From Candidatus Omnitrophota bacterium (GTDB taxonomy: Bacteria; Omnitrophota; Gorgyraeia; Gygaellales; Profunditerraquicolaceae): DNA of 64,000 bases. The stretch spans positions 194,524-258,523 of the forward strand of contig JBAZJY010000003.1 in NCBI GenBank assembly GCA_041651115.1, in the 5' to 3' direction. A model generated the notes under the pieces. The model was not told where the DNA came from. It made no database searches and was given only the letters and a program-made list of their open reading frames with translations. The translations under genes and the position numbers were made by a program. Numbering within the stretch: the stretch's first letter is position 1; every line of letters begins with the position of its first letter. Below are positions 1 through 64,000 of the stretch, piece after piece.

Positions 1-3000
1 ATGGATCAAAGCCATCACATCCTGCAGCTGATCCCGAAAACCGAAAGCCCCGCCGGATTGATAAAAACCGCTTCGCCCCATTAGACGGCAGCTTATAAGC
101 TGATACTGCAACCATCCGTTCACAAGAAAATTTATCGAAGCATCGGACGTTTCCACATACACAACGCCTAAGGTCCGTTTCCAATAATCCCAAACCTTCT
201 CAAGTTCCTGATGCGTCGCATCAATACTGCCAAAACGCCGGACAAGGTCCCGCGCCTCATCCACGGTTTTGCCTGAGCCAAAAGTAAAAACGATCTCTTT
301 CTGCTGGCCATTATCAAGCTCAAATTTGGCCTGTGCAGCAACGCATGGATCAATCCCCGCGCCCACTCTTCCGGAAAGCCTGTCTCTGCGCATGGCAGAA
401 GGCGATGCCATGGTCCCATTTCTTCCGATAAATTCAATCCGGTCTCCGGTAACGAATCGCTTCGGTTCACTTACATCCATAAAAACAACCCTATCCGGAA
501 GTTCTTTGTTATAAGGATTGCGCGCAAACAAAGCTCCGCTTTTAGGATCGATCTCAGTCAAAATATGCATGTGATACTTGTCCCGGAATGTTCCCATAAC
601 CAACTCGCAATAGTCCGTCGCCGAAAGCCGCCTTCGCCGGCCGGAAATATTCCTAATTTTAAGGACCGAGAATTTGACGCGTTCCTCCTGCGAAACAAAA
701 ACCGTTAATTCCGAAACAATCCCGTTTTCAGTATGCTCAAAAACGCTATAGCCAAATCCATGGCGCGAGGTATATTGGGTCTTACCCGTAGCGGGAAGCG
801 GCGTCGGAGACCAGAATCTTCCACTTTCTTCATCGCGAATATAAAGCGCCTCTCCCGAAGCATCCGTAACAGGATCATTCTTACAAGTCGTTAAACGAAA
901 CTCACGCGCATTCTCGCTCCAGGTATAAGCGCTGCCGCTTTCAGAAACCACTGTGCCGAAATTCCGGTTCGCCAACACATTTACCCAGGGAGCGGGGGTA
1001 GTTTTTGAATGTGAAGTCGTGATCACGTATTCCCGGCCATCCCCGGTAAATCCTCCTACGCCATTAAAATAAACAAGATCCGGGCGCTCCGCAAAACCCT
1101 TGTCCTCTTCTTCCGGATCATCTTGCCTAGTCGGAACAAACGGCAGAAAATTCGCCTTTGGGTGCGTCATATCACTCAACTGCTCAGCCAGCGTACCTCC
1201 GCGATCCGAAATAATTATCCGTGCCACCGTTTGCATGAGAATCCGGTCTTCATCTGACATCTGATCGGCGCGCTTTAAAAAAATACCGCCATTCTTCTGC
1301 GCTGTTTCCTTGCTATTGGCAAGGATTAACCCGCTGATTCTTTCCCCCAGACTATCACGATAAATGGAACTATTTTCATTCCATATAATAATATCAACCG
1401 CCAAGCCCTTCATGCGCCAATAAGCATGGGCCTGCAACATCTTAACGACCAGATCGATATTATCCTGATTTTCGATACGCACCAGGACAATCGGCAGGTC
1501 CCCCGAAATACTGTATCCCCAAAGGTCAGACTGGCCGCGGTTATTCCTCCGCAAAATACTCGCGCTCGCCCGCCACGCAGGATTCGCGTACAAAATAGCG
1601 CTTGCAAGCCGGCCGTAAAGTTGGGCGTCGGCTTCCGTAGAATTAATCTGCTGTAAAGCAACCTGCCCGTGAGTCCAGGCTAAATTAAAAACACGGTCAG
1701 CTAAATTCCTATCCCTGTATTTTTCCATGAGCGCTTGCGCGGCTTGCCTGCTTTCGCATATGCCGGTTACATAATCGATCACTGCCGATTCATCCGGCTC
1801 CAATTCAATCTGGCTGCGAATCGAAACAATCGGGTCAAGCACAGAACCCTCGCTATCTGAAAGATGACCGCGGCCATGCATCGCTGCAGGATCAGCCACT
1901 GTGTGCCCTCGCCCGATAAACTTACTGCGTTCTGTTTCATAAGAAGCGCCGACAATGGCATTGCCATGCACCGCCATCAGGTGCAGCATCCAAGGAAACG
2001 CTTCTTTATCCGAACGCGGCCGCCGCTGACAAAGGATCGCCTGATGCGACTTGATAATTTCAGTCTGGACAAACAAATTACTGAATATCCGTTGGGCCTG
2101 ATCGTTTGCGGGATCATTTAATACAACTTCCGCATAACTGGTAATTTCTATAATACGCTTGTTACGTGACCGGTTGGTGATAGTCAGCCGGCGCAGTTCA
2201 ATGTCATCTTCCGGAGAAACCGCAATCTCGGTATGTGTATCGATCTGATAGTCCCGCCGCTTAAACTCCACCCAAGCCTGAGAGAACAAAGCTTCATAAT
2301 GCTTAGGCTTGTTTTGCGTCGGCTGATACGCCGAGGACCAGAACTGGCCGGACTCCACATCCCGGAGATAAATAAAAGTTCCATTATTATCCAATGCAGA
2401 ATCTTCACTCCACCGTGTTACAGCGACATTTTGCCAGCGGCTGTATCCTCCTCCGGAGTTAGTAACCATCACATGGTACCGGCCGTTGGAAAGAGGGTGA
2501 ACTTCAGGCACCGGAGTTTGGGGAGTTGTAAACAGCCGTAAAAGCGTTTCCTTTTCTCCGAATTTCCTAAGCATTCCGGTTACTTCAAAATCATAAAGGA
2601 ACGGTTCGACATTCGGCACTCTCTCTTGAAGAAGAAGTTCAGTAGATTTAAACATGGGGTCCGCAAGAAAACGTCTTTGCATCGGCCGGTCCAAAAGCAC
2701 ATAGGCAAGAGACAACAAGCTCATACCCTGATGATGCGCCATATATGATTTCACGATCGCCCGATTTTCATCCGGAGCAAGGCGCGCCGGCGTGTAATCA
2801 ATGGCTTCGTAAAAGCCGTAGATACCTCCGGCTCCTTCTTCGAATAAACGCTCGAGATTCTTACAGGCCTTCTCCGGCTCCACCATTAAGGCAAGCATCG
2901 AAGCATACGGAGCCACAACCAGATCTTCGGCAAGCCCCCGCTTAAAACCCATGTCCGGGACTCCAAAAGAGTGATATTGATAAATCCTGCTAGCGTCAAC

Positions 3001-6000
3001 CTTATTGTAACCGGACTCTGATATACCCCAGGGAATATTATTTTTGGCCGCATAACGGATCTGGCCGCTAACCGCTGCTTTATATGTCTGGTCCAGCACG
3101 CTTCCTTCGTAGTTCGGCATTACCAAAAGGGGCATGAGATATTCAAACATCGACCCGCCCCAAGAAACCAAAACAGGGTCTCCTTCTACTTTTGCGATCA
3201 TCCGGCCAAGCTTAAACCAATGATCCTGCGGCATTCTTCCTTGAGCAATCGCGACAAAACTGCAAAACCTGGCTTCGGACGCCAGAAGGTCATAACAACC
3301 GGGGTCCACCTTGTGTTCGCTGACATTGTATCCGATAGAAAGAAGGTCCGTACTCTTGTCATACAAAAATTCATATTCAACGCTGGAGATTTCGTTGCAC
3401 CGTAACACGATATAATCGATCGCTTTGATCCTTTCGGCGGACCGTGTCCCGGCTTCTTTGATTGCATCGCGAAGTTTCAATAACCATCCATGCAATCCTC
3501 TCGACTCATCGTCCACAAGAGATATATCCGTCATAATTTTCTCAATCAAAGGAACCAGCATCTGCTCCAGCCTTGCCACTTCCCCAAGCGTAGGGATCTC
3601 ATCTAAATTCCGTAGAGCCTCCCGAAGTTGAACAAGTCGCGCCTGCTGTTCATTATCGCCTGCGTCCCACATCCCCGGCATTTCCGGCGCAAGCAATATC
3701 CAAGGCGCAATATAAGACATGTCTTCCAAAAAGTCGTAACACTGCCGCTCCAAGGCGCGCGCCCAAATTCTGCCTTGCTCATAATGCTTATGATCCGACC
3801 CGGAAAAAACTTTTGAAACATCCTTTGAAAGCTGGCGCAAAAATGCGTAGATCTCCGAAAGACAAACGGAAGTAATTTTCCTTTTTTCCTGAAATTGCGC
3901 GATCCTTTCAGAAATTTCTCGAAAGAACCCGGCGACACTGCTCTTTTGGCTTCTCTCAATCTCCGCGACGCTCTGATGCAGGATCTGCAGGGTATCTTCC
4001 AGCCCGTCGAATATCTTAACAGAAACGATCTTCTGAGAATTCATTTCCGCCAGCCCGGAGCGCAAGATCATTAAATGGCCGGTCAAGTTTCCGCTATCTA
4101 CCGATGAAACATAAAGAGGCTCCAAAGGTTTAAGCGTCTCTGTATCATACCAGTTGTAAAAATTACCCCGATACCTTTGCATAAGATTTAAGGTATCGAA
4201 TGTTTTTTCCGTCCTGTTAAACATCATCCCCATCGAAACATAACCAAAATCGTAGGCTGTCAAATTAGCAAGAAGCGACAGGCCGATATTCGTTGGTGAA
4301 GTCCTATGGGCCAATGCGCTGACAGGCTCCTCCTGAAAATTGTCTAGCGGCAGCCAATGATCCTTTTCGGTAACAAAATTCTCAAAGAACGCCCAGTTCT
4401 TCCGGGCAAAACTCCTGAGAAAAATAATTTGCTCTTTGGAAAGCATGATCTTGCGGGCAGGAGAAGACCGGCTGATCCAATAAGCTACTGCGGGAGAAAC
4501 AAACCACAGGCTTAATAGAACCAGGGCAAGCGCGTCGAAGCGCGGGAAAAATACCGTAAAACAGATTAACAGCAAAACAGCGGTAATCGGTTCAAACAAG
4601 ATATTCTTGTAACAGCTTAGAATATTATTCGGCAAAAAAGCTTCCGCTTCGAAGAAAGTCGTCCATTTCAGCAAATTTCTTCGCGATACAAACATCCTCC
4701 ACAAAGTCCGCGTGATCGCATCCAGACAATAGAAAAATTCATGCAGTAAAAAAACAAGCGAAAAGAAAAACCGGAGTGCGTTCCTTTTAAATAATGACAC
4801 TACCAATCTAAAATGGGTTATAAAAGTAAGGGTTTTGGGTTTTCTCACGGCCTCCGACAGGGACATCGGCACAAGGGGGAAACCGAGAAGAGCAATGACG
4901 AGAGCCGACCACATCCAGGAGGGTTGAAAAAATATCCATCCTGATAAAAGCAGCAAAACTATTGCTAAAGGAACTACGCTGCGCCTTAAGTTATCCGCGA
5001 TCTTCCACTGCGACAAGAAAGAAATCGGGTTTTTTGCTTTTGCGCCGCCGAGGACGCGAACGGAACTGAATAACCAGGGAATGATCTGCCAATCCCCGCA
5101 GATCCAACGGTATCTCCGGCTCAAATCCTTAAGATATCCTGACGGGTATTTTTCGTAAAATTGGACATCCGTCACAAGCCCTGACCGGGCATAACAACCT
5201 TCTAAAAGATCATGGCTCAATATAGAATTTTCCGGAAAACGGCCATCCATGGATCTTTCGAACGCATCCACATCATAAAGCCCCTTCCCGACAAAAGACC
5301 CTTCAAGGAAAAGATCCTGGTAAACATCAGACACCGCTTTGGTATAAGGATCGATTCCTATATCGCCTCCGAAAATTTTCACGAATAGCGAAGGATTTTC
5401 CCCGGGATAGCCGGATTCGACTCTGGGCTGGAGAATCCCGTACCCGGAAACAACCCGTTGTTTTTTTTCGTCATAGACCGGCCGGTTCAAGGGATGCTCT
5501 ATCACGCCCACGAGTTCTCGCGCGGCGTTGCGCGACATCCAGGTATCCGCATCCAAAGTAATGACATATTTAACGTCCTGAAGCCTCTGGGGATCACCGA
5601 TGATCGCGCTGAAACGCCCTTCGCCTTTTCCGCGAAGAAATGCGTTTAAATCCCCTATCTTGCCACGCTTACGTTCGTACCCCATCCATACCTTTTCATT
5701 TTTATTCCACTTGCGGGGCCTATGAAAAAAATAAAAAACGTACTCTTTTTGCCTACGGTATTTATAATTCAACTGCTCGATACCTTCCATAACCTGAGCC
5801 AGAAGCGCTTGATCCTCAGGCATCTTTTCCTGCGCTGCATCAGAAAAATCCGTTAAAAGCGCAAAATCCGTATTGGCGTCAATATTCGCAAGATAACGGA
5901 CCTCTAACCCTTCGAGAAGTGATTCAACCGTCCGCGCATCGCTAATTATACAAGGGACTACGACCAGTGTATGCGCATAAGCAGGAATTCCTTCTGAAAA

Positions 6001-7470
6001 GTCCATCCGGGGAAGGCCCTGGGGGGTAACGAGCATCATAGAAAACCAATTCACCAGAGAAACCGCCGTTTGGCTTGCCGTAAGCAAAAGTAATAACCCA
6101 AATAAAATTTGCCAAGGCAGGGTCAAGACCCCAGCCAACTCTACCCAGTTCAAAATAACTGCGGGTACGACAAAGGTTATAAAGATAATGGAACCAAAAT
6201 ACAAAACAGACGGCCAAAAAGTTTTTTTCGCCGGTAGATACTGAAAGACGGGTAAACGCAGGCCCAATTCGCGGTAGAAAAGCTCTAATCCCCGATCGAT
6301 AAGGTAAAAACCTACATGCGCTGTGGCGTGAGCGGAGCCTTTTTCCGTTTTTGCCGTTTTCGCCATCCGGATCGCAAGTGCCGCAATTTCTTCTTCATTA
6401 ATTTTGCTTCTCAAAGAAAGCTTCTCAACAACATGCCGATAGCGGTCTCGTGTAGCAAAAGACATGCGACTATAATCCCCTGACGGGTCCTGGCCCAAAA
6501 TCTTTTCAACAACACTGATGGTTTCAACAAAACCATGCCAATCAGTGGTCTCTAAAAAACGCAGGCTCCCGATCGTGTTGGCAATCGAAACCTGGTCCTC
6601 CGCCTGTTTTTGGCTAGTCGCCCGGATTATCCTGTCAAGGGTCTCTCCTTGCTCCAAAAGCTTCTTTTCCAGCCAGGCAAAAGGAAGATTGAGCGCCTGG
6701 CTTTGACCATGTAAACGCCGCGTGAATTCCGCGACAAAAGCTTCAGAAAGCAACGGGTTGGCTCTAGACATCGCCGCAATTTCAATGATCACGCCATCAG
6801 TATCTTTAACCGAAACTTTCAGGATCCGCGTCGCCCAGTAATTCGCTTTTTCTCTTTCCGATTGCGCTACGATTAACCGGGAAGAAACGCGCCTTAAGTT
6901 TTCAATAAGAGCTAACCTTAACATAATAGGGATAGCCCACAATTCGCCAAGTTTTAAGTGCTTAAGACTCTGGTAGGCTGTAACAAACTCCAAAAGCCTC
7001 TGACTATCCAGCCGCCCGTCGCTGTGAGAAACAAAATCCATGGCAATCGCATAAACGCGAGGATAACCGGCAAGCGGCCCCTGGAGAAGATAGGGTAACT
7101 GGCGGATATATTTTTCCGGAAGGTGCTTCTGAGCGAGCCTTATTTGCTCCTCAATGAGGTAATAATTATCGAGAAGCCATTCTCCTGCCGGCGAAATCTT
7201 TCGTTTGGATTTACCGGCATCATTGAGGAGCTCATAGATTTCAGCAAGCATTTTTTCATTATTCTTCAGCCTGATTAAAAGCCTGTTGCGCCCCCTTTTG
7301 TAACTGACCAGGTGCCCCTGGGCCAGTTTTTTCGCATGAGCCTTAAACTGCTCAATATTAAAAAGCTCGGCGCGAAGAGGCTGTTCCTCGACGATCCTAT
7401 TCCAATGCAGAACGGCGCTGAGACGCATTTTAAAAAGCAAAATATAGTCTTGAATAAATTTTAGAGACAA
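1..7470 (-). CDS. Cyclic beta-1,2-glucan synthase-like giant protein (GT84-type glycosyltransferase domain plus C-terminal GH94-like domain). It is partial: the C-terminus lies beyond position 1. The start is TTG at 7470 (GGAGG 6 nt upstream) or ATG at 7428.
   Basis: My manual translation of the minus strand from ATG 7428 reads uninterrupted to position 1 (2476 codons) and the frame ends exactly on codon 3..1; the whole region should be re-translated computationally. The gene is absent from the ORF track because it has no stop in the window. The translation shows an N-terminal domain, TM helices, a GT domain with ITLDADTWMS (DxD), more TM helices, and a long C-terminal glycoside phosphorylase-like region. 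Confidence 0.6.
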   Translation of the reverse strand, partial: MSLKFIQDYILLFKMRLSAVLHWNRIVEEQPLRAELFNIEQFKAHAKKLAQGHLVSYKRGRNRLLIRLKNNEKMLAEIYELLNDAGKSKRKISPAGEWLLDNYYLIEEQIRLAQKHLPEKYIRQLPYLLQGPLAGYPRVYAIAMDFVSHSDGRLDSQRLLEFVTAYQSLKHLKLGELWAIPIMLRLALIENLRRVSSRLIVAQSEREKANYWATRILKVSVKDTDGVIIEIAAMSRANPLLSEAFVAEFTRRLHGQSQALNLPFAWLEKKLLEQGETLDRIIRATSQKQAEDQVSIANTIGSLRFLETTDWHGFVETISVVEKILGQDPSGDYSRMSFATRDRYRHVVEKLSLRSKINEEEIAALAIRMAKTAKTEKGSAHATAHVGFYLIDRGLELFYRELGLRLPVFQYLPAKKTFWPSVLYFGSIIFITFVVPAVILNWVELAGVLTLPWQILFGLLLLLTASQTAVSLVNWFSMMLVTPQGLPRMDFSEGIPAYAHTLVVVPCIISDARTVESLLEGLEVRYLANIDANTDFALLTDFSDAAQEKMPEDQALLAQVMEGIEQLNYKYRRQKEYVFYFFHRPRKWNKNEKVWMGYERKRGKIGDLNAFLRGKGEGRFSAIIGDPQRLQDVKYVITLDADTWMSRNAARELVGVIEHPLNRPVYDEKKQRVVSGYGILQPRVESGYPGENPSLFVKIFGGDIGIDPYTKAVSDVYQDLFLEGSFVGKGLYDVDAFERSMDGRFPENSILSHDLLEGCYARSGLVTDVQFYEKYPSGYLKDLSRRYRWICGDWQIIPWLFSSVRVLGGAKAKNPISFLSQWKIADNLRRSVVPLAIVLLLLSGWIFFQPSWMWSALVIALLGFPLVPMSLSEAVRKPKTLTFITHFRLVVSLFKRNALRFFFSLVFLLHEFFYCLDAITRTLWRMFVSRRNLLKWTTFFEAEAFLPNNILSCYKNILFEPITAVLLLICFTVFFPRFDALALVLLSLWFVSPAVAYWISRSSPARKIMLSKEQIIFLRSFARKNWAFFENFVTEKDHWLPLDNFQEEPVSALAHRTSPTNIGLSLLANLTAYDFGYVSMGMMFNRTEKTFDTLNLMQRYRGNFYNWYDTETLKPLEPLYVSSVDSGNLTGHLMILRSGLAEMNSQKIVSVKIFDGLEDTLQILHQSVAEIERSQKSSVAGFFREISERIAQFQEKRKITSVCLSEIYAFLRQLSKDVSKVFSGSDHKHYEQGRIWARALERQCYDFLEDMSYIAPWILLAPEMPGMWDAGDNEQQARLVQLREALRNLDEIPTLGEVARLEQMLVPLIEKIMTDISLVDDESRGLHGWLLKLRDAIKEAGTRSAERIKAIDYIVLRCNEISSVEYEFLYDKSTDLLSIGYNVSEHKVDPGCYDLLASEARFCSFVAIAQGRMPQDHWFKLGRMIAKVEGDPVLVSWGGSMFEYLMPLLVMPNYEGSVLDQTYKAAVSGQIRYAAKNNIPWGISESGYNKVDASRIYQYHSFGVPDMGFKRGLAEDLVVAPYASMLALMVEPEKACKNLERLFEEGAGGIYGFYEAIDYTPARLAPDENRAIVKSYMAHHQGMSLLSLAYVLLDRPMQRRFLADPMFKSTELLLQERVPNVEPFLYDFEVTGMLRKFGEKETLLRLFTTPQTPVPEVHPLSNGRYHVMVTNSGGGYSRWQNVAVTRWSEDSALDNNGTFIYLRDVESGQFWSSAYQPTQNKPKHYEALFSQAWVEFKRRDYQIDTHTEIAVSPEDDIELRRLTITNRSRNKRIIEITSYAEVVLNDPANDQAQRIFSNLFVQTEIIKSHQAILCQRRPRSDKEAFPWMLHLMAVHGNAIVGASYETERSKFIGRGHTVADPAAMHGRGHLSDSEGSVLDPIVSIRSQIELEPDESAVIDYVTGICESRQAAQALMEKYRDRNLADRVFNLAWTHGQVALQQINSTEADAQLYGRLASAILYANPAWRASASILRRNNRGQSDLWGYSISGDLPIVLVRIENQDNIDLVVKMLQAHAYWRMKGLAVDIIIWNENSSIYRDSLGERISGLILANSKETAQKNGGIFLKRADQMSDEDRILMQTVARIIISDRGGTLAEQLSDMTHPKANFLPFVPTRQDDPEEEDKGFAERPDLVYFNGVGGFTGDGREYVITTSHSKTTPAPWVNVLANRNFGTVVSESGSAYTWSENAREFRLTTCKNDPVTDASGEALYIRDEESGRFWSPTPLPATGKTQYTSRHGFGYSVFEHTENGIVSELTVFVSQEERVKFSVLKIRNISGRRRRLSATDYCELVMGTFRDKYHMHILTEIDPKSGALFARNPYNKELPDRVVFMDVSEPKRFVTGDRIEFIGRNGTMASPSAMRRDRLSGRVGAGIDPCVAAQAKFELDNGQQKEIVFTFGSGKTVDEARDLVRRFGSIDATHQELEKVWDYWKRTLGVVYVETSDASINFLVNGWLQYQLISCRLMGRSGFYQSGGAFGFRDQLQDVMALIH

Positions 7471-7615
7471 TGCACGCTCCTCCTAATCTTTAGGTCATTA
7501 TACACTAAAAAACGATCTTTTAGTTAGACAAAATTTTCAAGCAGGAATTGAAATGCAGTCAATGAAGAGAAGAATAATATTGCCGGGGTTTTGTCTCTAA
7601 TACCGATACCAAATT

Positions 7616-8350
7616 CTATTTATCGCGCTTTAGGTTTCTTTCAGCAAACTCCCAATTAATCAATTTATCAATTACTGCCTTCAGGTGGTCGCTGCGCAGG
7701 TTCTGATAATCCAGGTAATAGGCGTGTTCCCACACATCCAGAACCAGGATCGCTTTTCCATTTTTTTGAGAGATCGGATTTTCCGCATTCGCAGTTTTGA
7801 TGATCCTAAGAGTCCCCGCATCTTCGATCAGCCATACCCAACCGCTGCCAAATTGGGCTATGCCTGCTTGGGAAAATTGCTGCACAAAGTTTTCATAACT
7901 GCCGAAGTCAGCCTCGATTTTTTTACCGATCTTTCCCGTAGGCTTACCGCCTCCCTTAGGTGAGAGGCTGTTCCAGTAGAAGTTATGATTCCAAACCTGG
8001 GCTGCATTATTAAAGATAGCTGTCTTATCGGCCTTATCGGCGGTTTTTTCAATCACCTCTTCAAGGGCAAGGCCCACAAACTCAGTGCCTGAAACAAGTT
8101 CATTTAGCTTATTCACATAACCCCGATGATGTTTACCGTAGTGAAAACTCAGGGTTTTCGCGGAAATAACCGGCTGTAAGGCATCTTCTTCATAGGGAAG
8201 CGCCGGCAATACGAAAAGACTTGATTTAACGTCTTCCATCGCCAGGCTCCTTTCCTGGTTAACTTCGGCTTCAGCCTTAATTACCAATATAGGGCAAAAA
8301 AAGATAACATTAAATATAAAAATAATCAATAAAATAAGACTTATTCTCAT
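7616..8350 (-). CDS. sodB: Fe/Mn superoxide dismutase with an N-terminal signal peptide (periplasmic or secreted)
   Basis: 244-aa ORF with motifs [14 protein letters not shown] and DVWEHAYY and a hydrophobic N-terminal leader. Confidence 0.9.
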
Positions 8351-8753
8351 AAAATCCCTCTGCGTCTCTAAGGAAACAGCTTAAATGCACCGCGCCCTGG
8401 GCGACCGAGCCGCAGGCGAGGAAGTCCCTTTAGGGAGGGCGCTCCCACATCTCGCGTGCCCCATTCGCCCCGCTTAGGAGCGGGGCTCATTCGGCGCCAG
8501 CCTTGGCCGGCTGGCTTCTTGCTAATGCAATGCGTGTGCGGCGTGGCCGCCGCTCTACAACAATAGAAGAATCCACGGTCGCGGCGTGCGTCCTCGCTTC
8601 AGCTATCCCTAACCTTAAAAACAAAAATTTTCTTAGGAAAGAAGCTCGGCCGCTTCCCGCTCTACAACCAGAGAAAATCCAGGGTCGCGGGATGCCCCGC
8701 CTCTTGCGGGCAGTGCTTCAAAGAACTGCTTTGGCGGGGCGCGGCCCCCACCC

Positions 8754-8822
8754 CGCGCCCCGCCTAGCGCTATCTTTTCAAAAAACTGGCGAAATTTTTA
8801 GGGGAGGAAAGTCTGTTTACTT
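8754..8822. repeat. GC-rich direct repeat copy A, about 70 bp, roughly 85 percent identical to copy B at 10255-10323
   Basis: cgcgccccgcctagcgctatc(t/c)ttt caaaa..actg(g/c)cg(a/c)aatttttagggg..., preceded by GC hairpin GGGGCGCGG/CCGCGCCCC. Confidence 0.7.
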
Positions 8823-9866
8823 CACTCCTAAAAGTGTACTAACTTTATTTAAATTCATCGCCATATATTTTGCAATAAATGTAATTATGGCACCGACTAA
8901 GGCTATTATCAATCCTGCTAAAATTGAATCCTTATTTTTATCCCAGAATGATCGTTCTCTATCTCCTAAGTAAATTATCGCCTTTGGAAACCAACTTTTA
9001 TAAATTTTAGCTAAGATTAACAACGCCAAAACAGATATTGTAATTAAAGCTACCCTTGCGGTAATAGAATTAATTGATGGCAAAATGACAAGAACAAATA
9101 AAAAAATAATACTGTTAATCATTGGTCCATATTTAGTGAAGAATACTGTAGATTTACTTTTATATCTACTTATGTAATCTTCTATTTCGGCTGCCCTACC
9201 GTTAACCCATGTAGGATTATCTCCGCTAATAGATGCATTGTTATCATCAGCGGGCTTAAAATTAAGATTTACTACTTTATATCCACTCTGTGCGCTAGGC
9301 TCGTTGAATGAGATTGTCATATCGTTTATTATTCTTGGAAGTGCAGTGTCCTTTATAAATGCGTCAAGCCCCATTTTAAAAAAGGATGAACCCCTATAAT
9401 TTATCACAAACGTCGGCTGAACATTCGGAGCTATATCCTTCATCATCAGAGCCAAAAGTCCACCTAATTCTCGTGCATCCATTTTACAAGCCGGTAATTT
9501 AATGGGCTTAGAGATAAAAGCTGTAGGGGCAGGATTTAGAAATACTTCTTTATGTTTGAACAGGTGCAATGTTCCTTTAGTGCCGATATCAGTGCTCCAT
9601 TCTCCTTTTATTTCTTCTCCTGATTCTCCTATTTCTCCTTTCAAATTTGCTGATTTTGGATTACCTTCTGTATTTGGCGTAAAATCAAAAACTTTGCCAG
9701 TAAATTTATTATCTTTTATTTCTAATTCTAGTTTACCGTTTAAGTTTTGGTATTTAATATCATGAATAAAAAACGACCCTTCAGTTTTACCTTCTTTTTC
9801 TTGAAGATCCAAAACGCATTGCCCTTTATTTGTACCATCAATAATGCCGATCCATTTACCTTTCAT
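8817..9866 (-). CDS. Hypothetical protein with an N-terminal soluble domain of about 235 aa and three C-terminal TM helices, encoded in an AT-rich cassette
   Basis: 349-aa ORF; strongly AT-rich compared with its surroundings; C-terminal hydrophobic helices; I recognise no known family. Confidence 0.55.
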   Translation of the reverse strand: MKGKWIGIIDGTNKGQCVLDLQEKEGKTEGSFFIHDIKYQNLNGKLELEIKDNKFTGKVFDFTPNTEGNPKSANLKGEIGESGEEIKGEWSTDIGTKGTLHLFKHKEVFLNPAPTAFISKPIKLPACKMDARELGGLLALMMKDIAPNVQPTFVINYRGSSFFKMGLDAFIKDTALPRIINDMTISFNEPSAQSGYKVVNLNFKPADDNNASISGDNPTWVNGRAAEIEDYISRYKSKSTVFFTKYGPMINSIIFLFVLVILPSINSITARVALITISVLALLILAKIYKSWFPKAIIYLGDRERSFWDKNKDSILAGLIIALVGAIITFIAKYMAMNLNKVSTLLGVK

Positions 9867-9917
9867 AGTTTCACCTCTTTGTTCTATTCATCAACAAATA
9901 ATTCTGCCTCTATTTTT

Positions 9918-10217
9918 TTATTTCCTCATGAATAATCTTAATAAAATATCTATCAATGCTGCCAAAGCTATTATTGCAGTCAAACAAAGATTAATTCTTG
10001 AAAGTTTTTCGTTAGATTTTGACAACTTTTCATTAGATTTCTGCATTTTCTCTGTTTGCAAACACAACGCTTCTTTTAAAATTGCGATTTCACTACTTAA
10101 GAATCTGATGCTTTTGGATTGCAGAACTGCTTCGGCGGGTGAAGCACTTGTTGGATCAGTAACCCTAGAAAGGAGCTCTTCTATTTCATCAATTGACATT
10201 TTAGCTAAATTATTCAT
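9918..10217 (-). CDS. Small hypothetical protein with coiled-coil character, an internal EKLSKSN repeat and a single C-terminal TM helix
   Basis: 99-aa ORF with AAGGAG 5 nt upstream of its ATG; directly upstream of 8817..9866 in the same orientation. Confidence 0.5.
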   Translation of the reverse strand: MNNLAKMSIDEIEELLSRVTDPTSASPAEAVLQSKSIRFLSSEIAILKEALCLQTEKMQKSNEKLSKSNEKLSRINLCLTAIIALAALIDILLRLFMRK

Positions 10218-10254
10218 TTATTCTCCTTTTTTACTGCTTGTGCGCGACTGGGTA

Positions 10255-10323
10255 CGCGCCCCGCCTAGCGCTATCCTTTCAAAATACTGCCGCAATTTTT
10301 AGGGGGAAGAAATTGTTACTTTT
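10255..10323. repeat. GC-rich direct repeat copy B (partner of 8754-8822); in minus orientation it carries the RBS/promoter region of the 99-aa gene
   Basis: Alignment to copy A; preceded by hairpin GCGCG actgggta CGCGC. Confidence 0.7.
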
Positions 10324-10653
10324 CAAAAAATTCGAAAATATAAAATTTTTATTTCACACAAACATAGAAATTCTACAATCAGGCCAATAAAGAATCGTTT
10401 TTTCGTCTTTTTTGACGAACCCTCTAATAGGACCATCTTGTGAAAGCACAAAAGAAACAGCACCATAAAAATCACCTATAAAATCTATAGCAGAATTATG
10501 CCTTCTACCAAAGACGCTCGTATTAAGTTCTTGCCGAGCTGTGCAACATATTCACGAAACAGCGAAAATGGCGGATTAGTCACAACAATATCAGCTTCTT
10601 TGAGTAGCTCAATACATTCCACCCACATCGTCGAAAACCGAGGAAATAAAAAA

Positions 10654-10733
10654 TGGGGTGGCTGACGGGGATCGAACCCGCAAAACCTCTAGAGCCACAG
10701 TCTAGCGCTCTGACCAATTGAGCTACAGCCACC
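10654..10733 (-). tRNA. tRNA-His (anticodon GTG) with encoded G-1 and CCA
   Basis: Reverse complement reads G-GTGGCTG TA GCTCAATTGGTCAGAGC ... CTGTGGC loop ... TTCGATC ... CAGCCAC C CCA. Confidence 0.85.
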
Positions 10734-10740
10734 ATATTTA

Positions 10741-11199
10741 CTATGAGTGGAGAATAGCGTGGCAATTACAACATATTCTTTCTAAATTATCAATTTTATT
10801 ATTTTTTCTGTTTCCATCTTTATGATGGACAACTAAGACTCGCTTATCGGGAATCCCGCACCTATTACATTTATATGGAATATTATATCTGCGCATTAAA
10901 TCACGATAAGCAGTTTCTCCGGAAATCCAATTTGGGGCATTAACACCATAACGGACATTTCTATTTTCCCAAGAACAATGACAAGCTACGCCACAAAAGA
11001 ATTTATTTCTTTTTGATCTCTTAAAGTCTTTAGGAGTCCTCCAAACTTTTTTCCCGCAATAAGCACATTCAACCCATTTACCTTTAAATTGAGCCTTGGT
11101 TCGACATTTTATAGAACAATATTTACCCCACCCTTTTCTTGCATGAAAAGGTTTTATATAGAATTCCTTACCGCAAATTTTACACTTTTTGTTAGGCAC
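10741..11199 (-). CDS. HNH endonuclease with multiple CxxC zinc-ribbon motifs
   Basis: 152 aa; C-terminal VVHHKDGNRKNNKIDNLERICCNCHAILH matches the HNH motif. Confidence 0.8.
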   Translation of the reverse strand: MPNKKCKICGKEFYIKPFHARKGWGKYCSIKCRTKAQFKGKWVECAYCGKKVWRTPKDFKRSKRNKFFCGVACHCSWENRNVRYGVNAPNWISGETAYRDLMRRYNIPYKCNRCGIPDKRVLVVHHKDGNRKNNKIDNLERICCNCHAILHS

Positions 11200-11275
11200 G
11201 TAAAAATTATATCAAAGAACAATAAATATGTCAAATCAATAAACTAGCTCACGGTTAGATGCTCTAACCTTCAAT

Positions 11276-12508
11276 CTACTTTTCTCGTGTAAACGATGCT
11301 TTTGTTGCGTCCTTTAGTTCTTTGCCGATTGCTACTGTGCCACTGATCACTGCCTTGGAAAGGTCAGCTGATGCCTTGACCGCGCCTTCTAAGATCTTTA
11401 CCGGCAGGACAAAGATATTACCGATGATCGGCTGCTTCTTCTCTTTAATGCCGCTGGTAAGCTTGTCTTCTACCGCGCCTACCACAGGAGTTAAGCCTAA
11501 TTGCGGCCGGGTCATTTTCGTGCGATAGGTAAAATCAAGCACGATCTTTCCGTTATCAAGGCTCTGGAAAAACTTAAATACTGCTTTAGCGATCTTTTCT
11601 TCTTTGCCCTCTTTGCCCTCTTCCGCGGTTCGCTCGCGGAAAACAATATCCCTTAATTCAAAATGGCACTCGGCAGCAATTTCATTATTAAGGCCGTTGA
11701 TCTTACTGGTAAAATCAAGCTTTGCTCTTTCAATGCTGGCCTTTTGCACGCTGGCAAACTGCGAATAATACGGATGAAGATAAACGCCGTCGATACCGAC
11801 AATATTAAGAGTAGCATGCATATCCTTCTTATGCAAGTCTATCCAGCCTTCGGCAGAAATCCTGCCCTTTTCTTCGCCTGCCTGCCAGGGAATAATACCT
11901 TTTATTTCAAAGCGGGTGATCATTGGCCGCGGGACTAAAGGCAAATTACTGACTTTTATGGATACATTCTCAACCACGAGCCTGATTCCCTCTGCGCCGA
12001 CTGTATGGTCAATAAAAATGACTTTTCCGCCGATAATATTAATGTGTTTGAATACCAGCGGCAGGCGCTTTCTCTCTTTGGATGCTTCAGGGATAATTTC
12101 CGGCACAACAGGTTCAGCTACCGGCTCAACCACTACTCCGGTGTCAACAATCACGGGCCCCTGCAAATCTTCCTGTGGTATAGAAACCGGGAATTTTTCA
12201 TAGGTGAATTCCGGATCAATTGCGATGATCTCGTTAAAGCCGATGTTGCCGGTAACCAGAAGCAGGAAGCTCGGCGTAACTAAGATCCTGCGCGCCTTGA
12301 ACATGCCTTCAATATTTACGTCATTAAACCCGAATTTAAGCGTGGGGGTAATGACCAGGCTGCCGATGGTGACCTTTTTATGGGTCAGGGTTTCCAGACG
12401 GCTGGCAATAAAAGGCGTACCCTTCCACATCAGGAATAAATAGACAGAGATGACAAAGATCAGGAATAAGACGAACCATGCGACTATGATCTTTAGTAAG
12501 ATCTTCAT
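11276..12508 (-). CDS. AsmA-like/DUF748-like membrane-anchored protein
   Basis: 410 aa; N-terminal TM anchor followed by a long beta-rich periplasmic region. Confidence 0.4.
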   Translation of the reverse strand: MKILLKIIVAWFVLFLIFVISVYLFLMWKGTPFIASRLETLTHKKVTIGSLVITPTLKFGFNDVNIEGMFKARRILVTPSFLLLVTGNIGFNEIIAIDPEFTYEKFPVSIPQEDLQGPVIVDTGVVVEPVAEPVVPEIIPEASKERKRLPLVFKHINIIGGKVIFIDHTVGAEGIRLVVENVSIKVSNLPLVPRPMITRFEIKGIIPWQAGEEKGRISAEGWIDLHKKDMHATLNIVGIDGVYLHPYYSQFASVQKASIERAKLDFTSKINGLNNEIAAECHFELRDIVFRERTAEEGKEGKEEKIAKAVFKFFQSLDNGKIVLDFTYRTKMTRPQLGLTPVVGAVEDKLTSGIKEKKQPIIGNIFVLPVKILEGAVKASADLSKAVISGTVAIGKELKDATKASFTREK

Positions 12509-12524
12509 AAGGTTATATTTTATA

Positions 12525-12598
12525 TGCGCCTGGGCCGAATCGAACGGCCAACCTACGGCTTAGAAGGCAGTTGCTCTATCCATTTGAGCTACAGGCGC
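12525..12598 (-). tRNA. tRNA-Arg (anticodon TCT)
   Basis: Cloverleaf: acceptor GCGCCTG/CAGGCGC, D-arm GCTC..GAGC, anticodon loop CTTCTAA, T-arm GGCCG TTCGATT CGGCC. Confidence 0.8.
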
Positions 12599-12640
12599 AT
12601 TGCTATCTATCCTCCCGCCAGAAAGCGGCGGGATTAGTTC

Positions 12641-12690
12641 GGCCATACAACTTAGCTTCGCTATCGCTAGCTAAGTTGTGGCCTCACTTA
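12641..12690. repeat. Conserved hairpin element (ggccatacaacttagc...gctaagttgtggcc); a homologous copy lies at 51420-51468
   Basis: Inverted repeat acaacttagc/gctaagttgt flanked by ggcc; about 80 percent identical to the element beside tRNA-Lys. Confidence 0.6.
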
Positions 12691-12710
12691 ATTTGAGCTA
12701 CAGGCGCATT
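12691..12710. repeat. 20-bp exact direct repeat of the tRNA-Arg 5' end (copy of 12582-12601)
   Basis: atttgagctacaggcgcatt occurs twice, 109 bp apart. Confidence 0.8.
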
Positions 12711-12711
12711 C

Positions 12712-13182
12712 TTACTTAATTATAAATTCATTGGAATTGACGGTCAGCCATTTCCAATCTTCTGATGAAGCACTGTTTCTAATCTGATAGGAAACTACAA
12801 GGCGATATGTGCCTGGATCTGCCTTGATACTTTTTTCGGTTCCATCAATATAGATCAGCGGATCCCATTCATAAGTATTGGACTCTCCGGATTTCATTTC
12901 TTCAGGAGGGCCGATATCGCGTATGCAATGGGGATACTGACAGTACGTAAACAATTTCTCCCAATTTCCGGATGAAGTTTTTTTCTCGGCATAACGAATG
13001 CCAAAGCCTGAGCTCGTGCCGCCAATATGGGAAAAAATACTCTGCGTTGAATTATTTTTTAAAGTTATCTTTACGGATTCTCCTTGCGAATACTCAAGTT
13101 TATCAGTGGTTACCGTCGCTTCCTGCGCCCAGGCGCAGGTAAAAAATAAGATAAGAGATAAAATTGCTATTATGAACTTCAT
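12712..13182 (-). CDS. Secreted hypothetical protein
   Basis: 156 aa with signal peptide MKFIIAILSLILFFTCAWAQEA. Confidence 0.5.
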   Translation of the reverse strand: MKFIIAILSLILFFTCAWAQEATVTTDKLEYSQGESVKITLKNNSTQSIFSHIGGTSSGFGIRYAEKKTSSGNWEKLFTYCQYPHCIRDIGPPEEMKSGESNTYEWDPLIYIDGTEKSIKADPGTYRLVVSYQIRNSASSEDWKWLTVNSNEFIIK

Positions 13183-13191
13183 ATTTTTAAA

Positions 13192-13269
13192 TGGTCGGGG
13201 CGACAGGACTTGAACCTGTGACCTCTTGCTCCCAAAGCAAGCGCTCTAGCCAAACTGAGCCACGCCCCG
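13192..13269 (-). tRNA. tRNA-Pro (anticodon TGG) with the bacterial C1-G72 pair and encoded CCA
   Basis: Acceptor CGGGGCG/CGCCCCG, anticodon stem CTTGC/GCAAG with loop TTTGGGA, T-loop TTCAAGT. Confidence 0.85.
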
Positions 13270-13316
13270 CTAGTCTTAACTACAAGTGGCGAAATCCTCG
13301 CGCTTTATGCGGGGAT

Positions 13317-13333
13317 GAGCCACGCCCCGCTAT
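13317..13333. repeat. 17-bp direct repeat of the tRNA-Pro 5' end (copy of 13256-13272)
   Basis: tgagccacgccccgcta occurs twice, 61 bp apart. Confidence 0.75.
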
Positions 13334-13379
13334 TTTTCCGTCAGGTGGCGCTCCATAACTTATGGCCTCATTCATTATA

Positions 13380-13994
13380 TCAACCGCTCTTCGTCCGCTC
13401 AATACATTTCTCTAAAATCTTCCTTGCTTTTTCCAAGGCGTGGTAGCGGTGGCTCATTTTATGTTTTACCCGGATGCCGAGCTGGGCAAAAGTCTTTTTG
13501 TATTTAGGTATGACAAATAACGGGTCGTAGCCAAAGCCGGCTGTGCCCTCTTGTTTAAAACCGATCAGGCCGCTGCATCTTCCTTCTACAACTCCGATCA
13601 GGCCCCTTGCATCGGCAATTGCCACAGCGCAGGCATAATATGCCTTGCGCTTTTTAAGCGGCACTGCCTCCAGCATTTTCAGGAGCTTCAAATTATTCTG
13701 CAGGTCGCTTTTATTTTTACCGGAAAACCGCGAAGAATAAACTCCCGGCTTGCCTTCTAAAGCCTCAACGCACAAGCCGGAATCTTCGCCAAGGGTCAGT
13801 TTCTTGGTAAAGCGGGCGATCTTCACTGCCTTCTTGATAGCGTTCGCCTTAAAGGTCTTTCCGTTTTCAATGATCCGCGGCGCAGCAGGATGATCTGCCA
13901 AAGAAGACAGCTTTGCGCCTAAGCCTGCCAATATCTCTTTTATTTCTTTCAGTTTTTTACGGTTCTTTGTCGCAACTACCAACTCAAAGCTCAT
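13380..13994 (-). CDS. rdgB: Non-canonical purine NTP pyrophosphatase (dITP/XTP pyrophosphatase, Ham1/RdgB family)
   Basis: 204 aa with typical family length and motifs; directly downstream of rph. Confidence 0.8.
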   Translation of the reverse strand: MSFELVVATKNRKKLKEIKEILAGLGAKLSSLADHPAAPRIIENGKTFKANAIKKAVKIARFTKKLTLGEDSGLCVEALEGKPGVYSSRFSGKNKSDLQNNLKLLKMLEAVPLKKRKAYYACAVAIADARGLIGVVEGRCSGLIGFKQEGTAGFGYDPLFVIPKYKKTFAQLGIRVKHKMSHRYHALEKARKILEKCIERTKSG

Positions 13995-13995
13995 A

Positions 13996-14715
13996 TTAGA
14001 CGGTAATCACGCTGCTAAGCATATTTTTCTGGACAGCGATCAGCTCGTTAATGCCTTTTGTTGCCAGATCAAGCAGCTGATCCATTTGTTCTTTCTTAAA
14101 AGTGCGGCGTTCGGACGTTCCCTGTATCTCAATGAATTCGCCTTTGGAGGTCATGACGATATTCATATCCACGTCTGCTTTGGAGTCCTCTTCGTAGTTC
14201 AAGTCCAGGATCGGCTCGCCGTTAAAAATGCCCACGCTTACAGCAGCGACAAAATCCTTGATCGGGACGCTAAAGATCAAGCCGCTTTTCTTGATCTTAT
14301 ACAACGCGTCAGCCAAGGCAACAAAACTGCCGGTTATGGAAGCAGTACGCGTGCCGCCGTCACCCTGGATCACGTCGCAGTCAAGCCAAATGGTGCGCTC
14401 ACCCATGTTTCTCATATCGGTTACCGCGCGAAGTGACCTGCCCACCAGCCGCTGTATTTCATAGGTGCGGCCGGAATCTTTTCCGCGGGGAATACGCGAC
14501 TGGCAGGAACGCGGAAGCATGCCGTATTCGGCAGTAACCCAGCCTGTACCGGAGCCTTTTAAAAACGGCGGAACACTTTCTTCAATGGTTGCACTGCAAA
14601 TGACTTTGGTATTTCCCATTTCAATCAAGCAAGAGCCTTCCGCGTATTTCAGGAAATTACGCGTAATATTTACGCTCCTAATCTTATCCCAACCTCTTCC
14701 GTCTGCGCGTGCCAT
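13996..14715 (-). CDS. rph: Ribonuclease PH
   Basis: 239 aa; RNase PH-like sequence ([17 protein letters not shown]). Confidence 0.85.
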
Positions 14716-14722
14716 ACCTGCC

Positions 14723-15229
14723 TCACTTTCCTATAATCCCGACGATCACCGGGAAATCTCTTACTCTTAATTCATATATTGCTTCCGGCCCTAAATCACG
14801 AAAGGCGATTGGCCGCGCCTTCTTTACGTATTTTGCCAATAGCGCGCCGCATCCGGCATGCGTGAGAAAATATACGGCCTTGTATCTTTTTATTGCCGCC
14901 TTTACATCTTCAGAACGGCTGCCTTTTCCGATCATTGCTTTCAGGCCGTATTTAAGCAACTGCGGGGTAAATTCATCCATGCGCGAGCTGGTGGTCGGGC
15001 CGCAGGAACCGATAACTTTATTTTTCGGGGTTTTTGCCGGGCCGCAGTAATAAATAACCTGCCCCTTAAGATCAACCGGAAGTTTTTGTTTTCTGCGAAT
15101 TGCTTCAACTAACCTTTTATGCGCTTGATCACGGGCAGTATAAATTACACCGGTAAGGCTGGCTTCGTCTCCGGGCCTTAACCCGATAATATCTTCTTTG
15201 CGCAAAGGCAGAATTATTTTTTTTATCAT
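14723..15229 (-). CDS. Class I Fe-S fumarate (or tartrate) hydratase, beta subunit
   Basis: 168 aa; ATGA overlap with the alpha subunit gene. Confidence 0.75.
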
Positions 15230-16050
15230 AATACGATACTAGCGCTTCTTAATGCGTGGCAGCTGATGTTTACGCAAACCGGCAGGCCGGCAATGTGGGT
15301 AGGGTAAGTTTCAACGTTGACGCTTAATGCGGTATGTTTGCCGCCTAAGCCCATTGGGCCGATGTTCAGTTTATTGATCTCCTTTAATAGATCCGCTTCA
15401 AGCTTAACGCGGGTTTTAACATTCATTTTCCTGATCAGGGCTTTTTTTGCCAAAAGGCAGGCGTATTCCGCAGTGCCGCCAATGCCTATGCCAATAATAT
15501 ACGGCGGGCAGGCATCTGAACCGGCTGCTTTTACAGACTCAACGATAAATCTTTTCACATCGTCAATCGTTGCCGTCGGCCTAAACATTTTAAGCTGGGT
15601 CTTGTTTTCGCTGCCAAAGCCTTTGGGTAAGACTGTAAGTTTTAATCTGTTGCCACTGGTAATTTCAGTATGAATCACTACCGGAGAATACGCGGACTTT
15701 CCCCTTAGCAGCGGATTTTTAACAACTGAATTCCTGAAATATCCTTTTTTGTATCCGGCCTCAACGCCTTTATTGATGGCGGCGGTTAAATCGCCGCTGA
15801 TTCGCACGCCTTGCCCGGCTTCTACGAATACGCAGGGCATACCCGTATCCTGACAAATTGCCAGCCGCTCTTTTTTGGCAATTGCGGCGTTCTCAATGAT
15901 CGCTGCCAGCGCCCGCCTGGCTTTTTGATTTGTTTCTTTTGCGCGCGCTGACTTTAACAGCGCAAGCACGTCGCTGCGCAAAAACAGGTTTGCTATCAGG
16001 CATAAGTCGCTGACTGCTTCTTGTATTTTTGCTGCGGAAATTGTTTTCAT
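15226..16050 (-). CDS. Class I Fe-S fumarate (or tartrate) hydratase, alpha subunit. The start is the internal ATG at 16050, which forms an ATGA overlap with the queF stop.
   Basis: Catalytic-subunit-like sequence (CVFVEAGQGV, GIGIGGTAEY); the ORF-track start at 16137 would overlap queF by 90 nt. Confidence 0.7.
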   Translation of the reverse strand: MKTISAAKIQEAVSDLCLIANLFLRSDVLALLKSARAKETNQKARRALAAIIENAAIAKKERLAICQDTGMPCVFVEAGQGVRISGDLTAAINKGVEAGYKKGYFRNSVVKNPLLRGKSAYSPVVIHTEITSGNRLKLTVLPKGFGSENKTQLKMFRPTATIDDVKRFIVESVKAAGSDACPPYIIGIGIGGTAEYACLLAKKALIRKMNVKTRVKLEADLLKEINKLNIGPMGLGGKHTALSVNVETYPTHIAGLPVCVNISCHALRSASIVL

Positions 16051-16439
16051 TTGGCTTTGTATTCGCTTGATACCGTAGTGGTGATGCCGCCGCGGGGATT
16101 GAATACCGCGGTGATCTTTGCCGAGCGCGGCTGGCAAACCTTTACAAAGTCCTCAAGCATTTTATTGACGAGATGCTCGTGGAATATGCCGATATCGCGG
16201 AAAAATATCGTGTACATCTTAAATGACTTAAGCTCAATACAATACTTACGCGGCGAATAAACAATAGTGATCACGGCAAAATCCGGCAAGCCGGTCTTTG
16301 GACAAATGCAGGTAAATTCAGGAATGTCCAATGTGATCGTGTAAGCTTTGTCCGGATACTGGTTCTCCCAGACTTCTATCTTAGGAGTTTTCAAGACCCG
16401 AACATTTTTTTGCAACCCTTCATACGATGATCTTTTCAT
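16047..16439 (-). CDS. queF: NADPH-dependent 7-cyano-7-deazaguanine reductase
   Basis: 130 aa; EFTCICPKTGLPDFA motif. Confidence 0.85.
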   Translation of the reverse strand: MKRSSYEGLQKNVRVLKTPKIEVWENQYPDKAYTITLDIPEFTCICPKTGLPDFAVITIVYSPRKYCIELKSFKMYTIFFRDIGIFHEHLVNKMLEDFVKVCQPRSAKITAVFNPRGGITTTVSSEYKAK

Positions 16440-17110
16440 TTCATCCCCATTAACTTATGCATCTGCGGAATTATGCAGGCAACAATGCCTTCTTTCATGC
16501 AGGCCTCTTTGTATCTATGCAGCTTTGGCTCAAGCTTTTTGCGGTCATCAAAATAATTCGGCTGCAGCACAAGGACCATTCCCTTAGCCATTTCTTTGAT
16601 CAAGGTGATCGCCACATACAGGTCTTCGTCGGTAGTTGTCTCGGATACTACCGCCTTAAGAAAGGTGTCTTTTTTTGCCGCAACCTTTAAGAATTTACGG
16701 TGCTTGGGCCAGAGGTTTTCCTTTATGCCGGTTGAGCTGGGCAGCTTAATGTCCATGGAAATAATATCCACGAATTCCAGCACGTCGGCAAGCTCATCGG
16801 CCATTGTGCCGTTGGTCTCAAGGTAATTCTTGAAGCCGCTCTTATGCGTCATCTCAAGGATCTGCCTTAAGAATTCGTTCTGCAAAAGCGGCTCGCCGCC
16901 GGTAAAAGAAACGAAACGGTATCTATTTTTATTGCCGGCGATCTTTTCAAACAGCGCTGCCGCGCTGCATTCGGTAAAATTAGTCTGCTTTGTATCGCAG
17001 AACTTGCATTTAAGATTACAACCGAAAAGCCTTACAAAAAGCTGCTTCTCCCCGAAATAAAGCCCCTCTCCCTGAATGCTCTCAAAAATCTCGGAAATCT
17101 TTCCCGTCAC
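16436..17110 (-). CDS. queE: 7-carboxy-7-deazaguanine synthase (radical SAM). The start is GTG at 17110, with GGAGGA 6 nt upstream.
   Basis: SEIFESIQGEG motif and cysteine cluster CNLKCKFC; the ORF-track start at 17212 would overlap queC by 130 nt. Confidence 0.8.
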   Translation of the reverse strand: MTGKISEIFESIQGEGLYFGEKQLFVRLFGCNLKCKFCDTKQTNFTECSAAALFEKIAGNKNRYRFVSFTGGEPLLQNEFLRQILEMTHKSGFKNYLETNGTMADELADVLEFVDIISMDIKLPSSTGIKENLWPKHRKFLKVAAKKDTFLKAVVSETTTDEDLYVAITLIKEMAKGMVLVLQPNYFDDRKKLEPKLHRYKEACMKEGIVACIIPQMHKLMGMK

Positions 17111-17795
17111 TTGTGATCCTCCCCTCGTTGTTTGCACCCGTTGATAACGGATCTTTAATGCCGGCTTCTTTGAACCCCTTTTTCCGGTAATAACAGCTGT
17201 CGCAGCTTCCACAGGGAAATTTTCCTCCCCGGTAACAGGACCAGGTCAAGCCAAAAGGAACCTTGAGCTTAATACCCAGCTTGACGATCTCCGACTTATT
17301 TTTGTTGATGATCGGAGTAATGATGCCGATGGGCCTGCCTTCCACGCCTGCTTTTGTGCCCTCTTTAGCAGCCTTGATAAAGGCGCGATAAAATTCCGGA
17401 CGGCAATCAGGATAACCGGAATAATCCTGGGCATGCGCGCCGATAAATATTGCCGGCGCTCCGATTGCCTCGGCATACGAAAGAGCAAAACTTAAAAAAA
17501 TGATATTGCGCCCCGGAACATAAGTTGCCGGGATGTTACTTTTAGAACGCCGTATTTTTATCTTGCGGTCCAGCAGGCTCGAGCCTTTCCACGGCAGGCT
17601 CAAATTTACCGGTTTAAATTCACATCCGGCCTGCCTGGCGATCTTTTTTGCCGCCTGGATTTCCCGGTTGTGGCGCTGGCCGTAATTAAAATTAAGGCAA
17701 AAACATTTATAGCCTTTTTGTTTTGCCAGATAAAGTGTAACTGCCGAATCAAGCCCGCCGGATAATAAGACAACCGCCCTTTTACCGCGCATCAT
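17082..17795 (-). CDS. queC: 7-cyano-7-deazaguanine synthase
   Basis: 237 aa; VLLSGGLDS PP-loop and C-terminal zinc motif CGSCDSC. Confidence 0.9.
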   Translation of the reverse strand: MMRGKRAVVLLSGGLDSAVTLYLAKQKGYKCFCLNFNYGQRHNREIQAAKKIARQAGCEFKPVNLSLPWKGSSLLDRKIKIRRSKSNIPATYVPGRNIIFLSFALSYAEAIGAPAIFIGAHAQDYSGYPDCRPEFYRAFIKAAKEGTKAGVEGRPIGIITPIINKNKSEIVKLGIKLKVPFGLTWSCYRGGKFPCGSCDSCYYRKKGFKEAGIKDPLSTGANNEGRITSDGKDFRDF

Positions 17796-18171
17796 AGGTG
17801 GCGGATGAATTTTCCGATTCCCAGACTGTTACCGACTTAAGCCCGGAGACCTTTCTCTTCAGGAGGTCATATATGTATTTGGCGATATTTTCCGACGTAG
17901 GGTTGACTTTTTTTCCGCCGGAGGCGGATCCGCCTGCGGCGGAAAAATACGGGATCTCGTTTAAATATTTATGGTCTAACTTTTCAAGGATGGCTTTTAG
18001 CTCATCCTTAACAAAACGGAAATCCGCAACCATTCCCAGCTTGTCCAGCTTGGCGCTGGAAAGGGCTGCTTCTACTTTCCAGTTGTGGCCGTGCAAATCT
18101 TCGCACTTGCCTTTATAGCCGCGCAGATTATGCGCTGAACTGAAATCCGATTCTACTTTTATGGTATACAT
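17782..18171 (-). CDS. queD: 6-carboxy-5,6,7,8-tetrahydropterin synthase
   Basis: 129 aa; CEDLHGHNW motif. Confidence 0.85.
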   Translation of the reverse strand: MYTIKVESDFSSAHNLRGYKGKCEDLHGHNWKVEAALSSAKLDKLGMVADFRFVKDELKAILEKLDHKYLNEIPYFSAAGGSASGGKKVNPTSENIAKYIYDLLKRKVSGLKSVTVWESENSSATYDAR

Positions 18172-18965
18172 TATGAGATATTTACTTTAGTTACGTCTTT
18201 TACAACTCTGCCAAGAAATCTTCCGGCAAGGCTTTTGAACCATTCGGGATTATCGCTGACAAAAAACTTATGGCTGCCTTTACCTTTTGTATTACAAAGG
18301 CCCTCGTTAGAAAGTATATCTTTTACTTCTATTGCCACCTGCTTGGCAGAATCAATTAATTCAACTGAACTGCCCATAACTTTTTTGATCACCGGCTTTA
18401 AAAGCGGGTAATGCGTGCAGCCTAAGATCACCGCATCTACTCCGGCCCTCTTTAGCGGCTTAAGATAGGTTTTCGCCAATTCCATAACCGCGCTTCCCTC
18501 AATTAGTCCCTCTTCGGCAAACGGCACGAATAAGGGGCAGGAAACCCCGATGACTTTTACCGACGGGTCAAGCTGTTTGATCTCTGATTCATAAGCGCGG
18601 CTGTTGATCGTGCCGCGCGTGCCGATCACACCCACGCGCTTATTTTGCGTGGCATAAACCGCTTCCTTTACGCCCGGGGAAATTACCCCGACAATAGGCA
18701 CGCGGAAATGGTTCTTGATCACCGGCAGGGCAAAGCTTGATACCGTATTGCAGGCAACGCAAATAAGCTTAACGTCATGCTTGAGCATGAACAGGATATT
18801 CTCAATGGAAAATTTAATTACGGTTTCCCGGGATTTTATGCCGTAAGGCACGCGCGCAGTGTCCCCGAAATAAATAATATCTTCATTGGGAAGCTGACTG
18901 ATCAATTCCCGCGCCACGGTCAGGCCGCCTACCCCTGAATCAAATATGCCGATCGCTTTTCTCAA
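18171..18965 (-). CDS. murI: Glutamate racemase
   Basis: 264 aa; motifs IGIFDSGVGGLTV, VACNTVS and GCTHYP. Confidence 0.9.
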   Translation of the reverse strand: MRKAIGIFDSGVGGLTVARELISQLPNEDIIYFGDTARVPYGIKSRETVIKFSIENILFMLKHDVKLICVACNTVSSFALPVIKNHFRVPIVGVISPGVKEAVYATQNKRVGVIGTRGTINSRAYESEIKQLDPSVKVIGVSCPLFVPFAEEGLIEGSAVMELAKTYLKPLKRAGVDAVILGCTHYPLLKPVIKKVMGSSVELIDSAKQVAIEVKDILSNEGLCNTKGKGSHKFFVSDNPEWFKSLAGRFLGRVVKDVTKVNIS

Positions 18966-20032
18966 TTTCCTTCCTCCGCTATTGTAACATCCCTGGCATA
19001 GCTCATTATCCCTTGCGCAATCGCTTCCGCAACCTGCTGGCGGTAATAAGGATTCTTGAGCAGCTGCTCTTCTCTTTTATTAGAAAGAAATCCCGCCTCA
19101 ACCAGCACCGCCGGCATGCGGCAGCCTTTTAAGACATAGAAGCCCGCGCCTTTTACGCCCAGGATCTTTGCCTCAAGCTGTTTTCCGGCTGCGCGGCAAA
19201 TGCTCTGGCCGAGTTCAACTGATTCTGCGCGGTTGGCAGAATAGATCAGGTCCCAAAGCGTTACCTCTAAATCCGGGGTCATCCGGTAAAAATAACTCCG
19301 GTCAAGATTAAGGCTGGCGTTTTTTGCCGCGGACAGCGCGCGGTTAATATCGCTGGTGTCAAAAGAAACGTAATAAACTTCAAAGCCCTTGAGGCTCCTG
19401 ACGCGGTTGGCATTGCTGTGGATGCTGATAAACAGGTCTGCCCCGGAACTATTGGCAATATCCACTCTCTGCTGCAGGGAAATGAATTTATCCGTCGAGC
19501 GCGTCATTACGGTTTTAATGCCCCTATCCCGCAGTAGCTTTGACAACCGGCCGGCAATATCAAGATTAACGTATTTTTCTTTTATTCCGGACTTGCCGAT
19601 CGTGCCGGGATCATGCCCGCCGTGGCCGGAATCAATAACGACTTTTTTGATCTTTAGCTGGATGGCTTCTGCCTCTCCTGCCGCAGGTTCCTTGAATAAA
19701 ACATCCAGGACCTGCTCTTTAAATTTATAAGGAACGACGATCGCGCCCTGATAAAAATCTACCGCCTGCTTTAAGTGCTGCGGTTGGCCGTCAACAAGCA
19801 CAAGGGTTTCTCCGGCCATCAATTCTATCTTGTGCGCGGACTTAGTTAGAGTAATAGTGTGGCCGAAAGTATCGTAATCCCAGTTTATGCCTTTTTGCCG
19901 GCAGAGCTTGTCCAACGCAACGTATGCTGTGCCGTTAAGGCTGTAAAGCGGTAAACCTCCGGTATTGGGAACGCTTGCGCAGCCGCTTAAAAAGAAGCAA
20001 AAGGCAAAGAACCAATTAATCCTGATTAGTAT
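18962..20032 (-). CDS. amiC: N-acetylmuramoyl-L-alanine amidase (Amidase_3 with an N-terminal AMIN-like domain), probably a lipoprotein. The start codon is uncertain: the ORF track uses TTG at 19915, but the frame stays open up to 20050.
   Basis: Amidase motif VVIDSGHGGHDPGT. The in-frame upstream extension encodes IRINWFFAFCFFLSGCAS (a lipobox), but it has no ATG/GTG/TTG after the stop at 20051-20053; AGGAG lies at 20034-20038. Confidence 0.7.
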   Translation of the reverse strand: MLIRINWFFAFCFFLSGCASVPNTGGLPLYSLNGTAYVALDKLCRQKGINWDYDTFGHTITLTKSAHKIELMAGETLVLVDGQPQHLKQAVDFYQGAIVVPYKFKEQVLDVLFKEPAAGEAEAIQLKIKKVVIDSGHGGHDPGTIGKSGIKEKYVNLDIAGRLSKLLRDRGIKTVMTRSTDKFISLQQRVDIANSSGADLFISIHSNANRVRSLKGFEVYYVSFDTSDINRALSAAKNASLNLDRSYFYRMTPDLEVTLWDLIYSANRAESVELGQSICRAAGKQLEAKILGVKGAGFYVLKGCRMPAVLVEAGFLSNKREEQLLKNPYYRQQVAEAIAQGIMSYARDVTIAEEGN

Positions 20033-20115
20033 CTCCTGAGTTAGATAATCTTACTATGCTTGGTGGCACTTTCGCTCACTGCGCGGCTTGTCGCCGCGCG
20101 GTCGTTCGCTCAAGT

Positions 20116-20150
20116 ACCACCAAATTTTTGCTTGTCGCAAAAATTTGGTG
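20116..20150 (-). terminator. Perfect 15-bp-stem hairpin (ccaccaaatttttgc ttgtc gcaaaaatttggtgg) overlapping and following the tmRNA 3' end; a probable terminator
   Basis: Inverted repeat seen directly in the sequence; a second GC hairpin (gcgcggc ttgtc gccgcgc) at 20086-20104 shares the same loop. Confidence 0.5.
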
Positions 20151-20550
20151 GAGGTGGCGGCATTGAAGCCGCGTCCCTAAGTAGACAAGTAAAAGCCGCT
20201 ACATGCTTAGCCCCGCATTTTTACCTTGCGTTTGCAACTCCTGCGGGGCAGGATTTACAAACCGCAGCCCTTAGAGCTCCTCGCCCCGGCAACAAAGGCC
20301 AATTTGCCGAGGCCAGCCTGCTAAGTGCTCTATTTCATCCCACAGGCAGGACGAATAGAGGCTTCACGCTTAATTAAGCGCGAAGGCTGGTATGAACGCT
20401 GGTCTCGCGGTTAAAGGCGAAACCATTGTTCCCGCTAAACGGTTGCTTGTGTTTGCGTTTATATTGTGCAAGGATTGTTAACGCGGCCTACCCTGCGTCC
20501 GCGGCATGCTGCTCTTACCCGACTATCTTAAGTCGAGCCCTTTCACCCCC
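20146..20550 (-). ncRNA. ssrA: tmRNA (ssrA) immediately downstream of smpB
   Basis: 5' end GGGGGUGAAAGGGCUCGAC...GCAUGCCGCGG (PK1-like). 3' end GGACGCGGCUUCAAUGCCGCCACCUCCACCA, close to the E. coli tmRNA terminus. The acceptor pairs GGGGGUG/CACCUCC, including a G3.U70 wobble. The resume region AUAAACGCAAACACA resembles E. coli AUAGUCGCAAACGAC; the candidate tag reading frame is ANTSNRLAGTMVSPLTARPAFIPAFALN*, which is uncertain. Confidence 0.8.
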
Positions 20551-20585
20551 ATATAAAATTCCAAATTCCAAGCACCAAATTACAA

Positions 20586-21047
20586 TTATCTCTTATTCCT
20601 TCTCGCCTTCATGACCCGGCGCAGTTCGCGGTCGGTTTCCCGGCGCTTGATATCCTGCCGTTTGTCATAAAGCTTTTTTCCTTTACAAAGAGCAAGTTCT
20701 ACTTTGGCAAACCCGCGGTCATTAAAATAAACCGACAGGGGAACTAACGTAAAACCTTTTTGATTGATCTTAGTGCTTAACCGCTCAATCTCTGCTTTAT
20801 GCATCAAGAGCTTGCGCGGCCGCACGCTGACTACATTTAGGTAACTTGCCTGTTCGTAAGGGCTTATATGCGCGTTATAAAGAATGACTTCGCCCTTATC
20901 AATGTGAGCAAAACTGTCTTCAAGGGTAATTTTACCTGCACGGATTGACTTTACTTCGCTTCCCTTTAGCTCTATGCCGCACTCAAACCTTTCTAAAACT
21001 TCATAGTCGCGAAAGGCTTTGCGGTTGGTATTGACAGGCTTGCTCAT
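20586..21047 (-). CDS. smpB: SsrA-binding protein
   Basis: 153 aa; typical SmpB sequence with a basic C-terminal tail. Confidence 0.9.
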   Translation of the reverse strand: MSKPVNTNRKAFRDYEVLERFECGIELKGSEVKSIRAGKITLEDSFAHIDKGEVILYNAHISPYEQASYLNVVSVRPRKLLMHKAEIERLSTKINQKGFTLVPLSVYFNDRGFAKVELALCKGKKLYDKRQDIKRRETDRELRRVMKARRNKR

Positions 21048-22000
21048 TTTACCACGTTAAGCGCAAAAAACAAACTTAAAAAAAACGGTAGGCTGATTAT
21101 GCCGACGATATGCGTAAACAAAACGCCTTGGTTGATCAAAAGATCCTCTTTTTTATAATGCCGGATGATCAACGACAAGTTTGTTGCCGAAGGCACTGCC
21201 AATTCCATCACGATCAGCAGCCCGATCAATTCCGGCAGCTTGAGTATAAGCACAAGGGCCAAGCCTAAAGCCGGCAAGATGATCATTTTTACCAGGACAG
21301 CCAGGAACATGGCTTTTTTGACAACCTTCCTTAAGGATATCTGGGCAAGGCTTCCGCCTACTACGATCATTGACAGCGGAATAGTGCAATTGCCCACTGC
21401 CTTTAAAGGCGCGATCACAAAATCCGGGATAAATTTGTTTAAACCTAAAAAGACCACTAGCAGGCTGAATAACGTCGCGATCACCGGCGGGCTAAACAGG
21501 CTTCCCAATTCAAATTTCTTAGTCCTGTCAAACGACAGCAGGTGCACTCCAAACGACCAGATCACCAGGTTAAAACCCAGGAGGAATAAAAATAAATAAA
21601 TAAACATTGGTTCGGCTTTATCCGCAGGTAATATGCCGGCGATCAGCGCCAGCGGCAAATAACCTGAATTCTGAAAAGCAGTCAGGCCGAGAAACTGCTT
21701 TTTATGTTCCTCTCCCTGGATGAATCTGATGAATAACGACCCGATGGCATATCCAACCAGCGTAATCGCGATGCTCAATAACGGAAAAATCCACCAGTCG
21801 GCATATTGCGCAAAGCTGAAATCCTTGATCAGCTGGCAAAAGATCAAGACCGGCAGTGTCAACTCTACGGTCATCCGGCTGATTGTGCCTATGCCTTCGT
21901 AATCTAAAACGCGCCTTTTCACCAGAAAATAGCCGATCCCCGCCATCAGGATTACCTGGATCACCGCGCTGACCGTGGTCATAACAGATTCTAAAAACAT
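21044..22000 (-). CDS. AEC (auxin efflux carrier-like) family permease
   Basis: 318 aa; about 10 TM helices with a family-typical profile. Confidence 0.6.
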   Translation of the reverse strand: MFLESVMTTVSAVIQVILMAGIGYFLVKRRVLDYEGIGTISRMTVELTLPVLIFCQLIKDFSFAQYADWWIFPLLSIAITLVGYAIGSLFIRFIQGEEHKKQFLGLTAFQNSGYLPLALIAGILPADKAEPMFIYLFLFLLGFNLVIWSFGVHLLSFDRTKKFELGSLFSPPVIATLFSLLVVFLGLNKFIPDFVIAPLKAVGNCTIPLSMIVVGGSLAQISLRKVVKKAMFLAVLVKMIILPALGLALVLILKLPELIGLLIVMELAVPSATNLSLIIRHYKKEDLLINQGVLFTHIVGIISLPFFLSLFFALNVVK

Positions 22001-22112
22001 AATTTACCTCTTATTTAGACGATTCGCAGGGCTATATTATAACAGCAAAATAATACAGCAGCAATTCTTTATTTGACAGAATCAGGCGAGTAGAATATAC
22101 TTGAGGGTATTG

Positions 22113-22195
22113 CGGAGATGGCGGAATGGCAGACGCGCTGGTCTCAGAAGCCAGTGTCGCAAGACATGAGGGTTCAACTCCCTCTCTCCGCACCA
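22113..22195 (+). tRNA. tRNA-Leu (anticodon CAG), class II with a long variable arm and encoded CCA
   Basis: Acceptor GCGGAGA/TCTCCGC, anticodon stem CTGGT/GCCAG with loop CTCAGAA, variable arm TGTCGCAAGACAT, T-loop TTCAACT. Confidence 0.8.
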
Positions 22196-23769
22196 AACTT
22201 AGAGAGAGGGACTCTCTCCGCACCAAACTTAGAGAGAGGGACTCTCTCCGCACCAAACTTAGAGAGAGGGACTCTTACAAAGTAACCGGAATCTTCATCC
22301 CCATCAAGAACAGCATCAGGATAGCGCCTATTAAAAGACCCCATCATCTCACTGCGGATCCCCGGGTCAATAATTATGCTGCTAAAACCCCTGCTTTGCC
22401 CGGCTGCAATAACCCTTAATACCTCCGGCACTCCCAAGAGGCATTCACCAAAATAATAAGCAACATGAATTATCCTTGAGCCGTCCGGCATTAAAAATGC
22501 GCTGGTTTTAGCCAGGGGAGCGATAGATTCAAGATTAATAGGCTCATCGATCCTCTTTACTGCCCCTGCAGTGAAGATAAAAAAGGCCTTCCCTGCATTT
22601 ATATAACTCCTGAACAAATATATCTTATCTTTCCCGCGCTCAATGCCGATAAGCTGCGAGGGATCATGTTTCTTAAAAACAGGCCATGTTTTTTTAAGTA
22701 AATAAGGATAATAAATGATCCCGGAGAGAAGCCGCGGGCCGTCGTCAGTCCAGTGCCAGTATTTCCCAAAAAAGAACTGCGTCCCTAATATTATAATGAG
22801 CAGGACCCGCAAGGCATTACGAAAAAACAGTGCACGTAATTCAGACAACGCTAACCAACCCTCAACCGCCAACCAGGCAATAAAAGGATACAAATATAAC
22901 CAGTATTTAGGCGTAGTAAAAGCGCGCATATAGAATACGCACAAGGGCAAAACGCCTATGCCAAACAGAAGGACCGTAAGCCATCTGCGGCGAGCAATGA
23001 CCCTTGACAGGCCGATAACGGCAGATAAAATTATCGCTACCGGCAGGGCAGATAATAAATTTATGAGAGCGGCGTTAAGCGGCAAAGAGAAAATTGCGTA
23101 ATGTTGGCGCGCCTGATGCATAATTAAGGATATATCCAAACGAAAGGTTTTCATGAAATATATCCACACAACCGCCATGACGATCACAGAAAAAATAACG
23201 TCTTTCAAGCGCCCCTTCTTGCAATAAGCTGCCGATAGAAAACAGGGAAAAATCCAGATCGCGTCGACCCGGGCATAAAAAGCAAGAACCATGGCAATGC
23301 CGGATGCAGGGCAAATAATATTGGGATTATCGGGTAACGAGAGAATATAAAAAGCCAGGCATAAAAAGAAAAATGCCAGAATGGAAGAATTAGGATAGGC
23401 GGCGGAGATGATGATCTCCGGGATAAGCAGGCAGGCAGTAATGAAACACCGGGCAAATTTCCTTGAGGTTAATCGCTTAGCTCCGAAGTATAGTAAAAAG
23501 AGAGAAACTACCAGACATAAAACAGAAACGGTATTTGCTAAAGCAGGCAGAAAATTTAACGGTAATCCCGGCAGCAAATGATAAATGCCTTTGAATAAAT
23601 TTTCATATAACGGCTGGATATTTTCCCTGTATAGCGAGATGCCCTCCATTTTCTTTATTAAGCCGGCTATCCCGGCAAGGACGAATCCGTCATCGCCTTC
23701 AAAAAATGGCGTAATCGTAGAATACAGCCAGTAAGATACGTATGAAAGCAGCGCGAGGAATATGAACAT
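22174..23769 (-). CDS. Polytopic membrane protein, GT-C-like (PMT/ArnT-like glycosyltransferase fold). Its C-terminus runs through the tRNA-Leu-derived tandem repeats, so the true stop may lie upstream.
   Basis: 531 aa; more than 10 TM helices; C-terminal RVPLSKFGAE x3 encoded on the opposite strand of tRNA-Leu and its repeats. Confidence 0.45.
   Translation of the reverse strand: MFIFLALLSYVSYWLYSTITPFFEGDDGFVLAGIAGLIKKMEGISLYRENIQPLYENLFKGIYHLLPGLPLNFLPALANTVSVLCLVVSLFLLYFGAKRLTSRKFARCFITACLLIPEIIISAAYPNSSILAFFFLCLAFYILSLPDNPNIICPASGIAMVLAFYARVDAIWIFPCFLSAAYCKKGRLKDVIFSVIVMAVVWIYFMKTFRLDISLIMHQARQHYAIFSLPLNAALINLLSALPVAIILSAVIGLSRVIARRRWLTVLLFGIGVLPLCVFYMRAFTTPKYWLYLYPFIAWLAVEGWLALSELRALFFRNALRVLLIIILGTQFFFGKYWHWTDDGPRLLSGIIYYPYLLKKTWPVFKKHDPSQLIGIERGKDKIYLFRSYINAGKAFFIFTAGAVKRIDEPINLESIAPLAKTSAFLMPDGSRIIHVAYYFGECLLGVPEVLRVIAAGQSRGFSSIIIDPGIRSEMMGSFNRRYPDAVLDGDEDSGYFVRVPLSKFGAERVPLSKFGAERVPLSKFGAERGS
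22181..22270. repeat. Three tandem copies of a 30-bp unit (ctctctccgcaccaaacttagagagaggga) that begins with the tRNA-Leu 3' end; each unit is a hairpin (ccctctct/agagaggg)
   Basis: Exact tandem copies at 22181, 22211 and 22241; they encode the RVPLSKFGAE x3 C-terminal repeats of the minus-strand ORF. Confidence 0.85.
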
Positions 23770-25671
23770 CTACGGGAGTATCCTCTTATAAGACAGGAAA
23801 CCGCTAAAGCCAAGCGCAGAAAGCGCGAGTATATTTAAAAGCGCATAACGGGGAAATTTCATTGTTACAACGTAGTTGCCGGAATCAGGGGCAAGAAACC
23901 CGGCTTGGCCGTCAACGTCAATAAGGCGGATCTCTTTATTCTTATAGTAAGCGCGCCAGGCTGGAAAGTAATTTGAACGCAACACTACTTTAGCGCCCTG
24001 TTTAACCCCGGATAAGATAATTTCTTTCGCATAAAAATCCTTATCAATTATTTCTGCGCTGCCATTATCATATACGACAGCGCTGCGGGTATCGGAATCC
24101 CTGACTTTAAAAATGATCCAATCCTCATCTTCCCATATTTTCTCAAAAACCCGGGGATTAACGGAAAAATATGCTTTTGACAACGCATCCCAGACAACCA
24201 GATACCTCACCCCCCACCGGCAAAATATCCTGTTTATGTCTTCGACAGCCCATTCGTTAATGGGTTTGCCCCGGAAAGACCCGCTTTCCAGGCTGTTGGC
24301 CCGCCACGGCGTATGGTGGTAGCCGTCGTGAAAATTGGAAAAGAACAACTTTCCGGTTTCCAGCTGCAGCAACGCCATCCAATGGGAATTAGGAATGACT
24401 ATTTTAGTCATATCGCCATGCTGGTTATTTTCCACCGCGATATAACGGCCTTCGAGCGTTTTGATCTTTTCTACCAGCGGCTGGTTGTAGATCTTCCCGG
24501 GCGCATAATGCATGATGCGCCTCGGCGCGACAAACGGATCATAAAACATAATGAATACGGCAGCTGTGATGATCGAAAAGACAAAACGCTTCTTCTCGTA
24601 GCCGATGATCAGGAAGCCGGTTAACAATATCGCCAGAAAAGAAATAGTAATAATATAGTATGCCCTGCTGGTAATCAGAAAAAAACCCCAGGTCTGGAAT
24701 ATTTTCAGGATTATGATCACAGCCAGCGTTGAGACGGCCGGTTTTATCCACGGCTTCTTATTGAGCATATACAGCGCAACAATTAAAACCCAAAACTGCT
24801 CATCCCATGCCCACGCCTTCAGGTTGAAAAACGAACGCAGCAGATCGAAAAACTGCCCGGAAACTACCGCAAGATAATCAGGCGGGATGATCTTATTGGG
24901 AAAATATAAATAATTATCGAGGATAAAATAACCGCGGTACTGCAACGCATAGGCCAAAAATGGCAGCGAAGTAACGAAAACTACCGCGGCCAAATAGCAC
25001 AATTGTTTAAAGTATTTTTTGTTTGGAGAAAATATGAAATCTATAAAGATAAATATCACGCCGTATAAAAACACGCTAAGATGGGTATAGAATAACAGCG
25101 TCATCACCAGCGCCAGCAGGAAAAACGAATACTTCTTGTTGTCTTTTAAACGCGCCGCCATGATCAAAGACAATATTATCAGATCTATGCCGATAAACGT
25201 GGAAACCGCGCCTGTCCTTAAGATCTGTTTAAAATAATGCGTGGCAAAAAACGCAGCCAGCGGCAGGGCGATCAGGGATTTATCGCGGTCCACGCGGAGA
25301 TTTATCTTTACGTAATAATAACAGAGCAGCGGCACAGCCAAAAACCCCAACAGTAATATTAGATGAAAGCCCTGCGGCAGGCCGATAAAAGAAACGGGCA
25401 GGATAAACAGGGAGAGATTAGTGCCGAACTCGGATGCAGTAAAATATCCTCCCAGGAACGAAGAATCCCAGCCAAAATACCCTCCCTGCTTAAGGATATC
25501 CAGCCCCTGTCTTGTCATCGTGAAAAACAACGGGTAATCGTCGGCAGCCGGATAAGAACCCCAGTCTTTCAGGGGAAAACAGATCAGGAAATAAACCAGC
25601 AGAAAGGAAAGACATGCGGCAAAAATAAAAAAGCGAGGGAACTGCTGCTTATCGGGAATTGCCATTTTCAT
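23770..25671 (-). CDS. Large polytopic membrane protein with a C-terminal soluble domain (YfhO/GT-C-like), hypothetical
   Basis: 633 aa; many TM helices followed by a soluble domain of about 200 aa. Confidence 0.4.
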   Translation of the reverse strand: MKMAIPDKQQFPRFFIFAACLSFLLVYFLICFPLKDWGSYPAADDYPLFFTMTRQGLDILKQGGYFGWDSSFLGGYFTASEFGTNLSLFILPVSFIGLPQGFHLILLLGFLAVPLLCYYYVKINLRVDRDKSLIALPLAAFFATHYFKQILRTGAVSTFIGIDLIILSLIMAARLKDNKKYSFFLLALVMTLLFYTHLSVFLYGVIFIFIDFIFSPNKKYFKQLCYLAAVVFVTSLPFLAYALQYRGYFILDNYLYFPNKIIPPDYLAVVSGQFFDLLRSFFNLKAWAWDEQFWVLIVALYMLNKKPWIKPAVSTLAVIIILKIFQTWGFFLITSRAYYIITISFLAILLTGFLIIGYEKKRFVFSIITAAVFIMFYDPFVAPRRIMHYAPGKIYNQPLVEKIKTLEGRYIAVENNQHGDMTKIVIPNSHWMALLQLETGKLFFSNFHDGYHHTPWRANSLESGSFRGKPINEWAVEDINRIFCRWGVRYLVVWDALSKAYFSVNPRVFEKIWEDEDWIIFKVRDSDTRSAVVYDNGSAEIIDKDFYAKEIILSGVKQGAKVVLRSNYFPAWRAYYKNKEIRLIDVDGQAGFLAPDSGNYVVTMKFPRYALLNILALSALGFSGFLSYKRILP

Positions 25672-26540
25672 ATTCGCGCCCTCTTATTACCGGCCGCTGC
25701 CTTCCCGGACGCTATTCTTGCCGTGATCATCCCCGCAAAAGAAGCGGCATTACCTAAAATCATAAGTAAAAATAAATAAGCTGCTTTCCAAAAAGAATAG
25801 GCGTTTTTTCTGCAGCAAGCAAGGTATATCGTAAAGAACTCCCGTATCGTTACGTTCTTGCGCTTCGTCGCCGTATTGTAATTACCATAAAAAAACAGCT
25901 TCTTTAAGCAGGTTACAGCGGCCTTGACTTCCATATGCCAGACCTTAGCGTTATCAAAATAGGCAACGCTGGCAGCGCCGTAATGCCTTGCGCACCTCTG
26001 GACCATTTCGGTATCGCCGGTAACCGGATGTTCCGAAAATTTACCCAGCTCTTTGAAAACAGAAGCGCGCACGGCCATATTATTGGTGTATCCGTAGTAT
26101 TTTTCGCTGATCCGATTAGTAAAGATGTGCCTGCTTATCTCGCGCTGAAACTCCTCAAATAATTTTGCCGCGGCAGAGCATCCAGGACGAAAATAGACGG
26201 CGCCTAAGGCGATAAGGACGCCGGGGTCTTCCATTGCCTTCCGGAACTGGCTTAGCCAATCGCCGGAAACGACGCAATCTGCGTCAGTAAAAGCAATGAT
26301 CTCCCCCCTTGCCATTTGCAACCCGCGGTTACGGGCAACATAAACATTGTGATTGTGTTCATTGAGCAGCTGTATTTCGCTGAATTGCCTGACAAAAGAA
26401 GATGAGCCGTCGCTGGAGTCATTATCAATAAATATCAACTCCCGTTCAGCCTCGGGAAAATCCTGGGCAAGCAGAGACCTGGCGCAATCCTTTATATATT
26501 TTCCCTCGTTAAGAAACGGAACAATCACAGAGAAAGTCAT
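25668..26540 (-). CDS. Family 2 glycosyltransferase (GT2); paralog of 31280..31963
   Basis: SVIVPFLNE...DADCV GT2 motifs; about 70 percent identity to its paralog. Confidence 0.8.
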   Translation of the reverse strand: MTFSVIVPFLNEGKYIKDCARSLLAQDFPEAERELIFIDNDSSDGSSSFVRQFSEIQLLNEHNHNVYVARNRGLQMARGEIIAFTDADCVVSGDWLSQFRKAMEDPGVLIALGAVYFRPGCSAAAKLFEEFQREISRHIFTNRISEKYYGYTNNMAVRASVFKELGKFSEHPVTGDTEMVQRCARHYGAASVAYFDNAKVWHMEVKAAVTCLKKLFFYGNYNTATKRKNVTIREFFTIYLACCRKNAYSFWKAAYLFLLMILGNAASFAGMITARIASGKAAAGNKRARI

Positions 26541-27649
26541 GGCTCAGGGTTCGGCTGATGCACGGACGTACAGGCCATATTGCAATACCAACGGTACCAT
26601 CTTGCTCCGCATCGGTAATAGGCCCTCCTCTTCCTTAGTTTACGGTATTTCCCATTATTCCAGATCGGCCGGAAATCGCCGCCTGAGTATTTGCCCATTT
26701 TTATCCTTCCCTGGCAGCAGCTCATGACTGTCCCGTCGGTCCTAATGACCGTCTCCATCCATGGGTAAGGGCATTTGCCGCGGTAGGGGTTATATTTCTC
26801 AAGATAAGGCATGGCGTAGTTATCTATAGGCAGGCTGAAATCATCCCAGTTGTTGTTTTTTTCCAGCTCCAGTTTTCCGACCATCTTCTGGCAGGAGAAC
26901 CTGATACGGTTGGCATCGGCAAAGGCCTTGGCTTCGGTGAATATCCGGTATGCCTTTTCGGCGATCGTAGAAAGATAGAATTGCCTGTCAAAGACAGCCA
27001 TATCGCAGTTATTAAGGAAAATATCGTTTATCCCGCGCTCTTTTATGAATTCCATGATTTTGAGGATTTCATCAATATTAAAAGGAGAACAGGTAACGGC
27101 AATGCGGATATGGAAACGCGGATTTTTTATCTTCTCCCGAAGGGCTACGTATTTGTCTATATTGGCCATGACCTTGGATAATTGCGCTCCCCGCCTGATC
27201 CTTTCATAAAGCGCCGGGGTTACCGCATCCAGCGAAATGTTCACAAAGAACCCCAACTCAACCAGCATCTTAATGATCTCTTCTTTAGTATTGACGGCGT
27301 TGGTAAATACCAGCGGCAAGAAGGCATAACCAGCCGATGTTTCGATCATCTTCTGGAAATTAACCGCCATGGCCGGCTCGCCGGTAAAAAAGAAATCCAC
27401 CTCCGAAGCATAAGGAAAGAGCGCTTTTTCTATTTGCCGAAACAGTTCAAGCGGCATGTCCTCTTTGCTCATGCGTCTCCTGGGGCGGCACATAATACAA
27501 TTTAAATCGCACCTCTGCGTGGGCTCGACAAAAAGCTTAAAAGGATAAGATTGGAGGATTTCCTTTTTCTGCCGCGCTTCTTCGATATTCAGGATGGCAT
27601 TTTTGTATGCGGCCGTATTTTTGAATTGTTCCGTAGTCAGCATTACCAT
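26537..27649 (-). CDS. Radical SAM/SPASM-domain protein. The start is ATG at 27649 (MVMLTTEQ), with GAAGG upstream.
   Basis: CDLNCIMC (CxxxCxxC) cluster; C-terminal Cys-rich SPASM-like region (CPYPWMETVIRTDGTVMSCCQG). The longer ORF-track start overlaps the ABC ATPase gene. Confidence 0.7.
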   Translation of the reverse strand: MVMLTTEQFKNTAAYKNAILNIEEARQKKEILQSYPFKLFVEPTQRCDLNCIMCRPRRRMSKEDMPLELFRQIEKALFPYASEVDFFFTGEPAMAVNFQKMIETSAGYAFLPLVFTNAVNTKEEIIKMLVELGFFVNISLDAVTPALYERIRRGAQLSKVMANIDKYVALREKIKNPRFHIRIAVTCSPFNIDEILKIMEFIKERGINDIFLNNCDMAVFDRQFYLSTIAEKAYRIFTEAKAFADANRIRFSCQKMVGKLELEKNNNWDDFSLPIDNYAMPYLEKYNPYRGKCPYPWMETVIRTDGTVMSCCQGRIKMGKYSGGDFRPIWNNGKYRKLRKRRAYYRCGARWYRWYCNMACTSVHQPNPEP

Positions 27650-27659
27650 CAAAAAACCT

Positions 27660-28409
27660 TCAGCTTTCCTGCAGATTATTAGATAATTGCTCGTACGCGG
27701 CGACCACCTCCGCAGCTTCTCCCTGCCGGCGAATACAGCCATTATCCAGCCAGATCGCACTGGTGCAGTATTTTTTAATAAATTCCATGTCGTGAGAGAC
27801 CGCAATGAGGGTCTTGCCGGAGTTGGCTATCTTATCAAAATATACCATGGATTTTTCCGCGGAGCTTTTATCAAGGAAACGCAGAGTTTCATCAAAAATC
27901 AATAGCTCGAATAGCCCCTCAAAAAAGACAGTCAGCGCCAACCACTGAATCTGCCCCATTGAAAGGAATTTAAGCGGGGAAAAACAAAAATCTTTCAGCG
28001 CCGCAACCTCCAGAATGGCATCAACCCTGCTTTTAAGGAAATTCCGGTCCATCCCATGCACCGCGCCAAAAAGATAAATATTATCCATGACCGACAGGTT
28101 CATGTTCAGGCCGATCCAGAAACTGAATACTACCGAAGGATCGCATTTGAATTCTACCTGGCCGCCGGTCTTTGAATAGATACCGGAAAGGATGCGCACA
28201 AGCGTGGTTTTCCCGGAACCGTTGGCGCCGATGATCGCCAGCCTCTCTCCCCTGTTAAGCGTAAAAGAAATATCGCGCAGCGCCCAGAACTCCCGGCAAC
28301 CATAGCCTTTTGACGCCAAATGCTTAAGCAGGCCAAAGGTAGTGAGCCTTTCTTTCCGGATGAAGAAACGTTTCGACAGATTATCAACTTTTAAACAAAT
28401 GTTACTCAT
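27660..28409 (-). CDS. ABC transporter ATP-binding protein (polysaccharide/teichoic-acid exporter, Wzt/TagH-like)
   Basis: Walker A GANGSGKTT, signature LSMGQ, Walker B LLIFDE. Confidence 0.8.
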   Translation of the reverse strand: MSNICLKVDNLSKRFFIRKERLTTFGLLKHLASKGYGCREFWALRDISFTLNRGERLAIIGANGSGKTTLVRILSGIYSKTGGQVEFKCDPSVVFSFWIGLNMNLSVMDNIYLFGAVHGMDRNFLKSRVDAILEVAALKDFCFSPLKFLSMGQIQWLALTVFFEGLFELLIFDETLRFLDKSSAEKSMVYFDKIANSGKTLIAVSHDMEFIKKYCTSAIWLDNGCIRRQGEAAEVVAAYEQLSNNLQES

Positions 28410-29209
28410 GCGTTCTCCATCGCCGCATCTTCAAAGAAAATAAATGCCCCGTAGCCTAAAAAGAAAAATAACAGGCCCAGCAATACACTGTGGCCGTAAA
28501 CAAGCATATCCGGGGCTGTTGTGCCGATAATCAGCTCACGGAAAGAAACCAAAAACGGCGTTAAGGGGTTCAGCCAATACACCATGGCCCGCGCCAGGGG
28601 CCGGATGCCCTCAAGGGTATAAAAGACCGGCGTTACAAAAAAGAACAGCCGCGAAAACATCATCCACATGTGTTCTACGTCGCGGATAAGACAATAAAAA
28701 GAAGCCAGGGCAAAACAGATACCCAGGACCATCCCGACGTAAAGGGCCAAAAGCGGAAAGAACAATAAAAAAGAGCTGAATTTAAAAAGCCCGCAAAAAA
28801 TACTGACGATCCAGATGATCCCCATCTCAATCAAAAATTTATAAAGATGTATCGCCATCCCGGAAAGTATCAGGTACTCCCTCGGAATGGTCGAGTTCAA
28901 GACAATCTCGCGGTTATCATAAAAAACCCGCAGCATATACGAAGGAGCAGTCACGAAAAAATTGGTGACAATGACGCCCAAAAGAAGATACAACGGGTAG
29001 AAACGCATGCTTTGACTGAAATGGATATTGAAAATGATATAAAGGACAAGAAATATCAGGCAGGGGCTGATCAGGCTCCAGGACAGGCCAAGGGCGGAAT
29101 TATAATCGTGCACTTTGAAGCTTGCGCGGGTCAACTCTACGAGCAGATAGCGGTTGTACCGGAATACCGTTTTATGCAGCCGCAGGAATAAATTCTTCAA
29201 AGCCTTCAT
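28406..29209 (-). CDS. ABC-2 type transporter permease (Wzm/TagG-like)
   Basis: 267 aa; 6 TM helices; translationally coupled to the ATPase gene. Confidence 0.75.
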   Translation of the reverse strand: MKALKNLFLRLHKTVFRYNRYLLVELTRASFKVHDYNSALGLSWSLISPCLIFLVLYIIFNIHFSQSMRFYPLYLLLGVIVTNFFVTAPSYMLRVFYDNREIVLNSTIPREYLILSGMAIHLYKFLIEMGIIWIVSIFCGLFKFSSFLLFFPLLALYVGMVLGICFALASFYCLIRDVEHMWMMFSRLFFFVTPVFYTLEGIRPLARAMVYWLNPLTPFLVSFRELIIGTTAPDMLVYGHSVLLGLLFFFLGYGAFIFFEDAAMENA

Positions 29210-30168
29210 GGCCGGCCTTCTCTCCTAAAGAAAAAATAAGAAAAAAATCCGCAGATTATGCCGATACCCATAACGACATGGTCAAAAAAGGTGACCACAT
29301 ACGAAGCAAGCGCAAAAATAACCCCTTTCTCCCGCTTGAGAAAAATAATGAAGTCCAAATTCAAGATGAGCCAGATGAAAAATAAGAACGACAACGGAGG
29401 CAGGACAATACCGGCTAAGATCAACTGCGCCAATATCACGCTTGCCAGCTGCCTTTTAGGAGAATGGGCATAGCCGACCCTTTTACTCAATAATTCTTTC
29501 CAGCCTTTATAACGGATGAAGATGTGCGCCCAGTCAAAAGGAATACGGAAATCATTCAGTATAAAAGAAAAGATATTATATTTTTTAAGATGCGCCACTT
29601 CCAGATCAGGCAAAAAAGCGATCTGTTTTCCGCAGGAAACAAGCTGCTGGCCTAAAGCAGTATCGTCGGCAATCTTCACAAGAGGCTCAAAAGCAACGAG
29701 CACTGCTTTCCGGGCCGCATAGATGGAGCCGTAGATAAAAGTCACTCTTTCGGGAAGCCGGCGAAAAATATAATTCATATAGAGATTCTTATACTGGCTG
29801 AAGAAACGGTTATCCGGACAGTCTTTTGAAAGCAGGCCCGTGACTACGTCTACTTCTTTGTGACTGTCAAAATACGCGTTAATTTTAAACAGGGTATCCG
29901 GCCGTATCAAAACATCGGAATCTACGTTAACAACGATCTCTCCCCTTGCCGCGTTAATGCCTGCCTGCCGCGCAGCGATCCGGCCGGCGTTATTAATAAG
30001 TTTGATCACGCGATCGGCATAAGGCCCGGCTATGGCCCTTGTCTCGTCACTGGAATTACAATCAACGACAATAACCTCATACTCTTTATAGCCGGAATTC
30101 CGTATATGTTCAAGGCATTCTTTTATGGTATTCCGGCTGTTATAAGTAGGGACAACCACTGAGAGCAT
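29206..30168 (-). CDS. GT2 glycosyltransferase with C-terminal TM helices; paralog of 32985..33956
   Basis: VVVPTYNS...VDSDV GT2 motifs; C-terminal hydrophobic helices; about 70 percent identity to its paralog. Confidence 0.8.
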   Translation of the reverse strand: MLSVVVPTYNSRNTIKECLEHIRNSGYKEYEVIVVDCNSSDETRAIAGPYADRVIKLINNAGRIAARQAGINAARGEIVVNVDSDVLIRPDTLFKINAYFDSHKEVDVVTGLLSKDCPDNRFFSQYKNLYMNYIFRRLPERVTFIYGSIYAARKAVLVAFEPLVKIADDTALGQQLVSCGKQIAFLPDLEVAHLKKYNIFSFILNDFRIPFDWAHIFIRYKGWKELLSKRVGYAHSPKRQLASVILAQLILAGIVLPPLSFLFFIWLILNLDFIIFLKREKGVIFALASYVVTFFDHVVMGIGIICGFFSYFFFRREGRP

Positions 30169-30362
30169 TATAGGCTTGCCTCTCTGCAGACGCGCCTGCG
30201 GCTTCTCCTAAACAACAACTCTGTTGCCCCGGCGATCATGCCGGAAATATATACAAGATTGCCAAGCAGCATAAGGAAAAAGAAAAAACATGCCTTCAGG
30301 AAAGGATAGTGTTTTTTCCGATAGCAATCGTAGGTCATTAACGCTTCGAACATCAGCCTCAT
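30168..30362 (-). CDS. Small single-TM hypothetical protein
   Basis: 64-aa ORF wedged between two GT2 genes. Confidence 0.3.
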   Translation of the reverse strand: MRLMFEALMTYDCYRKKHYPFLKACFFFFLMLLGNLVYISGMIAGATELLFRRSRRRVCREASL

Positions 30363-30371
30363 CTTACGGCC

Positions 30372-31271
30372 CTACACCCCTCTTTTACGGAAAAGATCGT
30401 GAGAATACCCCAAAAATTCTCCTATTGCCCAGACAAGACTTCCTATCAGCATAAAAGGAAAAACAAAGGCTAACTTGCTTTTTGGAATGTCGCTGCCTAA
30501 GGCGCGTAACACATATTTATAAGCTATCACCAGCGGAAACACGGGAAAAAGTATTATATAGACAGTATCTTTAAACCTGCTGAATTTTTCCGATACCGCC
30601 CTGGCAGCGCTAAAATCCCTGCCACGCACAATGCCATATTTTATAAACTCAATAAAAGACGCGGAATTAATATGGGCCACCGATATATCCGGAGAAAACC
30701 ATAGCTTGCATCCGTTTTTACGCAGCCGCCAATTAAATTCGGTATCATGGCTGTAGTTTTTCTCCAGGAATCCTCCGCATCTTTCAAATGCCCACTTCTT
30801 ATACGAAACATTGCAGGTCGGCAGATGTCTTGTCTCCGAAGCTTTTCCCCGCGGGAAGACATCTCCGAACCAGGTAAGATACGCTGCCCAGCCAAAGAAA
30901 GTCTCGGGATTTCCATTCTTCACCGGGCCGCCTATGGCTACATAAGAAGTCTGATGGGCTTTCAGGATAGCATCAATCCAGCCTTCCCCGGCAATACAAT
31001 CGGAATCTATGCAGGCGATAATCCCGCCTTTAGCCTGCGCATTGCCGAAATTGCGCGCTTCACCGGGAAATTTCCTCTCCGTAAAATGAAAGAGCCGGAC
31101 CAGGGGAAATTCCTTCTCTACGATTTTAGGGGTATTGTCAGTAGAACTATCAACTAAAATGATCTCGGCAGACTCCGGGTCCAGCTGGCCCATAAGCGAA
31201 TCCAGGCATTTTCTTATTGTTTTTTCTGCGTTACGCGAAACAATAACAACGGATAAAATAGGATCGGGCAT
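30372..31271 (-). CDS. GT2 glycosyltransferase
   Basis: LSVVIVSRNAEKTI...IDSDC motifs. Confidence 0.8.
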   Translation of the reverse strand: MPDPILSVVIVSRNAEKTIRKCLDSLMGQLDPESAEIILVDSSTDNTPKIVEKEFPLVRLFHFTERKFPGEARNFGNAQAKGGIIACIDSDCIAGEGWIDAILKAHQTSYVAIGGPVKNGNPETFFGWAAYLTWFGDVFPRGKASETRHLPTCNVSYKKWAFERCGGFLEKNYSHDTEFNWRLRKNGCKLWFSPDISVAHINSASFIEFIKYGIVRGRDFSAARAVSEKFSRFKDTVYIILFPVFPLVIAYKYVLRALGSDIPKSKLAFVFPFMLIGSLVWAIGEFLGYSHDLFRKRGV

Positions 31272-31279
31272 TTTCCGGT

Positions 31280-31963
31280 TTAATTACCTGTCAGCATATG
31301 GTACTTGCCGTAAAAGAACAGCTTTTTAAGGCAAGTCAGGGCGCTTTTTACTTCCATATGCCAGGCCTTTGCATTGTCAAAATAGATAACGCTGGAACTA
31401 CCGTTATGTTTTGCGCATTTTTTGACGATCCCGGTATCTCCGGCAACCGGACATGTAGAAAAATTACCCAATTGCCTGAAGGCAGAGGCGCGCACAGCCA
31501 TGTTATTGGTGTAGCCGTAATATTTTTCCGTGATACGATTAGTAAAAATATACCTGGCCCTTGCGTTACCGAGGTCTTCAAATAATCTTGCCGCGGCAGA
31601 GCATTGAGGATGGAAATATACGCTGCCTAATGCAATAAGCACTTCGGGGCCTTGCATTGCTTCCTGAAACCTGCTTAGCCAGTCGGCCGGGACGACGCAG
31701 TCTGCGTCTGTGAAAACAATGATCTCTCCTCTTGCTGCCTGCAGGCCGCGGTTACGGGCGAAATAGACATTGCGCCTGAGTTCGTTAAACAGCTGTATTT
31801 GGCTGAATTGCCTGATAAAAGAAGCTGAACCGTCAGTAGAGCCGCTATCAATAAAGATAAGTTCGTATTCCTCTTTAGGAAAATCCTGGGCGAGAAGCGA
31901 GTTAACGCAGTCCTTTATGTATTTCTCTTCGTTAAAGAAAGGTACGATTACGGAAAAGACCAT
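31280..31963 (-). CDS. GT2 glycosyltransferase, shorter paralog of 25668..26540 lacking the C-terminal TM tail
   Basis: About 70 percent identity to 25668..26540 over 225 aa. Confidence 0.8.
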   Translation of the reverse strand: MVFSVIVPFFNEEKYIKDCVNSLLAQDFPKEEYELIFIDSGSTDGSASFIRQFSQIQLFNELRRNVYFARNRGLQAARGEIIVFTDADCVVPADWLSRFQEAMQGPEVLIALGSVYFHPQCSAAARLFEDLGNARARYIFTNRITEKYYGYTNNMAVRASAFRQLGNFSTCPVAGDTGIVKKCAKHNGSSSVIYFDNAKAWHMEVKSALTCLKKLFFYGKYHMLTGN

Positions 31964-31969
31964 GGTTTT

Positions 31970-32992
31970 TTAGCTAATGCTGCGCAAAAAATCATTAAAA
32001 ATAGCCGTATTCTTTTCTCTGTTATTCGTGATCATAAATTCAAAAGCCTTTGCGCGGTTAATGAGCCGCCAGGCGTTGCGGCTGCGAGAATATAAATACG
32101 GGATCCGGGAAATAATCTCTGCCGGGCTCTTTTGAAAAATATATTCAATGCCCTGGAAAAGGCCCATACCGATAACGCAATCTTCAAAAAATTTCCGGCA
32201 GGCTGCGGGTTTACCGACCGGTGTTATCTTGGGCTCCTGACCGAGAACTCTTCTTCCTAAAATAACCGTCGCACCGGAAAATGGCCGACAGGCAGATATC
32301 CTGTCGCCGAAAAATTCAATATCAATAAGAAATTTCGGCCCGAATTCTTCGCGGGGAAAAAACCGGATATAGTGTTGAGGGATTTCCTTCGGCAGCGACT
32401 GGGGACGTATCCCGATCCGCAAAGGAAACGGAAAAACATTACCCTGCCGGTCAATAAGAGGAGAATCTTCTGAGATCAGTTTTACCTTATTATTTAACGA
32501 TAAAGTGTCCAGGGTAATCGTGGTCTTACCGCCTCCCATGCCTAAAAGTAGAAGTATTGCCTTGCCTTCCAGCTCAAACCCCAAAGCGTGGACGCGGCAC
32601 AAACCTTTTTTATCAAATTGTTCGCCGATCAGCGAAATTATCAACGTATAACAGATCTCATGTAACGCAACCGGATCAAGCGCATACACAGAATAACGCC
32701 GGTTCTTCCGGTCATAAATAACCAAAGCCCTGCCCGGATAGTCAATATATTTTAAATCGCCGCGGCGATAGCAGATGTTGCGCGGAGACAAATAACTAGC
32801 AACCATAGGAGCCAGATCTGCATACGGCGGCTCCTGCTGATAAACGGTTATTTCTATACCTGTGGATTGCGGGTTAGGGGTTTTAAAATAGGAAAAATCC
32901 CTGCCGATATATTCCAGCGCCTGCGCGCAGGAACTCTTTATTCTTACATCTACGCCATAAAAGGATAACTGCAGGGTCTCCAATTTATTCAT
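31970..32992 (-). CDS. P-loop-containing hypothetical protein (Walker A-like GMGGGKTT; HprK-like or serine-kinase-like fold is possible)
   Basis: 340 aa; LLLGMGGGKTTITLD motif. Confidence 0.35.
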   Translation of the reverse strand: MNKLETLQLSFYGVDVRIKSSCAQALEYIGRDFSYFKTPNPQSTGIEITVYQQEPPYADLAPMVASYLSPRNICYRRGDLKYIDYPGRALVIYDRKNRRYSVYALDPVALHEICYTLIISLIGEQFDKKGLCRVHALGFELEGKAILLLLGMGGGKTTITLDTLSLNNKVKLISEDSPLIDRQGNVFPFPLRIGIRPQSLPKEIPQHYIRFFPREEFGPKFLIDIEFFGDRISACRPFSGATVILGRRVLGQEPKITPVGKPAACRKFFEDCVIGMGLFQGIEYIFQKSPAEIISRIPYLYSRSRNAWRLINRAKAFEFMITNNREKNTAIFNDFLRSIS

Positions 32993-33956
32993 TTTTCCTT
33001 CTAAAAAACAAATAAGAAAAACAGCCGCAAAATATCCCCATGCCCATCACCAGTTGGTCAAAAAAAGTAACGATACAGGACTGAAACGCAAAAATCCTTC
33101 CTCTTTCTTTTCCGAGAAAAATAATAAAGTCAAGATTCAGGAAAAACCAGATAAGAAAAGAAACTAGCAGCGCAAGCAGGGAAAAATAACCCAGGCACAA
33201 AATCAACGGTATCAGCAATACGCTGATTATCTGCTTGTTTGAAGCATGCGCAAAACCTGCCTTCTTCTGCAGCAGTTCTTTCCAACCTTTATAGCGGATA
33301 AAAAGGCGCGCCCAGTCAAAAGGAATACGAAAATCATTCTTAATAAAAGAAAAAATATTATACTGTTTAAGGTGCACGACTTCTAAGTCCGGCAAAAATG
33401 CGATCTGCCTGCCGCACAAGACAAGCTGCTGGCCGAAAGCCGTGTCATCGGCGATCTTTACAAAAGGCTCAAAATCAGCAAGCGCCTCCTTTCTGGCCGC
33501 GTATATGGAACCATAAACAAAGGTCACTCTTTCAGGAAGGCGGCGAAAAATATAATGCATATAAAGATTCTTATACTGGCTAAAGAAACCCCGGTCAGGA
33601 CATTCTTTGGAAAGGATGCCGGTGAGTGCATCAACATCTTTATGGCTTGAAAAATATTCCTTGATTTTAACGAGGGTATCCGGCCGGATCAAAATATCCG
33701 AATCAACATTAACGATAATTTCCCCTTTTGCCGCACTAATGCCTGCCTGCCGCGCCACGGCCCAGCCGCTGTTTTCTGTCAGCTTTACGATACGGTCGGC
33801 ATAAGGCTCGGCCAGGGCAATAGTCTGGTCGCCTGAACTATCATCAACGATAATAAGCTCGTAATCTTTATAGAGAGAATTCCGGATTGATTTAAGGCAC
33901 TCTTGTATGGAATGCTGGCTGTTATAAGTAGGAACGATTACGGACAAAAAGGGCAT
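32985..33956 (-). CDS. GT2 glycosyltransferase with C-terminal TM helices; paralog of 29206..30168
   Basis: SVIVPTYNS...VDSDI motifs. Confidence 0.8.
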   Translation of the reverse strand: MPFLSVIVPTYNSQHSIQECLKSIRNSLYKDYELIIVDDSSGDQTIALAEPYADRIVKLTENSGWAVARQAGISAAKGEIIVNVDSDILIRPDTLVKIKEYFSSHKDVDALTGILSKECPDRGFFSQYKNLYMHYIFRRLPERVTFVYGSIYAARKEALADFEPFVKIADDTAFGQQLVLCGRQIAFLPDLEVVHLKQYNIFSFIKNDFRIPFDWARLFIRYKGWKELLQKKAGFAHASNKQIISVLLIPLILCLGYFSLLALLVSFLIWFFLNLDFIIFLGKERGRIFAFQSCIVTFFDQLVMGMGIFCGCFSYLFFRRKNE

Positions 33957-34132
33957 TGCGGTTCCATTGTTGGCGCTTCAGCTTTACGCAGGGATTCCGA
34001 CGATTATGCAGAAAATTATACTTTATTTAGCCTGCAAATTCAATAAGTATTGTTTGCGGCACATTTTCCTTGATTTTGCCCGGATTATTATATATAGTCA
34101 TTTAGGTAAGTCCGCAGGCCACAAGGAGCATA

Positions 34133-35182
34133 ATGCAATACAATTTTTGGCGCTTCCATCCGATCACGAAATTATTCTATTCCAGAAGACACACTCTAAG
34201 CGTACCGCCAAGCAGATTGATGTTTTCCTTAACCGGAAGATGCAACCTGCGCTGCCGGCACTGCCCAAGATCCAGTCTTCATGATCTCAACGAAAGCGAT
34301 TCGTCAAAAGAGCTGATTGATTACGTGGTTGAAAAGATCCTGCCGCATTGCAAATACTTGAGAATAGGCGGAAATACTTTGGGCGAACCGCTGCTATCCG
34401 AAAATTTTGATTATTTTTTCTCATCCATTGAAAAAAATAAGCCCAGGGAAGTCCATCTGGTTACCAATCTTACGCTCCTTGATGAAAAAAAGGCCGAAAC
34501 CCTAGTTAAGTATGTTGATAATCTTGAGGTCAGCGTTGAAGGAAGCCAAACGGCCTATTCACAGATACGTAATTTCAGTTGGCAGAAGCTCCTGGAAAAT
34601 ATCAAGCTTCTGCAAAAATACAGAGAAAAACATAAAGACAGCAAGCTAAGGGCCACTTTGCTTATCTGCACGATGTTAAGTAACCTTGAAAGCCTGATGG
34701 GCCTTTTTGACCTTAAGGATATCGGCGTTGATAAACTGGCTTTCCGCGAATTTGTAGCTTATGATAAAGATAAGCAGGCAGAATGCCTGTGGCGGAATCC
34801 GGAAAGAGTTAACGCATATATTAAAAAGTTTGAAAAAAGATCAAAAGAAACAGGCATGTGTATAGATATCAAGTTTAAAAATAACTATCCTGACAAAAAA
34901 CCGCACAAAATACATAGCCGTAAGCCGGGATCTGATAAATGCTACTTCCCATGGTCCTGCATTTCAATTGATAATACCGGGAGCATTTCATGTTGTTGTA
35001 ACAATAGCCTAGAACTTGGTAGAATAACCACATATGAAGAAGGCCTTTTCGGTTTTTGGAATAATAATAATTTTATTGCCCTGCGCAAATCCGTAAATAC
35101 CGCAGAACCGTGGCCGATATGTCTTGAGTGCGAAAGAAAAGCCATGCCGGAAATGGATAATAATGGTCAGACGCCTTCTTAA
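34133..35182 (+). CDS. Radical SAM/SPASM-domain protein
   Basis: AAGGAG 5 nt upstream of the ATG; CNLRCRHC cluster; C-terminal CYFPWSCISIDNTGSISCCCNN and CLECE cysteine-rich region. Confidence 0.75.
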   Translation: MQYNFWRFHPITKLFYSRRHTLSVPPSRLMFSLTGRCNLRCRHCPRSSLHDLNESDSSKELIDYVVEKILPHCKYLRIGGNTLGEPLLSENFDYFFSSIEKNKPREVHLVTNLTLLDEKKAETLVKYVDNLEVSVEGSQTAYSQIRNFSWQKLLENIKLLQKYREKHKDSKLRATLLICTMLSNLESLMGLFDLKDIGVDKLAFREFVAYDKDKQAECLWRNPERVNAYIKKFEKRSKETGMCIDIKFKNNYPDKKPHKIHSRKPGSDKCYFPWSCISIDNTGSISCCCNNSLELGRITTYEEGLFGFWNNNNFIALRKSVNTAEPWPICLECERKAMPEMDNNGQTPS

Positions 35183-36158
35183 AGCGCTGAATGAACGGGC
35201 TTACAAGCTGTTTGGAGAACTTGCTTGGTATAAAACACTAAGAAAGTTTTATTACTGCGGTATTAGATCCTGCGTTAAACGACGGAACAGCTCTTTTATT
35301 TTTTTAAACGGCCGTCAGCTGTCTGAAAAAAAACAGCGGCTCATGGAACATAACAAAATATGGAAAAAGGAACTGACACACCTCGCAATATATAAGCTTA
35401 AGAACAACGCTAGGGAAACCGTGGTAGTTAACCTTAAGGGGTCCGATTCATTCAAATTGGATGATGTTTTGTTTTGTGAATTGTTTGCATCCCGTGATCT
35501 TAAAATAGACTACAGTTTTTTTAAAGACGAGCTTCTTAGATGCATATATCCTGCCGAAAGCAGAGAGTATAGATATTACAAATACTGCGAAAGCCTTTTG
35601 AACTTTTATTTGAATAATTACGCTGCCAAAAAAGATGATTGCTCTACCGCGCAATTTTCCCTGGATATGTATAAATATGCGATCAATCATATCCGGGGCA
35701 ATTCGGTCTTAGACGCGGGCAGTTGCGCGGCAATTTTCCCAATATTGCTAAAACTAAAAATGCCCGCTAACGAAGTAACAGCCAGCGATTGCAATTGCGG
35801 ATACTTTGATGATTTCGCAGTGCAATATTGTAAGCAAAACGGCATAAACATTAAATTCAAGAAATTAGACATCCTATCCCCTTCCACGGAGGAGAGCTAC
35901 GATACCGTGACCAGCATCCACACCCTGGAACATTTTGAAGAAAAGGATACTGCCGCGGTGATCAACAACCTGCTTAAGATAACGAATAAAAGACTGATCA
36001 TGATCTTTCCCTTTGAAGATTTTATCACCATAAAAGACCACCGTCAGAAACTAAACCATAAAAAGATCAATATGATAATCAAGAACTTGCGCTTTCCCGC
36101 CAAAATAGAAAAAGTAAGCGCGCGGAATTACGCTTTGGCAATAGACACTGATAGATGA
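35124..36158 (+). CDS. Class I SAM-dependent methyltransferase-like protein (start possibly at 35163)
   Basis: VLDAGSCAA and TVTSIHTLEHFEE motifs. Confidence 0.45.
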   Translation: MSAKEKPCRKWIIMVRRLLKALNERAYKLFGELAWYKTLRKFYYCGIRSCVKRRNSSFIFLNGRQLSEKKQRLMEHNKIWKKELTHLAIYKLKNNARETVVVNLKGSDSFKLDDVLFCELFASRDLKIDYSFFKDELLRCIYPAESREYRYYKYCESLLNFYLNNYAAKKDDCSTAQFSLDMYKYAINHIRGNSVLDAGSCAAIFPILLKLKMPANEVTASDCNCGYFDDFAVQYCKQNGINIKFKKLDILSPSTEESYDTVTSIHTLEHFEEKDTAAVINNLLKITNKRLIMIFPFEDFITIKDHRQKLNHKKINMIIKNLRFPAKIEKVSARNYALAIDTDR

Positions 36159-38101
36159 AAACAAACCCAGATACATACCGCGCAGATATATCCGTTGTCA
36201 TTCCTACCTGCAATAGGCCGGTAGGCTTGCGCCGGCTGCTGGATAGCCTGTCTAAACAAACTATCCGGGTCAAAGAAATAATCGTTGTTGATAACGGAGA
36301 GCAGGGCAAAATCACTCCCCTCATTTCAAGCTTTTCCGGATCGCTAAACATAAGATATTTTTTTGAGCCATCTAAAGGCATCTCTATTGTCCGCAACAAA
36401 GGCATATCTGTTTCAACCTGCCCTATCATAGCCTTTCTGGATGATGATTGCGTTGCCCAGCCGCAGTGGCTGGAAGCCATAGACCGGGCATTTCAAGAAA
36501 ACCGGGATATTCAGATTTTGCAAGGCAATACAACCCAAACATCAACGACAAAAAACTTATATGTTGATATTTTTCAGGCTGACTACAAAGAATATATCCG
36601 AAATATGCTCTCTAAGACACCCGGATACGTAAGCATACTTAATACGCAAAATTTTGCCGTAAAACGGGAGCTAATCACGAGGTTCCGCATGCCTTTTGAA
36701 GAAAGGCTCGCTACAAACGAAGACCTTGAGCTATATTGGAAGCTCAATAAAATGGGTATCAGGGTCGCGTATTCAGAAGAAATGAAGGCAGACCATTACG
36801 CCTGCAATCGTTTTCTGCCTTTTCTGCGCGTGTGGTATAGATACGGCTTTGGTAAATCCCAAATTAAACGGCTGCATCCGGATTTTTCAGATGAATATTA
36901 TATCGACAATACCGCTTCTATATTTTCCTGCCTGCGTATGCTGTATCGCGAAATATTCCGGCCGCGGCACAAGATGGCCAATGCCATTATGTATTACCCT
37001 GTCTTAATCGCGCAAAAATCGTTCTTTATCGCCGGCATGTACATGGGAAGGAAAATGCCTGTCCCGGCATATAAGCGGCCCGCTACGCCTCCGGAAATGG
37101 TGCTGTTCGTGACAAATGAATGTAACCTCTCCTGTCGCCACTGTTTTTATCAATCCGCGCTTGCGCAAGACAAGCGGGAAATAAAAGCTTCCGATACAAT
37201 AAAGATCTTACGATCATTAACCCGTGACTTGGAAACAGTTTGCCTTGGCGGAGGCGAACCGTTCATTAATAAAGAGCTGGCTGAAATATGCAAGGCCTTT
37301 GCGCAAAATATTTATTTAAAAGACCTGTATATCGTAAGCAACGGCTTTGAAACCAACCGGATAATTGAAACAACCGAAGATATGCTCAAAAATTCGTTCT
37401 TTAACATACACCTGCGCATCTCCCTTGACGGCATGGCAGATAGCCACAACCGCATCAGGGGTAATGAACTGGCTTTTTCAAACGCAGTTGCCACGATCAA
37501 GGCGCTAAAGGACCTGCAGCGCAGATACGAGAAATTACAGCCAAGTATACAAACGATAATCAGCCAATTAAATATCGGGGAATTGACCCAATTGGCGCAA
37601 TTTGTCAAAAAAGAAATTGGAGTAATGCATGTATTTGATATCATCCGGGGCGCTACCATGTTTTACAAAAATGGCCTCTTTATAAACGAATCCTATGGTC
37701 CGCCAGATACAAGCCAACTGCTTACGCATAAACAGCTAAAATATGCCGCAAAGACAGTAAAAAAGTTCTACCGGGAATACGCCCAAGACAATACCATGAA
37801 ACCGGATGAAGCAAAATATCAGGAAACTCTCTTCAGCATAAGCAGTTACCAGGCGCTGAAAAGAAAACCGATAGTCAGGTGTTCAGCCGGAAAATCCATC
37901 GCGGTGATTTTTCCCAATTACGATGTTTCTCTTTGCGAGGCAGCCCGGCCAATTGGGAACCTTGCGGACCATAGCTTTGACTTTACGAAAATACAAACTA
38001 AGTTTTCCACGCCAGAAATAAAAAACCTAAGGGATTGCTGTTATTGCACCAATCCCTGCTATATTTCTTCAAGTATCCAAAACATGCGCGGGAGAAGATA
38101 A
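36155..38101 (+). CDS. Fusion protein with an N-terminal GT2 glycosyltransferase and a C-terminal radical SAM/SPASM domain
   Basis: N-terminus has ISVVIPTCNRP...FLDDDC; the middle has FVTNECNLSCRHC (CxxxCxxC); the C-terminus has cysteines at CSAGKS, CEAA and CCYCTNPCY. Confidence 0.7.
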   Translation: MKTNPDTYRADISVVIPTCNRPVGLRRLLDSLSKQTIRVKEIIVVDNGEQGKITPLISSFSGSLNIRYFFEPSKGISIVRNKGISVSTCPIIAFLDDDCVAQPQWLEAIDRAFQENRDIQILQGNTTQTSTTKNLYVDIFQADYKEYIRNMLSKTPGYVSILNTQNFAVKRELITRFRMPFEERLATNEDLELYWKLNKMGIRVAYSEEMKADHYACNRFLPFLRVWYRYGFGKSQIKRLHPDFSDEYYIDNTASIFSCLRMLYREIFRPRHKMANAIMYYPVLIAQKSFFIAGMYMGRKMPVPAYKRPATPPEMVLFVTNECNLSCRHCFYQSALAQDKREIKASDTIKILRSLTRDLETVCLGGGEPFINKELAEICKAFAQNIYLKDLYIVSNGFETNRIIETTEDMLKNSFFNIHLRISLDGMADSHNRIRGNELAFSNAVATIKALKDLQRRYEKLQPSIQTIISQLNIGELTQLAQFVKKEIGVMHVFDIIRGATMFYKNGLFINESYGPPDTSQLLTHKQLKYAAKTVKKFYREYAQDNTMKPDEAKYQETLFSISSYQALKRKPIVRCSAGKSIAVIFPNYDVSLCEAARPIGNLADHSFDFTKIQTKFSTPEIKNLRDCCYCTNPCYISSSIQNMRGRR

Positions 38102-38229
38102 AAATGGCTATTTTAACTATCAGGGCACGCAAGTTCCCCTATGTCCTTGCCTTAATCATGTTCTTAAGCAACCTGTATTTCCTCCTTTTCAAAAAAAATA
38201 AGATCATAAAAATGAAATAGGCTCCGGCT

Positions 38230-39804
38230 ATGCGAAAAACCCTTGAATATTTTTGCGATTATTGCTCGAAAAATAAATTCCTTAGCCCTCTCTTTGCCGC
38301 GTATTACCGATTAGCCGTCAAATCGCTGGCACTTGCCTTAAAAATGCATAATTTTAAACAAATAGTAAAAGTCTATTTGCGCCATAGGGATTGGATCTTG
38401 GGCGTCAGCGACATAGACCTCATTTTCATTATGAAATCTTTGGAACCGGCGGAAGATGCGAGTTCTTTCAAGAAGCTATGGAAAACCTATATTTTTTTGC
38501 GTAAGCTGTTTCCCATGCTCTGCGACACAGAAGAAATCCGGTTTATTCCCGAAGAACAGATCAGAGAACACCCCCTCCGGGTAAACGGCGAAACGGCATT
38601 GCTGCTGTCTCCGCATAAATGGGAATGCATCTATTCCAAAAAAGGCAGTATCTCCCCTGCGTCTTTTTCCCTATCTCATCCGGAAAAGCCTGCCATACCG
38701 CATACCCGTTTCCTGCATTTTAACTTTTACGGTTATATGCAACGGATGATCCTCTCCGGGCAGGATATTCCGGCATTAAAGTTTTGCCGGTTACGCAAAA
38801 ATATGATGAAAATATTGCAGCACTTATTCTATTTAAAGAATAGCAAGGCAATCGGGATGGATGAATTGACAAAGCAGCTCTCCGGACAGGAAAAAACCTG
38901 CAAAGACGCGGATGAAATAGCGGCGAGAGATATATTTAAGCTCCTGGAAGAAGTTCCCGCAGGCGCTGCAGCCCGCCGCAATGCACTGCTTTACGCCTTT
39001 CGAAAACTGATCCTATTTATCCAGGATGTCCACGACCGCCATTATGACCTCGGAAGCGGAACTCATCCCGCCCCCCATACCCATGATGGCAGCTGGATGG
39101 GAAAGCCGCTGAAAGATTTTATTGAAGAAGGCAACAGGTTATTCGGCGAGCGTTTCCGGGTTAATGCCATAAAACCGATCTCTGAACTTACGCAGCGGGC
39201 ATTCCTTTCTATCGACGAAAATACCGACCGGGATCTTTTTGAAAAATTGATCCTGTTCTCAAGCCGGCATTATCAAATGCTCCTCCGGTCCGGAACGTCC
39301 CTTTATGTTGTTACGGATAAGATCCTTACATCGCAATTCTACGCCCTATGGAGCCCCCATGCGCTGGAAGCGCATATATTGCTGGCAAGGGATTCCTTTA
39401 ATCCCGGACAAATGTTAAAAATCAAATTACCTCCGGAGGAATGGACTTTACGGAAAATCAGGAATTCGCTTGCCATTTTTGAGGAATACTATCTTCCCCT
39501 TCTGGCATCTCCGTATGCCGGAGGAAACGGCATAGATTTCTGCAAGATATACGAAAGGCCGGAAGTAGAAATGTTGTTCCATTATTTTTATTACCTGAAA
39601 GACCGGGATGTCTATTTTCGCGACCTTAAACAGGCAAAGGGCGACTCCGCTGAAATACTCTGCCTGACTGCTGCAAAATATGCCGATGAAATCGGATTAA
39701 ACCAGTGGCATCCGTATGAATATGTAACGGCATATCCCTATCTTAAAAAAATGATCCGCCTTGTTGACCGGATGACTTGCGAAAGAATCGGCCGGAGATG
39801 TTAA
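38230..39804 (+). CDS. Hypothetical protein with an N-terminal nucleotidyltransferase (Pol-beta-like) motif
   Basis: ILGVSDIDLIFI matches the GS...DxD pattern; 524 aa. Confidence 0.4.
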   Translation: MRKTLEYFCDYCSKNKFLSPLFAAYYRLAVKSLALALKMHNFKQIVKVYLRHRDWILGVSDIDLIFIMKSLEPAEDASSFKKLWKTYIFLRKLFPMLCDTEEIRFIPEEQIREHPLRVNGETALLLSPHKWECIYSKKGSISPASFSLSHPEKPAIPHTRFLHFNFYGYMQRMILSGQDIPALKFCRLRKNMMKILQHLFYLKNSKAIGMDELTKQLSGQEKTCKDADEIAARDIFKLLEEVPAGAAARRNALLYAFRKLILFIQDVHDRHYDLGSGTHPAPHTHDGSWMGKPLKDFIEEGNRLFGERFRVNAIKPISELTQRAFLSIDENTDRDLFEKLILFSSRHYQMLLRSGTSLYVVTDKILTSQFYALWSPHALEAHILLARDSFNPGQMLKIKLPPEEWTLRKIRNSLAIFEEYYLPLLASPYAGGNGIDFCKIYERPEVEMLFHYFYYLKDRDVYFRDLKQAKGDSAEILCLTAAKYADEIGLNQWHPYEYVTAYPYLKKMIRLVDRMTCERIGRRC

Positions 39805-39808
39805 ATAT

Positions 39809-40975
39809 ATGAAAAAAATATTATTCCTTACAAATTTGCTCCCGGTACCCATGGATACCGGAGGAAAAATCCGGGATTACCATATTGTAGAATATCTTTC
39901 CCGGAAGCATGAGGTATGGTTTGCCGGTTTCAGGGAGAAGAATCTCAAAGAAAACGAGACTTCGCTGCCGTTTATCCCGCGGGAAAGATGCCTTACCACG
40001 GAACCGGAAGACCTTGATATCCGCGCTTTTTTACGTAAGCACGACGTACCTTACTGGTGCCTTGGATATTACTCAGAGAAGATGGAAAAAATACTGGATA
40101 CCGTTATAGAAAAGAACCGCTTCGACTATATCCATATCTCGCACAGCTACATGGCCCAGTATGTCACAAAATACAAAGGTGTCATCGGGTTAGTGGACCA
40201 CCAGAACGTAAAAACCATCCTCTACCATAGTGCCTGTGCAGGAACAAACAACCCCCTGAGAAAAATAAATTATTCCGCCGAATACTATAAATGGTATAAA
40301 TACGAACGGGAGGTACTGCGTAATTTTGAATTCCACCTTGCCTGTTCGCCGGTCGAACAAAAAGCAATAGAAAATTTTGTGCATCGCCCGGTCAGGCTTC
40401 TGCCGTCAGGCGTGGATACTGAACGCTTCTATGAGAAAAAAGGAATGGATACCGGAGCTAATCTGCTTTTTACCGGAAGCTTTGATTATTTTCCCAACCA
40501 TGAAGCAGCCGTATTCTTCTGCAAAAAAATCCTGCCGCTTATCCGTAAGGCTGTCCCGAACGTCGTCTTTCAGGTAGTCGGACGCCAGCCGCGTGAAGCG
40601 CTTGAGAAATTGATCAGAAAAACACCGAATACCTGGTTTTCCTGCAATGTCAGGGATATACGGCCGTTTTATTATCAATCAGCCGTAGCTGTCGTGCCGC
40701 TCTCGGTCGGCGCAGGGACAAGGCTTAAAATACCGGAGGCAATGGCAACCGGCCTTCCGGTAGTCAGTACTTCAAAAGGCTGCGAAGGATTAGGATTGGC
40801 TAATGGAGAAGGGATTATTATTGCCGATGATCCGGCACAATTTGCAGAAGCAGTAATTTCACTGCTGAAAGATAGCAAAGCGCGCGAAGGTTTGAGCCGG
40901 AAAGCCGCAGTAATCAGCAGGGAGCGTTTTTCCTGGAATGAGGTATTGAAACCGCTGGATGCGATCTATCTTTAG
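39809..40975 (+). CDS. Family 4 glycosyltransferase (GT4, GT-B fold)
   Basis: EAMATGLPVVST motif. Confidence 0.8.
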   Translation: MKKILFLTNLLPVPMDTGGKIRDYHIVEYLSRKHEVWFAGFREKNLKENETSLPFIPRERCLTTEPEDLDIRAFLRKHDVPYWCLGYYSEKMEKILDTVIEKNRFDYIHISHSYMAQYVTKYKGVIGLVDHQNVKTILYHSACAGTNNPLRKINYSAEYYKWYKYEREVLRNFEFHLACSPVEQKAIENFVHRPVRLLPSGVDTERFYEKKGMDTGANLLFTGSFDYFPNHEAAVFFCKKILPLIRKAVPNVVFQVVGRQPREALEKLIRKTPNTWFSCNVRDIRPFYYQSAVAVVPLSVGAGTRLKIPEAMATGLPVVSTSKGCEGLGLANGEGIIIADDPAQFAEAVISLLKDSKAREGLSRKAAVISRERFSWNEVLKPLDAIYL

Positions 40976-41470
40976 CTAACGGTAATTGCAAAAAGCCAGC
41001 GGAATGGAAAAATCCAGCCCCTTCAGGTGCGCTATTACTGCCTGTAATTCGTCTTTCTTGGAAGAGCTAACCTTGATCTTTTCGCCTTCGATCTGGGCCT
41101 GAACTTTTACCCCCAGCCCTTTAATGATATTCGTCAGTTCTTTTGCCTTTTCCCGGTCAATACCCATACATATCTCTACTGACTGGCGCAAGTAACCCTC
41201 AAAAGCCTTTTCCGGATCATTAAATTTAAGGGATTTAAGAGAAACCCCTCTTTTAGCCAGCCGGGTGATCAAAATGTCGGTAAGGCTGCGCAATTTGAAG
41301 TCATCATCCGCTACCAATGTGATCTTTTTTTCTTTACGGTCATAGGCAATAGAGGCCTTGCTGTTTTTAAAATCATAGCGTTGGGCCAATTCTTTATTCG
41401 CCTGATTTACCGCATTGTCCACTTCCTGTAAATCTACCTCAGAAACAACATCAAAAGAAAAATTTGCCAT
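40976..41470 (-). CDS. yajQ: YajQ family (UPF0234) nucleotide/c-di-GMP-binding protein
   Basis: 164 aa; typical YajQ sequence. Confidence 0.8.
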   Translation of the reverse strand: MANFSFDVVSEVDLQEVDNAVNQANKELAQRYDFKNSKASIAYDRKEKKITLVADDDFKLRSLTDILITRLAKRGVSLKSLKFNDPEKAFEGYLRQSVEICMGIDREKAKELTNIIKGLGVKVQAQIEGEKIKVSSSKKDELQAVIAHLKGLDFSIPLAFCNYR

Positions 41471-41472
41471 AA

Positions 41473-42477
41473 TTATCCCTCTGAATTTTTTAAATTTACG
41501 GCCTTTTCAATATGCCGCGATATTCTTACTGCCAAAAGGACCAAAATAATCATAATGCCGAATATAAAAATAAGCGAGTCTTTTATGGTATCCGTGAGGA
41601 GTACGCGGAAAATGTACGGGGGCGCACTGAACATAACCAGGAATAATGGACGGTTATCCGATCCCAACGTGATCATTTTTGAAATCGAATAAAAATTGAC
41701 AGGCCGGAATTTTTGTTTCTGGAGCCGGCCTGATAATAAAGCTGCCTTTTCTTCTACGGGAGAATACAACAATTTACCATCATGGGTTAATACACTGGCA
41801 ACATATTCTTTGTATTGCGTATACCCTTTTAGATAAGAAAAATAATCCGTCAAGTCGCAATGCAGGATTACGGCACCGCCAAATCCGCCTACTTCCGGCT
41901 CGGTCTTTGCTATCCCGGCTAAAAAAGTATATGCCCCCTGGTAGGCAAACGGTCCCTCAACAAGGATGGTCCGAGGCCTTGACGACCTTAATTTCCGGAA
42001 CAAGCTATAAATATGCGTATAAAGCGGTTCATCCGGATGAGTAATTAATGAAGTATAGTTTTTTTGTCTTCTGTTACCTGCGGTAATGACCCTTTCCGCG
42101 CCTGCGGGATCAATAAACCGCATTGATAAATAGATGCTTTCTTTTTTTCCGGTAAAATGTAAAAATATCTGTTCGATCCTGGACTTATTTAAGAGCAGGT
42201 CTTCTCTTCTCGAGCTAAGGTAATCGTTGATCGAGGGGCCTATTTCGATCAGCGACAGGTCATCGTTGATCCTGGAGGTATAAGCGCGGTTAAAATAATT
42301 AACGGAGCTCCGTAAGTAAGTCTCAAATTCTCTTTCCACTTCCTGGCGTATGACTCTGCGCTCGTGGATAAAATAAGCTACCAGCGAGCAAGACAATATA
42401 AAAATCCCGACAAAAAGATACGAGATCAATAATCTTTGAAAGATAGATAAGCCCTTTACTTTATTATCCGTCATCAT
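41473..42477 (-). CDS. Membrane protein with two TM helices flanking a periplasmic sensor-like domain; hypothetical
   Basis: 334 aa; TM helices at residues 20-40 and 300-320. Confidence 0.4.
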   Translation of the reverse strand: MMTDNKVKGLSIFQRLLISYLFVGIFILSCSLVAYFIHERRVIRQEVEREFETYLRSSVNYFNRAYTSRINDDLSLIEIGPSINDYLSSRREDLLLNKSRIEQIFLHFTGKKESIYLSMRFIDPAGAERVITAGNRRQKNYTSLITHPDEPLYTHIYSLFRKLRSSRPRTILVEGPFAYQGAYTFLAGIAKTEPEVGGFGGAVILHCDLTDYFSYLKGYTQYKEYVASVLTHDGKLLYSPVEEKAALLSGRLQKQKFRPVNFYSISKMITLGSDNRPLFLVMFSAPPYIFRVLLTDTIKDSLIFIFGIMIILVLLAVRISRHIEKAVNLKNSEG

Positions 42478-42484
42478 TTTTTCT

Positions 42485-43600
42485 TCATGGGTATTTTTCT
42501 AATGCCAACGATTTATCTATGTATTCTTCCACAAAATCTTTGCCCGTCAGGTCTATACCAAGCCTTTTAGCCCTTTCACGGTTTACGATTACCTGCCCTC
42601 TCTCGGGGGCATACACCGGGATATTCGCCGGGTTCTTACCTGCCCGCAATATCTGATCCGCTATCTTCACTGCCTCGTATCCTTGCTTAAAACCGGAATC
42701 ATCAACCACCAAAAGCATGCCTTCCTGCGCGAATTGTTTTTCCTGTGAGCATTCGGGTTTAGCTATATTTTTCAAGTACCATGCCCCGATCTCCAACTGG
42801 TCTATGGATTTACCGTGTTTGTCCCTGATCGTATTATGGTTTAAGACAAAAAAAGCATCTACATTTTTCTGTAAGTCCAATGCCTTCGACTGCCATTCTT
42901 CTAATGAGTCGGTAACAACTGCCCCGATAAGTTTCAGGGGTAGCTTACCGGTACTTGCGAGTTTTTGTAATTCTTTGGCTTTTGTCCTGCCGGTTTCCGA
43001 ATCATCGGCAAGCACCGCAAAAGTAGTTACCCCCGGGATGAGCTTTTTAAGATACTCCAGGCATTCTTTCACGTACCCTGCCTGATAAACGCCGGTAACA
43101 TTATGCCCCGGCCACTCTATTGAATCCAGCAATCCGTATTTCATGGGAAATCCGTTGATTCCCCAAAACACTACCGGAATATCGGTATCAATAAATTGGC
43201 TGCCGATATAGTTAGCCGCATTATCGTCTCCCAAAAAGATCAGGTCGGGCTTGAATTCATTTATTTCATCAATTATGCTGCCGGCTGCATCGGCTATTTC
43301 GCCTGCCTTACTCCGGCGTTTTGTATCCATCCAGGCCCTTTTTATTATTGTACGTTCCGTCTCAATATAATCATTCCTGGTATATTCATCGGCTTGGGCC
43401 TGATTGTCAAAGAATTTAAAATCGATAAGCGCGGCGCAGAAGCCCTTATTGGTGTCTTGCGACCAGAGATATTCCGGGTGATAGCTGCTTACAACGAATA
43501 ACCTTGTTTTTCTCGGCCCTGCGTAACATAAGGAGGAAAGGAAAAGGATCAGGGATAAAGCGCTGATTATGACTTGCTTTTTCATCGGCAATCTCCTCAT
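42485..43600 (-). CDS. Periplasmic substrate-binding-protein-like protein with a signal peptide
   Basis: 371 aa; N-terminal leader MKKQVIISALSLILFLSSLCYA. Confidence 0.45.
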   Translation of the reverse strand: MRRLPMKKQVIISALSLILFLSSLCYAGPRKTRLFVVSSYHPEYLWSQDTNKGFCAALIDFKFFDNQAQADEYTRNDYIETERTIIKRAWMDTKRRSKAGEIADAAGSIIDEINEFKPDLIFLGDDNAANYIGSQFIDTDIPVVFWGINGFPMKYGLLDSIEWPGHNVTGVYQAGYVKECLEYLKKLIPGVTTFAVLADDSETGRTKAKELQKLASTGKLPLKLIGAVVTDSLEEWQSKALDLQKNVDAFFVLNHNTIRDKHGKSIDQLEIGAWYLKNIAKPECSQEKQFAQEGMLLVVDDSGFKQGYEAVKIADQILRAGKNPANIPVYAPERGQVIVNRERAKRLGIDLTGKDFVEEYIDKSLALEKYP

Positions 43601-43655
43601 AGAGACATTTTATCACGATGCCGAAAATAATCCAACAATTTAGGTGGGCAAATAA

Positions 43656-43689
43656 AAAAGCCGAGCTCTTAAGCTCGGCTTTTTTAAAT
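43656..43689 (-). terminator. Rho-independent terminator (aaaaaagccgagct ctta agctcggctttttt) downstream of the PEP-CTERM gene
   Basis: Perfect 10-bp stem flanked by an A-run and a T-run. Confidence 0.75.
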
Positions 43690-43704
43690 ATGCTTTTCTG
43701 AAAA

Positions 43705-44445
43705 TCAGGCGGTTTTTCTGCGAAATTTACGTGACACTAGTCCGGCTAGCCCCATACCCAATAGAACTACGGATCCGGGTTCCGGTGTCGCCACCGGGAT
43801 GAGGTCACCGTTTACAGAAATATTACCGACCAGGGGATACCGGCTGTTACCGTCTCCAGAATTATACCAGAATGCCAGCCATAAATCATCCTCATTACCC
43901 GGCAATGAATACGTTGAATAAAGCCAGGGAGCGGCGGCAGTCTTACTGCTAAGCAACGTCGTCCAATTGCTCCAACTTGCAGCCCCTGTAGTTAAATCAA
44001 TTGTCCTGTCGGAGGCAAACCCGCTGATATCTCCTATAAAATATCCCACTTTAAGTCTTTCGGAAGAAAGAGGCAAATAGGCCCTCCAGTTAAAAGACAA
44101 TGTCACATTTTCATAACCGGCGGTTGACGCATTGATTAAAATTCCCGCGTCATCTTTGAATCGCACATTGGTCGCATTTGCGCCAAGGCTAGAGTTGGGC
44201 GGGCTTGTAAAGATATCGCTGGCAATAGTCCCACTACCGGGCGCGAAACGGACGCCGTACCAATTATTATCCGCCCCTGTTCCGCTTATCGTAGGAACTC
44301 CGTATATGGTAGTTGCTACTGTATTAAAATCTTCCTGAAAAATTATTACGGCATGCGCGTTCGTAGTTACGCTTAAAACTGCGAACAAAAGAAAAGTAAA
44401 GATTAATATCCGCTTCATCCCTTGCCCTCCTTTTTCATGTGTCAT
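43705..44445 (-). CDS. PEP-CTERM domain protein (the start is likely at 44418, MKRILIF...)
   Basis: C-terminal VATPEPGSVVLLGMGLAGLVSRKFRRKTA, i.e. a PEP motif followed by a TM helix and a basic tail; N-terminal signal peptide. Confidence 0.8.
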   Translation of the reverse strand: MTHEKGGQGMKRILIFTFLLFAVLSVTTNAHAVIIFQEDFNTVATTIYGVPTISGTGADNNWYGVRFAPGSGTIASDIFTSPPNSSLGANATNVRFKDDAGILINASTAGYENVTLSFNWRAYLPLSSERLKVGYFIGDISGFASDRTIDLTTGAASWSNWTTLLSSKTAAAPWLYSTYSLPGNEDDLWLAFWYNSGDGNSRYPLVGNISVNGDLIPVATPEPGSVVLLGMGLAGLVSRKFRRKTA

Positions 44446-44625
44446 AATTATCTACTCCACCTATCTTTATAATTAGCAAATTTCATGCCAAAATATATAT
44501 TATATTTACAATTTTTATAACTACTTGTAATTTAATGAGATACTAAGATCACCCGCTGCCTGATGTTGTTTTATTTTTTAAACAATTGCCTATTTATTGC
44601 AACATACAGCTAAAAAATAAACATA

Positions 44626-44676
44626 ATTTACCAATAAAAAACAAATGCCCCACCTAAATGGTAGGGCACTGTTTCT
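44626..44676 (-). terminator. Imperfect hairpin followed by a T-run after tRNA-Ser(GGA)
   Basis: In minus orientation: gtgccctaccatttaggtggggcat ttgtttttt. Confidence 0.4.
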
Positions 44677-44680
44677 TAAC

Positions 44681-44768
44681 TGGCGGAGAGACAGGGATTC
44701 GAACCCTGGTACCCTTGCGGGTAACGCGCTCTCCAAGCGCGCGCGATCGACCGCTCTGCCATCTCTCC
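44681..44768 (-). tRNA. tRNA-Ser (anticodon GGA), class II
   Basis: Acceptor GGAGAGA/TCTCTCC with discriminator G and CCA; anticodon stem CGCGC/GCGCG with loop TTGGAGA; long variable arm. Confidence 0.8.
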
Positions 44769-44775
44769 AAAATTA

Positions 44776-45267
44776 CTAAGGAATCTTTTTTAAATCTAAG
44801 GGAATCTCTTTCCTCTTATGCTCTATGAAATTGCTATCCGGATAATTAAGGAATTTTCCGGAAAACGAAATCAGGAGCATGATCAGAAAAAAACGCATAT
44901 TGCCGGTGGACAGGAAAACAAATACCCCGATTACCCCTATCACGTCCAGCATACTCATCGTAAGTATTGTAACAAATAATATCCCGCGGTAAAAGGTTTC
45001 CGTAGAAGAAACCCTTGCCTTTTGTATTTCCCAAAGCCTTTCCCTTACCGCGTGCGCCGAAGCTGCGATCAATAGCGCGGGAATAATAAGCCAGTAAAGA
45101 TTGCTGCCGAAAATGATCTCCGGGCGATGCTGCATCCTGGGATGGCTGAAAAAATACACGAGTGAGAATAAGCCATAAACGAATGAATCAAAGATCAGGG
45201 CAAAACTGACCATCCTCACGACTCTTTGCAGCCCTTTTAAAGTGACGGTATTTTGCGAATCTTGCAT
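44776..45267 (-). CDS. Hypothetical membrane protein
   Basis: 163 aa with 4 TM helices. Confidence 0.4.
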   Translation of the reverse strand: MQDSQNTVTLKGLQRVVRMVSFALIFDSFVYGLFSLVYFFSHPRMQHRPEIIFGSNLYWLIIPALLIAASAHAVRERLWEIQKARVSSTETFYRGILFVTILTMSMLDVIGVIGVFVFLSTGNMRFFLIMLLISFSGKFLNYPDSNFIEHKRKEIPLDLKKIP

Positions 45268-45288
45268 GCTTTAGCAATTTAAGGAGCA

Positions 45289-45378
45289 TGGCGGAGAGTG
45301 GAGGATTTGAACCTCCGGTCGTCTTACGACGACAACGGTTTTCGAGACCGCCGCATTCAACCGCTCTGCCAACTCTCC
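45289..45378 (-). tRNA. tRNA-Ser (anticodon CGA), class II
   Basis: Acceptor GGAGAGT/ACTCTCC with G and CCA; anticodon loop CTCGAAA; variable arm GTTGTCGTCGTAAGACGACCGG. Confidence 0.75.
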
Positions 45379-46511
45379 ACTTTTTTCATGTGGCTAAAAA
45401 CCGGATCAAAGTTTTCAAACATCATAAACCTGTGATGAAGTTTGAAAAACGGCTCCAATAACCGGCTCACCGGCTTGGTATAAACAAAAAGCGGCAGGAA
45501 ATTGAAGCCAAGCCTGCGCTTTATTTCATAGCTGGACTGCCCTATTTCATAGGTCTTCATTTTATTGGCAATGCACCAATTTAACAGATCGCGGAACCTG
45601 ACTAAATAAAGATTGTATTCGTGGGCAACGGAATAATCAAAGCCAAGATAATAATCCACAAAATAATCCCCCGAAATAAGGCAAAGCGCAAAGCTGACTA
45701 TCCTGCCTTCAAGGCGCCAAAGAAAAAGCTTAGCCTCGTTGGGCATATTGCCAAACACCGTCTTAAAAAAAGATTCCGGCAGTATCTCAAACTCCACATC
45801 TGACTGCCGCGCGGTTTGCAGATAAAGGCCATGGATGATCTTATTGGTCGCGTCATCAAGAGAATCCGCTATTTCCATAGAGACAGACGGATTATTGCTA
45901 ATCTTCTTAAACTTCCTGCGGAAGCCCTCACGCGAAGAACTGCTTAAGGTTTTCAGGTAACCTTCAAAGCTGTCAAAATTAATATCTATGGCCATAGAAG
46001 GCAGACTTTTAGAACGCAGGAAACCGTGCTTAGAAAGCAGCGGGCCAAAAAGTTCGGCATTTGAAGGCTTGAAGTCCTTAAACACGAGTATGGCGGATTT
46101 GCTGTCCTTGGCGATCTTAAGCATACCCGCATAAATCGCCTCAAACACCTGCTCCAGGTCTGCCTTAAAACCTATCCTGGCCTGGCCCATCGGCAGGCCG
46201 CAAAAAAGCGTCTTCATACTCAAAAAACCCGGGAATACCTTCTTTAGCGCATCGGTCACCCGGCGGAAGATCCCGCGAAAAGCCATATCAACATGAAAAT
46301 CCATAAGGAAAAAAGTGGCTATCCCGACAAGCTTATCCAAATCATAAACAAGACAGTAATAGAATGAAAATTGATCAAATCCCGACTCATCCAGAGACTT
46401 ATAAAAAGAATAGCTCTCAACCGCTTCGGGAAATACCGCCTTCCATTGGTCAAAGGGTATGTCTTCTATCTTTCTTACGATCTTAGTCTGTAAAGAAGCT
46501 CCGGAAACCAT
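45357..46511 (-). CDS. FemAB-like/GNAT-fold acyltransferase of the PEP-CTERM-system-associated type (start probably ATG 46511; its C-terminus overlaps tRNA-Ser by about 20 nt)
   Basis: About 384 aa; FemAB-like profile; its context is about 0.9 kb from the PEP-CTERM gene. Confidence 0.45.
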   Translation of the reverse strand: MVSGASLQTKIVRKIEDIPFDQWKAVFPEAVESYSFYKSLDESGFDQFSFYYCLVYDLDKLVGIATFFLMDFHVDMAFRGIFRRVTDALKKVFPGFLSMKTLFCGLPMGQARIGFKADLEQVFEAIYAGMLKIAKDSKSAILVFKDFKPSNAELFGPLLSKHGFLRSKSLPSMAIDINFDSFEGYLKTLSSSSREGFRRKFKKISNNPSVSMEIADSLDDATNKIIHGLYLQTARQSDVEFEILPESFFKTVFGNMPNEAKLFLWRLEGRIVSFALCLISGDYFVDYYLGFDYSVAHEYNLYLVRFRDLLNWCIANKMKTYEIGQSSYEIKRRLGFNFLPLFVYTKPVSRLLEPFFKLHHRFMMFENFDPVFSHMKKVESWQSG

Positions 46512-46513
46512 AT

Positions 46514-46894
46514 TTATCCCCTGCCCACCATAATTATGCCTAATACAATAGAAATGATCCCGAACCAACGTACCCGGGTAATGCGTTCCTTTAAAATAAA
46601 CATTGAAGCAAGAGTGATAAATATATAACGCATGCTGTCCAGGCAGTAAGCTAGATTAAGCTCTGCCTTTGAAAGCACGAATAACCATATAACTAAAGAA
46701 AACGAGCTGAAAACGAAACCCGCCCATACGCGGGTGGATGTTATAAGGCGCTTGATAAAACGCAGGATATTCCTTAATGAATCCGGGCTTAAATCAAAGG
46801 AATTGACCGCGGTTTTTAAAAAAAGCTGGCTTGTCGTATCACAAAGATCAGTCAGGACAATCAGCGGGAATACCAGCATGAACATTTGATTCAT
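46514..46894 (-). CDS. Small 4-TM EamA/SMR-like transporter subunit (ArnE/ArnF-like lipid-linked sugar flippase half)
   Basis: 127 aa from ATG 46894 (MNQMFML); ATGA overlap with the upstream paralog. Confidence 0.5.
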   Translation of the reverse strand: MNQMFMLVFPLIVLTDLCDTTSQLFLKTAVNSFDLSPDSLRNILRFIKRLITSTRVWAGFVFSSFSLVIWLFVLSKAELNLAYCLDSMRYIFITLASMFILKERITRVRWFGIISIVLGIIMVGRG

Positions 46895-47301
46895 GCGGCT
46901 GCCTCTCTCGCCTGTTTGCTGCTCAAAGAAACCAGGATTACCCCGAGAATAATAAAGAATATCCCGAGCCAGCGCGTGGGCGCGATAACTTCGTGAAAGA
47001 AGATTACCGAAACCAGCGGTATGGTTATATAACTGAAGCTGGCTACCGGCACCGCAACGCTTAAATCGATCCTGGAGATCACCCCCGACCAGATCACAAA
47101 CAGGGTAAACACAGTGAAAAGCCCCAGCCATAAAAACGGTGTACTTAAGATCCCGATTATGAATACCGGGACATTTAACGGCTCCTGTATGGTTTGCGCC
47201 AAAGCAGCCTTCTTAAAGCAAAACTGGACAATCGTTTCCAGGAGATCCGTGGATAACAATAGAAGAAAAAGGCCGAATGTAAGATGGCGCTTCTTATGCA
47301 T
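46891..47301 (-). CDS. Small 4-TM EamA/SMR-like transporter subunit (ArnE/ArnF-like), paralog of 46514..46894
   Basis: 136 aa with 4 TM helices. Confidence 0.5.
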   Translation of the reverse strand: MHKKRHLTFGLFLLLLSTDLLETIVQFCFKKAALAQTIQEPLNVPVFIIGILSTPFLWLGLFTVFTLFVIWSGVISRIDLSVAVPVASFSYITIPLVSVIFFHEVIAPTRWLGIFFIILGVILVSLSSKQAREAAA

Positions 47302-47371
47302 GATTAGATGATGAAGATAAACGGTGGAGCTGGGATTCGTACCGCACCTTTTTTAAGCTATGTAAGTTATT

Positions 47372-47458
47372 ACGGAGGAGGAAGGATTCGAACCCTCGGA
47401 GACTTTACAGCCTCAACGGTTTTCAAGACCGCCGCATTCGACCGCTCTGCCACTCCTC
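47372..47458 (-). tRNA. tRNA-Ser (anticodon TGA), class II
   Basis: Acceptor GGAGGAG/CTCCTCC with discriminator G; anticodon loop CTTGAAA; T-loop TTCGAAT. Confidence 0.8.
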
Positions 47459-47471
47459 CATAAATCCTGAC

Positions 47472-48158
47472 TTAAGCCTTAACGCTAAAAAGCTGGTTAA
47501 ATACTCCGATAATTATGCCTCTGCCGATCTGATAAGCCTGATTGGAAAGGCTGACAAAGGAGAATTTTTCAAAACTCAAGCTCAAAAAGAACGAAAGTAT
47601 AAGAATACTGGTTATATAAACGAAGGAAAAACCAAAAATATAATTGCCTTTAAGGAAATCGCCTTTTTTGGAGCGCAGGGTCTTGGCGCTGAAAACAAGG
47701 TGCAAGCTTAAAGTAAACCCAAAAAGGAAAACAAAATTATTGGTTAAATCCGCGGATTTGGCTACCGAGGCAATGATCAGGTAGAGCACACCGAGAAGGA
47801 TCGTATAGATCGGCAGCAGATACGGCGCTACTTTGACCAGCGGCCTGAAGAAACTGAAAACCCATTCCAATATCTTATGGCCGCGGGTATAAATTGATAA
47901 CGGCTCACAGATAAATAAATAAACGAGCAAGAAACTGATCGCGCCTGACCAGAAAAAAGTTTGCCCTGTAGAAGTAACGCCGTTAAACTGTTTGAGAAAA
48001 GCTACTGTACTGCCGTAAACAAACGGCAGCAGGAATACCCCAAAAAGGAACTTGGTAAAGCTAAAAAGCCAGCTCAAAAATCCGGAGAATTTGGATTTTG
48101 CTTCGGCAACAACGTTACCGCCCAAACCGGGTTTAGGGAATTCTTTCTCTTCCATCAA
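47472..48158 (-). CDS. Hypothetical polytopic membrane protein
   Basis: 228 aa with 6 TM helices. Confidence 0.4.
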
Positions 48159-49401
48159 AGTATGGTCTTAGTGCTTCTGGGATGATTATTGAGCCGTCTT
48201 TTTGCTGATAGTTCTCCAATATCGCGATCACTGTCCTTGCCATTGCCACTCCGGAACCGTTTAGCGTATGCACAAATTCCAGCTTCTTGGCCCCTTTATT
48301 GCGAAATTTGATATTTGCCCGGCGGGCCTGGAATGCCTCAAAGTTGCTGCAACTAGAAACCTCAAGCCACTTATCCGCTCCGGGAGCGTAAGCTTCAATA
48401 TCATAACATTTGGCAGCGGCAAAGCTGATATCGCCGGTAGAAAGCATGACTACCCGGTATGGCAGGCCCAAAAGTTGTAAAACAGTTTCGGCATTATTCA
48501 ATAGTTTTTCCAATTCATCGTAGGAGTTTTCAGGCTTAACGAATTTAACCAACTCCACCTTATCAAACTGGTGCACGCGGGTTAGGCCTTTCGTATCCTT
48601 GCCGTAAGAGCCTGCCTCCCTGCGGAAACAAGCGCTGTAAGCAGCATAGCAAACCGGAAGCTGTTCTTCTTCTAATATATCATCCCGGAAAATATTGGTT
48701 ACCGGAACTTCTGCCGTAGGGATAAGGAACAAATCGTCGTCCTTGAGCCGATACATGTCTTCTTCCAATTTAGGAAGCTGGCCTGTGCCGGTCATTGAGG
48801 CACGATTAACCAAAAACGGCGGGAATACTTCTGTGTAGCCGTGTTTTTTAGTATGCAGATCAAGCATAAAATTGATCAATGCGCGCTCTAATCTGGCGCC
48901 ATAGCCTTTATAGAGGATAAAATTAGAGCCGGTGATCTTGGTGGCCCGGGGAAAATCAATAATATCAAGATTTTGACAGATTTCAAAATGACTTAAGGGC
49001 TTAAAATCAAATTTCTTCTGCTCGCCCCAGGTGCGTACGACTTTATTATTTGTCGGATGGCCTACGGGTATTGAGGCATGCGGGATATTCGGTATGGTCA
49101 GCAGGATGTTATTCAATTCCGGCTCAATGGCGCGCACCTCTTCCTCCAACTTGCTGATCCGGCCGGAGATCTCTTTCATTGAAGAGATCTTTTCTTTGGC
49201 GTCCTTTTTCTCTTTCAGTAATGCGCTGATCTCATTGTTGGACTTATTTTGCTGCGCCCTTAACTCTTCAAGCTCAAGCATTGCCTTGCGTCTTGTATTG
49301 TCGAGCTTGATAAAGACGCTCAAATCAAGTTTTAAGTTGCGGTCAACAAGCGATTTTTTTACTAAGTCAATGTTGTCTCTGATAAACCTGATGTCTAACA
49401 T
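48133..49401 (-). CDS. serS: Seryl-tRNA synthetase
   Basis: 422 aa; N-terminal coiled coil followed by a class II aaRS core. Confidence 0.9.
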
Positions 49402-49459
49402 AGTTATCCTTTAATAACTCCTACCGGCCTTCCCTACTCGCTTCGCTCGCGGGACTTCC

Positions 49460-50908
49460 TTAACCCTTGATAACACCGAGCGGTCGCATTCTACAGACGC
49501 GCTTGGAAATACCGGCATTATGCACGACACTTACCACATCGTTAACGTCCTTATAGGCAGACGGAGCTTCTTCTACGATAGTGCCGCGGCCTGAAGCTTG
49601 GACTATTATACCCTTAGACTCTAATTCTTTCAATAGCGTATTCAGATTTGTCGATTTCGTGGAGGCAGTGCGGGATTTAACCCTGCCTGCGCCATGGCAC
49701 GTCGAGCCAAACGTTTCTTCTTCTGCTTTTTTCGTACCGACAAGCAGGTATGAATTCCTGCCCATGTCTCCGGGAATGATCACCGGCTGGCCGCTTTCGC
49801 GGTAGCGTTCGGGGAGCGCGGGATTACCCGGGCCAAAAGCGCGGGTGGCGCCTTTTCTATGCACGCACAAAAGCTTTTCCTTCCCGTCAATAACGTATTT
49901 TTCTATTTTCGCGATATTGTGGGCAACGTCATAGATCAGCGACATTCCCATTTTTTGCCAGGACATACTGAATATCCGCTCAAAACTTTTACGCGCCAGA
50001 TGCATCAGGCACTGCCGGTTTGCCCAGGCGTAATTTGCCGCGCAGCGCATTGCGCCGATATACTGTTTGGCTTCAGGCGAATTAACCGGCGCGCAGGCAA
50101 GCTGGCGGTCAGGCACATTGATATTATATTTCTGCAGGCAGGCGATCATGCTCCTTGAATAATCTTCGCAGATCTGATAACCAAAGCCGCGCGAACCGGA
50201 ATGGATCATTACCATTACCTGGCCGAGATCTAATTCAAACCTGTCGCAAAGATCGCGGTCAAAAAGCTGGTCAATAACCTGAATTTCCAAAAAGTGGTTT
50301 CCTGAACCAAGCGTGCCGGATTGCGCCTTGCCTCTTTCATATGCGCGGTCTGAAACTGCATCCGGGTCAGCTCCGGGAATCGCGCCGGATTCTTCCGTGC
50401 ATTCAAGGTCGTCCTGGCAGCCATAGCCGTTTTCCACTGCCCATTTTGCGCCTTTGAGCAAAAGCTGCTTCTCTTCTTTTGCGCTTACGCGAATATCGCC
50501 TTTTGAACCTACGCCGGAAGGCACATCGGAAAATAACGCATAAACCAGATCCCTGATCTTATCTTTTATTTCTTCATACTGGAAATTTGTTTTTAAGAGC
50601 CGCACCCCACAGTTGATGTCAAAACCAACCCCTCCGGGCGAGACTGCTCCGCCTTGTTCAATATCGGTAGCCGCCACTCCCCCGATAGGAAAACCATATC
50701 CCCAGTGAATATCCGGCATGGCCAACGAATAATTCACGATCCCCGGCAAAAAAGCAACATTCGCCACCTGCTCCAGCGCTTTATCGTGGTAAATATCTTT
50801 AAGGAGTTTTTCATCGGCGTAGATCAGGCCGTCAACTTTCATCCCGGCCTTATACGACCTGGGTATGCGCCAGTGAAAATCATCAATCTTTTCAAGCATC
50901 CCTGTCAT
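49460..50908 (-). CDS. rtcB: RNA-splicing ligase RtcB
   Basis: 482 aa; RtcB family sequence. Confidence 0.9.
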   Translation of the reverse strand: MTGMLEKIDDFHWRIPRSYKAGMKVDGLIYADEKLLKDIYHDKALEQVANVAFLPGIVNYSLAMPDIHWGYGFPIGGVAATDIEQGGAVSPGGVGFDINCGVRLLKTNFQYEEIKDKIRDLVYALFSDVPSGVGSKGDIRVSAKEEKQLLLKGAKWAVENGYGCQDDLECTEESGAIPGADPDAVSDRAYERGKAQSGTLGSGNHFLEIQVIDQLFDRDLCDRFELDLGQVMVMIHSGSRGFGYQICEDYSRSMIACLQKYNINVPDRQLACAPVNSPEAKQYIGAMRCAANYAWANRQCLMHLARKSFERIFSMSWQKMGMSLIYDVAHNIAKIEKYVIDGKEKLLCVHRKGATRAFGPGNPALPERYRESGQPVIIPGDMGRNSYLLVGTKKAEEETFGSTCHGAGRVKSRTASTKSTNLNTLLKELESKGIIVQASGRGTIVEEAPSAYKDVNDVVSVVHNAGISKRVCRMRPLGVIKG

Positions 50909-50918
50909 TTTATTTTTC

Positions 50919-51341
50919 CTATACGTCGAATATTACTTCTGCCTGCCAAAGGCCGGATTCCTGCCAGATTCTCAAACCGTGATAGGTCGCAGCCTTGATC
51001 TCGACGTTCACCTTACAGTCTTTAGCGGGCCTGCCAAAGGCAAGCGCCTGCAATGAATCGCCCTCAAGTTTATTTACCTTAAAATCGAAAAATATCAGTT
51101 CTTTAGTGTTGGATAAAGACAATAATTCATTGAGCCAAAATACCAACAGTTCTTCTAAATTACCTGCTTCTTGTTTTATGCTGATTTCCTGCTGGATAGC
51201 TGAGCCGGAGAGTTGATGCGGAGCCTCGGCAATGATATCAAACATTGCCAAGCCTGCACTTTTAAAAAGCGAGGCCGGGTCTTTTGCCTTAACCCTGATG
51301 CCGATATCAGCGGTGTGTTCAATGACCTCATAATCTTTCAT
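50919..51341 (-). CDS. Archease (RtcB activator)
   Basis: 140 aa; MKDYEVIEHTADIGIRV motif. Confidence 0.85.
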   Translation of the reverse strand: MKDYEVIEHTADIGIRVKAKDPASLFKSAGLAMFDIIAEAPHQLSGSAIQQEISIKQEAGNLEELLVFWLNELLSLSNTKELIFFDFKVNKLEGDSLQALAFGRPAKDCKVNVEIKAATYHGLRIWQESGLWQAEVIFDV

Positions 51342-51419
51342 ATTGAGGCCTTAATGGATTACCCCAGCTTAAACACTTAAAAATTTCTACAAAATTTTTA
51401 AGCAAGCTGGGGTTAATTC

Positions 51420-51468
51420 GGCCCAACAACTTATGTTCGCTTCGCTCCATAAGTTGTGGCCTCATTTA
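51420..51468. repeat. Conserved hairpin element (ggcccaacaacttatg...cataagttgtggcc), homolog of 12641-12690, just 3' of tRNA-Lys; a second hairpin (ccccagctt...aagctgggg) lies at 51363-51412
   Basis: Inverted repeats seen directly; about 80 percent identity between the two loci. Confidence 0.6.
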
Positions 51469-51470
51469 AA

Positions 51471-51543
51471 TGAGCCGCCTTGGAATCGAACCAAGAACCT
51501 TGACCTTAAGAGGGTCCTGCTCTACCAATTGAGCTAGCGGCCC
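51471..51543 (-). tRNA. tRNA-Lys (anticodon CTT)
   Basis: Acceptor GGGCCGC/GCGGCTC (with G2.U71), D-arm GCTC/GAGC, anticodon loop CTCTTAA, T-arm CTTGG TTCGATT CCAAG. Confidence 0.8.
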
Positions 51544-51602
51544 GAAAATTACACGTTTTGTTCATTGCCGCGCAGCGAAATGCGTCAAGTATTATGACGC
51601 GT

Positions 51603-51632
51603 GAGCTAGCGGCCCGAAAATTACACGTTTTG
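51603..51632. repeat. 30-bp exact direct repeat of the tRNA-Lys 5' end plus its upstream flank (copy of 51531-51560)
   Basis: gagctagcggcccgaaaattacacgttttg occurs twice, 72 bp apart. Confidence 0.8.
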
Positions 51633-51684
51633 GAGCAAATATTATAACATATTTTTAAATTTTGTTTATATTTTTTACTCCGGG

Positions 51685-52029
51685 CTAACCTGTCAGCCTA
51701 AGGCGAGAGCTTAGGTCAAACAGCGTGCGTATAAGGAACGACCTTAAGAACATTATCGCAAAGAATGCGATGATCGGAGAAATATCCAAGCCCAGCTTAA
51801 GCGACCCGGGCAAAAGCCTCCTTATCGGGCTAAGTATAGGCTCGGTTACGGCATATAGGAATTGGACTATCGAGTTATAGGGATCGGGATTTACCCAACT
51901 AAGCAGCGCACGCACAATGATCAACCAATAAATTATTGTCAGTAATATATCCAGTATCTGAGCTAAAGCAACCAGTAAATTTGCGAATATGAACATTTTA
52001 TTCTTCCCTTTCTTTTCTCCATTTTTCAA
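51685..52029 (-). CDS. YggT family membrane protein
   Basis: YggT-like region LLSWVNPDPYNSIVQFLYAVTEPILSPIRR. Confidence 0.7.
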   Translation of the reverse strand: MKNGEKKGKNKMFIFANLLVALAQILDILLTIIYWLIIVRALLSWVNPDPYNSIVQFLYAVTEPILSPIRRLLPGSLKLGLDISPIIAFFAIMFLRSFLIRTLFDLSSRLRLTG

Positions 52030-53116
52030 CGCACTGCTTATATGCCTTAAATGAGGGCTTGCGGGAAAAATCCCAGCGTATCAGGCCCAGATAATCGGTT
52101 CCGTTCTGCCAATGCTGGTTGCAGTCGCGGAAAAATGCCCAGAAAACTTTTTCCACTGCCTCTGCTTTTATGAGCTGCGGGAGCATTTCTTTTACCCAGT
52201 CTGCCTGCTGCCTTTCCGTCGGATTCTTGCCCAGCCACCAATTGGAAACCGTAGGCGGCTTGATCTGTACGCCCGGACAGCCGATCTCGGTAACCCAGAT
52301 CTTCTTATGCCCGTCGCCGTTACGCTTCATTATTTTATACGCCAGCCGCGGATAAGCAAGCACGGTCTTTACCGCGCCTTCATTCAAGGGCGTGACAAAA
52401 ATATGGATATTCAGGATATCAAAATAACCTCCTGCGCCGTTATCATAAAGCTTATTCACGCTGGAGTTGGCAATTGCCAGGCCGCCGTTCAACACCTTAC
52501 ACTCCGGATCAGCTGCTTTTGCCGCCGGATAAAATTCCTTGAGCAGTTGGCAATAAGCCTTCAGGCCGTCTTGTTCTTTCCAGTAAACGCCGGAATCCGG
52601 CTCATTCCATAATTCCCAGTGCTTTATCCTGTCTTTATAACGCTCAATCACTTTTACGGCGTAATTAATGAGTAACTTGTTTTCTTTCGGAGGGCAATTC
52701 CACTTGCCGCAGCTTGAGGCCCAATCAGCGCTGTAATCCAGGATGCCCAAAACATTAATACCGTTTAAAGTAAGCAAGTCCACGATCACATCGTATTTTG
52801 TAAAATCAAACTTACCTTCTTCCGGCTCAATGTCCTGCCATAAGAAATCCACCCTTACCCAGCTGACGCCTGCCTCTTTCATCAAGGCAACTGCCTTGCC
52901 TAAAGCGCCGTCCTCGGGGTATTTATAATTATTCCACGGGTCGTTCCAATGTAAAAACTCAAGCACTCCAAAAGGGCTGTCGTCAATCTTGTCCTGCACG
53001 GTTGACTCCTCTGCGTATGCGTTCAGGCATAATATACCAAATAGGGCCGCAGCAATCCAGGAGAATATTTTTTTATTTATTCGGGGCATATTTGACGCCG
53101 TGTTCGGTTTGTTCAA
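51998..53116 (-). CDS. Secreted glycoside hydrolase (GH5-like clan GH-A)
   Basis: Signal peptide; WELWNEP (acid/base) and VTEIG (nucleophile) motifs. Confidence 0.6.
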   Translation of the reverse strand: MNKPNTASNMPRINKKIFSWIAAALFGILCLNAYAEESTVQDKIDDSPFGVLEFLHWNDPWNNYKYPEDGALGKAVALMKEAGVSWVRVDFLWQDIEPEEGKFDFTKYDVIVDLLTLNGINVLGILDYSADWASSCGKWNCPPKENKLLINYAVKVIERYKDRIKHWELWNEPDSGVYWKEQDGLKAYCQLLKEFYPAAKAADPECKVLNGGLAIANSSVNKLYDNGAGGYFDILNIHIFVTPLNEGAVKTVLAYPRLAYKIMKRNGDGHKKIWVTEIGCPGVQIKPPTVSNWWLGKNPTERQQADWVKEMLPQLIKAEAVEKVFWAFFRDCNQHWQNGTDYLGLIRWDFSRKPSFKAYKQCVEKWRKEREE

Positions 53117-54434
53117 TGTTAATATAGTCGTTAAAATCCATGCCTTCGCCCAATTCCTGTTTTACTACGCGCATCCTGTCAGGCGCATAAGGATGGGTCT
53201 TGTAATATGACTTGGGCGCAAGCGGCCTGCGCTTGTTTACTTCCTGCAGCTTCTCAAGAAAATCAAGCATACCGCGGGGATTGTAGCCCGCGAGTTTTGC
53301 GTAACGCGTGCCAAGCTGGTCGGCAAGTAATTCGTCTTCCCGGGAATAACCCATTATCAATTCGGTAAACGCGGCATCTGCTGCGCCGGCAGCCTCACCG
53401 CCTCCCTGCGGCACTACCGCCATCAAAAGCCTTAAAAACGAATAACCCATTTGACCCTGCAGCCTCTTTATGCTGTGCCGCGCCACAATGTGCCCGACTT
53501 CATGCGCGAGCACGCCTGCCAGCTCGTCGTCATTATCTACTTTTTCAACCAGGCCCTTGTACACATAAACGAATCCGCCGGGCAGGGAAACGGCGTTGAT
53601 CTCTTCTTCGTCAAGGACCTTAAAATGATAAGTAATCTCCTTGCGGTCACAGACCGCGGCAATCTTCTGGCCGATATCTTCCACGCGTTTTTGTATAAGC
53701 GGATCATCGACAAATTTATATTCTTTTCCTACTTCCCGGTCAATGGACTCGCCCATTGCCACTTCCCTGTCAGTGCTGTAGAAGTAAGTTTCTTCTTCGC
53801 CGGTAACAACGTTATATTCCGTGGTGCAACCGGCCAGGCAAAGGCAAAATAAAAGAATGAATACCTTTACGTCAAGGCTCTTGAGCATCAAATATAACCT
53901 GCGCAGCGGCAAACCCACGACATTATAAAAACATCCTTCAATGCGGCGGATAAAAAACGCGCCTTTACCCTGGATATCAAAACTGCCTGCTTTATCCAGC
54001 GGAGACACGGCAGAGAAATAATTGCTTATTTCTTTATCCGTAAGCCTGTCCATATAGATCTTTGTTTTCTCGCAGGCAGTCTTTATTTTCTTATTATCTT
54101 TATCAATGACGGCAATGCCGGTGTAAAGCCATTGCGGTTTTCCCGAGAGGGTTTTAAGCATTCGCCGCGCGCCATTTAAATCTTTAGGCTTGCCAAAAAC
54201 TTTACCGGACATAACCACGATCGTATCCGCTGCGATAATAATGCCGCTTTTGACCTTTGCCGCGGCAACAGCTGCTTTTTTCAGGGCGTTTGATTTAACC
54301 AACTCCGGATAAGAAAACCTGCCTGCCCTGGTTTTCTCTTTTATTTTCGCCGGTAAAACTTTAAATTTCAGGCCGAAGATCTTAAGCAGCTTTTTTCTTG
54401 CCTTGGAATCGGATGCCAGATAAATTTTTCTCAT
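53073..54434 (-). CDS. In-frame fusion of Maf (nucleoside triphosphate pyrophosphatase) with a lipoprotein M48 zinc metallopeptidase
   Basis: N-terminal Maf domain of about 190 aa; then MLKSLDVKVFILLFCLCLAGC (a signal peptide with lipobox that begins at an internal Met); then HEVGHIVARH (HExxH) of the M48 family. Confidence 0.6.
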   Translation of the reverse strand: MRKIYLASDSKARKKLLKIFGLKFKVLPAKIKEKTRAGRFSYPELVKSNALKKAAVAAAKVKSGIIIAADTIVVMSGKVFGKPKDLNGARRMLKTLSGKPQWLYTGIAVIDKDNKKIKTACEKTKIYMDRLTDKEISNYFSAVSPLDKAGSFDIQGKGAFFIRRIEGCFYNVVGLPLRRLYLMLKSLDVKVFILLFCLCLAGCTTEYNVVTGEEETYFYSTDREVAMGESIDREVGKEYKFVDDPLIQKRVEDIGQKIAAVCDRKEITYHFKVLDEEEINAVSLPGGFVYVYKGLVEKVDNDDELAGVLAHEVGHIVARHSIKRLQGQMGYSFLRLLMAVVPQGGGEAAGAADAAFTELIMGYSREDELLADQLGTRYAKLAGYNPRGMLDFLEKLQEVNKRRPLAPKSYYKTHPYAPDRMRVVKQELGEGMDFNDYINIEQTEHGVKYAPNK

Positions 54435-54435
54435 A

Positions 54436-55674
54436 TCAACTTAATGCGGCGCTTTCTCCTGCCAGGTAACCGGTGGAAAAAGCCGCCTGAAGGTTAAAGC
54501 CGCCGGTATCGGCGTCTACGTCAATGATCTCTCCGGCAAAATAAAGCCCTTTGACCAGCCGGGACTCCATTGTCCGGGGGTTTATGTCTTTTAGACTGAT
54601 GCCGCCTGCGGTAACCATGCCTTCTTCAATGGAAGCCAGGCCCTTGATATCCATGCGAAAGGCCTTGAGTAAATTTACTATCGCGTTGCGCTCTGGCTGT
54701 GTAATGTGGCTTACTTTTTTGTCCGGGCTGATCTTTAAAATATCTATGGATAAACTAATAAGCCGCTGCGGTAACAGGGTTTTAAGCGTGTTCTTCAGGT
54801 TCTTCTTGGGATTAAGCCTGAATTCCCGTAACAGCCGGCTGTCCAGTTGCTCGCGGGATAACCCGGGTTTTAAGTCTATTTCAACGCATAGCCCTTTGTC
54901 GCGCTTGAGCCACTCGCCGATCATCGCGCTTAAAGAAAAAACCAGCGGCCCGGAAATTCCTTGGCCGGTAAAAACGAGTTCCCCTACAGGAGAAATAATT
55001 TCTTTTTTTTCGCCGCTTAACTTAATGCGGATATTTTTCAGCGTTAATCCCTCCAGGAGCCTGGGATAGCCTTGCTTGACAACCAAAGGAGCGAGCGCCG
55101 GCCTTAAAGCAACTATGCGATGATTGAGCTTACGGGCAATCTCCAGGCCGTCTCCGGTTGAACCGGTAAAACTGTAAGAAACTCCGCCTGTGGCAAGGAT
55201 CACCTTGTCAGCATAAAAATGCTTGCCATCGGAAAACAGCAGTCCTTTGGCTGCAGCGTTATCAATAATGACGTCCTTAACGCGGCGATCAGATAAAATT
55301 CTTACCTTATTCTCGGCTAATGCGCGCTTAAGCACGGTAAGCACGCTGGCAGAACTGTCGCTTACGGGAAATACGCGCAGCTGCCTTTCTGTTTTAAGCT
55401 TAAGGCCGCGTTCTTCAAAGAAACGTATCAGTTCATGATTGAAGAATTTACGGAAAGCATCGCGTAAGAACTGGCCGTTACCGGAAAATTTTTCCATGAA
55501 GATATCAAGATCGCAGGCATTGGTAAGATTACAGCGGCCTTTACCGCTTAAAAGGAGTTTCCTGCCTAAGGTAGGATTTCGTTCAAAAAGAGTAACGTCC
55601 TGCGCGAGCTCGGCTGCGCGGATCGCCGCCATCATACCGGCAGGGCCTGCTCCGACAATGGCAATTTTATACAC
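54436..55674 (-). CDS. HI0933/BaiN-family FAD-dependent oxidoreductase
   Basis: IAIVGAGPAGMMAAI dinucleotide-binding motif; 412 aa. Confidence 0.75.
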   Translation of the reverse strand: MYKIAIVGAGPAGMMAAIRAAELAQDVTLFERNPTLGRKLLLSGKGRCNLTNACDLDIFMEKFSGNGQFLRDAFRKFFNHELIRFFEERGLKLKTERQLRVFPVSDSSASVLTVLKRALAENKVRILSDRRVKDVIIDNAAAKGLLFSDGKHFYADKVILATGGVSYSFTGSTGDGLEIARKLNHRIVALRPALAPLVVKQGYPRLLEGLTLKNIRIKLSGEKKEIISPVGELVFTGQGISGPLVFSLSAMIGEWLKRDKGLCVEIDLKPGLSREQLDSRLLREFRLNPKKNLKNTLKTLLPQRLISLSIDILKISPDKKVSHITQPERNAIVNLLKAFRMDIKGLASIEEGMVTAGGISLKDINPRTMESRLVKGLYFAGEIIDVDADTGGFNLQAAFSTGYLAGESAALS

Positions 55675-56227
55675 CTAATTCTTCAACCTTGAATATAGAA
55701 TCCAGTTTCAGGCCAACGACTTTAAGGTTCTCCGCAGCGCCTTCGCGCCTGTCCACGATCACAATTGCGGAATCAATTATTGCCCCGCAGGCATCCAGCG
55801 CTTCCCTGGCTTCGATCAGCGCCTTACCGGTAGTTGCCACGTCATCTACAATGATCACGCGGCTTCCTTTTTTTAATTCCGGGCCTTCGATCTGCCGCTG
55901 CATGCCATGGGCTTTAACTGCTTTCCGGACAATAAACGTTTTAAGCGGAACGTTATTTATGTGGCTGAGCGCTGCCAGCGCGCCCACAATGGGATCCGCG
56001 CCCAGGGTCGGGCCGCCTACGGCATCAATGTTTTTATCTTTAATCAGTTCCAGTATAATGCTTGCCGTAAGATAGGCCCCTTCAGGCGTAAGGGTGATAA
56101 TGCGGCCGTCAAGGTAATACGTGCTTTCTTTGCCGGAAGAGAGGACGAATTTGCCTTTTTTCAGCGCGTCCCGCTTGAGCAAAGTTAATAACTTCTCTTT
56201 AAGTTCCGCGACTTTAGGGTTTTCCAT
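55667..56227 (-). CDS. pyrE: Orotate phosphoribosyltransferase
   Basis: PRTase motif VIIVDDVATTG; 186 aa. Confidence 0.75.
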   Translation of the reverse strand: MENPKVAELKEKLLTLLKRDALKKGKFVLSSGKESTYYLDGRIITLTPEGAYLTASIILELIKDKNIDAVGGPTLGADPIVGALAALSHINNVPLKTFIVRKAVKAHGMQRQIEGPELKKGSRVIIVDDVATTGKALIEAREALDACGAIIDSAIVIVDRREGAAENLKVVGLKLDSIFKVEELGV

Positions 56228-56263
56228 AGCTCCTATTTTACTATCCTTATCGCCGTTGTCAAA

Positions 56264-56473
56264 TTATTGCTTGTTATAATTCTTGTTGATTTTTCCTACC
56301 AGGTTTTCAACCATATTCATATGCATTGTCTCATCACGAGAGAGTTGAAGAAAGAGTTTTTTTAGTTCCTGGTCATCAACCGCTTCTGCATATTCCGTAT
56401 AGAGAGACATCATTTTTCCCTCGACCTCTTCCATTTCCCTGAGATACTCCTCGTAATCGCGCTTAGAAAGCAT
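56264..56473 (-). CDS. Small helical protein with an ExxH motif (ferritin/rubrerythrin-like half)
   Basis: 69 aa; LSRDETMHMNMVENL; overlaps its upstream neighbour by 11 nt. Confidence 0.3.
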   Translation of the reverse strand: MLSKRDYEEYLREMEEVEGKMMSLYTEYAEAVDDQELKKLFLQLSRDETMHMNMVENLVGKINKNYNKQ

Positions 56474-56702
56474 CTCTCTTATCCTCCGTAATGGTTTTTA
56501 TAAGCTTTTCCACGATCCCTTTATGCCGCGTTGATTCTCCGGCAAGAAAAATAAATGTTTTTTTGGCAGCATCGGCAGCATCCTGATCTAAGCCGGCCCA
56601 AAAGATAGCTGAATCAAGGTGCTTCATATAAATCGGTATTGACTTTTCTTCCGCATTAAGGGCATCTTCCAGCCGCTGCAGTAATCCCTGTTTTCTTACC
56701 AT
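56463..56702 (-). CDS. Small helical protein with an ExxH motif (ferritin/rubrerythrin-like half)
   Basis: 79 aa; LAGESTRHKGIVEKL. Confidence 0.3.
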   Translation of the reverse strand: MVRKQGLLQRLEDALNAEEKSIPIYMKHLDSAIFWAGLDQDAADAAKKTFIFLAGESTRHKGIVEKLIKTITEDKRDAF

Positions 56703-56715
56703 ACTAACCTCCGCT

Positions 56716-57642
56716 TTATTTAAAATAGCTGCTTTTTAACCCTTCTTTTAATACCTTGCCGGAATCTTTATCCGCAGGAAAACTCCAATCAGTTTCTTTA
56801 TCCACGTTGAATAAAACAAAACCTGTTACCTTTTTCATGCTTTTAATATTATTCAGGGCTTGTTTTATCCATTCTTTTTTATCCCCTCCGCTTCCGGTTG
56901 AACTGAACTCCGAGATCAAGATGGGCTTATTAAAGCTGCGCGCTGCCTCCGCGTATCTTTTCCCAAAGATATCCCCAAAGCTCATCCACCTGCTCCAGGG
57001 CCTTGTATTGCCCCAATTATACCCGTCTATGCCAAGATAATCCACATAAGCGTCTCCCGGATAATACAGAGTAAAGTGATTGTTCTCTTTAGGAAGATCT
57101 TCCCAGTTAAAAGAGAAGATCCATTTCACGTTATCAGCACCGCTGCGGTCAAACACGTCTTTTACGTGCCGGTAAACTTGAATATATTTTTCCTTACCGA
57201 TCTTCGTTCCTGACCACGGATACCAGTCTCCGTTCATCTCGTGGCCGAACCTCAAGAAAACCGGTTTACCTATTTTTTTGATCCGTAAAGCAAATTCTTT
57301 TATGTAATCATCGTAACTGCCGGAAATCAAGCCGTCAAAGTCAATACCCTCTTTTTTAAGAGGATACCAGGGTTCCCAGGTGATGACCAGAATGCTGCCC
57401 TGCGAATAAACATCTTCTATGGTCCGGTTGTCCGGGAATCTATTCCAACTGATGAAGATCATCACCAGGCGCGGCTGCCTGCCATAGCTGTTTTTAAAAT
57501 CAGAAATATCTTTTGCCAGAGGGACATCGGACAAAAACGCGCCGGTGAGGCAATAAGAGGCATTATTTGCCGCGTAAAACATAATCCCGGAAACTACCAA
57601 CAAAATTAAAATCACGGCGATTAAAATGGAATATTTTTTCAT
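56716..57642 (-). CDS. Secreted/membrane-anchored glycoside hydrolase (GH26-like)
   Basis: N-terminal hydrophobic anchor; RFGHEMNGDWYPW motif. Confidence 0.5.
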   Translation of the reverse strand: MKKYSILIAVILILLVVSGIMFYAANNASYCLTGAFLSDVPLAKDISDFKNSYGRQPRLVMIFISWNRFPDNRTIEDVYSQGSILVITWEPWYPLKKEGIDFDGLISGSYDDYIKEFALRIKKIGKPVFLRFGHEMNGDWYPWSGTKIGKEKYIQVYRHVKDVFDRSGADNVKWIFSFNWEDLPKENNHFTLYYPGDAYVDYLGIDGYNWGNTRPWSRWMSFGDIFGKRYAEAARSFNKPILISEFSSTGSGGDKKEWIKQALNNIKSMKKVTGFVLFNVDKETDWSFPADKDSGKVLKEGLKSSYFK

Positions 57643-59156
57643 TTAACATCCCGGTTAAAATAAAATACGCTGGACATGACCAGAAAATCGTATCCTGCCC
57701 AAAAACTATTCACTAATATTGCCGCTTCCCTTTCATAGATATACCGGTTAATTCCCCACACGCAGGCGATAAAACTTAAGAAAAATAAGCTCAATTGAGG
57801 CCATAGCCTTATATAAGACATTGCCTTTGCGTTAGCCTCTTTTCCGGTAATGCCAAAGCTTGCCTTGCTCCCTAAAAGAGCCGATATTGTTGCGCGCATA
57901 TAAACCGTAGCGGTAACTTCTCCCAATAACTGGCCGATAAATAAATCCCTTATCTTGTAATTCCTGTTTTTAAGCACAAAATAGAAAACACTTAGAGATA
58001 AGACTATATACGGCATAAAGGCTAGAAAATATATTTCCGGGCTGGCAAAAAATGAAGGGATCTTGAATAACAGATAAGCGACGGGGCAGATCATCATGAT
58101 CAGAAAGGCTATGCCTACCAGGTAATAGGAACTTGATAAAAAGTATTCCCACCACTGATGCAGCCGCAATGAAAAAGGTTTGGTAAATAACCTGATGATC
58201 AATTTTCTGAATACGGAAATAGTCCCGCTTGCCCACCGGAATTGCTGCTTAAAATAACCCGAAAGGCTTTCCGGCCCCATGCCAAAAGCATAGACATGGT
58301 CAAAATAAAGCGATTTCCACCCTTTTGCGTGCAATTTTATGGAAGTAGCAAAGTCTTCGGTAACGGTTGACTCATCCAGGCCGCCGACATCTACCAGCGC
58401 ATTTTTACGGAAAACTACGTTGGTGCCGCAGCAAAACATTGAATCGCTTATGCTTTTTCCTTCGCAGATATATTCGTAAAATACGGCCTGCTGAAAAGCA
58501 GCGCCCCGGGCAACCATGCTAGAGCTAATATTTGAATAAAATTGGGGTGTCTGGACAAACGCCAAATTTTCATCGGCCTCCAATATCGGGATAACCACTT
58601 TTAGAAAATCCGGCAGCGGATTCTGGTCAGCGTCAAAAATAGCCACGTATTTTTGGCCTAAGGTCTTCAAACAGTCATTGATGATCCCTGCCTTTGCCCC
58701 GCGGCTTTGCTGGCGCCTGAAAAGAGTAAGGTTGCAGGCCTGCTTGATTTCATCGGCCTCCTGTTTATGCTTTTCATCGGAACTATCATCGAGAAAATAG
58801 ACCGCTTTATTTTTATAATTCAAATTACATAAAGTAATAAAGGTATCTCTTAAAACCTCTTTTGGTTCATGCCTTGCGGCAACAAGTATGGCTACAGAAG
58901 GCTCTTCCTTATCCTCACTTTTTGCTATTTCCGGTTTTTGCGGGTAATTCAGGATCTTCAGGATATTCAAGACATACCCTAATCCGTGCATGACCACAAA
59001 TAGTTCGCCGCAAATCAGGATGACCCCAAAAATTTTTTCCGTTCCCTTATATGCCGCAGAAGAAAGTAAAACTGCCCTGATCACGACATAAACAATGATC
59101 GAAATCACGCAAAATATCCCCAAGGCATCAAAAAATTCCCTTCTTCTTTTATCCAT
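57639..59156 (-). CDS. Processive family 2 glycosyltransferase (PgaC/BcsA/cellulose-synthase-like exopolysaccharide synthase)
   Basis: DAD, TEDF and QQFRWASG (Q(Q/R)xRW) motifs, with TM helices on both sides. Confidence 0.8.
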   Translation of the reverse strand: MDKRRREFFDALGIFCVISIIVYVVIRAVLLSSAAYKGTEKIFGVILICGELFVVMHGLGYVLNILKILNYPQKPEIAKSEDKEEPSVAILVAARHEPKEVLRDTFITLCNLNYKNKAVYFLDDSSDEKHKQEADEIKQACNLTLFRRQQSRGAKAGIINDCLKTLGQKYVAIFDADQNPLPDFLKVVIPILEADENLAFVQTPQFYSNISSSMVARGAAFQQAVFYEYICEGKSISDSMFCCGTNVVFRKNALVDVGGLDESTVTEDFATSIKLHAKGWKSLYFDHVYAFGMGPESLSGYFKQQFRWASGTISVFRKLIIRLFTKPFSLRLHQWWEYFLSSSYYLVGIAFLIMMICPVAYLLFKIPSFFASPEIYFLAFMPYIVLSLSVFYFVLKNRNYKIRDLFIGQLLGEVTATVYMRATISALLGSKASFGITGKEANAKAMSYIRLWPQLSLFFLSFIACVWGINRYIYEREAAILVNSFWAGYDFLVMSSVFYFNRDVK

Positions 59157-59158
59157 CT

Positions 59159-61063
59159 TCAGAAATAATAATTAAGCGAAGCCGCTATATACCTGTCCCG
59201 ATACACGTTTACGCTTGATTCCGTATTAGAGCCTGCGATCTGCAAATTCAGGCGTTGGCTGATGTCCCAGTTGAATTCCGCGCTGAACTTATTGCTGACA
59301 ATGCCGGTTGAATCAACGCTGCATTCATACGCCAGGCCGTAATAGAGGTCCTGGGCGCCGAAAAATATCTCTTCCTTATTCAAGTAGTGCCGCCAGTCTA
59401 TTTTTAACGAATTTGTGGAAAAGCCTTTGGGTGAGAAATACTTGTCCGACTTATCCAGGAAATTCTTGTAAAAATACCTGTATTTCAGAGCCAGCCGTTT
59501 CGGGTCCAGGGAAATAAAATATAAGATGTCCAGCCCCGGCTCATGCTTATTGTTCCCGTCGGAGTAATTCACGAATAAATAATCCAGCCCCAGCTTGGCC
59601 CTTTTATTGATATCTATATCGACGCGTTCTTTAAAGTTATCACCGTAATAATGCCCCCGGATAACCGTGCTGCTGTTCTCCAGCCGCTGGCGCTCGTAAG
59701 AAAACCTTGAAATACCGTTGCCGAAAAACCTGAAGGCGTGGCTTGCCCCGAAGGTATGCAATGGCCGGATACCCTGGTCATAAATAATAAAATCGTAAAA
59801 TACATCTGTCCACCAGCGGGGATTATTCAGATAGATAAAGCTGATCTTCCCCTCGTTTTCTACTACATCGTTAAAATCGCTGAATAACCTTTTCGTCAAC
59901 CTGTAATCAAGATTAAAATTTAAATTATAATTCAGGGGATAGGTAAATTTATTAAGAAACGAATACCTTTTAATATCATCTATCCTTGCGGAGCTGTCTG
60001 CCTCATAGAATTCATATCCGGCCTTAAGCGACGGATGCGTAGAAATAAGCGCGGCCCTTTCCCGGCCCTCTTTTGCCCTGAAATGCGCAGGGGCCCGGCT
60101 TAGTATCCTGTCGTACTCTCCGATCGCTTCCCGCCACATGGATTGATAAGAATAAACCTGCGACAGGTCGGATATTGCTTCTTCATTTTCAGGTTCCTGC
60201 GCGATCAACCGGCTATAACAATCTATTGCTTCCTCAACCCGGTTATCCCAATACGCAGTTTTTGCTGTCATTTCCAATTCAACCAAGGGATCAGCCGTTG
60301 CTATTGACAATTTCCGGTATTCCCTTATCGCATCGTCATACCTTTTTGCCCATCCTAAGACGCGCGCTTTCTGCCGCCATATCCGCTTATCAACCTTTAC
60401 CTGCAACAGCTCATCATACAACCTTATTGCTGCGGTATATTGCCGGTCCCATGATAAAACATCCGCCAGCTTTCTTTTGATGTCCGCATTATCGGGCTCA
60501 GCCAGCAGCGCCCTTTCATATCCGCCTATTGCCCCTGCATAATCCCCCCGCCAGCTCAAGATATCGGCAAGATTGGCTATCGCTTTTACGTCGGAGGGCA
60601 TGGTTTTTAAAAGCGTTTCCGCGTCGCCAAATTGCTTATCCCAGATCAAAGTTTCCGCTAATTGTAATTTTACCGCATCATCATCCGTAGATTCTATTAT
60701 TTCCCTGTAAATGCCGGCCGCTTGGGTATATTGCCTATCCCATGCCAGGGCCTGAGCAAGCGATTTTTTCATGTGCATATCTTCCGGGTCTAAAGCGAGC
60801 GCCCCGCGGAAATAGCCTGCTGCCTCCTTATTCTTTCCTGTCCATAGGCAGGAATAAGCCAACTCCTTCAAGGTATCATATCGGGAAGGATCGGCTGCCA
60901 GGCTTTTTTCATATAAGGGGATCGCTTTATCAAAGCTTCCTTTATTAAACAGCCTGTGCCCTTGATAATAATATATGTCGCTTTGCTGGGTTTTGTGGTA
61001 TACGAGGGTTGTAGCGAAGGAAGTAAAAAGCAGCGCTATGGCCAAATAGATTATTTTAAGCAT
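59159..61063 (-). CDS. TPR-repeat protein with a C-terminal beta-barrel-like domain (PgaA/BcsC-like exopolysaccharide export porin)
   Basis: About 330 aa of N-terminal TPR repeats followed by a C-terminal region rich in alternating aromatic residues. Confidence 0.55.
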   Translation of the reverse strand: MLKIIYLAIALLFTSFATTLVYHKTQQSDIYYYQGHRLFNKGSFDKAIPLYEKSLAADPSRYDTLKELAYSCLWTGKNKEAAGYFRGALALDPEDMHMKKSLAQALAWDRQYTQAAGIYREIIESTDDDAVKLQLAETLIWDKQFGDAETLLKTMPSDVKAIANLADILSWRGDYAGAIGGYERALLAEPDNADIKRKLADVLSWDRQYTAAIRLYDELLQVKVDKRIWRQKARVLGWAKRYDDAIREYRKLSIATADPLVELEMTAKTAYWDNRVEEAIDCYSRLIAQEPENEEAISDLSQVYSYQSMWREAIGEYDRILSRAPAHFRAKEGRERAALISTHPSLKAGYEFYEADSSARIDDIKRYSFLNKFTYPLNYNLNFNLDYRLTKRLFSDFNDVVENEGKISFIYLNNPRWWTDVFYDFIIYDQGIRPLHTFGASHAFRFFGNGISRFSYERQRLENSSTVIRGHYYGDNFKERVDIDINKRAKLGLDYLFVNYSDGNNKHEPGLDILYFISLDPKRLALKYRYFYKNFLDKSDKYFSPKGFSTNSLKIDWRHYLNKEEIFFGAQDLYYGLAYECSVDSTGIVSNKFSAEFNWDISQRLNLQIAGSNTESSVNVYRDRYIAASLNYYF

Positions 61064-61073
61064 AAAAAATAAA

Positions 61074-62738
61074 CTATTTTTTTTGCCGTGGGGATATCCG
61101 GTATAGATATTCGCTGCCGATGACCTTTAGCATCTCATAATCAAATTCCTTGCTTAAACGCTTGACGTCATTCTCTGCCGCCCGCTTAAAAACACAGTAG
61201 GTGACCGGTTGTTTACGGAGAAAATCAGCAACTTTTTCATCGTTATTGAGAAAGGGTATGGGATGCGGGCTAAAAAAACCTTTACCCGGGATATCCATCA
61301 CCGCCACGTTCTTTTCCGTATAATACCTTACCCCGCGGGCAAAGAATTTAGAAGTCAATATTGTATTATTAATCTCATAATTGTCCTGAATATAACGGCA
61401 GGTATCGCGCGAAGAAATATACGGCTCAATGTATTTGTCGACAAACGGAACAACCGAAAAGAGCACCGGGACAAAAAACATCAATACAGCGCAGGCCTTT
61501 AAAAGCCGGTGATGCGCCGTAAATAATAAATACGCCGAAGAGAAGATAAAAAACAGGCCCAGGAGTATATAGATCGGGAACTTTTCCGGCAGGTAAGTTG
61601 ATATATACCCGGAGAAAAGGACCGATCCGGCAGTAAAAGCGATGAACATAAGGATAAGGACTGCTGCCGTTATTTTAGCGGCGAAAAACACAAGCCGGCG
61701 TTTTTTGTTTTCCGCTGCCCCGCGGTAAATAAAATCCGCGGCGATCATTCCCAGCGCCGGGAACATCGGAAAAATGTAACTTACCAACTTGGAGTGGCAA
61801 GGCTGGAATACAAGGAAAACCGCGGCTACCCAACAGGCAAGAAAAAGATAAACCGGCTCTGCGTGTTTTTTAAAATTCTTATATAAAGATACCAGGCCGA
61901 ACGCGACAAACGCGCTCCAGGGAAACATTGCCCAGATCATGGAAAAGGGATAAAAATGCCAGGTGTCGTTTGATTTGTGCTCGGCTTCCAGCAGGCGGCG
62001 GATATGGTCGTTATAAAAAAACTCGTAGGTAAAAGCATTGCCGTATTTTTTGATCATCAGGATATACCACGGCAACGAAATAAGGACAAATAACAACAGC
62101 CCCCATAACAAAGCTTTTGAGTATAAAAATTTCAGGTCTTTTTTAAACGCGAGGAACGCAATAATGGCAATAAGCGGAACAAAAATGCCCAGCGGCCCCT
62201 TGGACAGGACCGCAAATCCGGCAGCAACAAAAAATAACAGAATGCCTGTTGTTTTTCTCTTCGGCCGGCAGTATCCCCAGAAAAACGCCAACAGCGATAA
62301 GAGGATAAACACGGAAAAGATCATATCCGTAAAGATCGTCCGGCCAAGCCCGATATAAAGGCCGGAAGACATTATGATTATACCGGAAAGGAAGGCTTTT
62401 TTTTCGTTCTTAAACGCGATAAGCGAGAAAAGATATACCGCAACCACCCCGATGGCGGCGAACACCGCGGGGAAAAAACGGCCGGCAAAGCTGCCGATAC
62501 CGAAGATCATAAAGGCGATCCGCAGCATCCAATACAGGAATATCGGCTTCTCAAATTGCGGCTGATCAAACAGGTACGGGGTCATCCAGCTCTGATGCTT
62601 GATCATTTCTTTTGCCGTGCCGGCGTAAAAAACTTCATCCGGGTCAGTGAGGCTGATAATGCCGTTACCGAAAAAGAAAAAGAAATAAGACAACACGAGG
62701 AGGATCAAAATATTCCTGATATTCCTGTTTTTTACCAT
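61074..62738 (-). CDS. ArnT/PMT-family (GT39/GT83) membrane glycosyltransferase
   Basis: N-terminal DPDEVFYAGTAKEM...YLFDQPQFEKP motif and about 12 TM helices. Confidence 0.7.
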   Translation of the reverse strand: MVKNRNIRNILILLVLSYFFFFFGNGIISLTDPDEVFYAGTAKEMIKHQSWMTPYLFDQPQFEKPIFLYWMLRIAFMIFGIGSFAGRFFPAVFAAIGVVAVYLFSLIAFKNEKKAFLSGIIIMSSGLYIGLGRTIFTDMIFSVFILLSLLAFFWGYCRPKRKTTGILLFFVAAGFAVLSKGPLGIFVPLIAIIAFLAFKKDLKFLYSKALLWGLLLFVLISLPWYILMIKKYGNAFTYEFFYNDHIRRLLEAEHKSNDTWHFYPFSMIWAMFPWSAFVAFGLVSLYKNFKKHAEPVYLFLACWVAAVFLVFQPCHSKLVSYIFPMFPALGMIAADFIYRGAAENKKRRLVFFAAKITAAVLILMFIAFTAGSVLFSGYISTYLPEKFPIYILLGLFFIFSSAYLLFTAHHRLLKACAVLMFFVPVLFSVVPFVDKYIEPYISSRDTCRYIQDNYEINNTILTSKFFARGVRYYTEKNVAVMDIPGKGFFSPHPIPFLNNDEKVADFLRKQPVTYCVFKRAAENDVKRLSKEFDYEMLKVIGSEYLYRISPRQKK

Positions 62739-62751
62739 TACCTGCCCCTCC

Positions 62752-63228
62752 CTATCGCGATATCTTCAGAATCTTATACTTTAATGTTCCCGCGGGTATT
62801 TTTATTTCAACGACCTCACCGGCCTTGCGGTTCATCAAACCTTTGCCTACAGGCGAAGAAATAGAGATCTTGCCCTGGGCATAATCCGCCTCCATTTCCG
62901 ATACCAGGGTATATTCCAGCTCCTCATCCGTATCCATGTCCTTAAGCATGACCTTGGCGCCGATCAATACTTCGTCGTTGGACATGCTCGCGTTATCAAT
63001 GATGCTGGCGTGCGCCAGCTTGAATTCAAGCTCAGAGATTTTTGCTTCATTATGCGCCTGCGCGTCCTTTGCCGCGTCGTATTCGGCGTTTTCGCTGATA
63101 TCGCCGTGGCCGCGCGCCTTTTCAATCTCTTTAGAAATTTGACGGCGCCGGACAGTCTTTAACTGCTCCAGCTCCTCAACGAGTTTCCTGTGCCCTTCGG
63201 GGGTCAGATAAGAATTTGCTGCGTCCAT
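62752..63228 (-). CDS. greA: Transcription elongation factor GreA
   Basis: 158 aa; classic GreA sequence. Confidence 0.9.
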   Translation of the reverse strand: MDAANSYLTPEGHRKLVEELEQLKTVRRRQISKEIEKARGHGDISENAEYDAAKDAQAHNEAKISELEFKLAHASIIDNASMSNDEVLIGAKVMLKDMDTDEELEYTLVSEMEADYAQGKISISSPVGKGLMNRKAGEVVEIKIPAGTLKYKILKISR

Positions 63229-63268
63229 GTTTTTATCTCCTTGCGGTGATTATACCATAAAAGCGACG

Positions 63269-63297
63269 TTGACAAAGCATTTTTAGGATGTTAGTAT
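63269..63297 (+). promoter_or_regulatory. Sigma70-like promoter TTGACA-17-TAGTAT; the ATG lies only 9 nt downstream, so the transcript is near-leaderless
   Basis: Read directly from the sequence. Confidence 0.35.
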
Positions 63298-63306
63298 ATT
63301 GGTTCT

Positions 63307-64000
63307 ATGGGGTTACTGCGCAATCTCATAAGCGGGTTATGCGACATCGTGTATCCGAAAACCTGCCATGCGTGCGGGTTAAAGATCACAGCCGGCTCCA
63401 TAGATGGCTTGGTCTGCGCAAGCTGTTGGTCAAAAATAAAGCGTAATCTTCCTCCTTTTTGCCGTAAATGCGGCAGAAATATCGCCGGCAGCGGGTCCGG
63501 CAATAACAGCTGCGCCAATTGCGTATCCGGCAACCTGCATTTTGACCGCGCCTTTAGCCCCTGCCTGTACGACGGCACGATCAAAGAGCTGGTACACGCG
63601 TTTAAATATAAAAACAAGGATTATCTCTCGGGCATTTTAGCCCGGCCGATGATCGAATTTATAGAAGAGTATAACCTGCCGATGCGCGCGATCGACGCGC
63701 TGGCAGCCGTGCCGCTGTCAACAGTCAAGCTTCGCGAGCGGGAATTCAATCAGGCGCTGCTTTTAGCCGGGCACATCGGCAAAGAATTTAATAAAGAAAT
63801 ACTACACGGCAGGCTGCTGCGGCTGCGTAATACCCGCAGCCAGGCTGAGCTTGATAACCGCCAGCGCTGCCTGAACGTGATGGATGCATTCTCGGTAAGC
63901 AAGGGCCCGGACTTAAACGGAAAAAACATCCTTTTAATCGACGATGTCCTGACTACCGGCGCCACGGCATCGGAAGCTGCCAAGGCGCTTAAAAATGCCG
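63307..64000 (+). CDS. comF: ComF-family protein (double zinc ribbon plus phosphoribosyltransferase domain), partial at its 3' end
   Basis: Multiple CxxC pairs followed by ILLIDDVLTTGAT; the gene runs off the window and is absent from the ORF track. Confidence 0.7.
   Translation, partial: MGLLRNLISGLCDIVYPKTCHACGLKITAGSIDGLVCASCWSKIKRNLPPFCRKCGRNIAGSGSGNNSCANCVSGNLHFDRAFSPCLYDGTIKELVHAFKYKNKDYLSGILARPMIEFIEEYNLPMRAIDALAAVPLSTVKLREREFNQALLLAGHIGKEFNKEILHGRLLRLRNTRSQAELDNRQRCLNVMDAFSVSKGPDLNGKNILLIDDVLTTGATASEAAKALKNA

Follow-up and report, generated by a model that had tools for sequence, protein, structure and literature searches.

A tandem triplication of a tRNA-Leu(CAG) 3' end in an Omnitrophota genome, probably young and generated by replication slippage

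At the 3' end of a tRNA-Leu(CAG) gene in this Omnitrophota genome, the last nucleotides of the tRNA and a short piece of its trailer stand three times in exact tandem, and the same letters are read on the opposite strand as the C-terminus of a membrane protein. Such an arrangement raises the question of how the array arose, and whether it serves the tRNA, the protein, or neither. Here we describe the array and its surroundings within a 64-kb window, by which we mean the whole stretch of DNA that was analysed, and weigh replication slippage against assembly error, selection on the encoded peptide, a functional RNA and site-specific insertion as its source.

The array and the tRNA gene that it abuts

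A single perfect tandem array was identified by TRF at positions 22182-22275, 3' of tRNA-Leu(CAG) and 94 bp long, with a period of 30, 3.13 copies, 100% matches and 0% indels (score 188). It is the sole sizeable tandem repeat of the window, where the runner-up scores just 46. Three exact matches to the 30-mer were counted, the expectation from shuffled sequence being 0.00, and an exact search found neither half of the unit elsewhere in the 64 kb; an exact scan of JGI metagenomes for the repeat unit likewise gave 0 matches. The constant period and the near-identical head-to-tail copies are features of slipped-strand tandem repeats. The triple exact repeat reported in an earlier note on this DNA is thus confirmed, both by TRF and by the count against shuffles. 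The same note had divided the unit into 16 nt of tRNA and a further 14 nt; the end of the tRNA is indeed repeated, but the split is 14 + 16, the final 14 nt of the gene (CTCTCTCCGCACCA, 22182-22195) being followed by 16 nt of trailer (AACTTAGAGAGAGGGA). The flanks are otherwise unlike one another: the unit is preceded by cc in the tRNA and by ga in copies 2 and 3, and the downstream flanks also differ (ctcc versus taca).

The tRNA is untouched by the array. Its identity had been given correctly, whereas both ARAGORN and Rfam place its first nucleotide at 22112 and not at 22113. The TTGACAG and TATACTT of its promoter (Table 1) are unchanged at the syntenic loci of three relatives (L045, L046 and L047). 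Of the nine RNA genes in the window this is the only one on the plus strand and, since GC skew is negative over the whole window, it is probably transcribed head-on to replication. A long minus-strand operon converges on it, and a terminator scan found nothing recognisable as a terminator between the two.

As the source is a metagenome-assembled genome, the copy number itself has to be considered. A contig retrieved from ENA also carries three copies; it matches the window at 100% identity over 13.6 kb and therefore does not represent an independent population, so that the two assemblies are probably not independent witnesses. Against this, the k = 141 implied by the name of the ENA contig, k141_2792708, exceeds the length of the array, as do usual short reads, the flanks around the array are unique, and the count of three is the same in both contigs (157 kb and 357 kb). 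An assembly artefact is accordingly unlikely, and we regard it as very improbable that the assembler mis-estimated the number of copies.

Table 1. Features at the tRNA-Leu(CAG) locus, in positions of the window.
Feature	Positions	Strand	Basis
Sigma-70-type promoter of tRNA-Leu(CAG): TTGACA (22073-22078), 17-nt spacer, TATACT (22096-22101)	22073-22101	+	consensus match 11/12
tRNA-Leu(CAG), intact, CCA encoded	22112-22195	+	ARAGORN; Rfam RF00005, 58.3 bits
531-aa ORF, membrane protein of predicted GT-C fold	22174-23769	-	ORF call, AlphaFold, Foldseek
10-bp inverted repeat: TCCCTCTCTC (22179-22188, T-stem and acceptor 3' strand) with GAGAGAGGGA (22202-22211), 13-nt loop	22179-22211		sequence
Repeat unit 1: CTCTCTCCGCACCA + AACTTAGAGAGAGGGA	22182-22211		TRF, exact matches
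Repeat unit 2, same as unit 1	22212-22241		TRF, exact matches
Repeat unit 3, same as unit 1	22242-22271		TRF, exact matches
CTCT, partial fourth unit; microhomology shared with 22182-22185, bounding the inferred single-copy ancestor	22272-22275		sequence; TRF array end at 22275

The convergent reading frame and its tail

Translation of the convergent ORF confirms that the repeats are in frame with it, as had been claimed: its C-terminus reads ...GYFVRVPLSKFGAERVPLSKFGAERVPLSKFGAERGS*, with the codons for three RVPLSKFGAE decapeptides spanning 22186-22275 on the minus strand, followed by RGS. The stop codon, TGA at 22174-22176, lies inside the T-loop of the tRNA, and the ORF would consequently overlap the tRNA even with a single unit, in which case it would read ...GYFVRVPLSKFGAERGS* and still end within the gene. 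Because 30 is divisible by three and the convergent ORF has no stop before the T-loop, the sole coding effect of the array is to add 20 residues to an unstructured and non-conserved tail.

Searches of Pfam, NCBIfam and PDB sequences returned no curated family for the 531-aa protein, and its fold was therefore taken from an AlphaFold model (pLDDT 79.2, pTM 0.82) and from Foldseek, which gave ArnT (5f15; E 1.9e-6, TM 0.52), AftB, PglB, ALG12 and STT3 as the closest folds in the PDB. The model has the GT-C fold, with a multi-helix N-terminal membrane module and a C-terminal soluble domain, and so bears out the earlier description of the protein as 'GT-C-like'. GYFVRV (residues 495-500) forms the final structured strand of the model; from residue 505 to 531 pLDDT is below 50 and disorder is predicted. 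None of 65 homologues found in a search among 1.84 billion representatives aligns past residue 502, and the protein cluster to which the ORF belongs has one member. Four homologues stop 0-8 residues after the aligned last strand; a single close homologue, P0002, ends ...GYFLKIGLQAG, five residues beyond its aligned GYFLKI. The matches to the tail itself, P0140 and P0180, are unrelated proteins built of QAVPYSRYGR repeats.

The proposal that the array probably corrupts the true C-terminus is better put differently: a tail that was already non-conserved has grown by 20 residues, and the single-unit ORF also ends in the tRNA. The earlier note had named conservation of the repeat-encoded tail among orthologs as a finding that would overturn its interpretation. 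The tail is not a conserved protein feature; it is absent from the 65 homologues and predicted to be disordered. That the RVPLSKFGAE repeat might be a selected feature of the glycosyltransferase gains something from its being in frame with a period divisible by three. However, no homologue has the tail, its only matches are to the unrelated QAVPYSRYGR-repeat proteins, and the nucleotide copies are identical, which makes the repeat too young to have been shaped by selection at the protein level. We consider selection on the decapeptide extremely improbable.

Slippage, functional RNA and site-specific insertion as sources of the array

The identity of the copies, the CTCT that bounds the inferred single unit on either side (22182-22185 and 22272-22275) and the 10-bp inverted repeat make slipped-strand expansion at the tRNA end, which had been suggested from the start, the most economical reading. 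The array is probably a young tandem triplication of the minisatellite or VNTR kind, itself probably neutral, that was produced by replication slippage at the 3' end of tRNA-Leu(CAG). Slippage is what we infer from the sequence and neutrality is assumed, and head-on conflict between replication and transcription may have contributed. In this context, a review section on head-on conflict counts indels among the major mutational signatures that replication-transcription conflicts leave (PMC7451550).

According to this scheme the ancestor would have read, from the tRNA onwards, ...tcc|CTCTctccgcacca aacttagagagaggga|CTCTtacaaagt..., with the trailer AACTTAGAGAGAGGGACTCTTACAAAG in single copy. The ancestral trailer would have held GAGAGAGGGA, a perfect inverted copy of TCCCTCTCTC in the tRNA, and the reconstructed single-copy sequence folds at -16.9 kcal/mol (z -3.5). 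A nascent strand stalled by this hairpin and ending ...GGGACTCT could then have re-paired with the CTCT 30 nt upstream, duplicating the 30-bp segment, and the 30-bp homology present from that point would have permitted a second slip, to give three copies. No sign of selection or function was found for the array when a terminator, an integrase, a known RNA family and recurrence in public metagenomes were looked for. Relatives retain the promoter and the tRNA at this locus and diverge downstream, and L047 is without the repeat.

A role at the RNA level would be one alternative to a neutral slippage product. The copies could form trailer hairpins, each with a tRNA-like ...CGCACCA tail, that keep the convergent tRNA and mRNA apart as a terminator or insulator, or that are processed as mimics of a tRNA 3' end in the manner of E. 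coli RtT/RttR. A strong tRNA promoter does face the 3' end of the operon without a recognisable terminator in between, and in the predicted fold every unit forms the hairpin GAGAGAG-gga-CUCUCUC (-9.1 kcal/mol), with CGCACCA unpaired. The hairpin with arms ccctctct and agagaggg that had been assigned to every unit exists with its 10-bp stem in the first (22179-22188 with 22202-22211), but in units 2 and 3 the stem is of 7 bp only. The further suggestion of a terminator array or insulator finds no support in these structures. Neither strand has a terminator-like site within 600 bp of the array, and no hairpin on either strand is followed by a U-tract, the next nucleotides being CGCACCA, ACUCUU or AAGUUUGG. 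The array folds much as its shuffles do, with z -1.2 for the plus-strand array alone and z -0.4 for the minus strand of 22100-22300, a segment that includes the antisense tRNA. Rfam searches returned the tRNA alone at gathering thresholds and, for 22000-22400 at E up to 1, the tRNA with two chance-level matches, neither of RtT type. A Rho-utilisation site was also considered and set aside, the unit having 9 C and 7 G with half of it paired, and thus not being convincingly C-rich and unstructured. Copies that are 100% identical offer no covariation to read, and no relative conserves the array. Taken together, these results leave a functional RNA distinctly unlikely.

A survey of 129 tRNAs in 47 stretches for copies of their 3' ends places the array in a wider setting. 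Copies of the same tRNA-Leu 3' end lie downstream of the gene at four other loci, three of them in Omnitrophota metagenome-assembled genomes (L021, L028 and L033, the last with two extra copies) and one in L006, which is labelled Planctomycetia. The copy in L021 comprises the same 14 nt from the same starting nucleotide and is preceded by ACTTAGAGAGAG...GGG, matching the spacer of the window over 12 nt, a resemblance that independent slippage does not fully account for. In L006, L028 and L033 the copy forms the end of an element of ~140 nt, which is sporadic, being missing from L049 and L050, close relatives of L033. We examined the array as a possible member of this ~140-nt Omnitrophota element and rejected the assignment, as the covariance model has no match in the window and the element is absent from L049 and L050. 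The same mismatch counts against a functional RNA; the layout of arm, loop and copied tRNA 3' end, shared by L021, the ~140-nt element and the E. coli tyrT repeat with its annotated RttR, counts in favour of one. These loci suggest that the tRNA-Leu 3' end is a recurrent hot spot of rearrangement in Omnitrophota. More speculatively, and in our view improbably, tRNA-trailer elements could form a class not yet described, of which the array would be a miniature representative; such an element would consist of an arm complementary to the 3' part of the tRNA, a loop and the copied tRNA 3' end with its terminal CCA. Were it so, the copies would equip trailer RNAs with a tRNA-like 3' end for the tRNA-processing machinery, or would serve as decoys of the tRNA-Leu acceptor end, and it would be function or a dedicated mechanism of insertion, not chance slippage, that makes them recur at tRNA-Leu genes.

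Recurrence at the same tRNA end also bears on the idea that the first duplicate was the scar, or a miniature derivative, of a site-specific insertion that left att-type direct repeats and was amplified by slippage only later. The 3' side of the tRNA is a synteny breakpoint, followed by a glycan cluster in the window, by pilin-like genes in L047 and by GH42 in L046, and in L046 the locus is occupied by a LAGLIDADG endonuclease and a replacement tRNA. In the closest relatives identified through the neighbouring AEC transporter, L044 and L045, the contigs stop at or inside the tRNA. The four other loci with downstream copies, the shared ACTTAGAGAGAG..GGG ahead of the copy in L021 and the sporadic distribution of the ~140-nt element point the same way. 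The expected traces of an inserted element are nevertheless missing. No integrase was found in the Pfam calls over ~22-30 kb, in a scan of 30-41.5 kb or in L021, and no kb-scale element lies between the repeats, the region of ~22-41.5 kb being a glycan-synthesis cluster. Only 16 nt separate the copies, the array closes with the 4-nt partial copy CTCT and not with a full core, and the 42 kb beyond the array contain no further copy of the 14-mer. The arm-plus-core pattern GAGAGAG-N(0-16)-CTCTCTCCGCACCA had 0 matches in 241 M metagenome records and IMG/VR, so that it is no widespread element and these metagenome and viral collections contain no matching attP on a mobile element by this pattern; the lone viral match to the tRNA 3' end, considered as an attP, proved to be a tRNA-Leu gene of a phage. 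We therefore judge an insertion origin of the first duplicate to be unlikely.

As a young slippage repeat, the array matters mainly for annotation, since the last ~28 residues of the 531-aa protein derive from the repeat and from the antisense of the tRNA and do not belong to the enzyme. It could also serve as a strain marker for the Omnitrophota population. Its interest would be wider only if the copies were functional mimics of a tRNA end or products of a dedicated insertion mechanism.

Relation to known repeats at tRNA genes

Integrase-mediated insertion of islands reportedly yields direct repeats of tRNA 3' ends (attL/attR). The window resembles such att repeats in that an intact tRNA is followed by a further copy of its 3' end, at a synteny breakpoint, but differs from them in lacking an integrase, in having only 16 nt between copies, and in carrying three copies in tandem of which the last is shortened. 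The copies in L021, L028, L033 and L006 share with the window the same tRNA 3' sequence (14-22 nt) placed after a complementary arm. They are, however, single diverged copies (two extra in L033) at the hemW locus, 117-300 nt beyond tRNA-Leu(GAG); the triplet of the window is perfect, has a 30-bp unit and stands at another locus, that of tRNA-Leu(CAG). Bacterial slipped-strand minisatellites and VNTRs, whose hallmark is copy-number polymorphism, resemble the array in the perfect head-to-tail copies, the short unit, the microhomology at the junction, the proneness to form hairpins and the in-frame effect on a surface-polysaccharide enzyme; unlike the usual VNTR, the unit here takes in part of a tRNA gene.

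The distal repeats of the tyrT-tyrV locus of E. coli are said to give rise to the RtT or RttR RNA and to include tpr. They are the nearest precedent for the array, which adds to tyrT a second clear instance of tandem duplication of a tRNA 3' end together with its trailer. Re-checked in NC_000913, the tyrV distal array has a unit of 178 bp in 3.14 copies and overlaps 19 nt of the tRNA. In both systems the array directly abuts the tRNA gene, the units open with the 3' end of the tRNA, CCA included (19 nt in E. coli, 14 nt in the window), and there are about 3.1 copies. Both also contain a segment complementary to the copied part of the tRNA, GGGGAAGGAT with ATCCTTCCCC in E. coli and GAGAGAG with CTCTCTC in the window. 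The differences lie in scale and setting. The 30-bp unit of the window leaves no room for an sRNA or peptide of its own and falls far below the 171 nt of the RttR annotated in E. coli, its copies are 100% identical as against 95%, and it has neither sequence similarity to tyrT/RtT nor an Rfam match of RtT type. In contrast to tyrT/tyrV, the array of the window extends into a convergent protein gene, at its 3' end.

The array at the tRNA-Leu(CAG) 3' end

The tandem array that overlaps the 3' end of tRNA-Leu(CAG) in this Candidatus Omnitrophota metagenome-assembled genome is real, but it is an ordinary young repeat. The earlier note had described exact 30-bp repeats here, and this observation is confirmed. 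The 30-mer has exactly three occurrences in the window and none in 100 shuffles, a search allowing two mismatches places neither of its halves anywhere else in the window, and Tandem Repeats Finder detects no further tandem repeat scoring above 46 in the 64 kb. The proposed division of the unit into 16 nt of tRNA and 14 nt beyond it was slightly off: each unit combines the tRNA's final 14 nt (CTCTCTCCGCACCA) with 16 nt of trailer (AACTTAGAGAGAGGGA), and the dinucleotide in front reads cc in the tRNA but ga before the later copies. Behind the third unit, a fourth breaks off after 4 nt (CTCT), where unrelated sequence (tacaaagtaacc...) begins.

Coordinates of the features discussed (window positions unless a locus is named)
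Feature	Position	Strand	Remarks
tRNA-Leu(CAG) promoter	22073-22101		TTGACA-17 nt-TATACT; 11/12 consensus positions
tRNA-Leu(CAG)	22112-22195	+	intact, CCA encoded; ARAGORN and Rfam agree
Tandem array	22182-22275		period 30, 3.1 copies, 100% matches, no indels, score 188 (Tandem Repeats Finder)
531-aa ORF	22174-23769	-	ends ...DSGYFVRVPLSKFGAERVPLSKFGAERVPLSKFGAERGS, then stop
GT2-radical SAM fusion, 648 aa	36155-38101	+
tmRNA	20146-20550	-
tRNA-Pro(TGG) 14-mers	13256-13269; 13316-13329	-
~140-nt element	L006 1640-1777 (+); L028 337-478 (+); L033 3553-3694 (-)		conserved, apparently structured; downstream of tRNA-Leu(GAG)
Partial ~140-nt element	L033 3092-3176	-	28-bit match to covariance model R1
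L046 cassette	3137-3897	-	JGI 3300031952 Ga0315294_10000056

As to the hairpin described for each unit, unit 1 pairs perfectly over 10 bp with the 3' part of the tRNA itself (22179-22188 with 22202-22211), while units 2 and 3 are limited to 7-bp stems. Alternatively, each GAGAGAG can pair with the next CTCTCTC over a GGA loop, leaving CGCACCA free. Folding gave z scores of -2.65 for the plus strand including the tRNA, -1.2 for the array alone on that strand and -0.4 for the minus strand of 22100-22300 (array and antisense tRNA); the reconstructed single-copy sequence, with its 10-bp hairpin, gave -16.9 kcal/mol (z -3.5). For the suggestion that the array acts as a terminator or insulator we found no evidence, as there is no terminator-like site nearby on either strand and no U-tract behind any hairpin.

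Segments that are bounded by direct repeats and contain an inverted repeat are classical substrates for slipped-strand duplication. Removal of two units leaves ...tcc/CTCTctccgcaccaaacttagagagaggga/CTCTtacaaagt, in which the 30-bp segment has a 4-nt direct repeat at both ends and a 10-bp inverted repeat inside. Slippage on this segment would produce two copies, whose 30-bp homology would ease a further slip to a third, and the complete identity of the copies indicates that the event was recent. Together these features support the slipped-strand expansion proposed in the earlier note; slippage is probably the explanation of the array, and none of the evidence requires it to have a function. An assembly artefact is highly unlikely, since the 94-bp array is shorter than the k of 141 implied by the name of the ENA contig holding the same DNA (ERZ27247363, k141_2792708), its flanks are unique, and three units are present in both a 157-kb and a 357-kb contig, although these are identical over 13.6 kb and so do not represent independent populations.

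Both promoter hexamers of the tRNA are invariant in three relatives. The gene is the only plus-strand member among the 9 RNA genes in the window, and GC skew is negative over the whole window; replication therefore presumably meets transcription of this strongly promoted gene head-on. In its section on head-on conflict, a review counts indels among the major mutational signatures of conflicts between replication and transcription (PMC7451550).

Two other RNA genes in the window deserve mention. The first 14 nt of tRNA-Pro(TGG) (CGGGGCGTGGCTCA) recur 60 nt upstream of the gene, giving 2 exact matches where 0.01 would be expected, another case of partial tRNA duplication in this genome, here of the 5' end. 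For the tmRNA a tag peptide as long as 28 residues (ANTSNRLAGTMVSPLTARPAFIPAFALN) is predicted, and the tags of relatives are likewise long (29-31 residues).

The overlapping reading frame

The convergent ORF encodes 531 aa, the same protein as WC532_07495 at NCBI, and stops at a TGA that lies opposite tca of the tRNA T-loop. A single-unit version would end ...GYFVRVPLSKFGAERGS before the stop, still overlapping the tRNA by 22 nt; as the frame is open to the T-loop stop even with one unit, the array adds 20 residues and destroys no stop codon. The protein has no sequence match in Pfam, NCBIfam or PDB. Its AlphaFold model, built on 11 homologues, is confident (mean pLDDT 79, pTM 0.82) and matches the GT-C glycosyltransferases ArnT, AftB, PglB, ALG12 and STT3 (best E 1.9e-6), which bears out the earlier assignment to this fold. 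The final structured element of the model is a strand at residues 495-500 (GYFVRV), and residues 505-531 have a pLDDT below 50. The sole close homologue (36% identity) terminates ...GYFLKIGLQAG, four homologues terminate 0-8 residues past the equivalent strand, and in a search of 1.84 billion representative proteins none of 65 homologues aligned past query residue 502. Two apparent matches to the tail were unrelated repeat proteins and were rejected. The check for a conserved tail was therefore negative and the repeat-encoded extension is non-native, as had been suspected, so that the array is useful for correcting the protein's C-terminus; it might also serve as a strain marker.

A glycan-synthesis cluster, whose genes include those for an ABC-2 exporter, GT2 enzymes and radical SAM proteins, ends with this ORF. 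Within these ~19 kb abutting tRNA-Leu, one gene encodes a 648-aa protein with an N-terminal GT2 glycosyltransferase domain fused to a radical SAM/4Fe-4S domain, and two more radical SAM proteins stand alone.

The locus in relatives and tRNA-Leu 3'-end copies elsewhere

Syntenic loci were recovered through the neighbouring AEC transporter. The two closest relatives, L044 and L045 (transporter 75% identical), keep the promoter and tRNA as far as their contigs reach, that is, to the promoter and into the T-stem, respectively, which hints at repeats or strain heterogeneity just past the contig ends in those populations too. From more distant relatives (~65% identity) the 3' side of the tRNA is a synteny breakpoint. 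In one of these, L047, the trailer is unrelated and pilin-like genes lie beyond. In the other, L046, the conserved promoter is followed by just the first 23 nt of the tRNA, a truncated 5' fragment whose D-loop (ATGGCAGAC) forms the start of a fused 218-aa LAGLIDADG homing-endonuclease ORF (Pfam PF14528, 24.1 bits), directly behind which lies a different, complete tRNA-Leu(CAG); it looks as if a cassette of homing endonuclease and replacement tRNA overwrote the resident gene. The locus is evidently prone to rearrangement. In the window, no integrase was found downstream of tRNA-Leu in the recorded Pfam calls (genes at ~22-30 kb) or in a scan of 30-41.5 kb.

The 25-nt 3' end of tRNA-Leu(CAG) is common to 40 genome stretches, in four of which this tRNA end recurs further downstream: L021, L028 and L033, from Omnitrophota genomes, and L006, labelled Planctomycetia. 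All four have tRNA-Leu(GAG), preceded by a hemW-type radical SAM gene in the loci examined (L006, L021 and L033). In L021, which has no integrase, 68 nt are directly repeated at 130-nt spacing with 82% identity; the repeat begins at the same nucleotide as that of the window, and its copy is preceded by gACTTAGAGAGAGcgtaagaGGG, a 12-nt match to the window's aACTTAGAGAGAGGGA.

The other three share the ~140-nt element, which starts with GGGATTTGAAGC, complementary to T-loop and T-stem of the tRNA, and whose last 16-22 nt repeat the tRNA 3' end, CCA included; L033 has a third copy of that end further on. Model R1 scores 133-154 bits on these loci but was built from the same sequences, so that the partial element in L033 is its sole independent match; L021 scores 16 bits (E 0.07). 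Compensatory changes affect 8 of 37 predicted pairs, across three sequences only. The element is absent from Rfam, and the covariance model finds it neither in the window nor in L049 and L050, close relatives of L033; its distribution is thus sporadic. Neither IMG/VR nor any of 241 million metagenome records contains the arm-plus-core pattern.

At these four loci the copies may have arisen by slippage, independently each time, at a (CT)n run prone to it; they may be what is left of small insertions that duplicated their target, or they may belong to a functional RNA. For the window, an insertion origin and a functional RNA are kept as rivals mainly because of the 12-nt match to L021, for which independent slippage does not fully account. 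That the first duplicate derived from an insertion nonetheless seems unlikely, and that the array is a functional RNA quite unlikely; beyond the tRNA, the array has no Rfam match even at E up to 1. It is equally doubtful that the array is a miniature trailer element mimicking the tRNA 3' end, one of a broader undescribed class.

Two further elements recur near these tRNAs. An ~80-nt sRNA-like unit, GGGRATGCGAAG ... CCCCTACTTCCCCCGTTCTTCGYATCCC followed by a T-run, is found, sometimes twice per locus, in ~1 kb of non-coding DNA after tRNA-Leu(GAG) in L008, L009, L015, L022, L024, L028, L049 (~3993-4075) and L050 (~4236-4318), the last two with a -10-like TATACT (gatatactt) in front; it has no Rfam match at gathering score in the loci scanned (L008-L028). 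A conserved trailer hairpin, CCATCC-tac-stem-loop-stem-taY-GGATGG, begins in the CCA end directly after ...CCGCACCA in L003, L021 (twice) and L028, and its inner stem varies with pairing kept (GCCTG/CAGGC in L021, GCTCTG/CAGAGC in L003).

Comparison with E. coli tyrT-tyrV

Among described cases, the E. coli tyrT-tyrV operon (NC_000913) comes closest: in its distal part a unit of 178 bp occurs 3.1 times, with 95% identity, and the repeat takes in the final 19 nt of tRNA-Tyr. Each unit contains GGGGAAGGAT, complementary to the copied 3' part of the tRNA; annotation places both the sRNA RttR and a peptide gene, tpr, within the repeat. The window array resembles this arrangement in layout and copy number. 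However, its unit is only 30 bp, its copies are identical, it has no sequence or Rfam similarity to the E. coli repeat and, unlike the latter, it overlaps a convergent coding sequence. On account of these differences we do not place it in the RtT family: it is a tandem duplication of a tRNA 3' end and its trailer, a putative VNTR.

Follow-up and report, generated by a model that had tools for sequence, protein, structure and literature searches.

What are three radical SAM enzymes, one of them fused to a glycosyltransferase, doing in what resembles a gene cluster for a surface sugar polymer? We asked this of a 64,000-nucleotide stretch of contig JBAZJY010000003.1 from a Candidatus Omnitrophota bacterium (here called the window). 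Our analysis favors the view, to which we assign a probability of roughly 0.55, that this bacterium uses the genes at positions 22174-40975 to assemble a glycan or glycoconjugate of its cell envelope. The locus consists of two divergent operons flanked by tRNA-Leu and yajQ (Table 1). A sequence-only reading had started it at 25668, which is too short, as two multi-pass membrane genes upstream are translationally coupled; the 633-aa gene overlaps that for GT2 B-prime by 4 nt, so both belong to the same operon. The 3' end of tRNA-Leu is repeated in tandem, and the final ∼30 codons of the 531-aa gene run across this repeat. Between the operons lie promoter-like matches in both directions (minus, 34043-34015, 10/12; plus, 34070-34098, 9/12), in numbers not above chance. 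Domain content (Pfam, NCBIfam) bears out the proposal that three radical SAM genes sit amid six glycosyltransferases (five GT2, the fusion included, and one GT4) and a Wzm/Wzt exporter, and the anticipated methyltransferase, P-loop protein and nucleotidyltransferase-motif protein ('GVSDIDL') are all present. At 43705-44445, 3 kb from the locus, lies a gene for a PEP-CTERM protein.

Table 1. Features of the locus, in window coordinates.
Feature	Coordinates	Strand	Description	Basis
531-aa membrane protein	22174..23769	-	multi-pass, ∼9-10 hydrophobic segments, soluble C-terminal part	hydropathy
633-aa membrane protein	23770..25671	-	multi-pass, ∼10-11 hydrophobic segments, ∼250-aa soluble C-terminal domain	hydropathy
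GT2 B-prime	25668..26540	-	290 aa, one C-terminal hydrophobic segment	PF00535 100 bits
rSAM1	26537..27649	-	radical SAM/SPASM, 370 aa	PF04055 52.4 bits, PF13186 30.6 bits
Wzt-type ABC exporter ATPase	27660..28409	-	249 aa	PF00005
Wzm-type ABC-2 permease	28406..29209	-	267 aa, ∼6 hydrophobic segments	PF01061 32.8 bits
GT2 A-prime	29206..30168	-	320 aa, two C-terminal TM helices, GtrB/ArnC/DPMS-like shape	PF00535 103 bits
GT2-B-type remnant	30168..30362	-	64 codons of C-terminal membrane tail	BLASTP
GT2 C	30372..31271	-	299 aa, between truncated GT2-B body and its probable leftover tail	PF00535 88 bits
GT2 B	31280..31963	-	truncated, 227 aa (paralog 290 aa)	PF00535 113 bits
Predicted kinase	31970..32992	-	P-loop protein, 340 aa, PEP-carboxykinase/HPr-kinase fold	Walker A 'GMGGGKTT'
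GT2 A	32985..33956	-	323 aa, two C-terminal TM helices; first minus-operon gene	PF00535 110 bits
Divergent intergenic region	33957..34132		176 bp, between both operons	gene layout
rSAM2	34133..35182	+	radical SAM, 349 aa, shortened SPASM-like tail; first plus-operon gene	PF04055 58.3 bits
Methyltransferase	35163..36158	+	SAM-dependent, ∼331 aa, N-terminal ∼150 aa without assignment	PF13649, PF08241
GT2-radical SAM fusion	36155..38101	+	648 aa	PF00535 residues 13-139, PF04055 319-455
NTase-like protein	38230..39804	+	524 aa, N-terminal minimal pol-beta/MNT-type domain, ∼400-aa C-terminal part without assignment	motif, profile
GT4	39809..40975	+	388 aa; last locus gene, abuts convergent yajQ/DUF520	PF13692, PF00534

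All three radical SAM genes lie where the sequence-only reading had placed them, each with an intact CxxxCxxC motif and a PF04055 score above the gathering cutoff of 29.5. In the fusion protein (PF04055, 54.5 bits), a GT2 region (residues ∼9-240) is followed by a low-confidence linker (246-314) and then by the radical SAM core with its Cys-rich C-terminal domain (315-640), the cluster motif being C323/C327/C330. Is this fusion an assembly artefact? The ORF is single and uninterrupted and the architecture recurs on independent contigs, showing that the fusion is genuine. Among the 120 homologs listed, about 30 (22-67% identity, independent contigs) combine a GT2 family with PF04055, and members were found in Omnitrophota, Elusimicrobiota and Wolfebacteria. 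The 12 closest homologs align end to end (alignment A1), with a divergent C-terminus in one; conservation extends to the DxD motif, CxxxCxxC, GGEPF and the C-terminal set of Cys residues, and from these both halves look competent. An Elusimicrobiales protein (P0025) aligns across both halves, and NCBI holds an identical protein labelled 'MAG: glycosyltransferase [Candidatus Omnitrophota bacterium]'. These data show that proteins joining GT2 and radical SAM in this way form a conserved family. In another protein (P0042), the same radical SAM clade is joined to a PF04230 polysaccharide pyruvyl transferase (35% identity over the core). The fusion to GT2, and to pyruvyl transferase in relatives, argues that the substrate is carbohydrate-linked.

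The neighborhood of the fusion is also conserved. A core set of rSAM2, the PEPCK/HprK-fold kinase, the NTase-like protein and the GT4, usually with the fusion, recurs in three other contigs, and rSAM2 is found together with the GT4, kinase and NTase in four loci. The closest contig (fusion 67% and kinase 78% identical) shares the divergent layout and has three radical SAM genes, in the order GT2/PMT_2/kinase/GT2-A facing rSAM2/MTase/fusion/NTase-like/GT4; it carries a gene at the same position as our methyltransferase and, additionally, a 381-aa radical SAM protein and a second PMT. Locus L001 is a compact five-gene block (fusion-NTase-GT4-kinase-rSAM2), and L172 has rSAM2-kinase-MTase...Wzt-Wzm-NTase-GT4 with PMT_2 and cobalamin-type radical SAM genes. 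Close homologs of rSAM2 number only ∼7 (45-53% identity), with orthologs in L001 (48%), L171 (53%) and L172 (45%); GT4 orthologs are found in L001 (41%), L172 (40%) and L165 (28%), and NTase-like orthologs in L001 and L172. Glycosyltransferase genes abound in all six loci that carry a close homolog of the fusion, and the module is also seen in loci of LPS-like or O-antigen-like type, together with GT9, PIG-L, PMT_2 and cobalamin-type radical SAM genes. The glycan context proposed from the sequence alone is thus borne out by these loci, the pyruvyl-transferase fusion, the glycan-type Wzm/Wzt pair and the GT-C-like membrane proteins.

Among the stand-alone GT2 proteins, A-prime and A are paralogs (69% protein identity), and B-prime is a full-length paralog of B (71% protein and 75% DNA identity). 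The alignment of B to B-prime ends at residue 225, and the 64-codon remnant matches residues 242-272 of B-prime (52% identity, E=1e-8), suggesting that the remnant is probably the tail cut off from GT2 B. No NCBIfam cutoff was reached by B-prime; the best match of GT2 C is MftF (89 bits versus a cutoff of 280), and A-prime weakly matches ArnC, AglJ and DPM-type models. Homologs of A-prime adjoin the kinase in L170 and the fusion in L163. The GT2 A gene and the kinase gene share 8 nt, and this pair is also present in L170 and the closest relative.

Which kind of pathway do the exporter and membrane proteins point to? The Wzt-like ATPase best matches galactan-export Wzt/RfbE (140 bits) and TagH (120 bits), both under cutoff, and the sole NCBIfam match of the permease is the galactan Wzm/RfbD model. 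As in Wzm/Wzt loci of the O-antigen or teichoic acid type, the pair is clustered with several genes of the GT2 and GT4 families and with one for a methyltransferase. In contrast to those loci, this one lacks an initiating phosphoglycosyltransferase (WecA/WbaP type), which also weighs against our main reading, as well as NDP-sugar tailoring genes (epimerase, dehydratase or aminotransferase), its Wzt has no C-terminal carbohydrate-binding extension, and the three radical SAM proteins, the PEPCK-fold kinase and the NTase-like protein are nonstandard parts. The 531-aa and 633-aa membrane proteins carry an 'EGDDGF' motif after the first hydrophobic segment and an 'AADDY' motif in the first loop, respectively, and neither has a Pfam, NCBIfam or PDB sequence family match. 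We regard both as candidate GT-C-type transferases, an assignment that for the 531-aa protein draws on its position and on the PMT_2 proteins at equivalent places in relatives. The resulting arrangement resembles GtrB-GtrC, ArnC-ArnD-ArnT and Ppm1-Pmt modules in that the GT2-A proteins (∼320 aa) have two C-terminal TM helices and the large membrane proteins occupy the place of the relatives' PMT_2/PMT. It differs in that these proteins match no GT-C family, no GtrA or ArnE/F-type flippase was identified, and the modifying enzyme is a radical SAM domain fused to a GT2 without TM helices.

Such an arrangement could also serve protein O-glycosylation. In that case the GT-C proteins would move a radical-modified sugar or short glycan from its lipid carrier onto Ser/Thr residues of proteins that are secreted or anchored through PEP-CTERM. 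We consider this acceptor rather unlikely. PMT/PMT_2 GT-C enzymes (protein O-mannosyltransferase/ArnT type) do occur in the module of the closest relative, L167 and L172, the GT2-A enzymes are shaped like polyprenyl-phosphate sugar synthases, and the PEP-CTERM gene is near. The best family of the GT4, near full length, is the PEP-CTERM/XrtA-system glycosyltransferase TIGR03087, but its score of 223 bits is under the cutoff of 317. The membrane proteins of the window match neither PMT_2 nor another family; PMT_2 also spans ArnT-like lipid or glycan transferases, which leaves the acceptor unspecified, and Wzm/Wzt suggests polymer export. O-glycosylation is in any case a subvariant of the main explanation, from which it differs in the final acceptor alone.

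The predicted kinase belongs to a distinct, unnamed family, and over the whole protein its fold is nearer PEPCK than HprK; members elsewhere also stand alone or adjoin unrelated genes, which counts against our main reading. The NTase-like protein has no Pfam match of its own, and only 33 representatives were found at E<1e-3 among 1.84 billion. Its 'W-I-L-G-x-S-D-I-D-L-I' motif is invariant across three orthologs, PF01909 is matched by 3 of 26 family members (best E=2e-7), and a profile search reached the AF0614 NTase at E=0.014. For the methyltransferase, whose ORF opens at TTG 35124, ATG 35163 is the more probable start.

These same genes can be read as making a glycosylated RiPP-like or small-peptide product. 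Here, a ribosomal peptide would be cross-linked or epimerised by the radical SAM/SPASM enzymes and phospho-glycosylated on Ser by the HprK-fold kinase and NTase, in the manner of paeninodin and pseudomycoidin. As for mycofactocin, the glycosyltransferases would lengthen the glycan and the methyltransferase would methylate it, and the ABC transporter would export the product. An HprK homolog with an NTase is a documented lasso-peptide tailoring pair (PMC8498205), although the window kinase is of a distinct, more PEPCK-like family. The best NCBIfam matches of the fusion's GT2 half and of the methyltransferase are MftF and MftM (mycofactocin oligosaccharide methyltransferase), but the scores are far under cutoff (105 versus 280 bits and 71 versus 200 bits). 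A further hint, which also counts against our main reading, comes from a relative: in L165, whose fusion is 39% identical, a lasso-type PqqD-like protein (59 bits) occurs alongside an HprK-related kinase, a sulfotransferase and an ABC exporter of fused type. However, no window gene has a Pfam match to PqqD/RRE (PF05402), and a six-frame phmmer search of the window with the L165 PqqD gave E>1 throughout. The CxxxCxxC motifs of rSAM1 and rSAM2 begin at residues 47 and 37, which leaves no space for an N-terminal RRE in the stand-alone enzymes. A search of small ORFs across eight related loci revealed no conserved one, every match being a shadow ORF inside a gene. The window differs from the cassettes of SkfB, anSME, PqqE/PqqD, mycofactocin MftC/MftF/MftM, SynChlorMet ScmC-F and the lasso peptides tailored by an HprK-related kinase and NTase in that it has neither RRE/PqqD nor precursor peptide nor peptidase, and all its scores to peptide-modifying SPASM/twitch maturases are far under curated cutoffs. 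The exporter is of the Wzm/Wzt glycan type, and the module recurs in LPS-like/O-antigen-like loci. For this window, the RiPP-like product that had been proposed as an alternative is therefore improbable; because of L165, it keeps some probability for the wider family.

What chemistry might the radical SAM proteins perform? The two stand-alone enzymes are distant from each other (21% identity, E=2e-14). All three had been described as SPASM type, which holds for rSAM1 (PF13186 cutoff, 21.5 bits) but not for the others by this model, rSAM2 falling slightly short at 19.3 bits; by inspection, the full canonical 7-Cys SPASM motif is in none of the three. Beyond the cluster motif (C47-x3-C51-x2-C54), rSAM1 has C-terminal Cys at 293, 311, 312, 347, 356 and 360, and rSAM2 (C37/C41/C44) has further Cys at 270, 276, 287-289, 330 and 333. 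In NCBIfam, no cutoff was reached by any of the three (best, 87-105 bits versus 280-400; for rSAM1, W_rSAM_matur at 87 versus 380). Classification as known sugar-modifying enzymes, which would have spoken against the sequence-only proposal, is seen for none of the three in this HMM comparison. Because they fall below every curated family cutoff, analogy is the sole basis for arguing their chemistry. Among PDB sequences, BtrN is the only or top match of rSAM1 (E=2.5e-5) and rSAM2 (E=2e-5), a resemblance to a sugar-acting enzyme that speaks for our main reading. Similarity to BtrN, BlsE and DesII (twitch, sugar-acting) is confined to the cluster-binding region and allows no claim of family membership; those enzymes are stand-alone, rather than fused to a glycosyltransferase, and belong to antibiotic pathways, where their substrates are small and soluble (aminocyclitol or nucleoside/NDP-sugar).

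That the radical SAM enzymes instead target lipids (Tes/GrsA-like) or a metallo-cofactor (maturases), being only loosely co-located with envelope-biogenesis genes, is highly improbable: the top NCBIfam matches of rSAM1 and rSAM2 are indeed a 'tungsten cofactor oxidoreductase radical SAM maturase' and a 'putative metalloenzyme maturase' (87-90 bits), but these scores are 4-10 times under the cutoffs, the GT2 and pyruvyl transferase fusions favor a carbohydrate-linked substrate, rSAM2 keeps company with the GT4, kinase and NTase in its four loci, and this locus contains neither a tungsten/molybdenum enzyme nor lipid-synthesis genes.

The best reading of these data is a polyprenyl-phosphate-linked envelope glycan or glycoconjugate pathway in which radical SAM enzymes modify the sugars and the kinase, NTase and methyltransferase decorate them. 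Polyprenyl-phosphate sugars would come from the GT2-A enzymes and be transferred outside the cytoplasmic membrane by the two GT-C-like membrane proteins, and the lipid-linked chain would be exported by Wzm/Wzt. Because the locus has no NDP-sugar tailoring genes, unusual sugars would arise after transfer. It is reasonable to infer that the radical chemistry would act on a sugar or on an intermediate linked to lipid. The GT2 half of the fusion may add a sugar, and the radical SAM half may abstract a hydrogen from that or a neighboring sugar of the lipid-linked intermediate. A sugar already on its lipid carrier would then be changed after transfer, following the logic of ArnD, which acts on undecaprenyl-phosphate-Ara4FN. 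The outcome could be oxidation, epimerisation, decarboxylation or deoxygenation, by analogy with BtrN, BlsE and DesII, and rSAM1 and rSAM2 would take further radical steps. The kinase is predicted to phosphorylate a hydroxyl and the NTase-like enzyme to build on that phosphate, and the methyltransferase would O-methylate a sugar; the products may be decorations or a chain-end cap. The combination of a predicted kinase and a methyltransferase recalls a WbdD-type chain-end cap, whose kinase is eukaryotic type rather than PEPCK-fold. A precedent for the kinase and NTase pair is pseudomycoidin, in which the two make a phospho-linked hexose (PMC8498205).

Taken together, three uncharacterised radical SAM enzymes, one of them fused to a glycosyltransferase, within a probable surface sugar-polymer cluster may point to unexplored radical sugar chemistry.

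The glycosyltransferase (GT) and radical SAM genes lie in a tightly packed block (22174-40975) in which ORF calling and Pfam/NCBIfam scans placed 17 genes and one gene remnant. The block is bounded on the left by tRNA-Leu(CAG) (22112-22195) and on the right by a convergent DUF520/yajQ gene (40976-41470), and it is organized as two divergent operons with a 176-bp intergenic region (33957-34132) between them. The sequence-only reading had placed a glycan locus at 25668-40975. The glycan locus stands, with its left limit moved to take in two large membrane proteins that had been left out and that a 4-nt overlap (25668-25671) couples translationally to the rest. A scan for promoters and terminators gave counts in the locus that were not above chance, leaving placement in the divergent intergenic region only.

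Features of the two divergent operons, in operon order
Feature	Position	Strand	Place
GT2-A	32985-33956	-	minus-strand operon, 1
P-loop protein (predicted kinase)	31970-32992	-	minus-strand operon, 2
Truncated GT2-B	31280-31963	-	minus-strand operon, 3
GT2-C	30372-31271	-	minus-strand operon, 4
64-codon GT2 tail remnant	30168-30362	-	minus-strand operon, 5
GT2-A'	29206-30168	-	minus-strand operon, 6
Wzm	28406-29209	-	minus-strand operon, 7
Wzt	27660-28409	-	minus-strand operon, 8
rSAM1	26537-27649	-	minus-strand operon, 9
GT2-B'	25668-26540	-	minus-strand operon, 10
Large multi-pass membrane protein	23770-25671	-	minus-strand operon, 11
Large multi-pass membrane protein	22174-23769	-	minus-strand operon, 12
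rSAM2	34133-35182	+	plus-strand operon, 1
Methyltransferase	about 35163-36158	+	plus-strand operon, 2
GT2-radical SAM fusion	36155-38101	+	plus-strand operon, 3
524-aa NTase-motif protein	38230-39804	+	plus-strand operon, 4
GT4	39809-40975	+	plus-strand operon, 5

Two pairs of GT2 paralogs are found in the minus-strand operon: GT2-A and GT2-A' (69% protein and 75% DNA identity) and GT2-B and GT2-B' (71% and 75%). They mark a segmental duplication inside the locus (25668-33956). GT2-B stops at residue ~225, and its missing membrane tail persists as the 64-codon remnant, from which it is separated by a different GT2 gene, GT2-C. GC content falls to 0.40 in two stretches of the window, 8-12 kb and 34-36 kb, the second of which corresponds to rSAM2 and the methyltransferase. 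At the left boundary, a perfect 30-bp tandem repeat (22182-22275; 3.1 copies, 100% identity) begins with the last ~14 nt of tRNA-Leu(CAG), CTCTCTCCGCACCA, and the inverted complement GAGAGAGGGA is also present inside each unit. The ORF of a 531-aa membrane protein, which overlaps the tRNA gene on the opposite strand, runs through the repeat and so ends in three copies of 'RVPLSKFGAE'. The repeat may be a scar left by repeated integration at the tRNA, or else an array of terminators; of the flanking genes scanned to the left and right of the locus, none was noted as an integrase.

Elsewhere in the window, a giant ORF (1-7482, minus strand; at least 2,494 aa, extending past the window start) combines a GT2 domain with glucoamylase-like and GH94 domains (558 bits for the GH94 supersandwich domain), as cyclic beta-1,2-glucan synthases do. 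A tmRNA gene (20146-20550, minus strand; Rfam, 144.6 bits), whose predicted tag peptide, ANTSNRLAGTMVSPLTARPAFIPAFALN, is unusually long at 28 residues, adjoins SmpB (20586-21047). The window has eight scattered tRNA genes (His, Arg, Pro, Leu, three Ser and Lys), including those at 10654-13269, 44681-47460 and 51471-51543.

Do the three radical SAM proteins belong to a described family? All three have the intact CxxxCxxC motif that had been reported for them (at residue 47 in rSAM1, 37 in rSAM2 and 323 in the fusion), and their PF04055 scores (52.4, 58.3 and 54.5 bits, respectively) exceed the Pfam gathering cutoff of 29.5, placing them in the superfamily. They are distantly related to one another, with rSAM1 and rSAM2 21% identical (E=2e-14) and the fusion core and rSAM2 23% identical. 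The label "SPASM-type" held in part. We took a SPASM domain (PF13186/TIGR04085-type) to be the seven-cysteine pattern CX9-15GX4C...CX2CX5CX3C...C for two auxiliary clusters together with a score above cutoff. rSAM1 passed PF13186 (30.6 bits), rSAM2 narrowly failed (19.3 versus 21.5), and the fusion gave no match. Inspection of the C-terminal cysteines revealed the first half of the SPASM pattern (Cx12-17...C) in all three proteins and non-canonical second halves (CX8CX3C, CX2C and CCxCxxxC). These patterns suggest that rSAM1, rSAM2 and the radical SAM half of the fusion are more twitch-like or partial SPASM proteins.

The best NCBIfam matches of rSAM1 and rSAM2 were to a tungsten-cofactor maturase model (87.4 and 90.5 bits, each versus a cutoff of 380), and that of the fusion's radical SAM half was TIGR04133 (67.7 versus 425). 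None of the three proteins reached any of the named NCBIfam radical SAM families (ArsS, viperin, MoaA, NirJ, AhbC/D, HpnH, Tes, W-cofactor maturase and others). With no protein at a curated cutoff in this HMM classification, none was confidently assigned to known sugar-modifying enzymes, and the sequence-only reading survives this check. The nearest solved structure by sequence for both rSAM1 and rSAM2 was the aminocyclitol dehydrogenase BtrN (E~2e-5, over the first ~100 residues only), and by predicted structure the radical SAM half of the fusion was about equally close to several enzymes.

We then asked about the fusion itself. NCBI lists the exact protein, encoded on a 357-kb contig, under the name 'MAG: glycosyltransferase [Candidatus Omnitrophota bacterium]'. 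Of 120 listed homologs, ~30 have PF04055 together with a GT2 Pfam family, at 22 to 67% identity. The 12 closest listed homologs align end to end; one of them (P0011) has a divergent C-terminus, and two (P0012 and P0013) are without a precomputed GT2 Pfam match. CxxxCxxC and the SAM-binding motif GGEPF are invariant in the alignment, as are the C-terminal cysteines C594 and C631, and C576, C629 and C635 are nearly so. The GT2 DxD motif is kept in most aligned homologs and is degenerate in P0010, P0012 and P0013. An Elusimicrobiales protein aligns across both halves, and a Wolfebacteria contig gave a full-length match at 26% identity. Because the architecture is conserved, a frameshift or assembly artefact is ruled out, and the physical joining of a GT2 domain to a radical SAM domain that had been read from the sequence is confirmed. 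The AF2 model (pLDDT 73.9) consists of two well-defined domains connected by a low-confidence linker (residues 246 to 314), and the C-terminal part of the protein is predicted to adopt a fold that superposes on those of twitch/SPASM enzymes.

In another homolog (P0042), the fusion partner of this radical SAM clade is a polysaccharide pyruvyl-transferase domain. A further multi-domain family on this clade (P0086, P0093-P0097 and P0109; ~1,040 aa) combines SAM-methyltransferase domains with a radical SAM domain related to that of the fusion and DUF5714 (PF18978). Pattern-based scans of genome and metagenome contigs with the fusion alignment returned, among the matches listed, no close loci and only distant radical SAM genes (23 to 31% identity), most of which matched no more than the radical SAM half. 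The generic radical SAM motif prevailed in the back-translated patterns; because the scans yielded only such generic genes, close relatives were obtained individually.

The 340-aa P-loop protein had no Pfam or NCBIfam match, even at E=10, matched neither ScmC nor Hpr_kinase_C (Pfam, E=10), and gave marginal matches only in a PDB sequence/profile search. Its family comprises more than 110 sequence clusters, all "hypothetical." The AF2 model is confident (pLDDT 89.7), and Walker A residues G154, G155 and K156 and an S-x-D motif are invariant in the family alignment. We read this PEPCK/HprK-fold protein as a predicted kinase. The family of the 524-aa nucleotidyltransferase (NTase)-like protein is very small: a search among 1.84 billion sequences gave 33 representatives at E<1e-3. 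An invariant 'WILGxSDIDLI' lies in the N-terminal ~100 residues of the protein, after which ~400 unassigned residues follow. The protein itself had no Pfam match, even at E=10, and 3 of 26 family members, all distant, match PF01909 (best E=2e-7). Against the PDB, the best match of the family profile was the AF0614 minimal nucleotidyltransferase (E=0.014), and a three-sequence alignment found nothing.

The methyltransferase was nearest to MftM, a sugar O-methyltransferase, at 71 bits, far below the cutoff of 200, and its N-terminus had no Pfam match at E=10. The GT4 was nearest to TIGR03087, a PEP-CTERM/XrtA-associated glycosyltransferase (223 bits versus 317). A secreted 246-aa protein ending in a PEP-CTERM sorting motif (PF07589, 26 bits) is encoded 3 kb from the GT4 gene (43705-44445, minus strand). 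Each of the two large membrane proteins has ~10 hydrophobic segments, the first of them followed by an acidic "DD" motif, and a soluble C-terminal part; neither had a Pfam match (E=10) or a PDB match by sequence. The Wzm/Wzt exporter proposed earlier was borne out by PF01061 and PF00005 on adjacent, overlapping genes near glycosyltransferases, for which the best NCBIfam models were Wzm, Wzt and TagH, all below equivalog cutoffs. The initiating phosphoglycosyltransferase families (WecA/WbaP type; PF00953 and PF02397) matched 0 of 18 locus genes. It is common for an initiating transferase gene to lie away from its glycan locus, and here too it may be encoded outside.

Which of these genes travel together? 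On the closest contig (SRR15532677, 16.9 kb), the fusion is 67% and the kinase 78% identical, and the divergent layout is the same: GT2, a PMT_2-family GT-C, the kinase and GT2-A facing rSAM2, the methyltransferase, the fusion, a 527-aa protein and a GT4. Also on this contig are another PMT-family protein and, beside the 296-aa GT2, one more radical SAM gene (381 aa), which may be an ortholog of rSAM1. In relatives, PMT_2/PMT proteins hold the positions equivalent to those of the two large membrane proteins. One related locus (L001) has a compact block of the fusion, NTase-like, GT4, kinase and rSAM2 genes. Another (L172) has rSAM2, the kinase, the methyltransferase, a cobalamin-type radical SAM gene, Wzt, Wzm, the NTase-like gene and a GT4; a GT2-like gene there overlaps the start of rSAM2, and a PMT_2 gene lies upstream. 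The rSAM2 ortholog in L171 lies among GT9, PIG-L, GT4 and methyltransferase genes. Fusion homologs 37 to 40% identical occur in L002, L163 and L165 with sulfotransferases, a fused ABC exporter, GT2s and GT4s, the kinase being present in L002 and L165; a 50% identical one (L167) occurs with Wzy_C, PMT_2 and Wzt/Wzm.

The kinase family is wider than this module, with members beside a GT2-A homolog (L170), beside CapB/CapC (L168), and alone (L169). On the second of these, another Omnitrophota contig (L168, 10001-15551), the kinase homolog is 43% identical and adjoins CapB/CapC-type poly-gamma-glutamate synthesis genes; nearby are Mem_trans and SmpB genes in synteny with 20586-22000 of the window. 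The chromosomal site may be a variable surface-polymer locus.

From the gene content, conserved fusion, conserved module and folds documented here, we propose that the locus builds a modified glycan or glycoconjugate, a model to which, as a whole, we assign a probability of roughly 0.55. GtrB/ArnC-shaped GT2-A enzymes would make polyprenyl-phosphate sugars for use by the GT-C-like membrane proteins outside the membrane, and the lipid-linked chain would be exported by Wzm/Wzt. Because the locus has no NDP-sugar tailoring enzymes, unusual sugar residues would be generated after transfer: the GT2 half of the fusion would add a sugar and the radical SAM half would abstract a hydrogen from the same sugar or a neighbor, with rSAM1 and rSAM2 contributing further radical steps. 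The kinase would phosphorylate a hydroxyl, the NTase-like enzyme would build on that phosphate, and the methyltransferase would O-methylate. Any single type of radical SAM reaction is improbable when taken by itself. The main weaknesses of the model are that the fusion has no TM segment, that its GT2 half resembles chain-elongating GT2s more closely than it does polyprenyl-phosphate sugar synthases, that the membrane proteins match no family, and that the initiating transferase is absent from the locus.

Could the acceptor instead be a peptide or protein that is glycosylated? For the wider family this is possible. L165, whose fusion homolog is 39% identical, encodes at 7573-9134 a lasso-type PqqD-like protein (NF033536, 59 bits versus 80) and, directly downstream, an HprK-related kinase with weak TIGR04352/TIGR04355 and faint Pfam ScmC matches, and an HprK homolog paired with a nucleotidyltransferase is documented to phospho-glycosylate a lasso peptide (PMC8498205). 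A sulfotransferase and a fused ABC exporter are encoded in L165 as well; no lasso cyclase, protease or evident precursor gene was found there. For the window, a peptide acceptor is not supported. No gene of the locus matches PF05402 (PqqD/RRE), with unassigned proteins searched to E=10, and the L165 PqqD gave E>1 everywhere against six-frame translations of the window (tblastn, phmmer). Neither rSAM1 nor rSAM2 is extended at its N-terminus, and there is no peptidase in the window.

The sequence-only reading had left room for a precursor peptide among the short ORFs. When ORFs of 18 to 130 codons from the window and seven related loci were compared all against all, the only matches were shadow ORFs inside genes, and no conserved intergenic small ORF was found. 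The locus has only two intergenic ORFs, the GT2 tail remnant and one of 38 codons (38104-38220) that is AT-rich and without relatives, and the gaps in L165 (7101-7573) and L001 (16699-17293) contain a pseudogene fragment of a GT2 N-terminus and small, unrelated membrane proteins, none of which is conserved. Membership in the mycofactocin system (MftF, 105 bits versus 280; MftM, 71 versus 200; no MftB/PqqD and no MftC-level match) or in SynChlorMet (ScmE, 64 bits for the fusion and 49 for rSAM2 versus 400; no ScmC match by the kinase and no ScmD) is rejected, given scores that fall far short of the cutoffs and the absence of partner genes.

Within the glycan model, the fusion may represent a new class of carbohydrate-directed radical SAM enzymes that couple glycosyl transfer to radical modification of a lipid-linked sugar, whether by oxidation, by epimerisation, by decarboxylation or by forming a C-C or C-O bond. 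The fusion, rSAM2, the PEPCK-fold kinase, the NTase-like protein and the GT4 would together constitute a conserved module, not described before, with which Omnitrophota and other uncultured phyla would make an envelope glycan modified by radical chemistry and decorated with phosphate. We advance this combined proposal tentatively, with the odds somewhat against it.

Polysaccharide loci and SPASM/twitch radical SAM enzymes are each of a known kind. In the literature that could be searched, we found neither a GT2-radical SAM fusion nor this module described; on radical SAM/SPASM enzymes in polysaccharide loci, it gave only incidental mentions of radical SAM genes in glycan clusters. An Omnitrophota preprint describes co-occurrence of GT1 and radical SAM Pfam domains. 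The fusion, rSAM2 and NTase-like families are rare and unannotated, and the kinase family is sizeable and unnamed. The known cases of radical SAM chemistry on carbohydrates are a handful of enzymes from antibiotic pathways, acting on small soluble substrates, and to our knowledge such chemistry in cell-envelope glycan assembly is essentially unexplored.

The locus is a well-supported lead for new radical carbohydrate chemistry, drawn entirely by inference from MAG sequence. A conserved covalent fusion of a glycosyltransferase to a radical SAM enzyme is a strong genomic hint of substrate, since the radical enzyme most likely acts on the transferase's product. The fusion also offers enzymologists a tractable entry point, being expressible and testable with defined sugar donors, and the PEPCK-fold kinase family and the very rare NTase-like family would gain functional context. 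If the enzymes act on peptides, the locus would encode a glycopeptide pathway of an unusual kind, lacking a recognisable RRE, and that too would be new. Omnitrophota are uncultured and often ultra-small or host-associated, and unusual surface glycans may matter for their cell-cell interaction.

Follow-up and report, generated by a model that had tools for sequence, protein, structure and literature searches.

The 64-kb stretch of Candidatus Omnitrophota DNA analysed here (the window) probably holds three independent units that have been misread as one system: a solitary gene for a PEP-CTERM cargo protein, a cassette of two EamA genes and a FemAB-like gene, and a glycan cluster with Wzm/Wzt export (table 1). 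A preliminary description of this DNA had taken the cargo and the nearby FemAB-like gene as marks of an exosortase-type EPS system in the adjacent glycan cluster, an interpretation that, as a whole, is partly supported by our analysis. The distinction matters beyond this locus, as guilt-by-association of the form “FemAB-like plus PEP-CTERM equals XrtA EPS locus” would mislabel a cluster of Wzm/Wzt, GT-C, and radical-SAM proteins.

The cargo gene itself stands as described, apart from its start. The open reading frame at 43705-44445 on the reverse strand exists, and translation probably begins at the ATG at 44418, a start that has GGAGG just before it and that public gene calls use as well. In an exact-protein look-up, the 237-aa form was matched and the 246-aa form was not, and we therefore set the start at 44418 and rejected the longer version. 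The N-terminus, MKRILIFTFLLFAVLSVTTNAHA followed by V, reads directly as a Sec signal peptide. At the extreme C-terminus, the tail ...IPVATPEPGSVVLLGMGLAGLVSRKFRRKTA carries the PEP motif, hydrophobic helix, and basic cluster of the tripartite PEP-CTERM signal, and the signal that the preliminary description had recognized there scores above the curated cutoffs of both family models (TIGR02595, 20.5 bits against 16; PF07589, 26.0 bits against a gathering threshold of 20.7), with an alignment covering aa 219-243 of the 246-aa frame and a tail of TPEPGSVVLLGMGLAGLVSRKFRRKTA. No other PEP-CTERM-like C-terminus occurs in the window, whichever frame is read. An identical protein at NCBI, from a Candidatus Omnitrophota MAG, is named by PGAP as a “PEP-CTERM sorting domain-containing protein”. 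Judged by these sequence features, the cargo appears to be a genuine exosortase-sorted surface protein that has already been annotated.

Table 1. Features of the cargo gene, its surroundings, the cassette, and the glycan cluster, in order of position in the window.
Feature	Position	Strand	Remarks
531-aa polytopic protein	22174..23769	-	probably GT-C or polymerase-like
633-aa polytopic protein	23770..25671	-	GT-C fold architecture in model, ~12 TM helices and periplasmic domain
Wzt-like ATPase and Wzm-like ABC-2 permease	27660..29209	-	export route of glycan cluster
GT1 glycosyltransferase	39809..40975	+	full-length, sub-threshold TIGR03087 match
Bidirectional hairpin terminator, strong	43653..43686	.	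15-bp stem, A and T runs either side; directly after cargo stop
PEP-CTERM cargo gene	43705..44418	-	237 aa; longer ORF extends to 44445 (246 aa)
Cargo PEP-CTERM tail	43708-43803	-	aa 206-237
Cargo mature domain			~185 aa; rich in Ser/Thr/Gly/Asn/Ala; six N-x-S/T sequons
Cargo signal peptide	44350-44418	-	aa 1-23
Terminator-like hairpin and T-run	44644..44670	-	3' of tRNA-Ser (GGA)
tRNA-Ser (GGA)	44681..44768	-	
Small polytopic membrane protein, family unassigned	44776..45267	-	163-aa ORF; 145 aa in public gene calls
tRNA-Ser (CGA)	45289..45378	-	5' part overlaps last 7 codons and stop of FemAB-like ORF
FemAB-like tandem-GNAT protein	45357..46511	-	384 aa; PF04339/PF13480
Half-size EamA/DMT membrane protein	46514..46894	-	126 aa; ArnF-like, below cutoff
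Half-size EamA/DMT membrane protein	46891..47301	-	136 aa; ArnE-like, below cutoff; 4-nt overlap with next gene
tRNA-Ser (TGA)	47372..47460	-	
Seryl-tRNA synthetase (serS)	48133..49401	-	heads co-directional gene run

The cargo belongs to a small family, with five proteins in 5.8 billion clusters and seven metagenome loci, and the signal peptide and PEP-CTERM tail are kept in all five known relatives. One relative (P0124), 41% identical to the cargo (tblastn, E 7e-51), sits in a canonical XrtA locus (L011), and the surroundings of this homologue show what a real XrtA locus looks like: an exosortase (TIGR02602, 150 bits), a FemAB protein (TIGR03019, 325.6 bits), and a deacetylase (TIGR03006, 358 bits), together with EpsI, a priming GT, three tandem cargo genes, and a sigma-54 regulator. 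The exosortase and FemAB scores from L011 served as positive controls for the family models. A second relative adjoins the same priming GT. The window's cargo shares with the XrtA-EpsH system its signal peptide and, at the C-terminus, the PEP motif, TM helix, and Arg/Lys cluster; however, it is solitary, monocistronic, and found in an Omnitrophota MAG, with no exosortase, EpsI, XrtA-type FemAB, deacetylase, priming GT, or regulator near it. A distant relative (L101) has no exosortase within 10 kb on either side, which suggests that a cargo gene distant from its enzyme is normal.

The preliminary description had found no clear exosortase in the window, and our searches agree. None of the exosortase models PF09721, TIGR02602, TIGR03109, and TIGR04178 matched any substantial ORF scanned, tblastn with the L011 exosortase found nothing better than E 0.08, and the catalytic motif CxG[ILMV][RK][ST] is absent from every frame of the window. 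Nor is there an exosortase in the 10 kb past its right edge, which hold LptFG, Alr, TsaDE, and Trp genes. As for the other XrtA markers, the L011 deacetylase, EpsI, and priming GT retrieved nothing from the window as tblastn queries, Bac_transf and Polysacc_deac had no match on the ORFs scanned, and no window ORF matched the PrsR-type regulator model in family scans. A TPR protein at 59159-61063, which lies in a cellulose-synthase-like cluster, was considered as PrsT and rejected, as its 85 bits, where the cutoff is 312, reflect generic TPR similarity. The genome inspected amounts to ~74 kb (the window and the 10 kb to its right), and the exosortase is presumably encoded elsewhere in the MAG. 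By analogy with exosortase/archaeosortase systems, the Sec pathway would export the cargo, whose C-terminal helix would keep it in the inner membrane; the exosortase would then cut at the PEP motif, and the product would be released or attached to the cell surface or matrix.

Consensus scans for promoters and terminators further suggest that the cargo gene is a monocistronic, separate transcription unit, since it has hairpin terminators on both sides, an AT-rich spacer (~200 nt, between the upstream hairpin and the gene) and a GGAGG ribosome-binding site upstream, and tRNA genes before the FemAB-like gene. Two tRNA-Ser genes stand in this interval, which measures 912 nt between the FemAB-like ORF and the 44445 start, or 939 nt if the preferred start (44418) is taken. 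On the other side, three genes lie between the cargo and the glycan cluster and encode YajQ, a solute-binding protein, and a membrane protein.

The glycan cluster (22174-40975) contains GT2 and GT1 enzymes, radical-SAM enzymes, and two GT-C-like membrane proteins, and its gene content points to an ABC-transporter (Wzm/Wzt)-dependent cluster and not to an XrtA/EpsH-type locus. Its history may be a separate one, that of an island flanked by tRNA-Leu. The only XrtA-leaning marker in it, among the markers tested, is the GT1 enzyme at 39809-40975, which matches the XrtA-system GT family TIGR03087 end to end with 222.8 bits (E 8e-66; cutoff 316.65) and TIGR03088, another such family, with 36 bits. 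The TIGR03087 match is full-length and no gene of the cluster lies nearer the cargo, so that the two may be functionally connected in some way.

The two large polytopic proteins had been offered as possible divergent exosortases, a suggestion that did not survive profile searches. Neither fits such an enzyme (8-TM core, Cys/Arg/His; TIGR02602, TIGR04178, PF09721): exosortase HMMs had no match to either protein even at E ≤ 10, and both look GT-C-like. They were also rejected as paralogues, as a BLASTP E of 2.8 indicates that they are unrelated. The 633-aa protein, whose family has only eight members, was modeled with moderate confidence (pLDDT 65), and the best structural matches of this model are the oligosaccharyltransferases AglB, STT3B, and PglB. 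Compared with established GT-C glycosyltransferases (AglB/STT3/PglB, AftA/AftD, PMT, ArnT), however, neither protein has a match in Pfam or NCBIfam, and no WWDxG-type OST motif is evident by eye in the 633-aa sequence.

As to the FemAB-like gene, the preliminary description was right about its presence, ~0.9 kb from the cargo, and wrong in assigning it to the PEP-CTERM-associated type. The protein scores 52.1 bits with PF04339 (FemAB_like; gathering 27) and 53 bits with PF13480 (Acetyltransf_6; gathering 22), and only 11.5 bits with TIGR03019 against a cutoff of 260.35, which led us to reject it as an XrtA/PEP-CTERM-associated FemAB; aligned with a true TIGR03019 member by hhalign, it reaches a probability of 12%. 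The two share a superfamily (Acetyltransf_6/Fem-like tandem GNAT), a similar length, and an alignable C-terminal “Y-x-x-K-R-x-x-G” region, whereas the window's protein differs in its own family, PF04339, and in its genomic partners, which are EamA proteins with no exosortase. Its AlphaFold model (pLDDT 91.8) predicts a tandem GNAT fold, in keeping with its PF04339/PF13480 membership, and the PDB structures that match it best in Foldseek are FemX, FemA, and MprF synthase domains, each at a probability of 1.00, along with peptide synthases that depend on aa-tRNA. The tandem GNAT fold is thus shared with the aa-tRNA-dependent FemX/FemA transferases (Weissella FemX, 1NE9/7Z6A; Sbb17/Sba18) at E 5e-13 to 1e-11 and TM 0.5-0.7; in sequence, however, identity to them is 12-14%, and the NCBIfam FemX model gives 14 bits. 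A search of PDB sequences with the protein and its profile returned no meaningful match. Acetyl-CoA-dependent tandem GNATs also match the model in Foldseek, and fold likeness alone does not part aa-tRNA-dependent from acyl-CoA-dependent members; no acetyl-CoA P-loop motif was seen on reading the sequence by eye. We found no functional work on PF04339/DUF482/COG3146 in the literature, the sole item being a refuted guess that COG3146 is a “pterin-dependent enzyme”, and nothing functional that links PEP-CTERM with FemAB.

The company that this gene keeps in other genomes is consistent with a role outside protein sorting. EamA genes directly adjoin it in 59-60 of 80 GTDB species-representative loci, and one locus encodes a FemAB-like::EamA fusion (P0106); in the window, the nearer EamA gene is translationally coupled to it. 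Neither a cargo relative, an exosortase, nor SerRS occurs in any of the 80 cassette loci, and the same holds for a PEP-CTERM-like C-terminus. Between 14 and 21 of the 80 loci have an extended cassette, with an HAD enzyme of the phosphoserine-phosphatase/MtnX-like type, a class-III PLP enzyme whose nearest match is an Ala/Ser racemase, and an alpha/beta hydrolase. The 163-aa small membrane protein and a 228-aa one were rejected as cassette members, being beside the cassette in no other locus. Comparative gene order therefore depicts a conserved, uncharacterised, Omnitrophota-restricted three-gene unit (45357-47301 in the window) with no apparent link to PEP-CTERM sorting, the one mildly novel lead in this DNA.

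Could cargo, FemAB-like gene, and glycan cluster nevertheless be parts of a single exosortase-type EPS system, in which a polytopic protein is the exosortase in highly divergent form, or the exosortase gene lies a short way beyond the window's edge? The full-length TIGR03087 match of the GT1 enzyme would suit this reading, as would a FemAB-superfamily gene less than 1 kb from the cargo, since true XrtA loci such as L011 do carry a FemAB protein. That match is, however, below its cutoff, the FemAB-like gene falls far short of TIGR03019, and the polytopic proteins are GT-C-like with no exosortase match. Exosortase, EpsI, the TIGR03006 deacetylase, and the priming GT went undetected by HMM or tblastn, the cluster's export is via an ABC transporter, terminators and tRNA genes set the cargo gene apart, with three more genes on its cluster side, and the cassette accompanies a cargo gene or exosortase match in none of the 80 other genomes. 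A single system is thus already largely refuted, and we regard it as extremely improbable. A weaker association, in which an OST-like GT-C protein of the neighboring cluster makes the cargo a glycoprotein by adding glycans to its sequons in the periplasm, with the exosortase elsewhere, would explain why cargo and cluster lie close together. PEP-CTERM proteins are generally Ser/Thr/Asn-rich, the 237-aa cargo has six sequons, one of which (NWT) lies within a motif well conserved across the cargo relatives, and oligosaccharyltransferases head the structural matches of the 633-aa protein. Set against this are the lack of an evident OST motif in that protein, the three unrelated genes and the terminators in between, and the possibly separate history of the cluster, and we hold glycosylation by the cluster to be very improbable.

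It is also conceivable, if improbable, that the genome has no exosortase, in which case the tail would be no more than a C-terminal membrane anchor, or else a decaying remnant of an XrtA locus that was lost or had been acquired horizontally. The solitary state of the gene, when relatives stand in tandem arrays beside an exosortase, would agree with such an orphan signal, and so would the tiny family, the ~74 kb free of an exosortase, and our finding no literature that links Omnitrophota (Omnitrophica) with exosortase or PEP-CTERM biology. However, the tail is intact and above both curated cutoffs, and the L101 relative likewise has no exosortase nearby. PEP-CTERM proteins are reportedly found in exosortase-encoding genomes, their genes usually scattered around the genome. 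We therefore favor three separate units, and as the FemAB-like gene and the glycan cluster belong to unrelated systems, the cargo becomes an ordinary, already-annotated feature: a routine exosortase substrate, with no hidden or novel exosortase locus beside it.

What the cassette does can be framed only tentatively. It may be an undescribed, Omnitrophota-wide “split MprF-like” system, a reading that we consider unlikely but worth stating, in which the FemX-fold protein would work on the cytoplasmic face and aminoacylate a membrane-linked acceptor (perhaps a phospholipid, perhaps a polyprenyl-phosphate sugar), with aminoacyl-tRNA as a possible donor, and the EamA pair, as an ArnE/F-like half-size DMT heterodimer, would flip the product outward and so modify the envelope. 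We suggest it because of the recurrent EamA pairing, the P0106 fusion, the structural matches to aa-tRNA enzymes, the HAD, PLP, and hydrolase extensions, and the serS/tRNA-Ser setting. The analogy to MprF, an aminoacyl-phosphatidylglycerol synthase and flippase, lies in a FemX-fold transferase coupled, and in P0106 fused, to a membrane module that resembles a small-molecule or lipid transporter, with MprF synthase domains among the structural matches. Unlike MprF, the membrane partner is a half-size EamA/DMT pair with no MprF flippase domain, Pfam finds only PF04339 and PF13480 in the transferase and hence no DUF2156/LPG_synthase_C match, and the cassette is known from sequence and a model. 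Similarly, the EamA proteins resemble the undecaprenyl-phosphate-aminoarabinose flippase ArnE/ArnF in being adjacent, translationally coupled, 4-TM half-size DMT proteins, and ArnE and ArnF are their best NCBIfam matches; however, as these matches reach 40-43 bits where the cutoffs are 92 and 99, and no ArnA, ArnB, ArnC, or ArnD lies alongside, we rejected them as a true ArnE/ArnF pair. If the split MprF-like reading is true, the transferase and its ArnE/F-like partners could be a new envelope-modification route in Omnitrophota, a phylum of ultra-small, possibly host-dependent bacteria.

An ArnT-like GT-C protein is encoded 14 kb from the EamA pair, in another cluster. In the window, the cassette is set between serS and three tRNA-Ser genes, which under the preferred reading of three independent units would be happenstance. 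We rejected this linkage as a conserved feature of the cassette, as SerRS is near none of the 80 loci and tRNA-Ser is weakly over-represented, and keep it as a weak hint: in other genomes, the 16 tRNAs close to the cassette include 5 tRNA-Ser (p ~0.02, phylogeny ignored).

The reading frame at 43705 does encode a PEP-CTERM protein (the cargo, 237 aa), as the preliminary description held. Its tail, TPEPGSVVLLGMGLAGLVSRKFRRKTA, scores above the thresholds of both TIGR02595 (20.5 bits, cutoff 16) and PF07589 (26.0 bits, gathering 20.7), and is the only PEP-CTERM-like C-terminus in a six-frame translation of the window. The start is most likely the ATG at 44418, which has a GGAGG upstream and is the start used in public gene calls; the 246-aa form given by a longer frame was absent from public protein records on exact look-up. 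The protein opens with a typical signal peptide whose last residues are AHA, and so has a Sec-type leader along with an intact PEP-CTERM signal, and both are kept in 5/5 relatives, all that were found among 5.8 billion protein clusters. The mature domain (~185 aa) is rich in Ser, Thr, Gly, Asn and Ala and carries six N-x-S/T sequons, with no Pfam family of its own. In NCBI it already carries the name “PEP-CTERM sorting domain-containing protein”. The window is part of a Candidatus Omnitrophota MAG, with source samples ERZ27247363 and SRR8542065; proteins identical to those of the window also occur on ENA ERZ27247363 k141_2792708 and on a 357-kb NCBI contig whose assembly has the locus tag WC532_07500.

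The surroundings of the gene are listed in the table. A hairpin and T-run follow tRNA-Ser(GGA), a ~200 nt AT-rich spacer and the GGAGG precede the cargo start codon, and a 15-bp bidirectional terminator lies directly after the stop codon (hairpin and terminator called by consensus pattern). Read from these elements, the cargo gene would most simply be monocistronic, apart from the cassette of two half-size EamA genes and a FemAB-like gene on one side, and from the solute-binding gene and the glycan cluster on the other.

Features of the window, with coordinates and strand
Feature	Coordinates	Strand
Giant ORF	1-7482	-
tmRNA and SmpB	20146-21047	
tRNA-Leu(CAG)	22112-22195	
Glycan cluster, beyond YajQ	22174-40975	
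531-aa polytopic protein	22174-23769	
30-bp tandem repeat	22182-22275	
633-aa polytopic protein	23770-25671	
Radical-SAM proteins	26537-27805, 34133-35182, 36155-38101	
Wzt-like ATPase and Wzm-like ABC-2 permease	27660-29209	
GT1 of glycan cluster	39809-40975	
YajQ	40976-41470	-
334-aa membrane protein	41473-42477	-
PF04392 solute-binding protein	42485-43600	-
Bidirectional terminator	43653-43686	
PEP-CTERM cargo gene	43705-44418	-
Hairpin and T-run	44670-44644	
tRNA-Ser(GGA)	44681-44768	-
Small membrane protein	44776-45267	-
tRNA-Ser(CGA)	45289-45378	-
FemAB-like gene	45357-46511	-
Half-size EamA gene, second	46514-46894	-
Half-size EamA gene, first	46891-47301	-
tRNA-Ser(TGA)	47372-47460	-
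228-aa membrane protein	47472-48158	-
serS	48133-49401	-
RtcB, archease and tRNA-Lys	49460-51341	
Second polysaccharide module	56716-62738	

In the exosortase/archaeosortase model, a protein is exported, retained in the membrane by its C-terminal helix and cleaved at the PEP motif. By analogy with such systems, the helix would anchor the exported cargo to the inner membrane, where an exosortase would later cut it at the PEP motif, and the product would be released or transferred to a surface or matrix acceptor. That exosortase would have to be encoded elsewhere. The absence of a clear exosortase from the window, already noted in the preliminary description, was borne out: none of the substantial ORFs matched exosortase, archaeosortase or EpsI when scanned with Pfam and NCBIfam, the CxG[ILMV][RK][ST] motif is absent from every frame, and tblastn gave a best E of 0.08. 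The tblastn query came from L011, the locus of a cargo relative, where the exosortase gene is split by a scaffold gap and was reconstructed (TIGR02602, 150 bits). The 10 kb past the right edge likewise contain no exosortase, their content being LptFG, Alr, TsaDE and Trp genes. The suggestion that one of the two large polytopic proteins of the glycan cluster might be a divergent exosortase is rejected: neither matches an exosortase model in Pfam or NCBIfam. A search of 1.84 billion representatives gave 65 relatives of the 531-aa protein, and the 60 that were scanned include three PMT_2, two EpsG and two GT87 matches and no exosortase family. The two proteins are not paralogues either, by comparison of one with the other.

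What a real exosortase (XrtA/EpsH)-type EPS locus looks like can be seen in L011, which encodes GT2, DegT, a TIGR03019 FemAB, a TIGR03006 deacetylase (358 bits), exosortase, EpsI, a Bac_transf priming GT, three tandem PEP-CTERM genes, a TPR protein and a sigma-54 response regulator, and in which the cargo relative P0124 shows 41% identity (tblastn). When its FemAB, deacetylase, exosortase, EpsI, priming GT and cargo were searched against the window by tblastn, the cargo alone was matched (E 7e-51). The glycan cluster instead holds six GT2s and one GT1, the Wzt/Wzm-like pair, one methyltransferase, three radical-SAM proteins including a GT2::radical-SAM fusion, and two GT-C proteins. A possible pointer in the opposite direction is the GT1, which matches TIGR03087, a GT family of XrtA systems, over its full length at 222.8 bits, under the cutoff of 316.65. 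By the other markers searched, the cluster is not XrtA-type, and the view that the cargo marks it as an exosortase-type EPS system is not upheld. Relatives of the cargo are encoded within XrtA loci; a distant one (L101) is a tandem pair without an exosortase inside ±10 kb. PEP-CTERM cargo genes are normally scattered round the genome, and the cargo here is an ordinary, already-annotated PEP-CTERM gene beside unrelated systems.

The FemAB-like ORF is also real (PF04339, 52.1 bits; PF13480, 53 bits), and its AlphaFold model is a tandem GNAT (pLDDT 91.8). Assignment to the PEP-CTERM-associated type fails, as it reaches 11.5 bits on TIGR03019 against a cutoff of 260.35, compared with 325.6 bits for the L011 FemAB as positive control; its family profile matches the latter with an hhalign probability of only 12%. 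Both genes singled out in the preliminary description stand; the proposed link between them and the cluster is not supported. Across 80 loci from species-representative genomes, the EamA genes immediately adjoin the FemAB-like gene in 59-60, tblastn matches to cargo, exosortase, SerRS and the small membrane proteins occur in 0/80, and no PEP-CTERM-like C-terminus is present. In P0106 (locus L010) the FemAB-like protein is fused to EamA, and the second EamA gene comes after the fusion. The three genes of the window overlap or abut (one 4-nt overlap, one 2-nt gap) and therefore form one translationally coupled cassette. The FemAB-like gene thus has a pair of transporter-like genes as its conserved partner, rather than a gene for a sorting enzyme.

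The best PDB matches of the model are Weissella FemX, the aa-tRNA-dependent peptide synthases Sbb17/Sba18, FemA and MprF synthase domains, and the cassette resembles MprF in its logic, which links a FemX-fold transferase to a membrane transporter module by coupling or by fusion. In 14-21/80 loci (L025, L048, L057, L068-L072, L077-L079, L081, L087, L090, L093) it is extended by an HAD-IB enzyme (closest to MtnX and phosphoserine phosphatases in the PDB), a class-III PLP enzyme whose nearest PDB match is an Ala/Ser racemase (E 6e-58) and an alpha/beta hydrolase. The window cassette sits between serS and three tRNA-Ser genes; elsewhere tRNA-Ser makes up 5/16 tRNAs near the cassette, a weak signal (p ~0.02, phylogeny not corrected for). 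The cassette fits a possible route in which an amino acid is transferred to a membrane-linked acceptor and the product is then flipped; the fold does not separate aa-tRNA from acyl-CoA donors. The family, in which K331 and Y328 are invariant, is all but absent outside Omnitrophota, and we found no literature on it; the cassette is only a mildly novel lead.

Several further observations concern these regions. The three tRNA-Ser isoacceptors downstream of serS are co-directional with it, each 0-11 nt past a protein-coding gene. That for CGA contains the final 7 codons and stop codon of the FemAB-like ORF (45357-45378), and RNase P cleavage would remove the stop codon from the mRNA if this tRNA matures from a shared transcript. 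In the glycan cluster, the radical-SAM trio, one with a SPASM domain, represents chemistry that polysaccharide loci do not usually have; sub-threshold MftF-like GT and MftM-like methyltransferase matches also occur. At its edge, a 30-bp unit that includes the 3' end of tRNA-Leu(CAG) is repeated perfectly in tandem (3.1 copies). The repeat reads on the minus strand as the odd VPLSKFGAER x3 C-terminus of the 531-aa ORF and looks like an att-site-type duplication, and the cluster may be an island. In the L011 priming GT (8335-9108 of that locus), the PEP-CTERM model gives 20.4 bits to the N-terminal segment APEPGSVALISTGLFGWMIGFARRRF; this membrane enzyme bears a sequence resembling a sorting signal, but at the wrong end.

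Elsewhere, the second polysaccharide module combines a GH26 hydrolase, a cellulose-synthase-like GT2 (TIGR03030, 249 bits, below cutoff), a 634-aa TPR protein and an ArnT-like GT-C (178 bits). The giant ORF, at least 2494 aa long and cut by the left edge, contains GH94 supersandwich and catalytic, glucoamylase-like and GT2 domains, a content that suggests a cyclic beta-1,2-glucan synthase (Cgs/NdvB). RtcB RNA ligase and archease adjoin tRNA-Lys, and the tmRNA paired with SmpB encodes an unusually long tag of 28 aa, ANTSNRLAGTMVSPLTARPAFIPAFALN.
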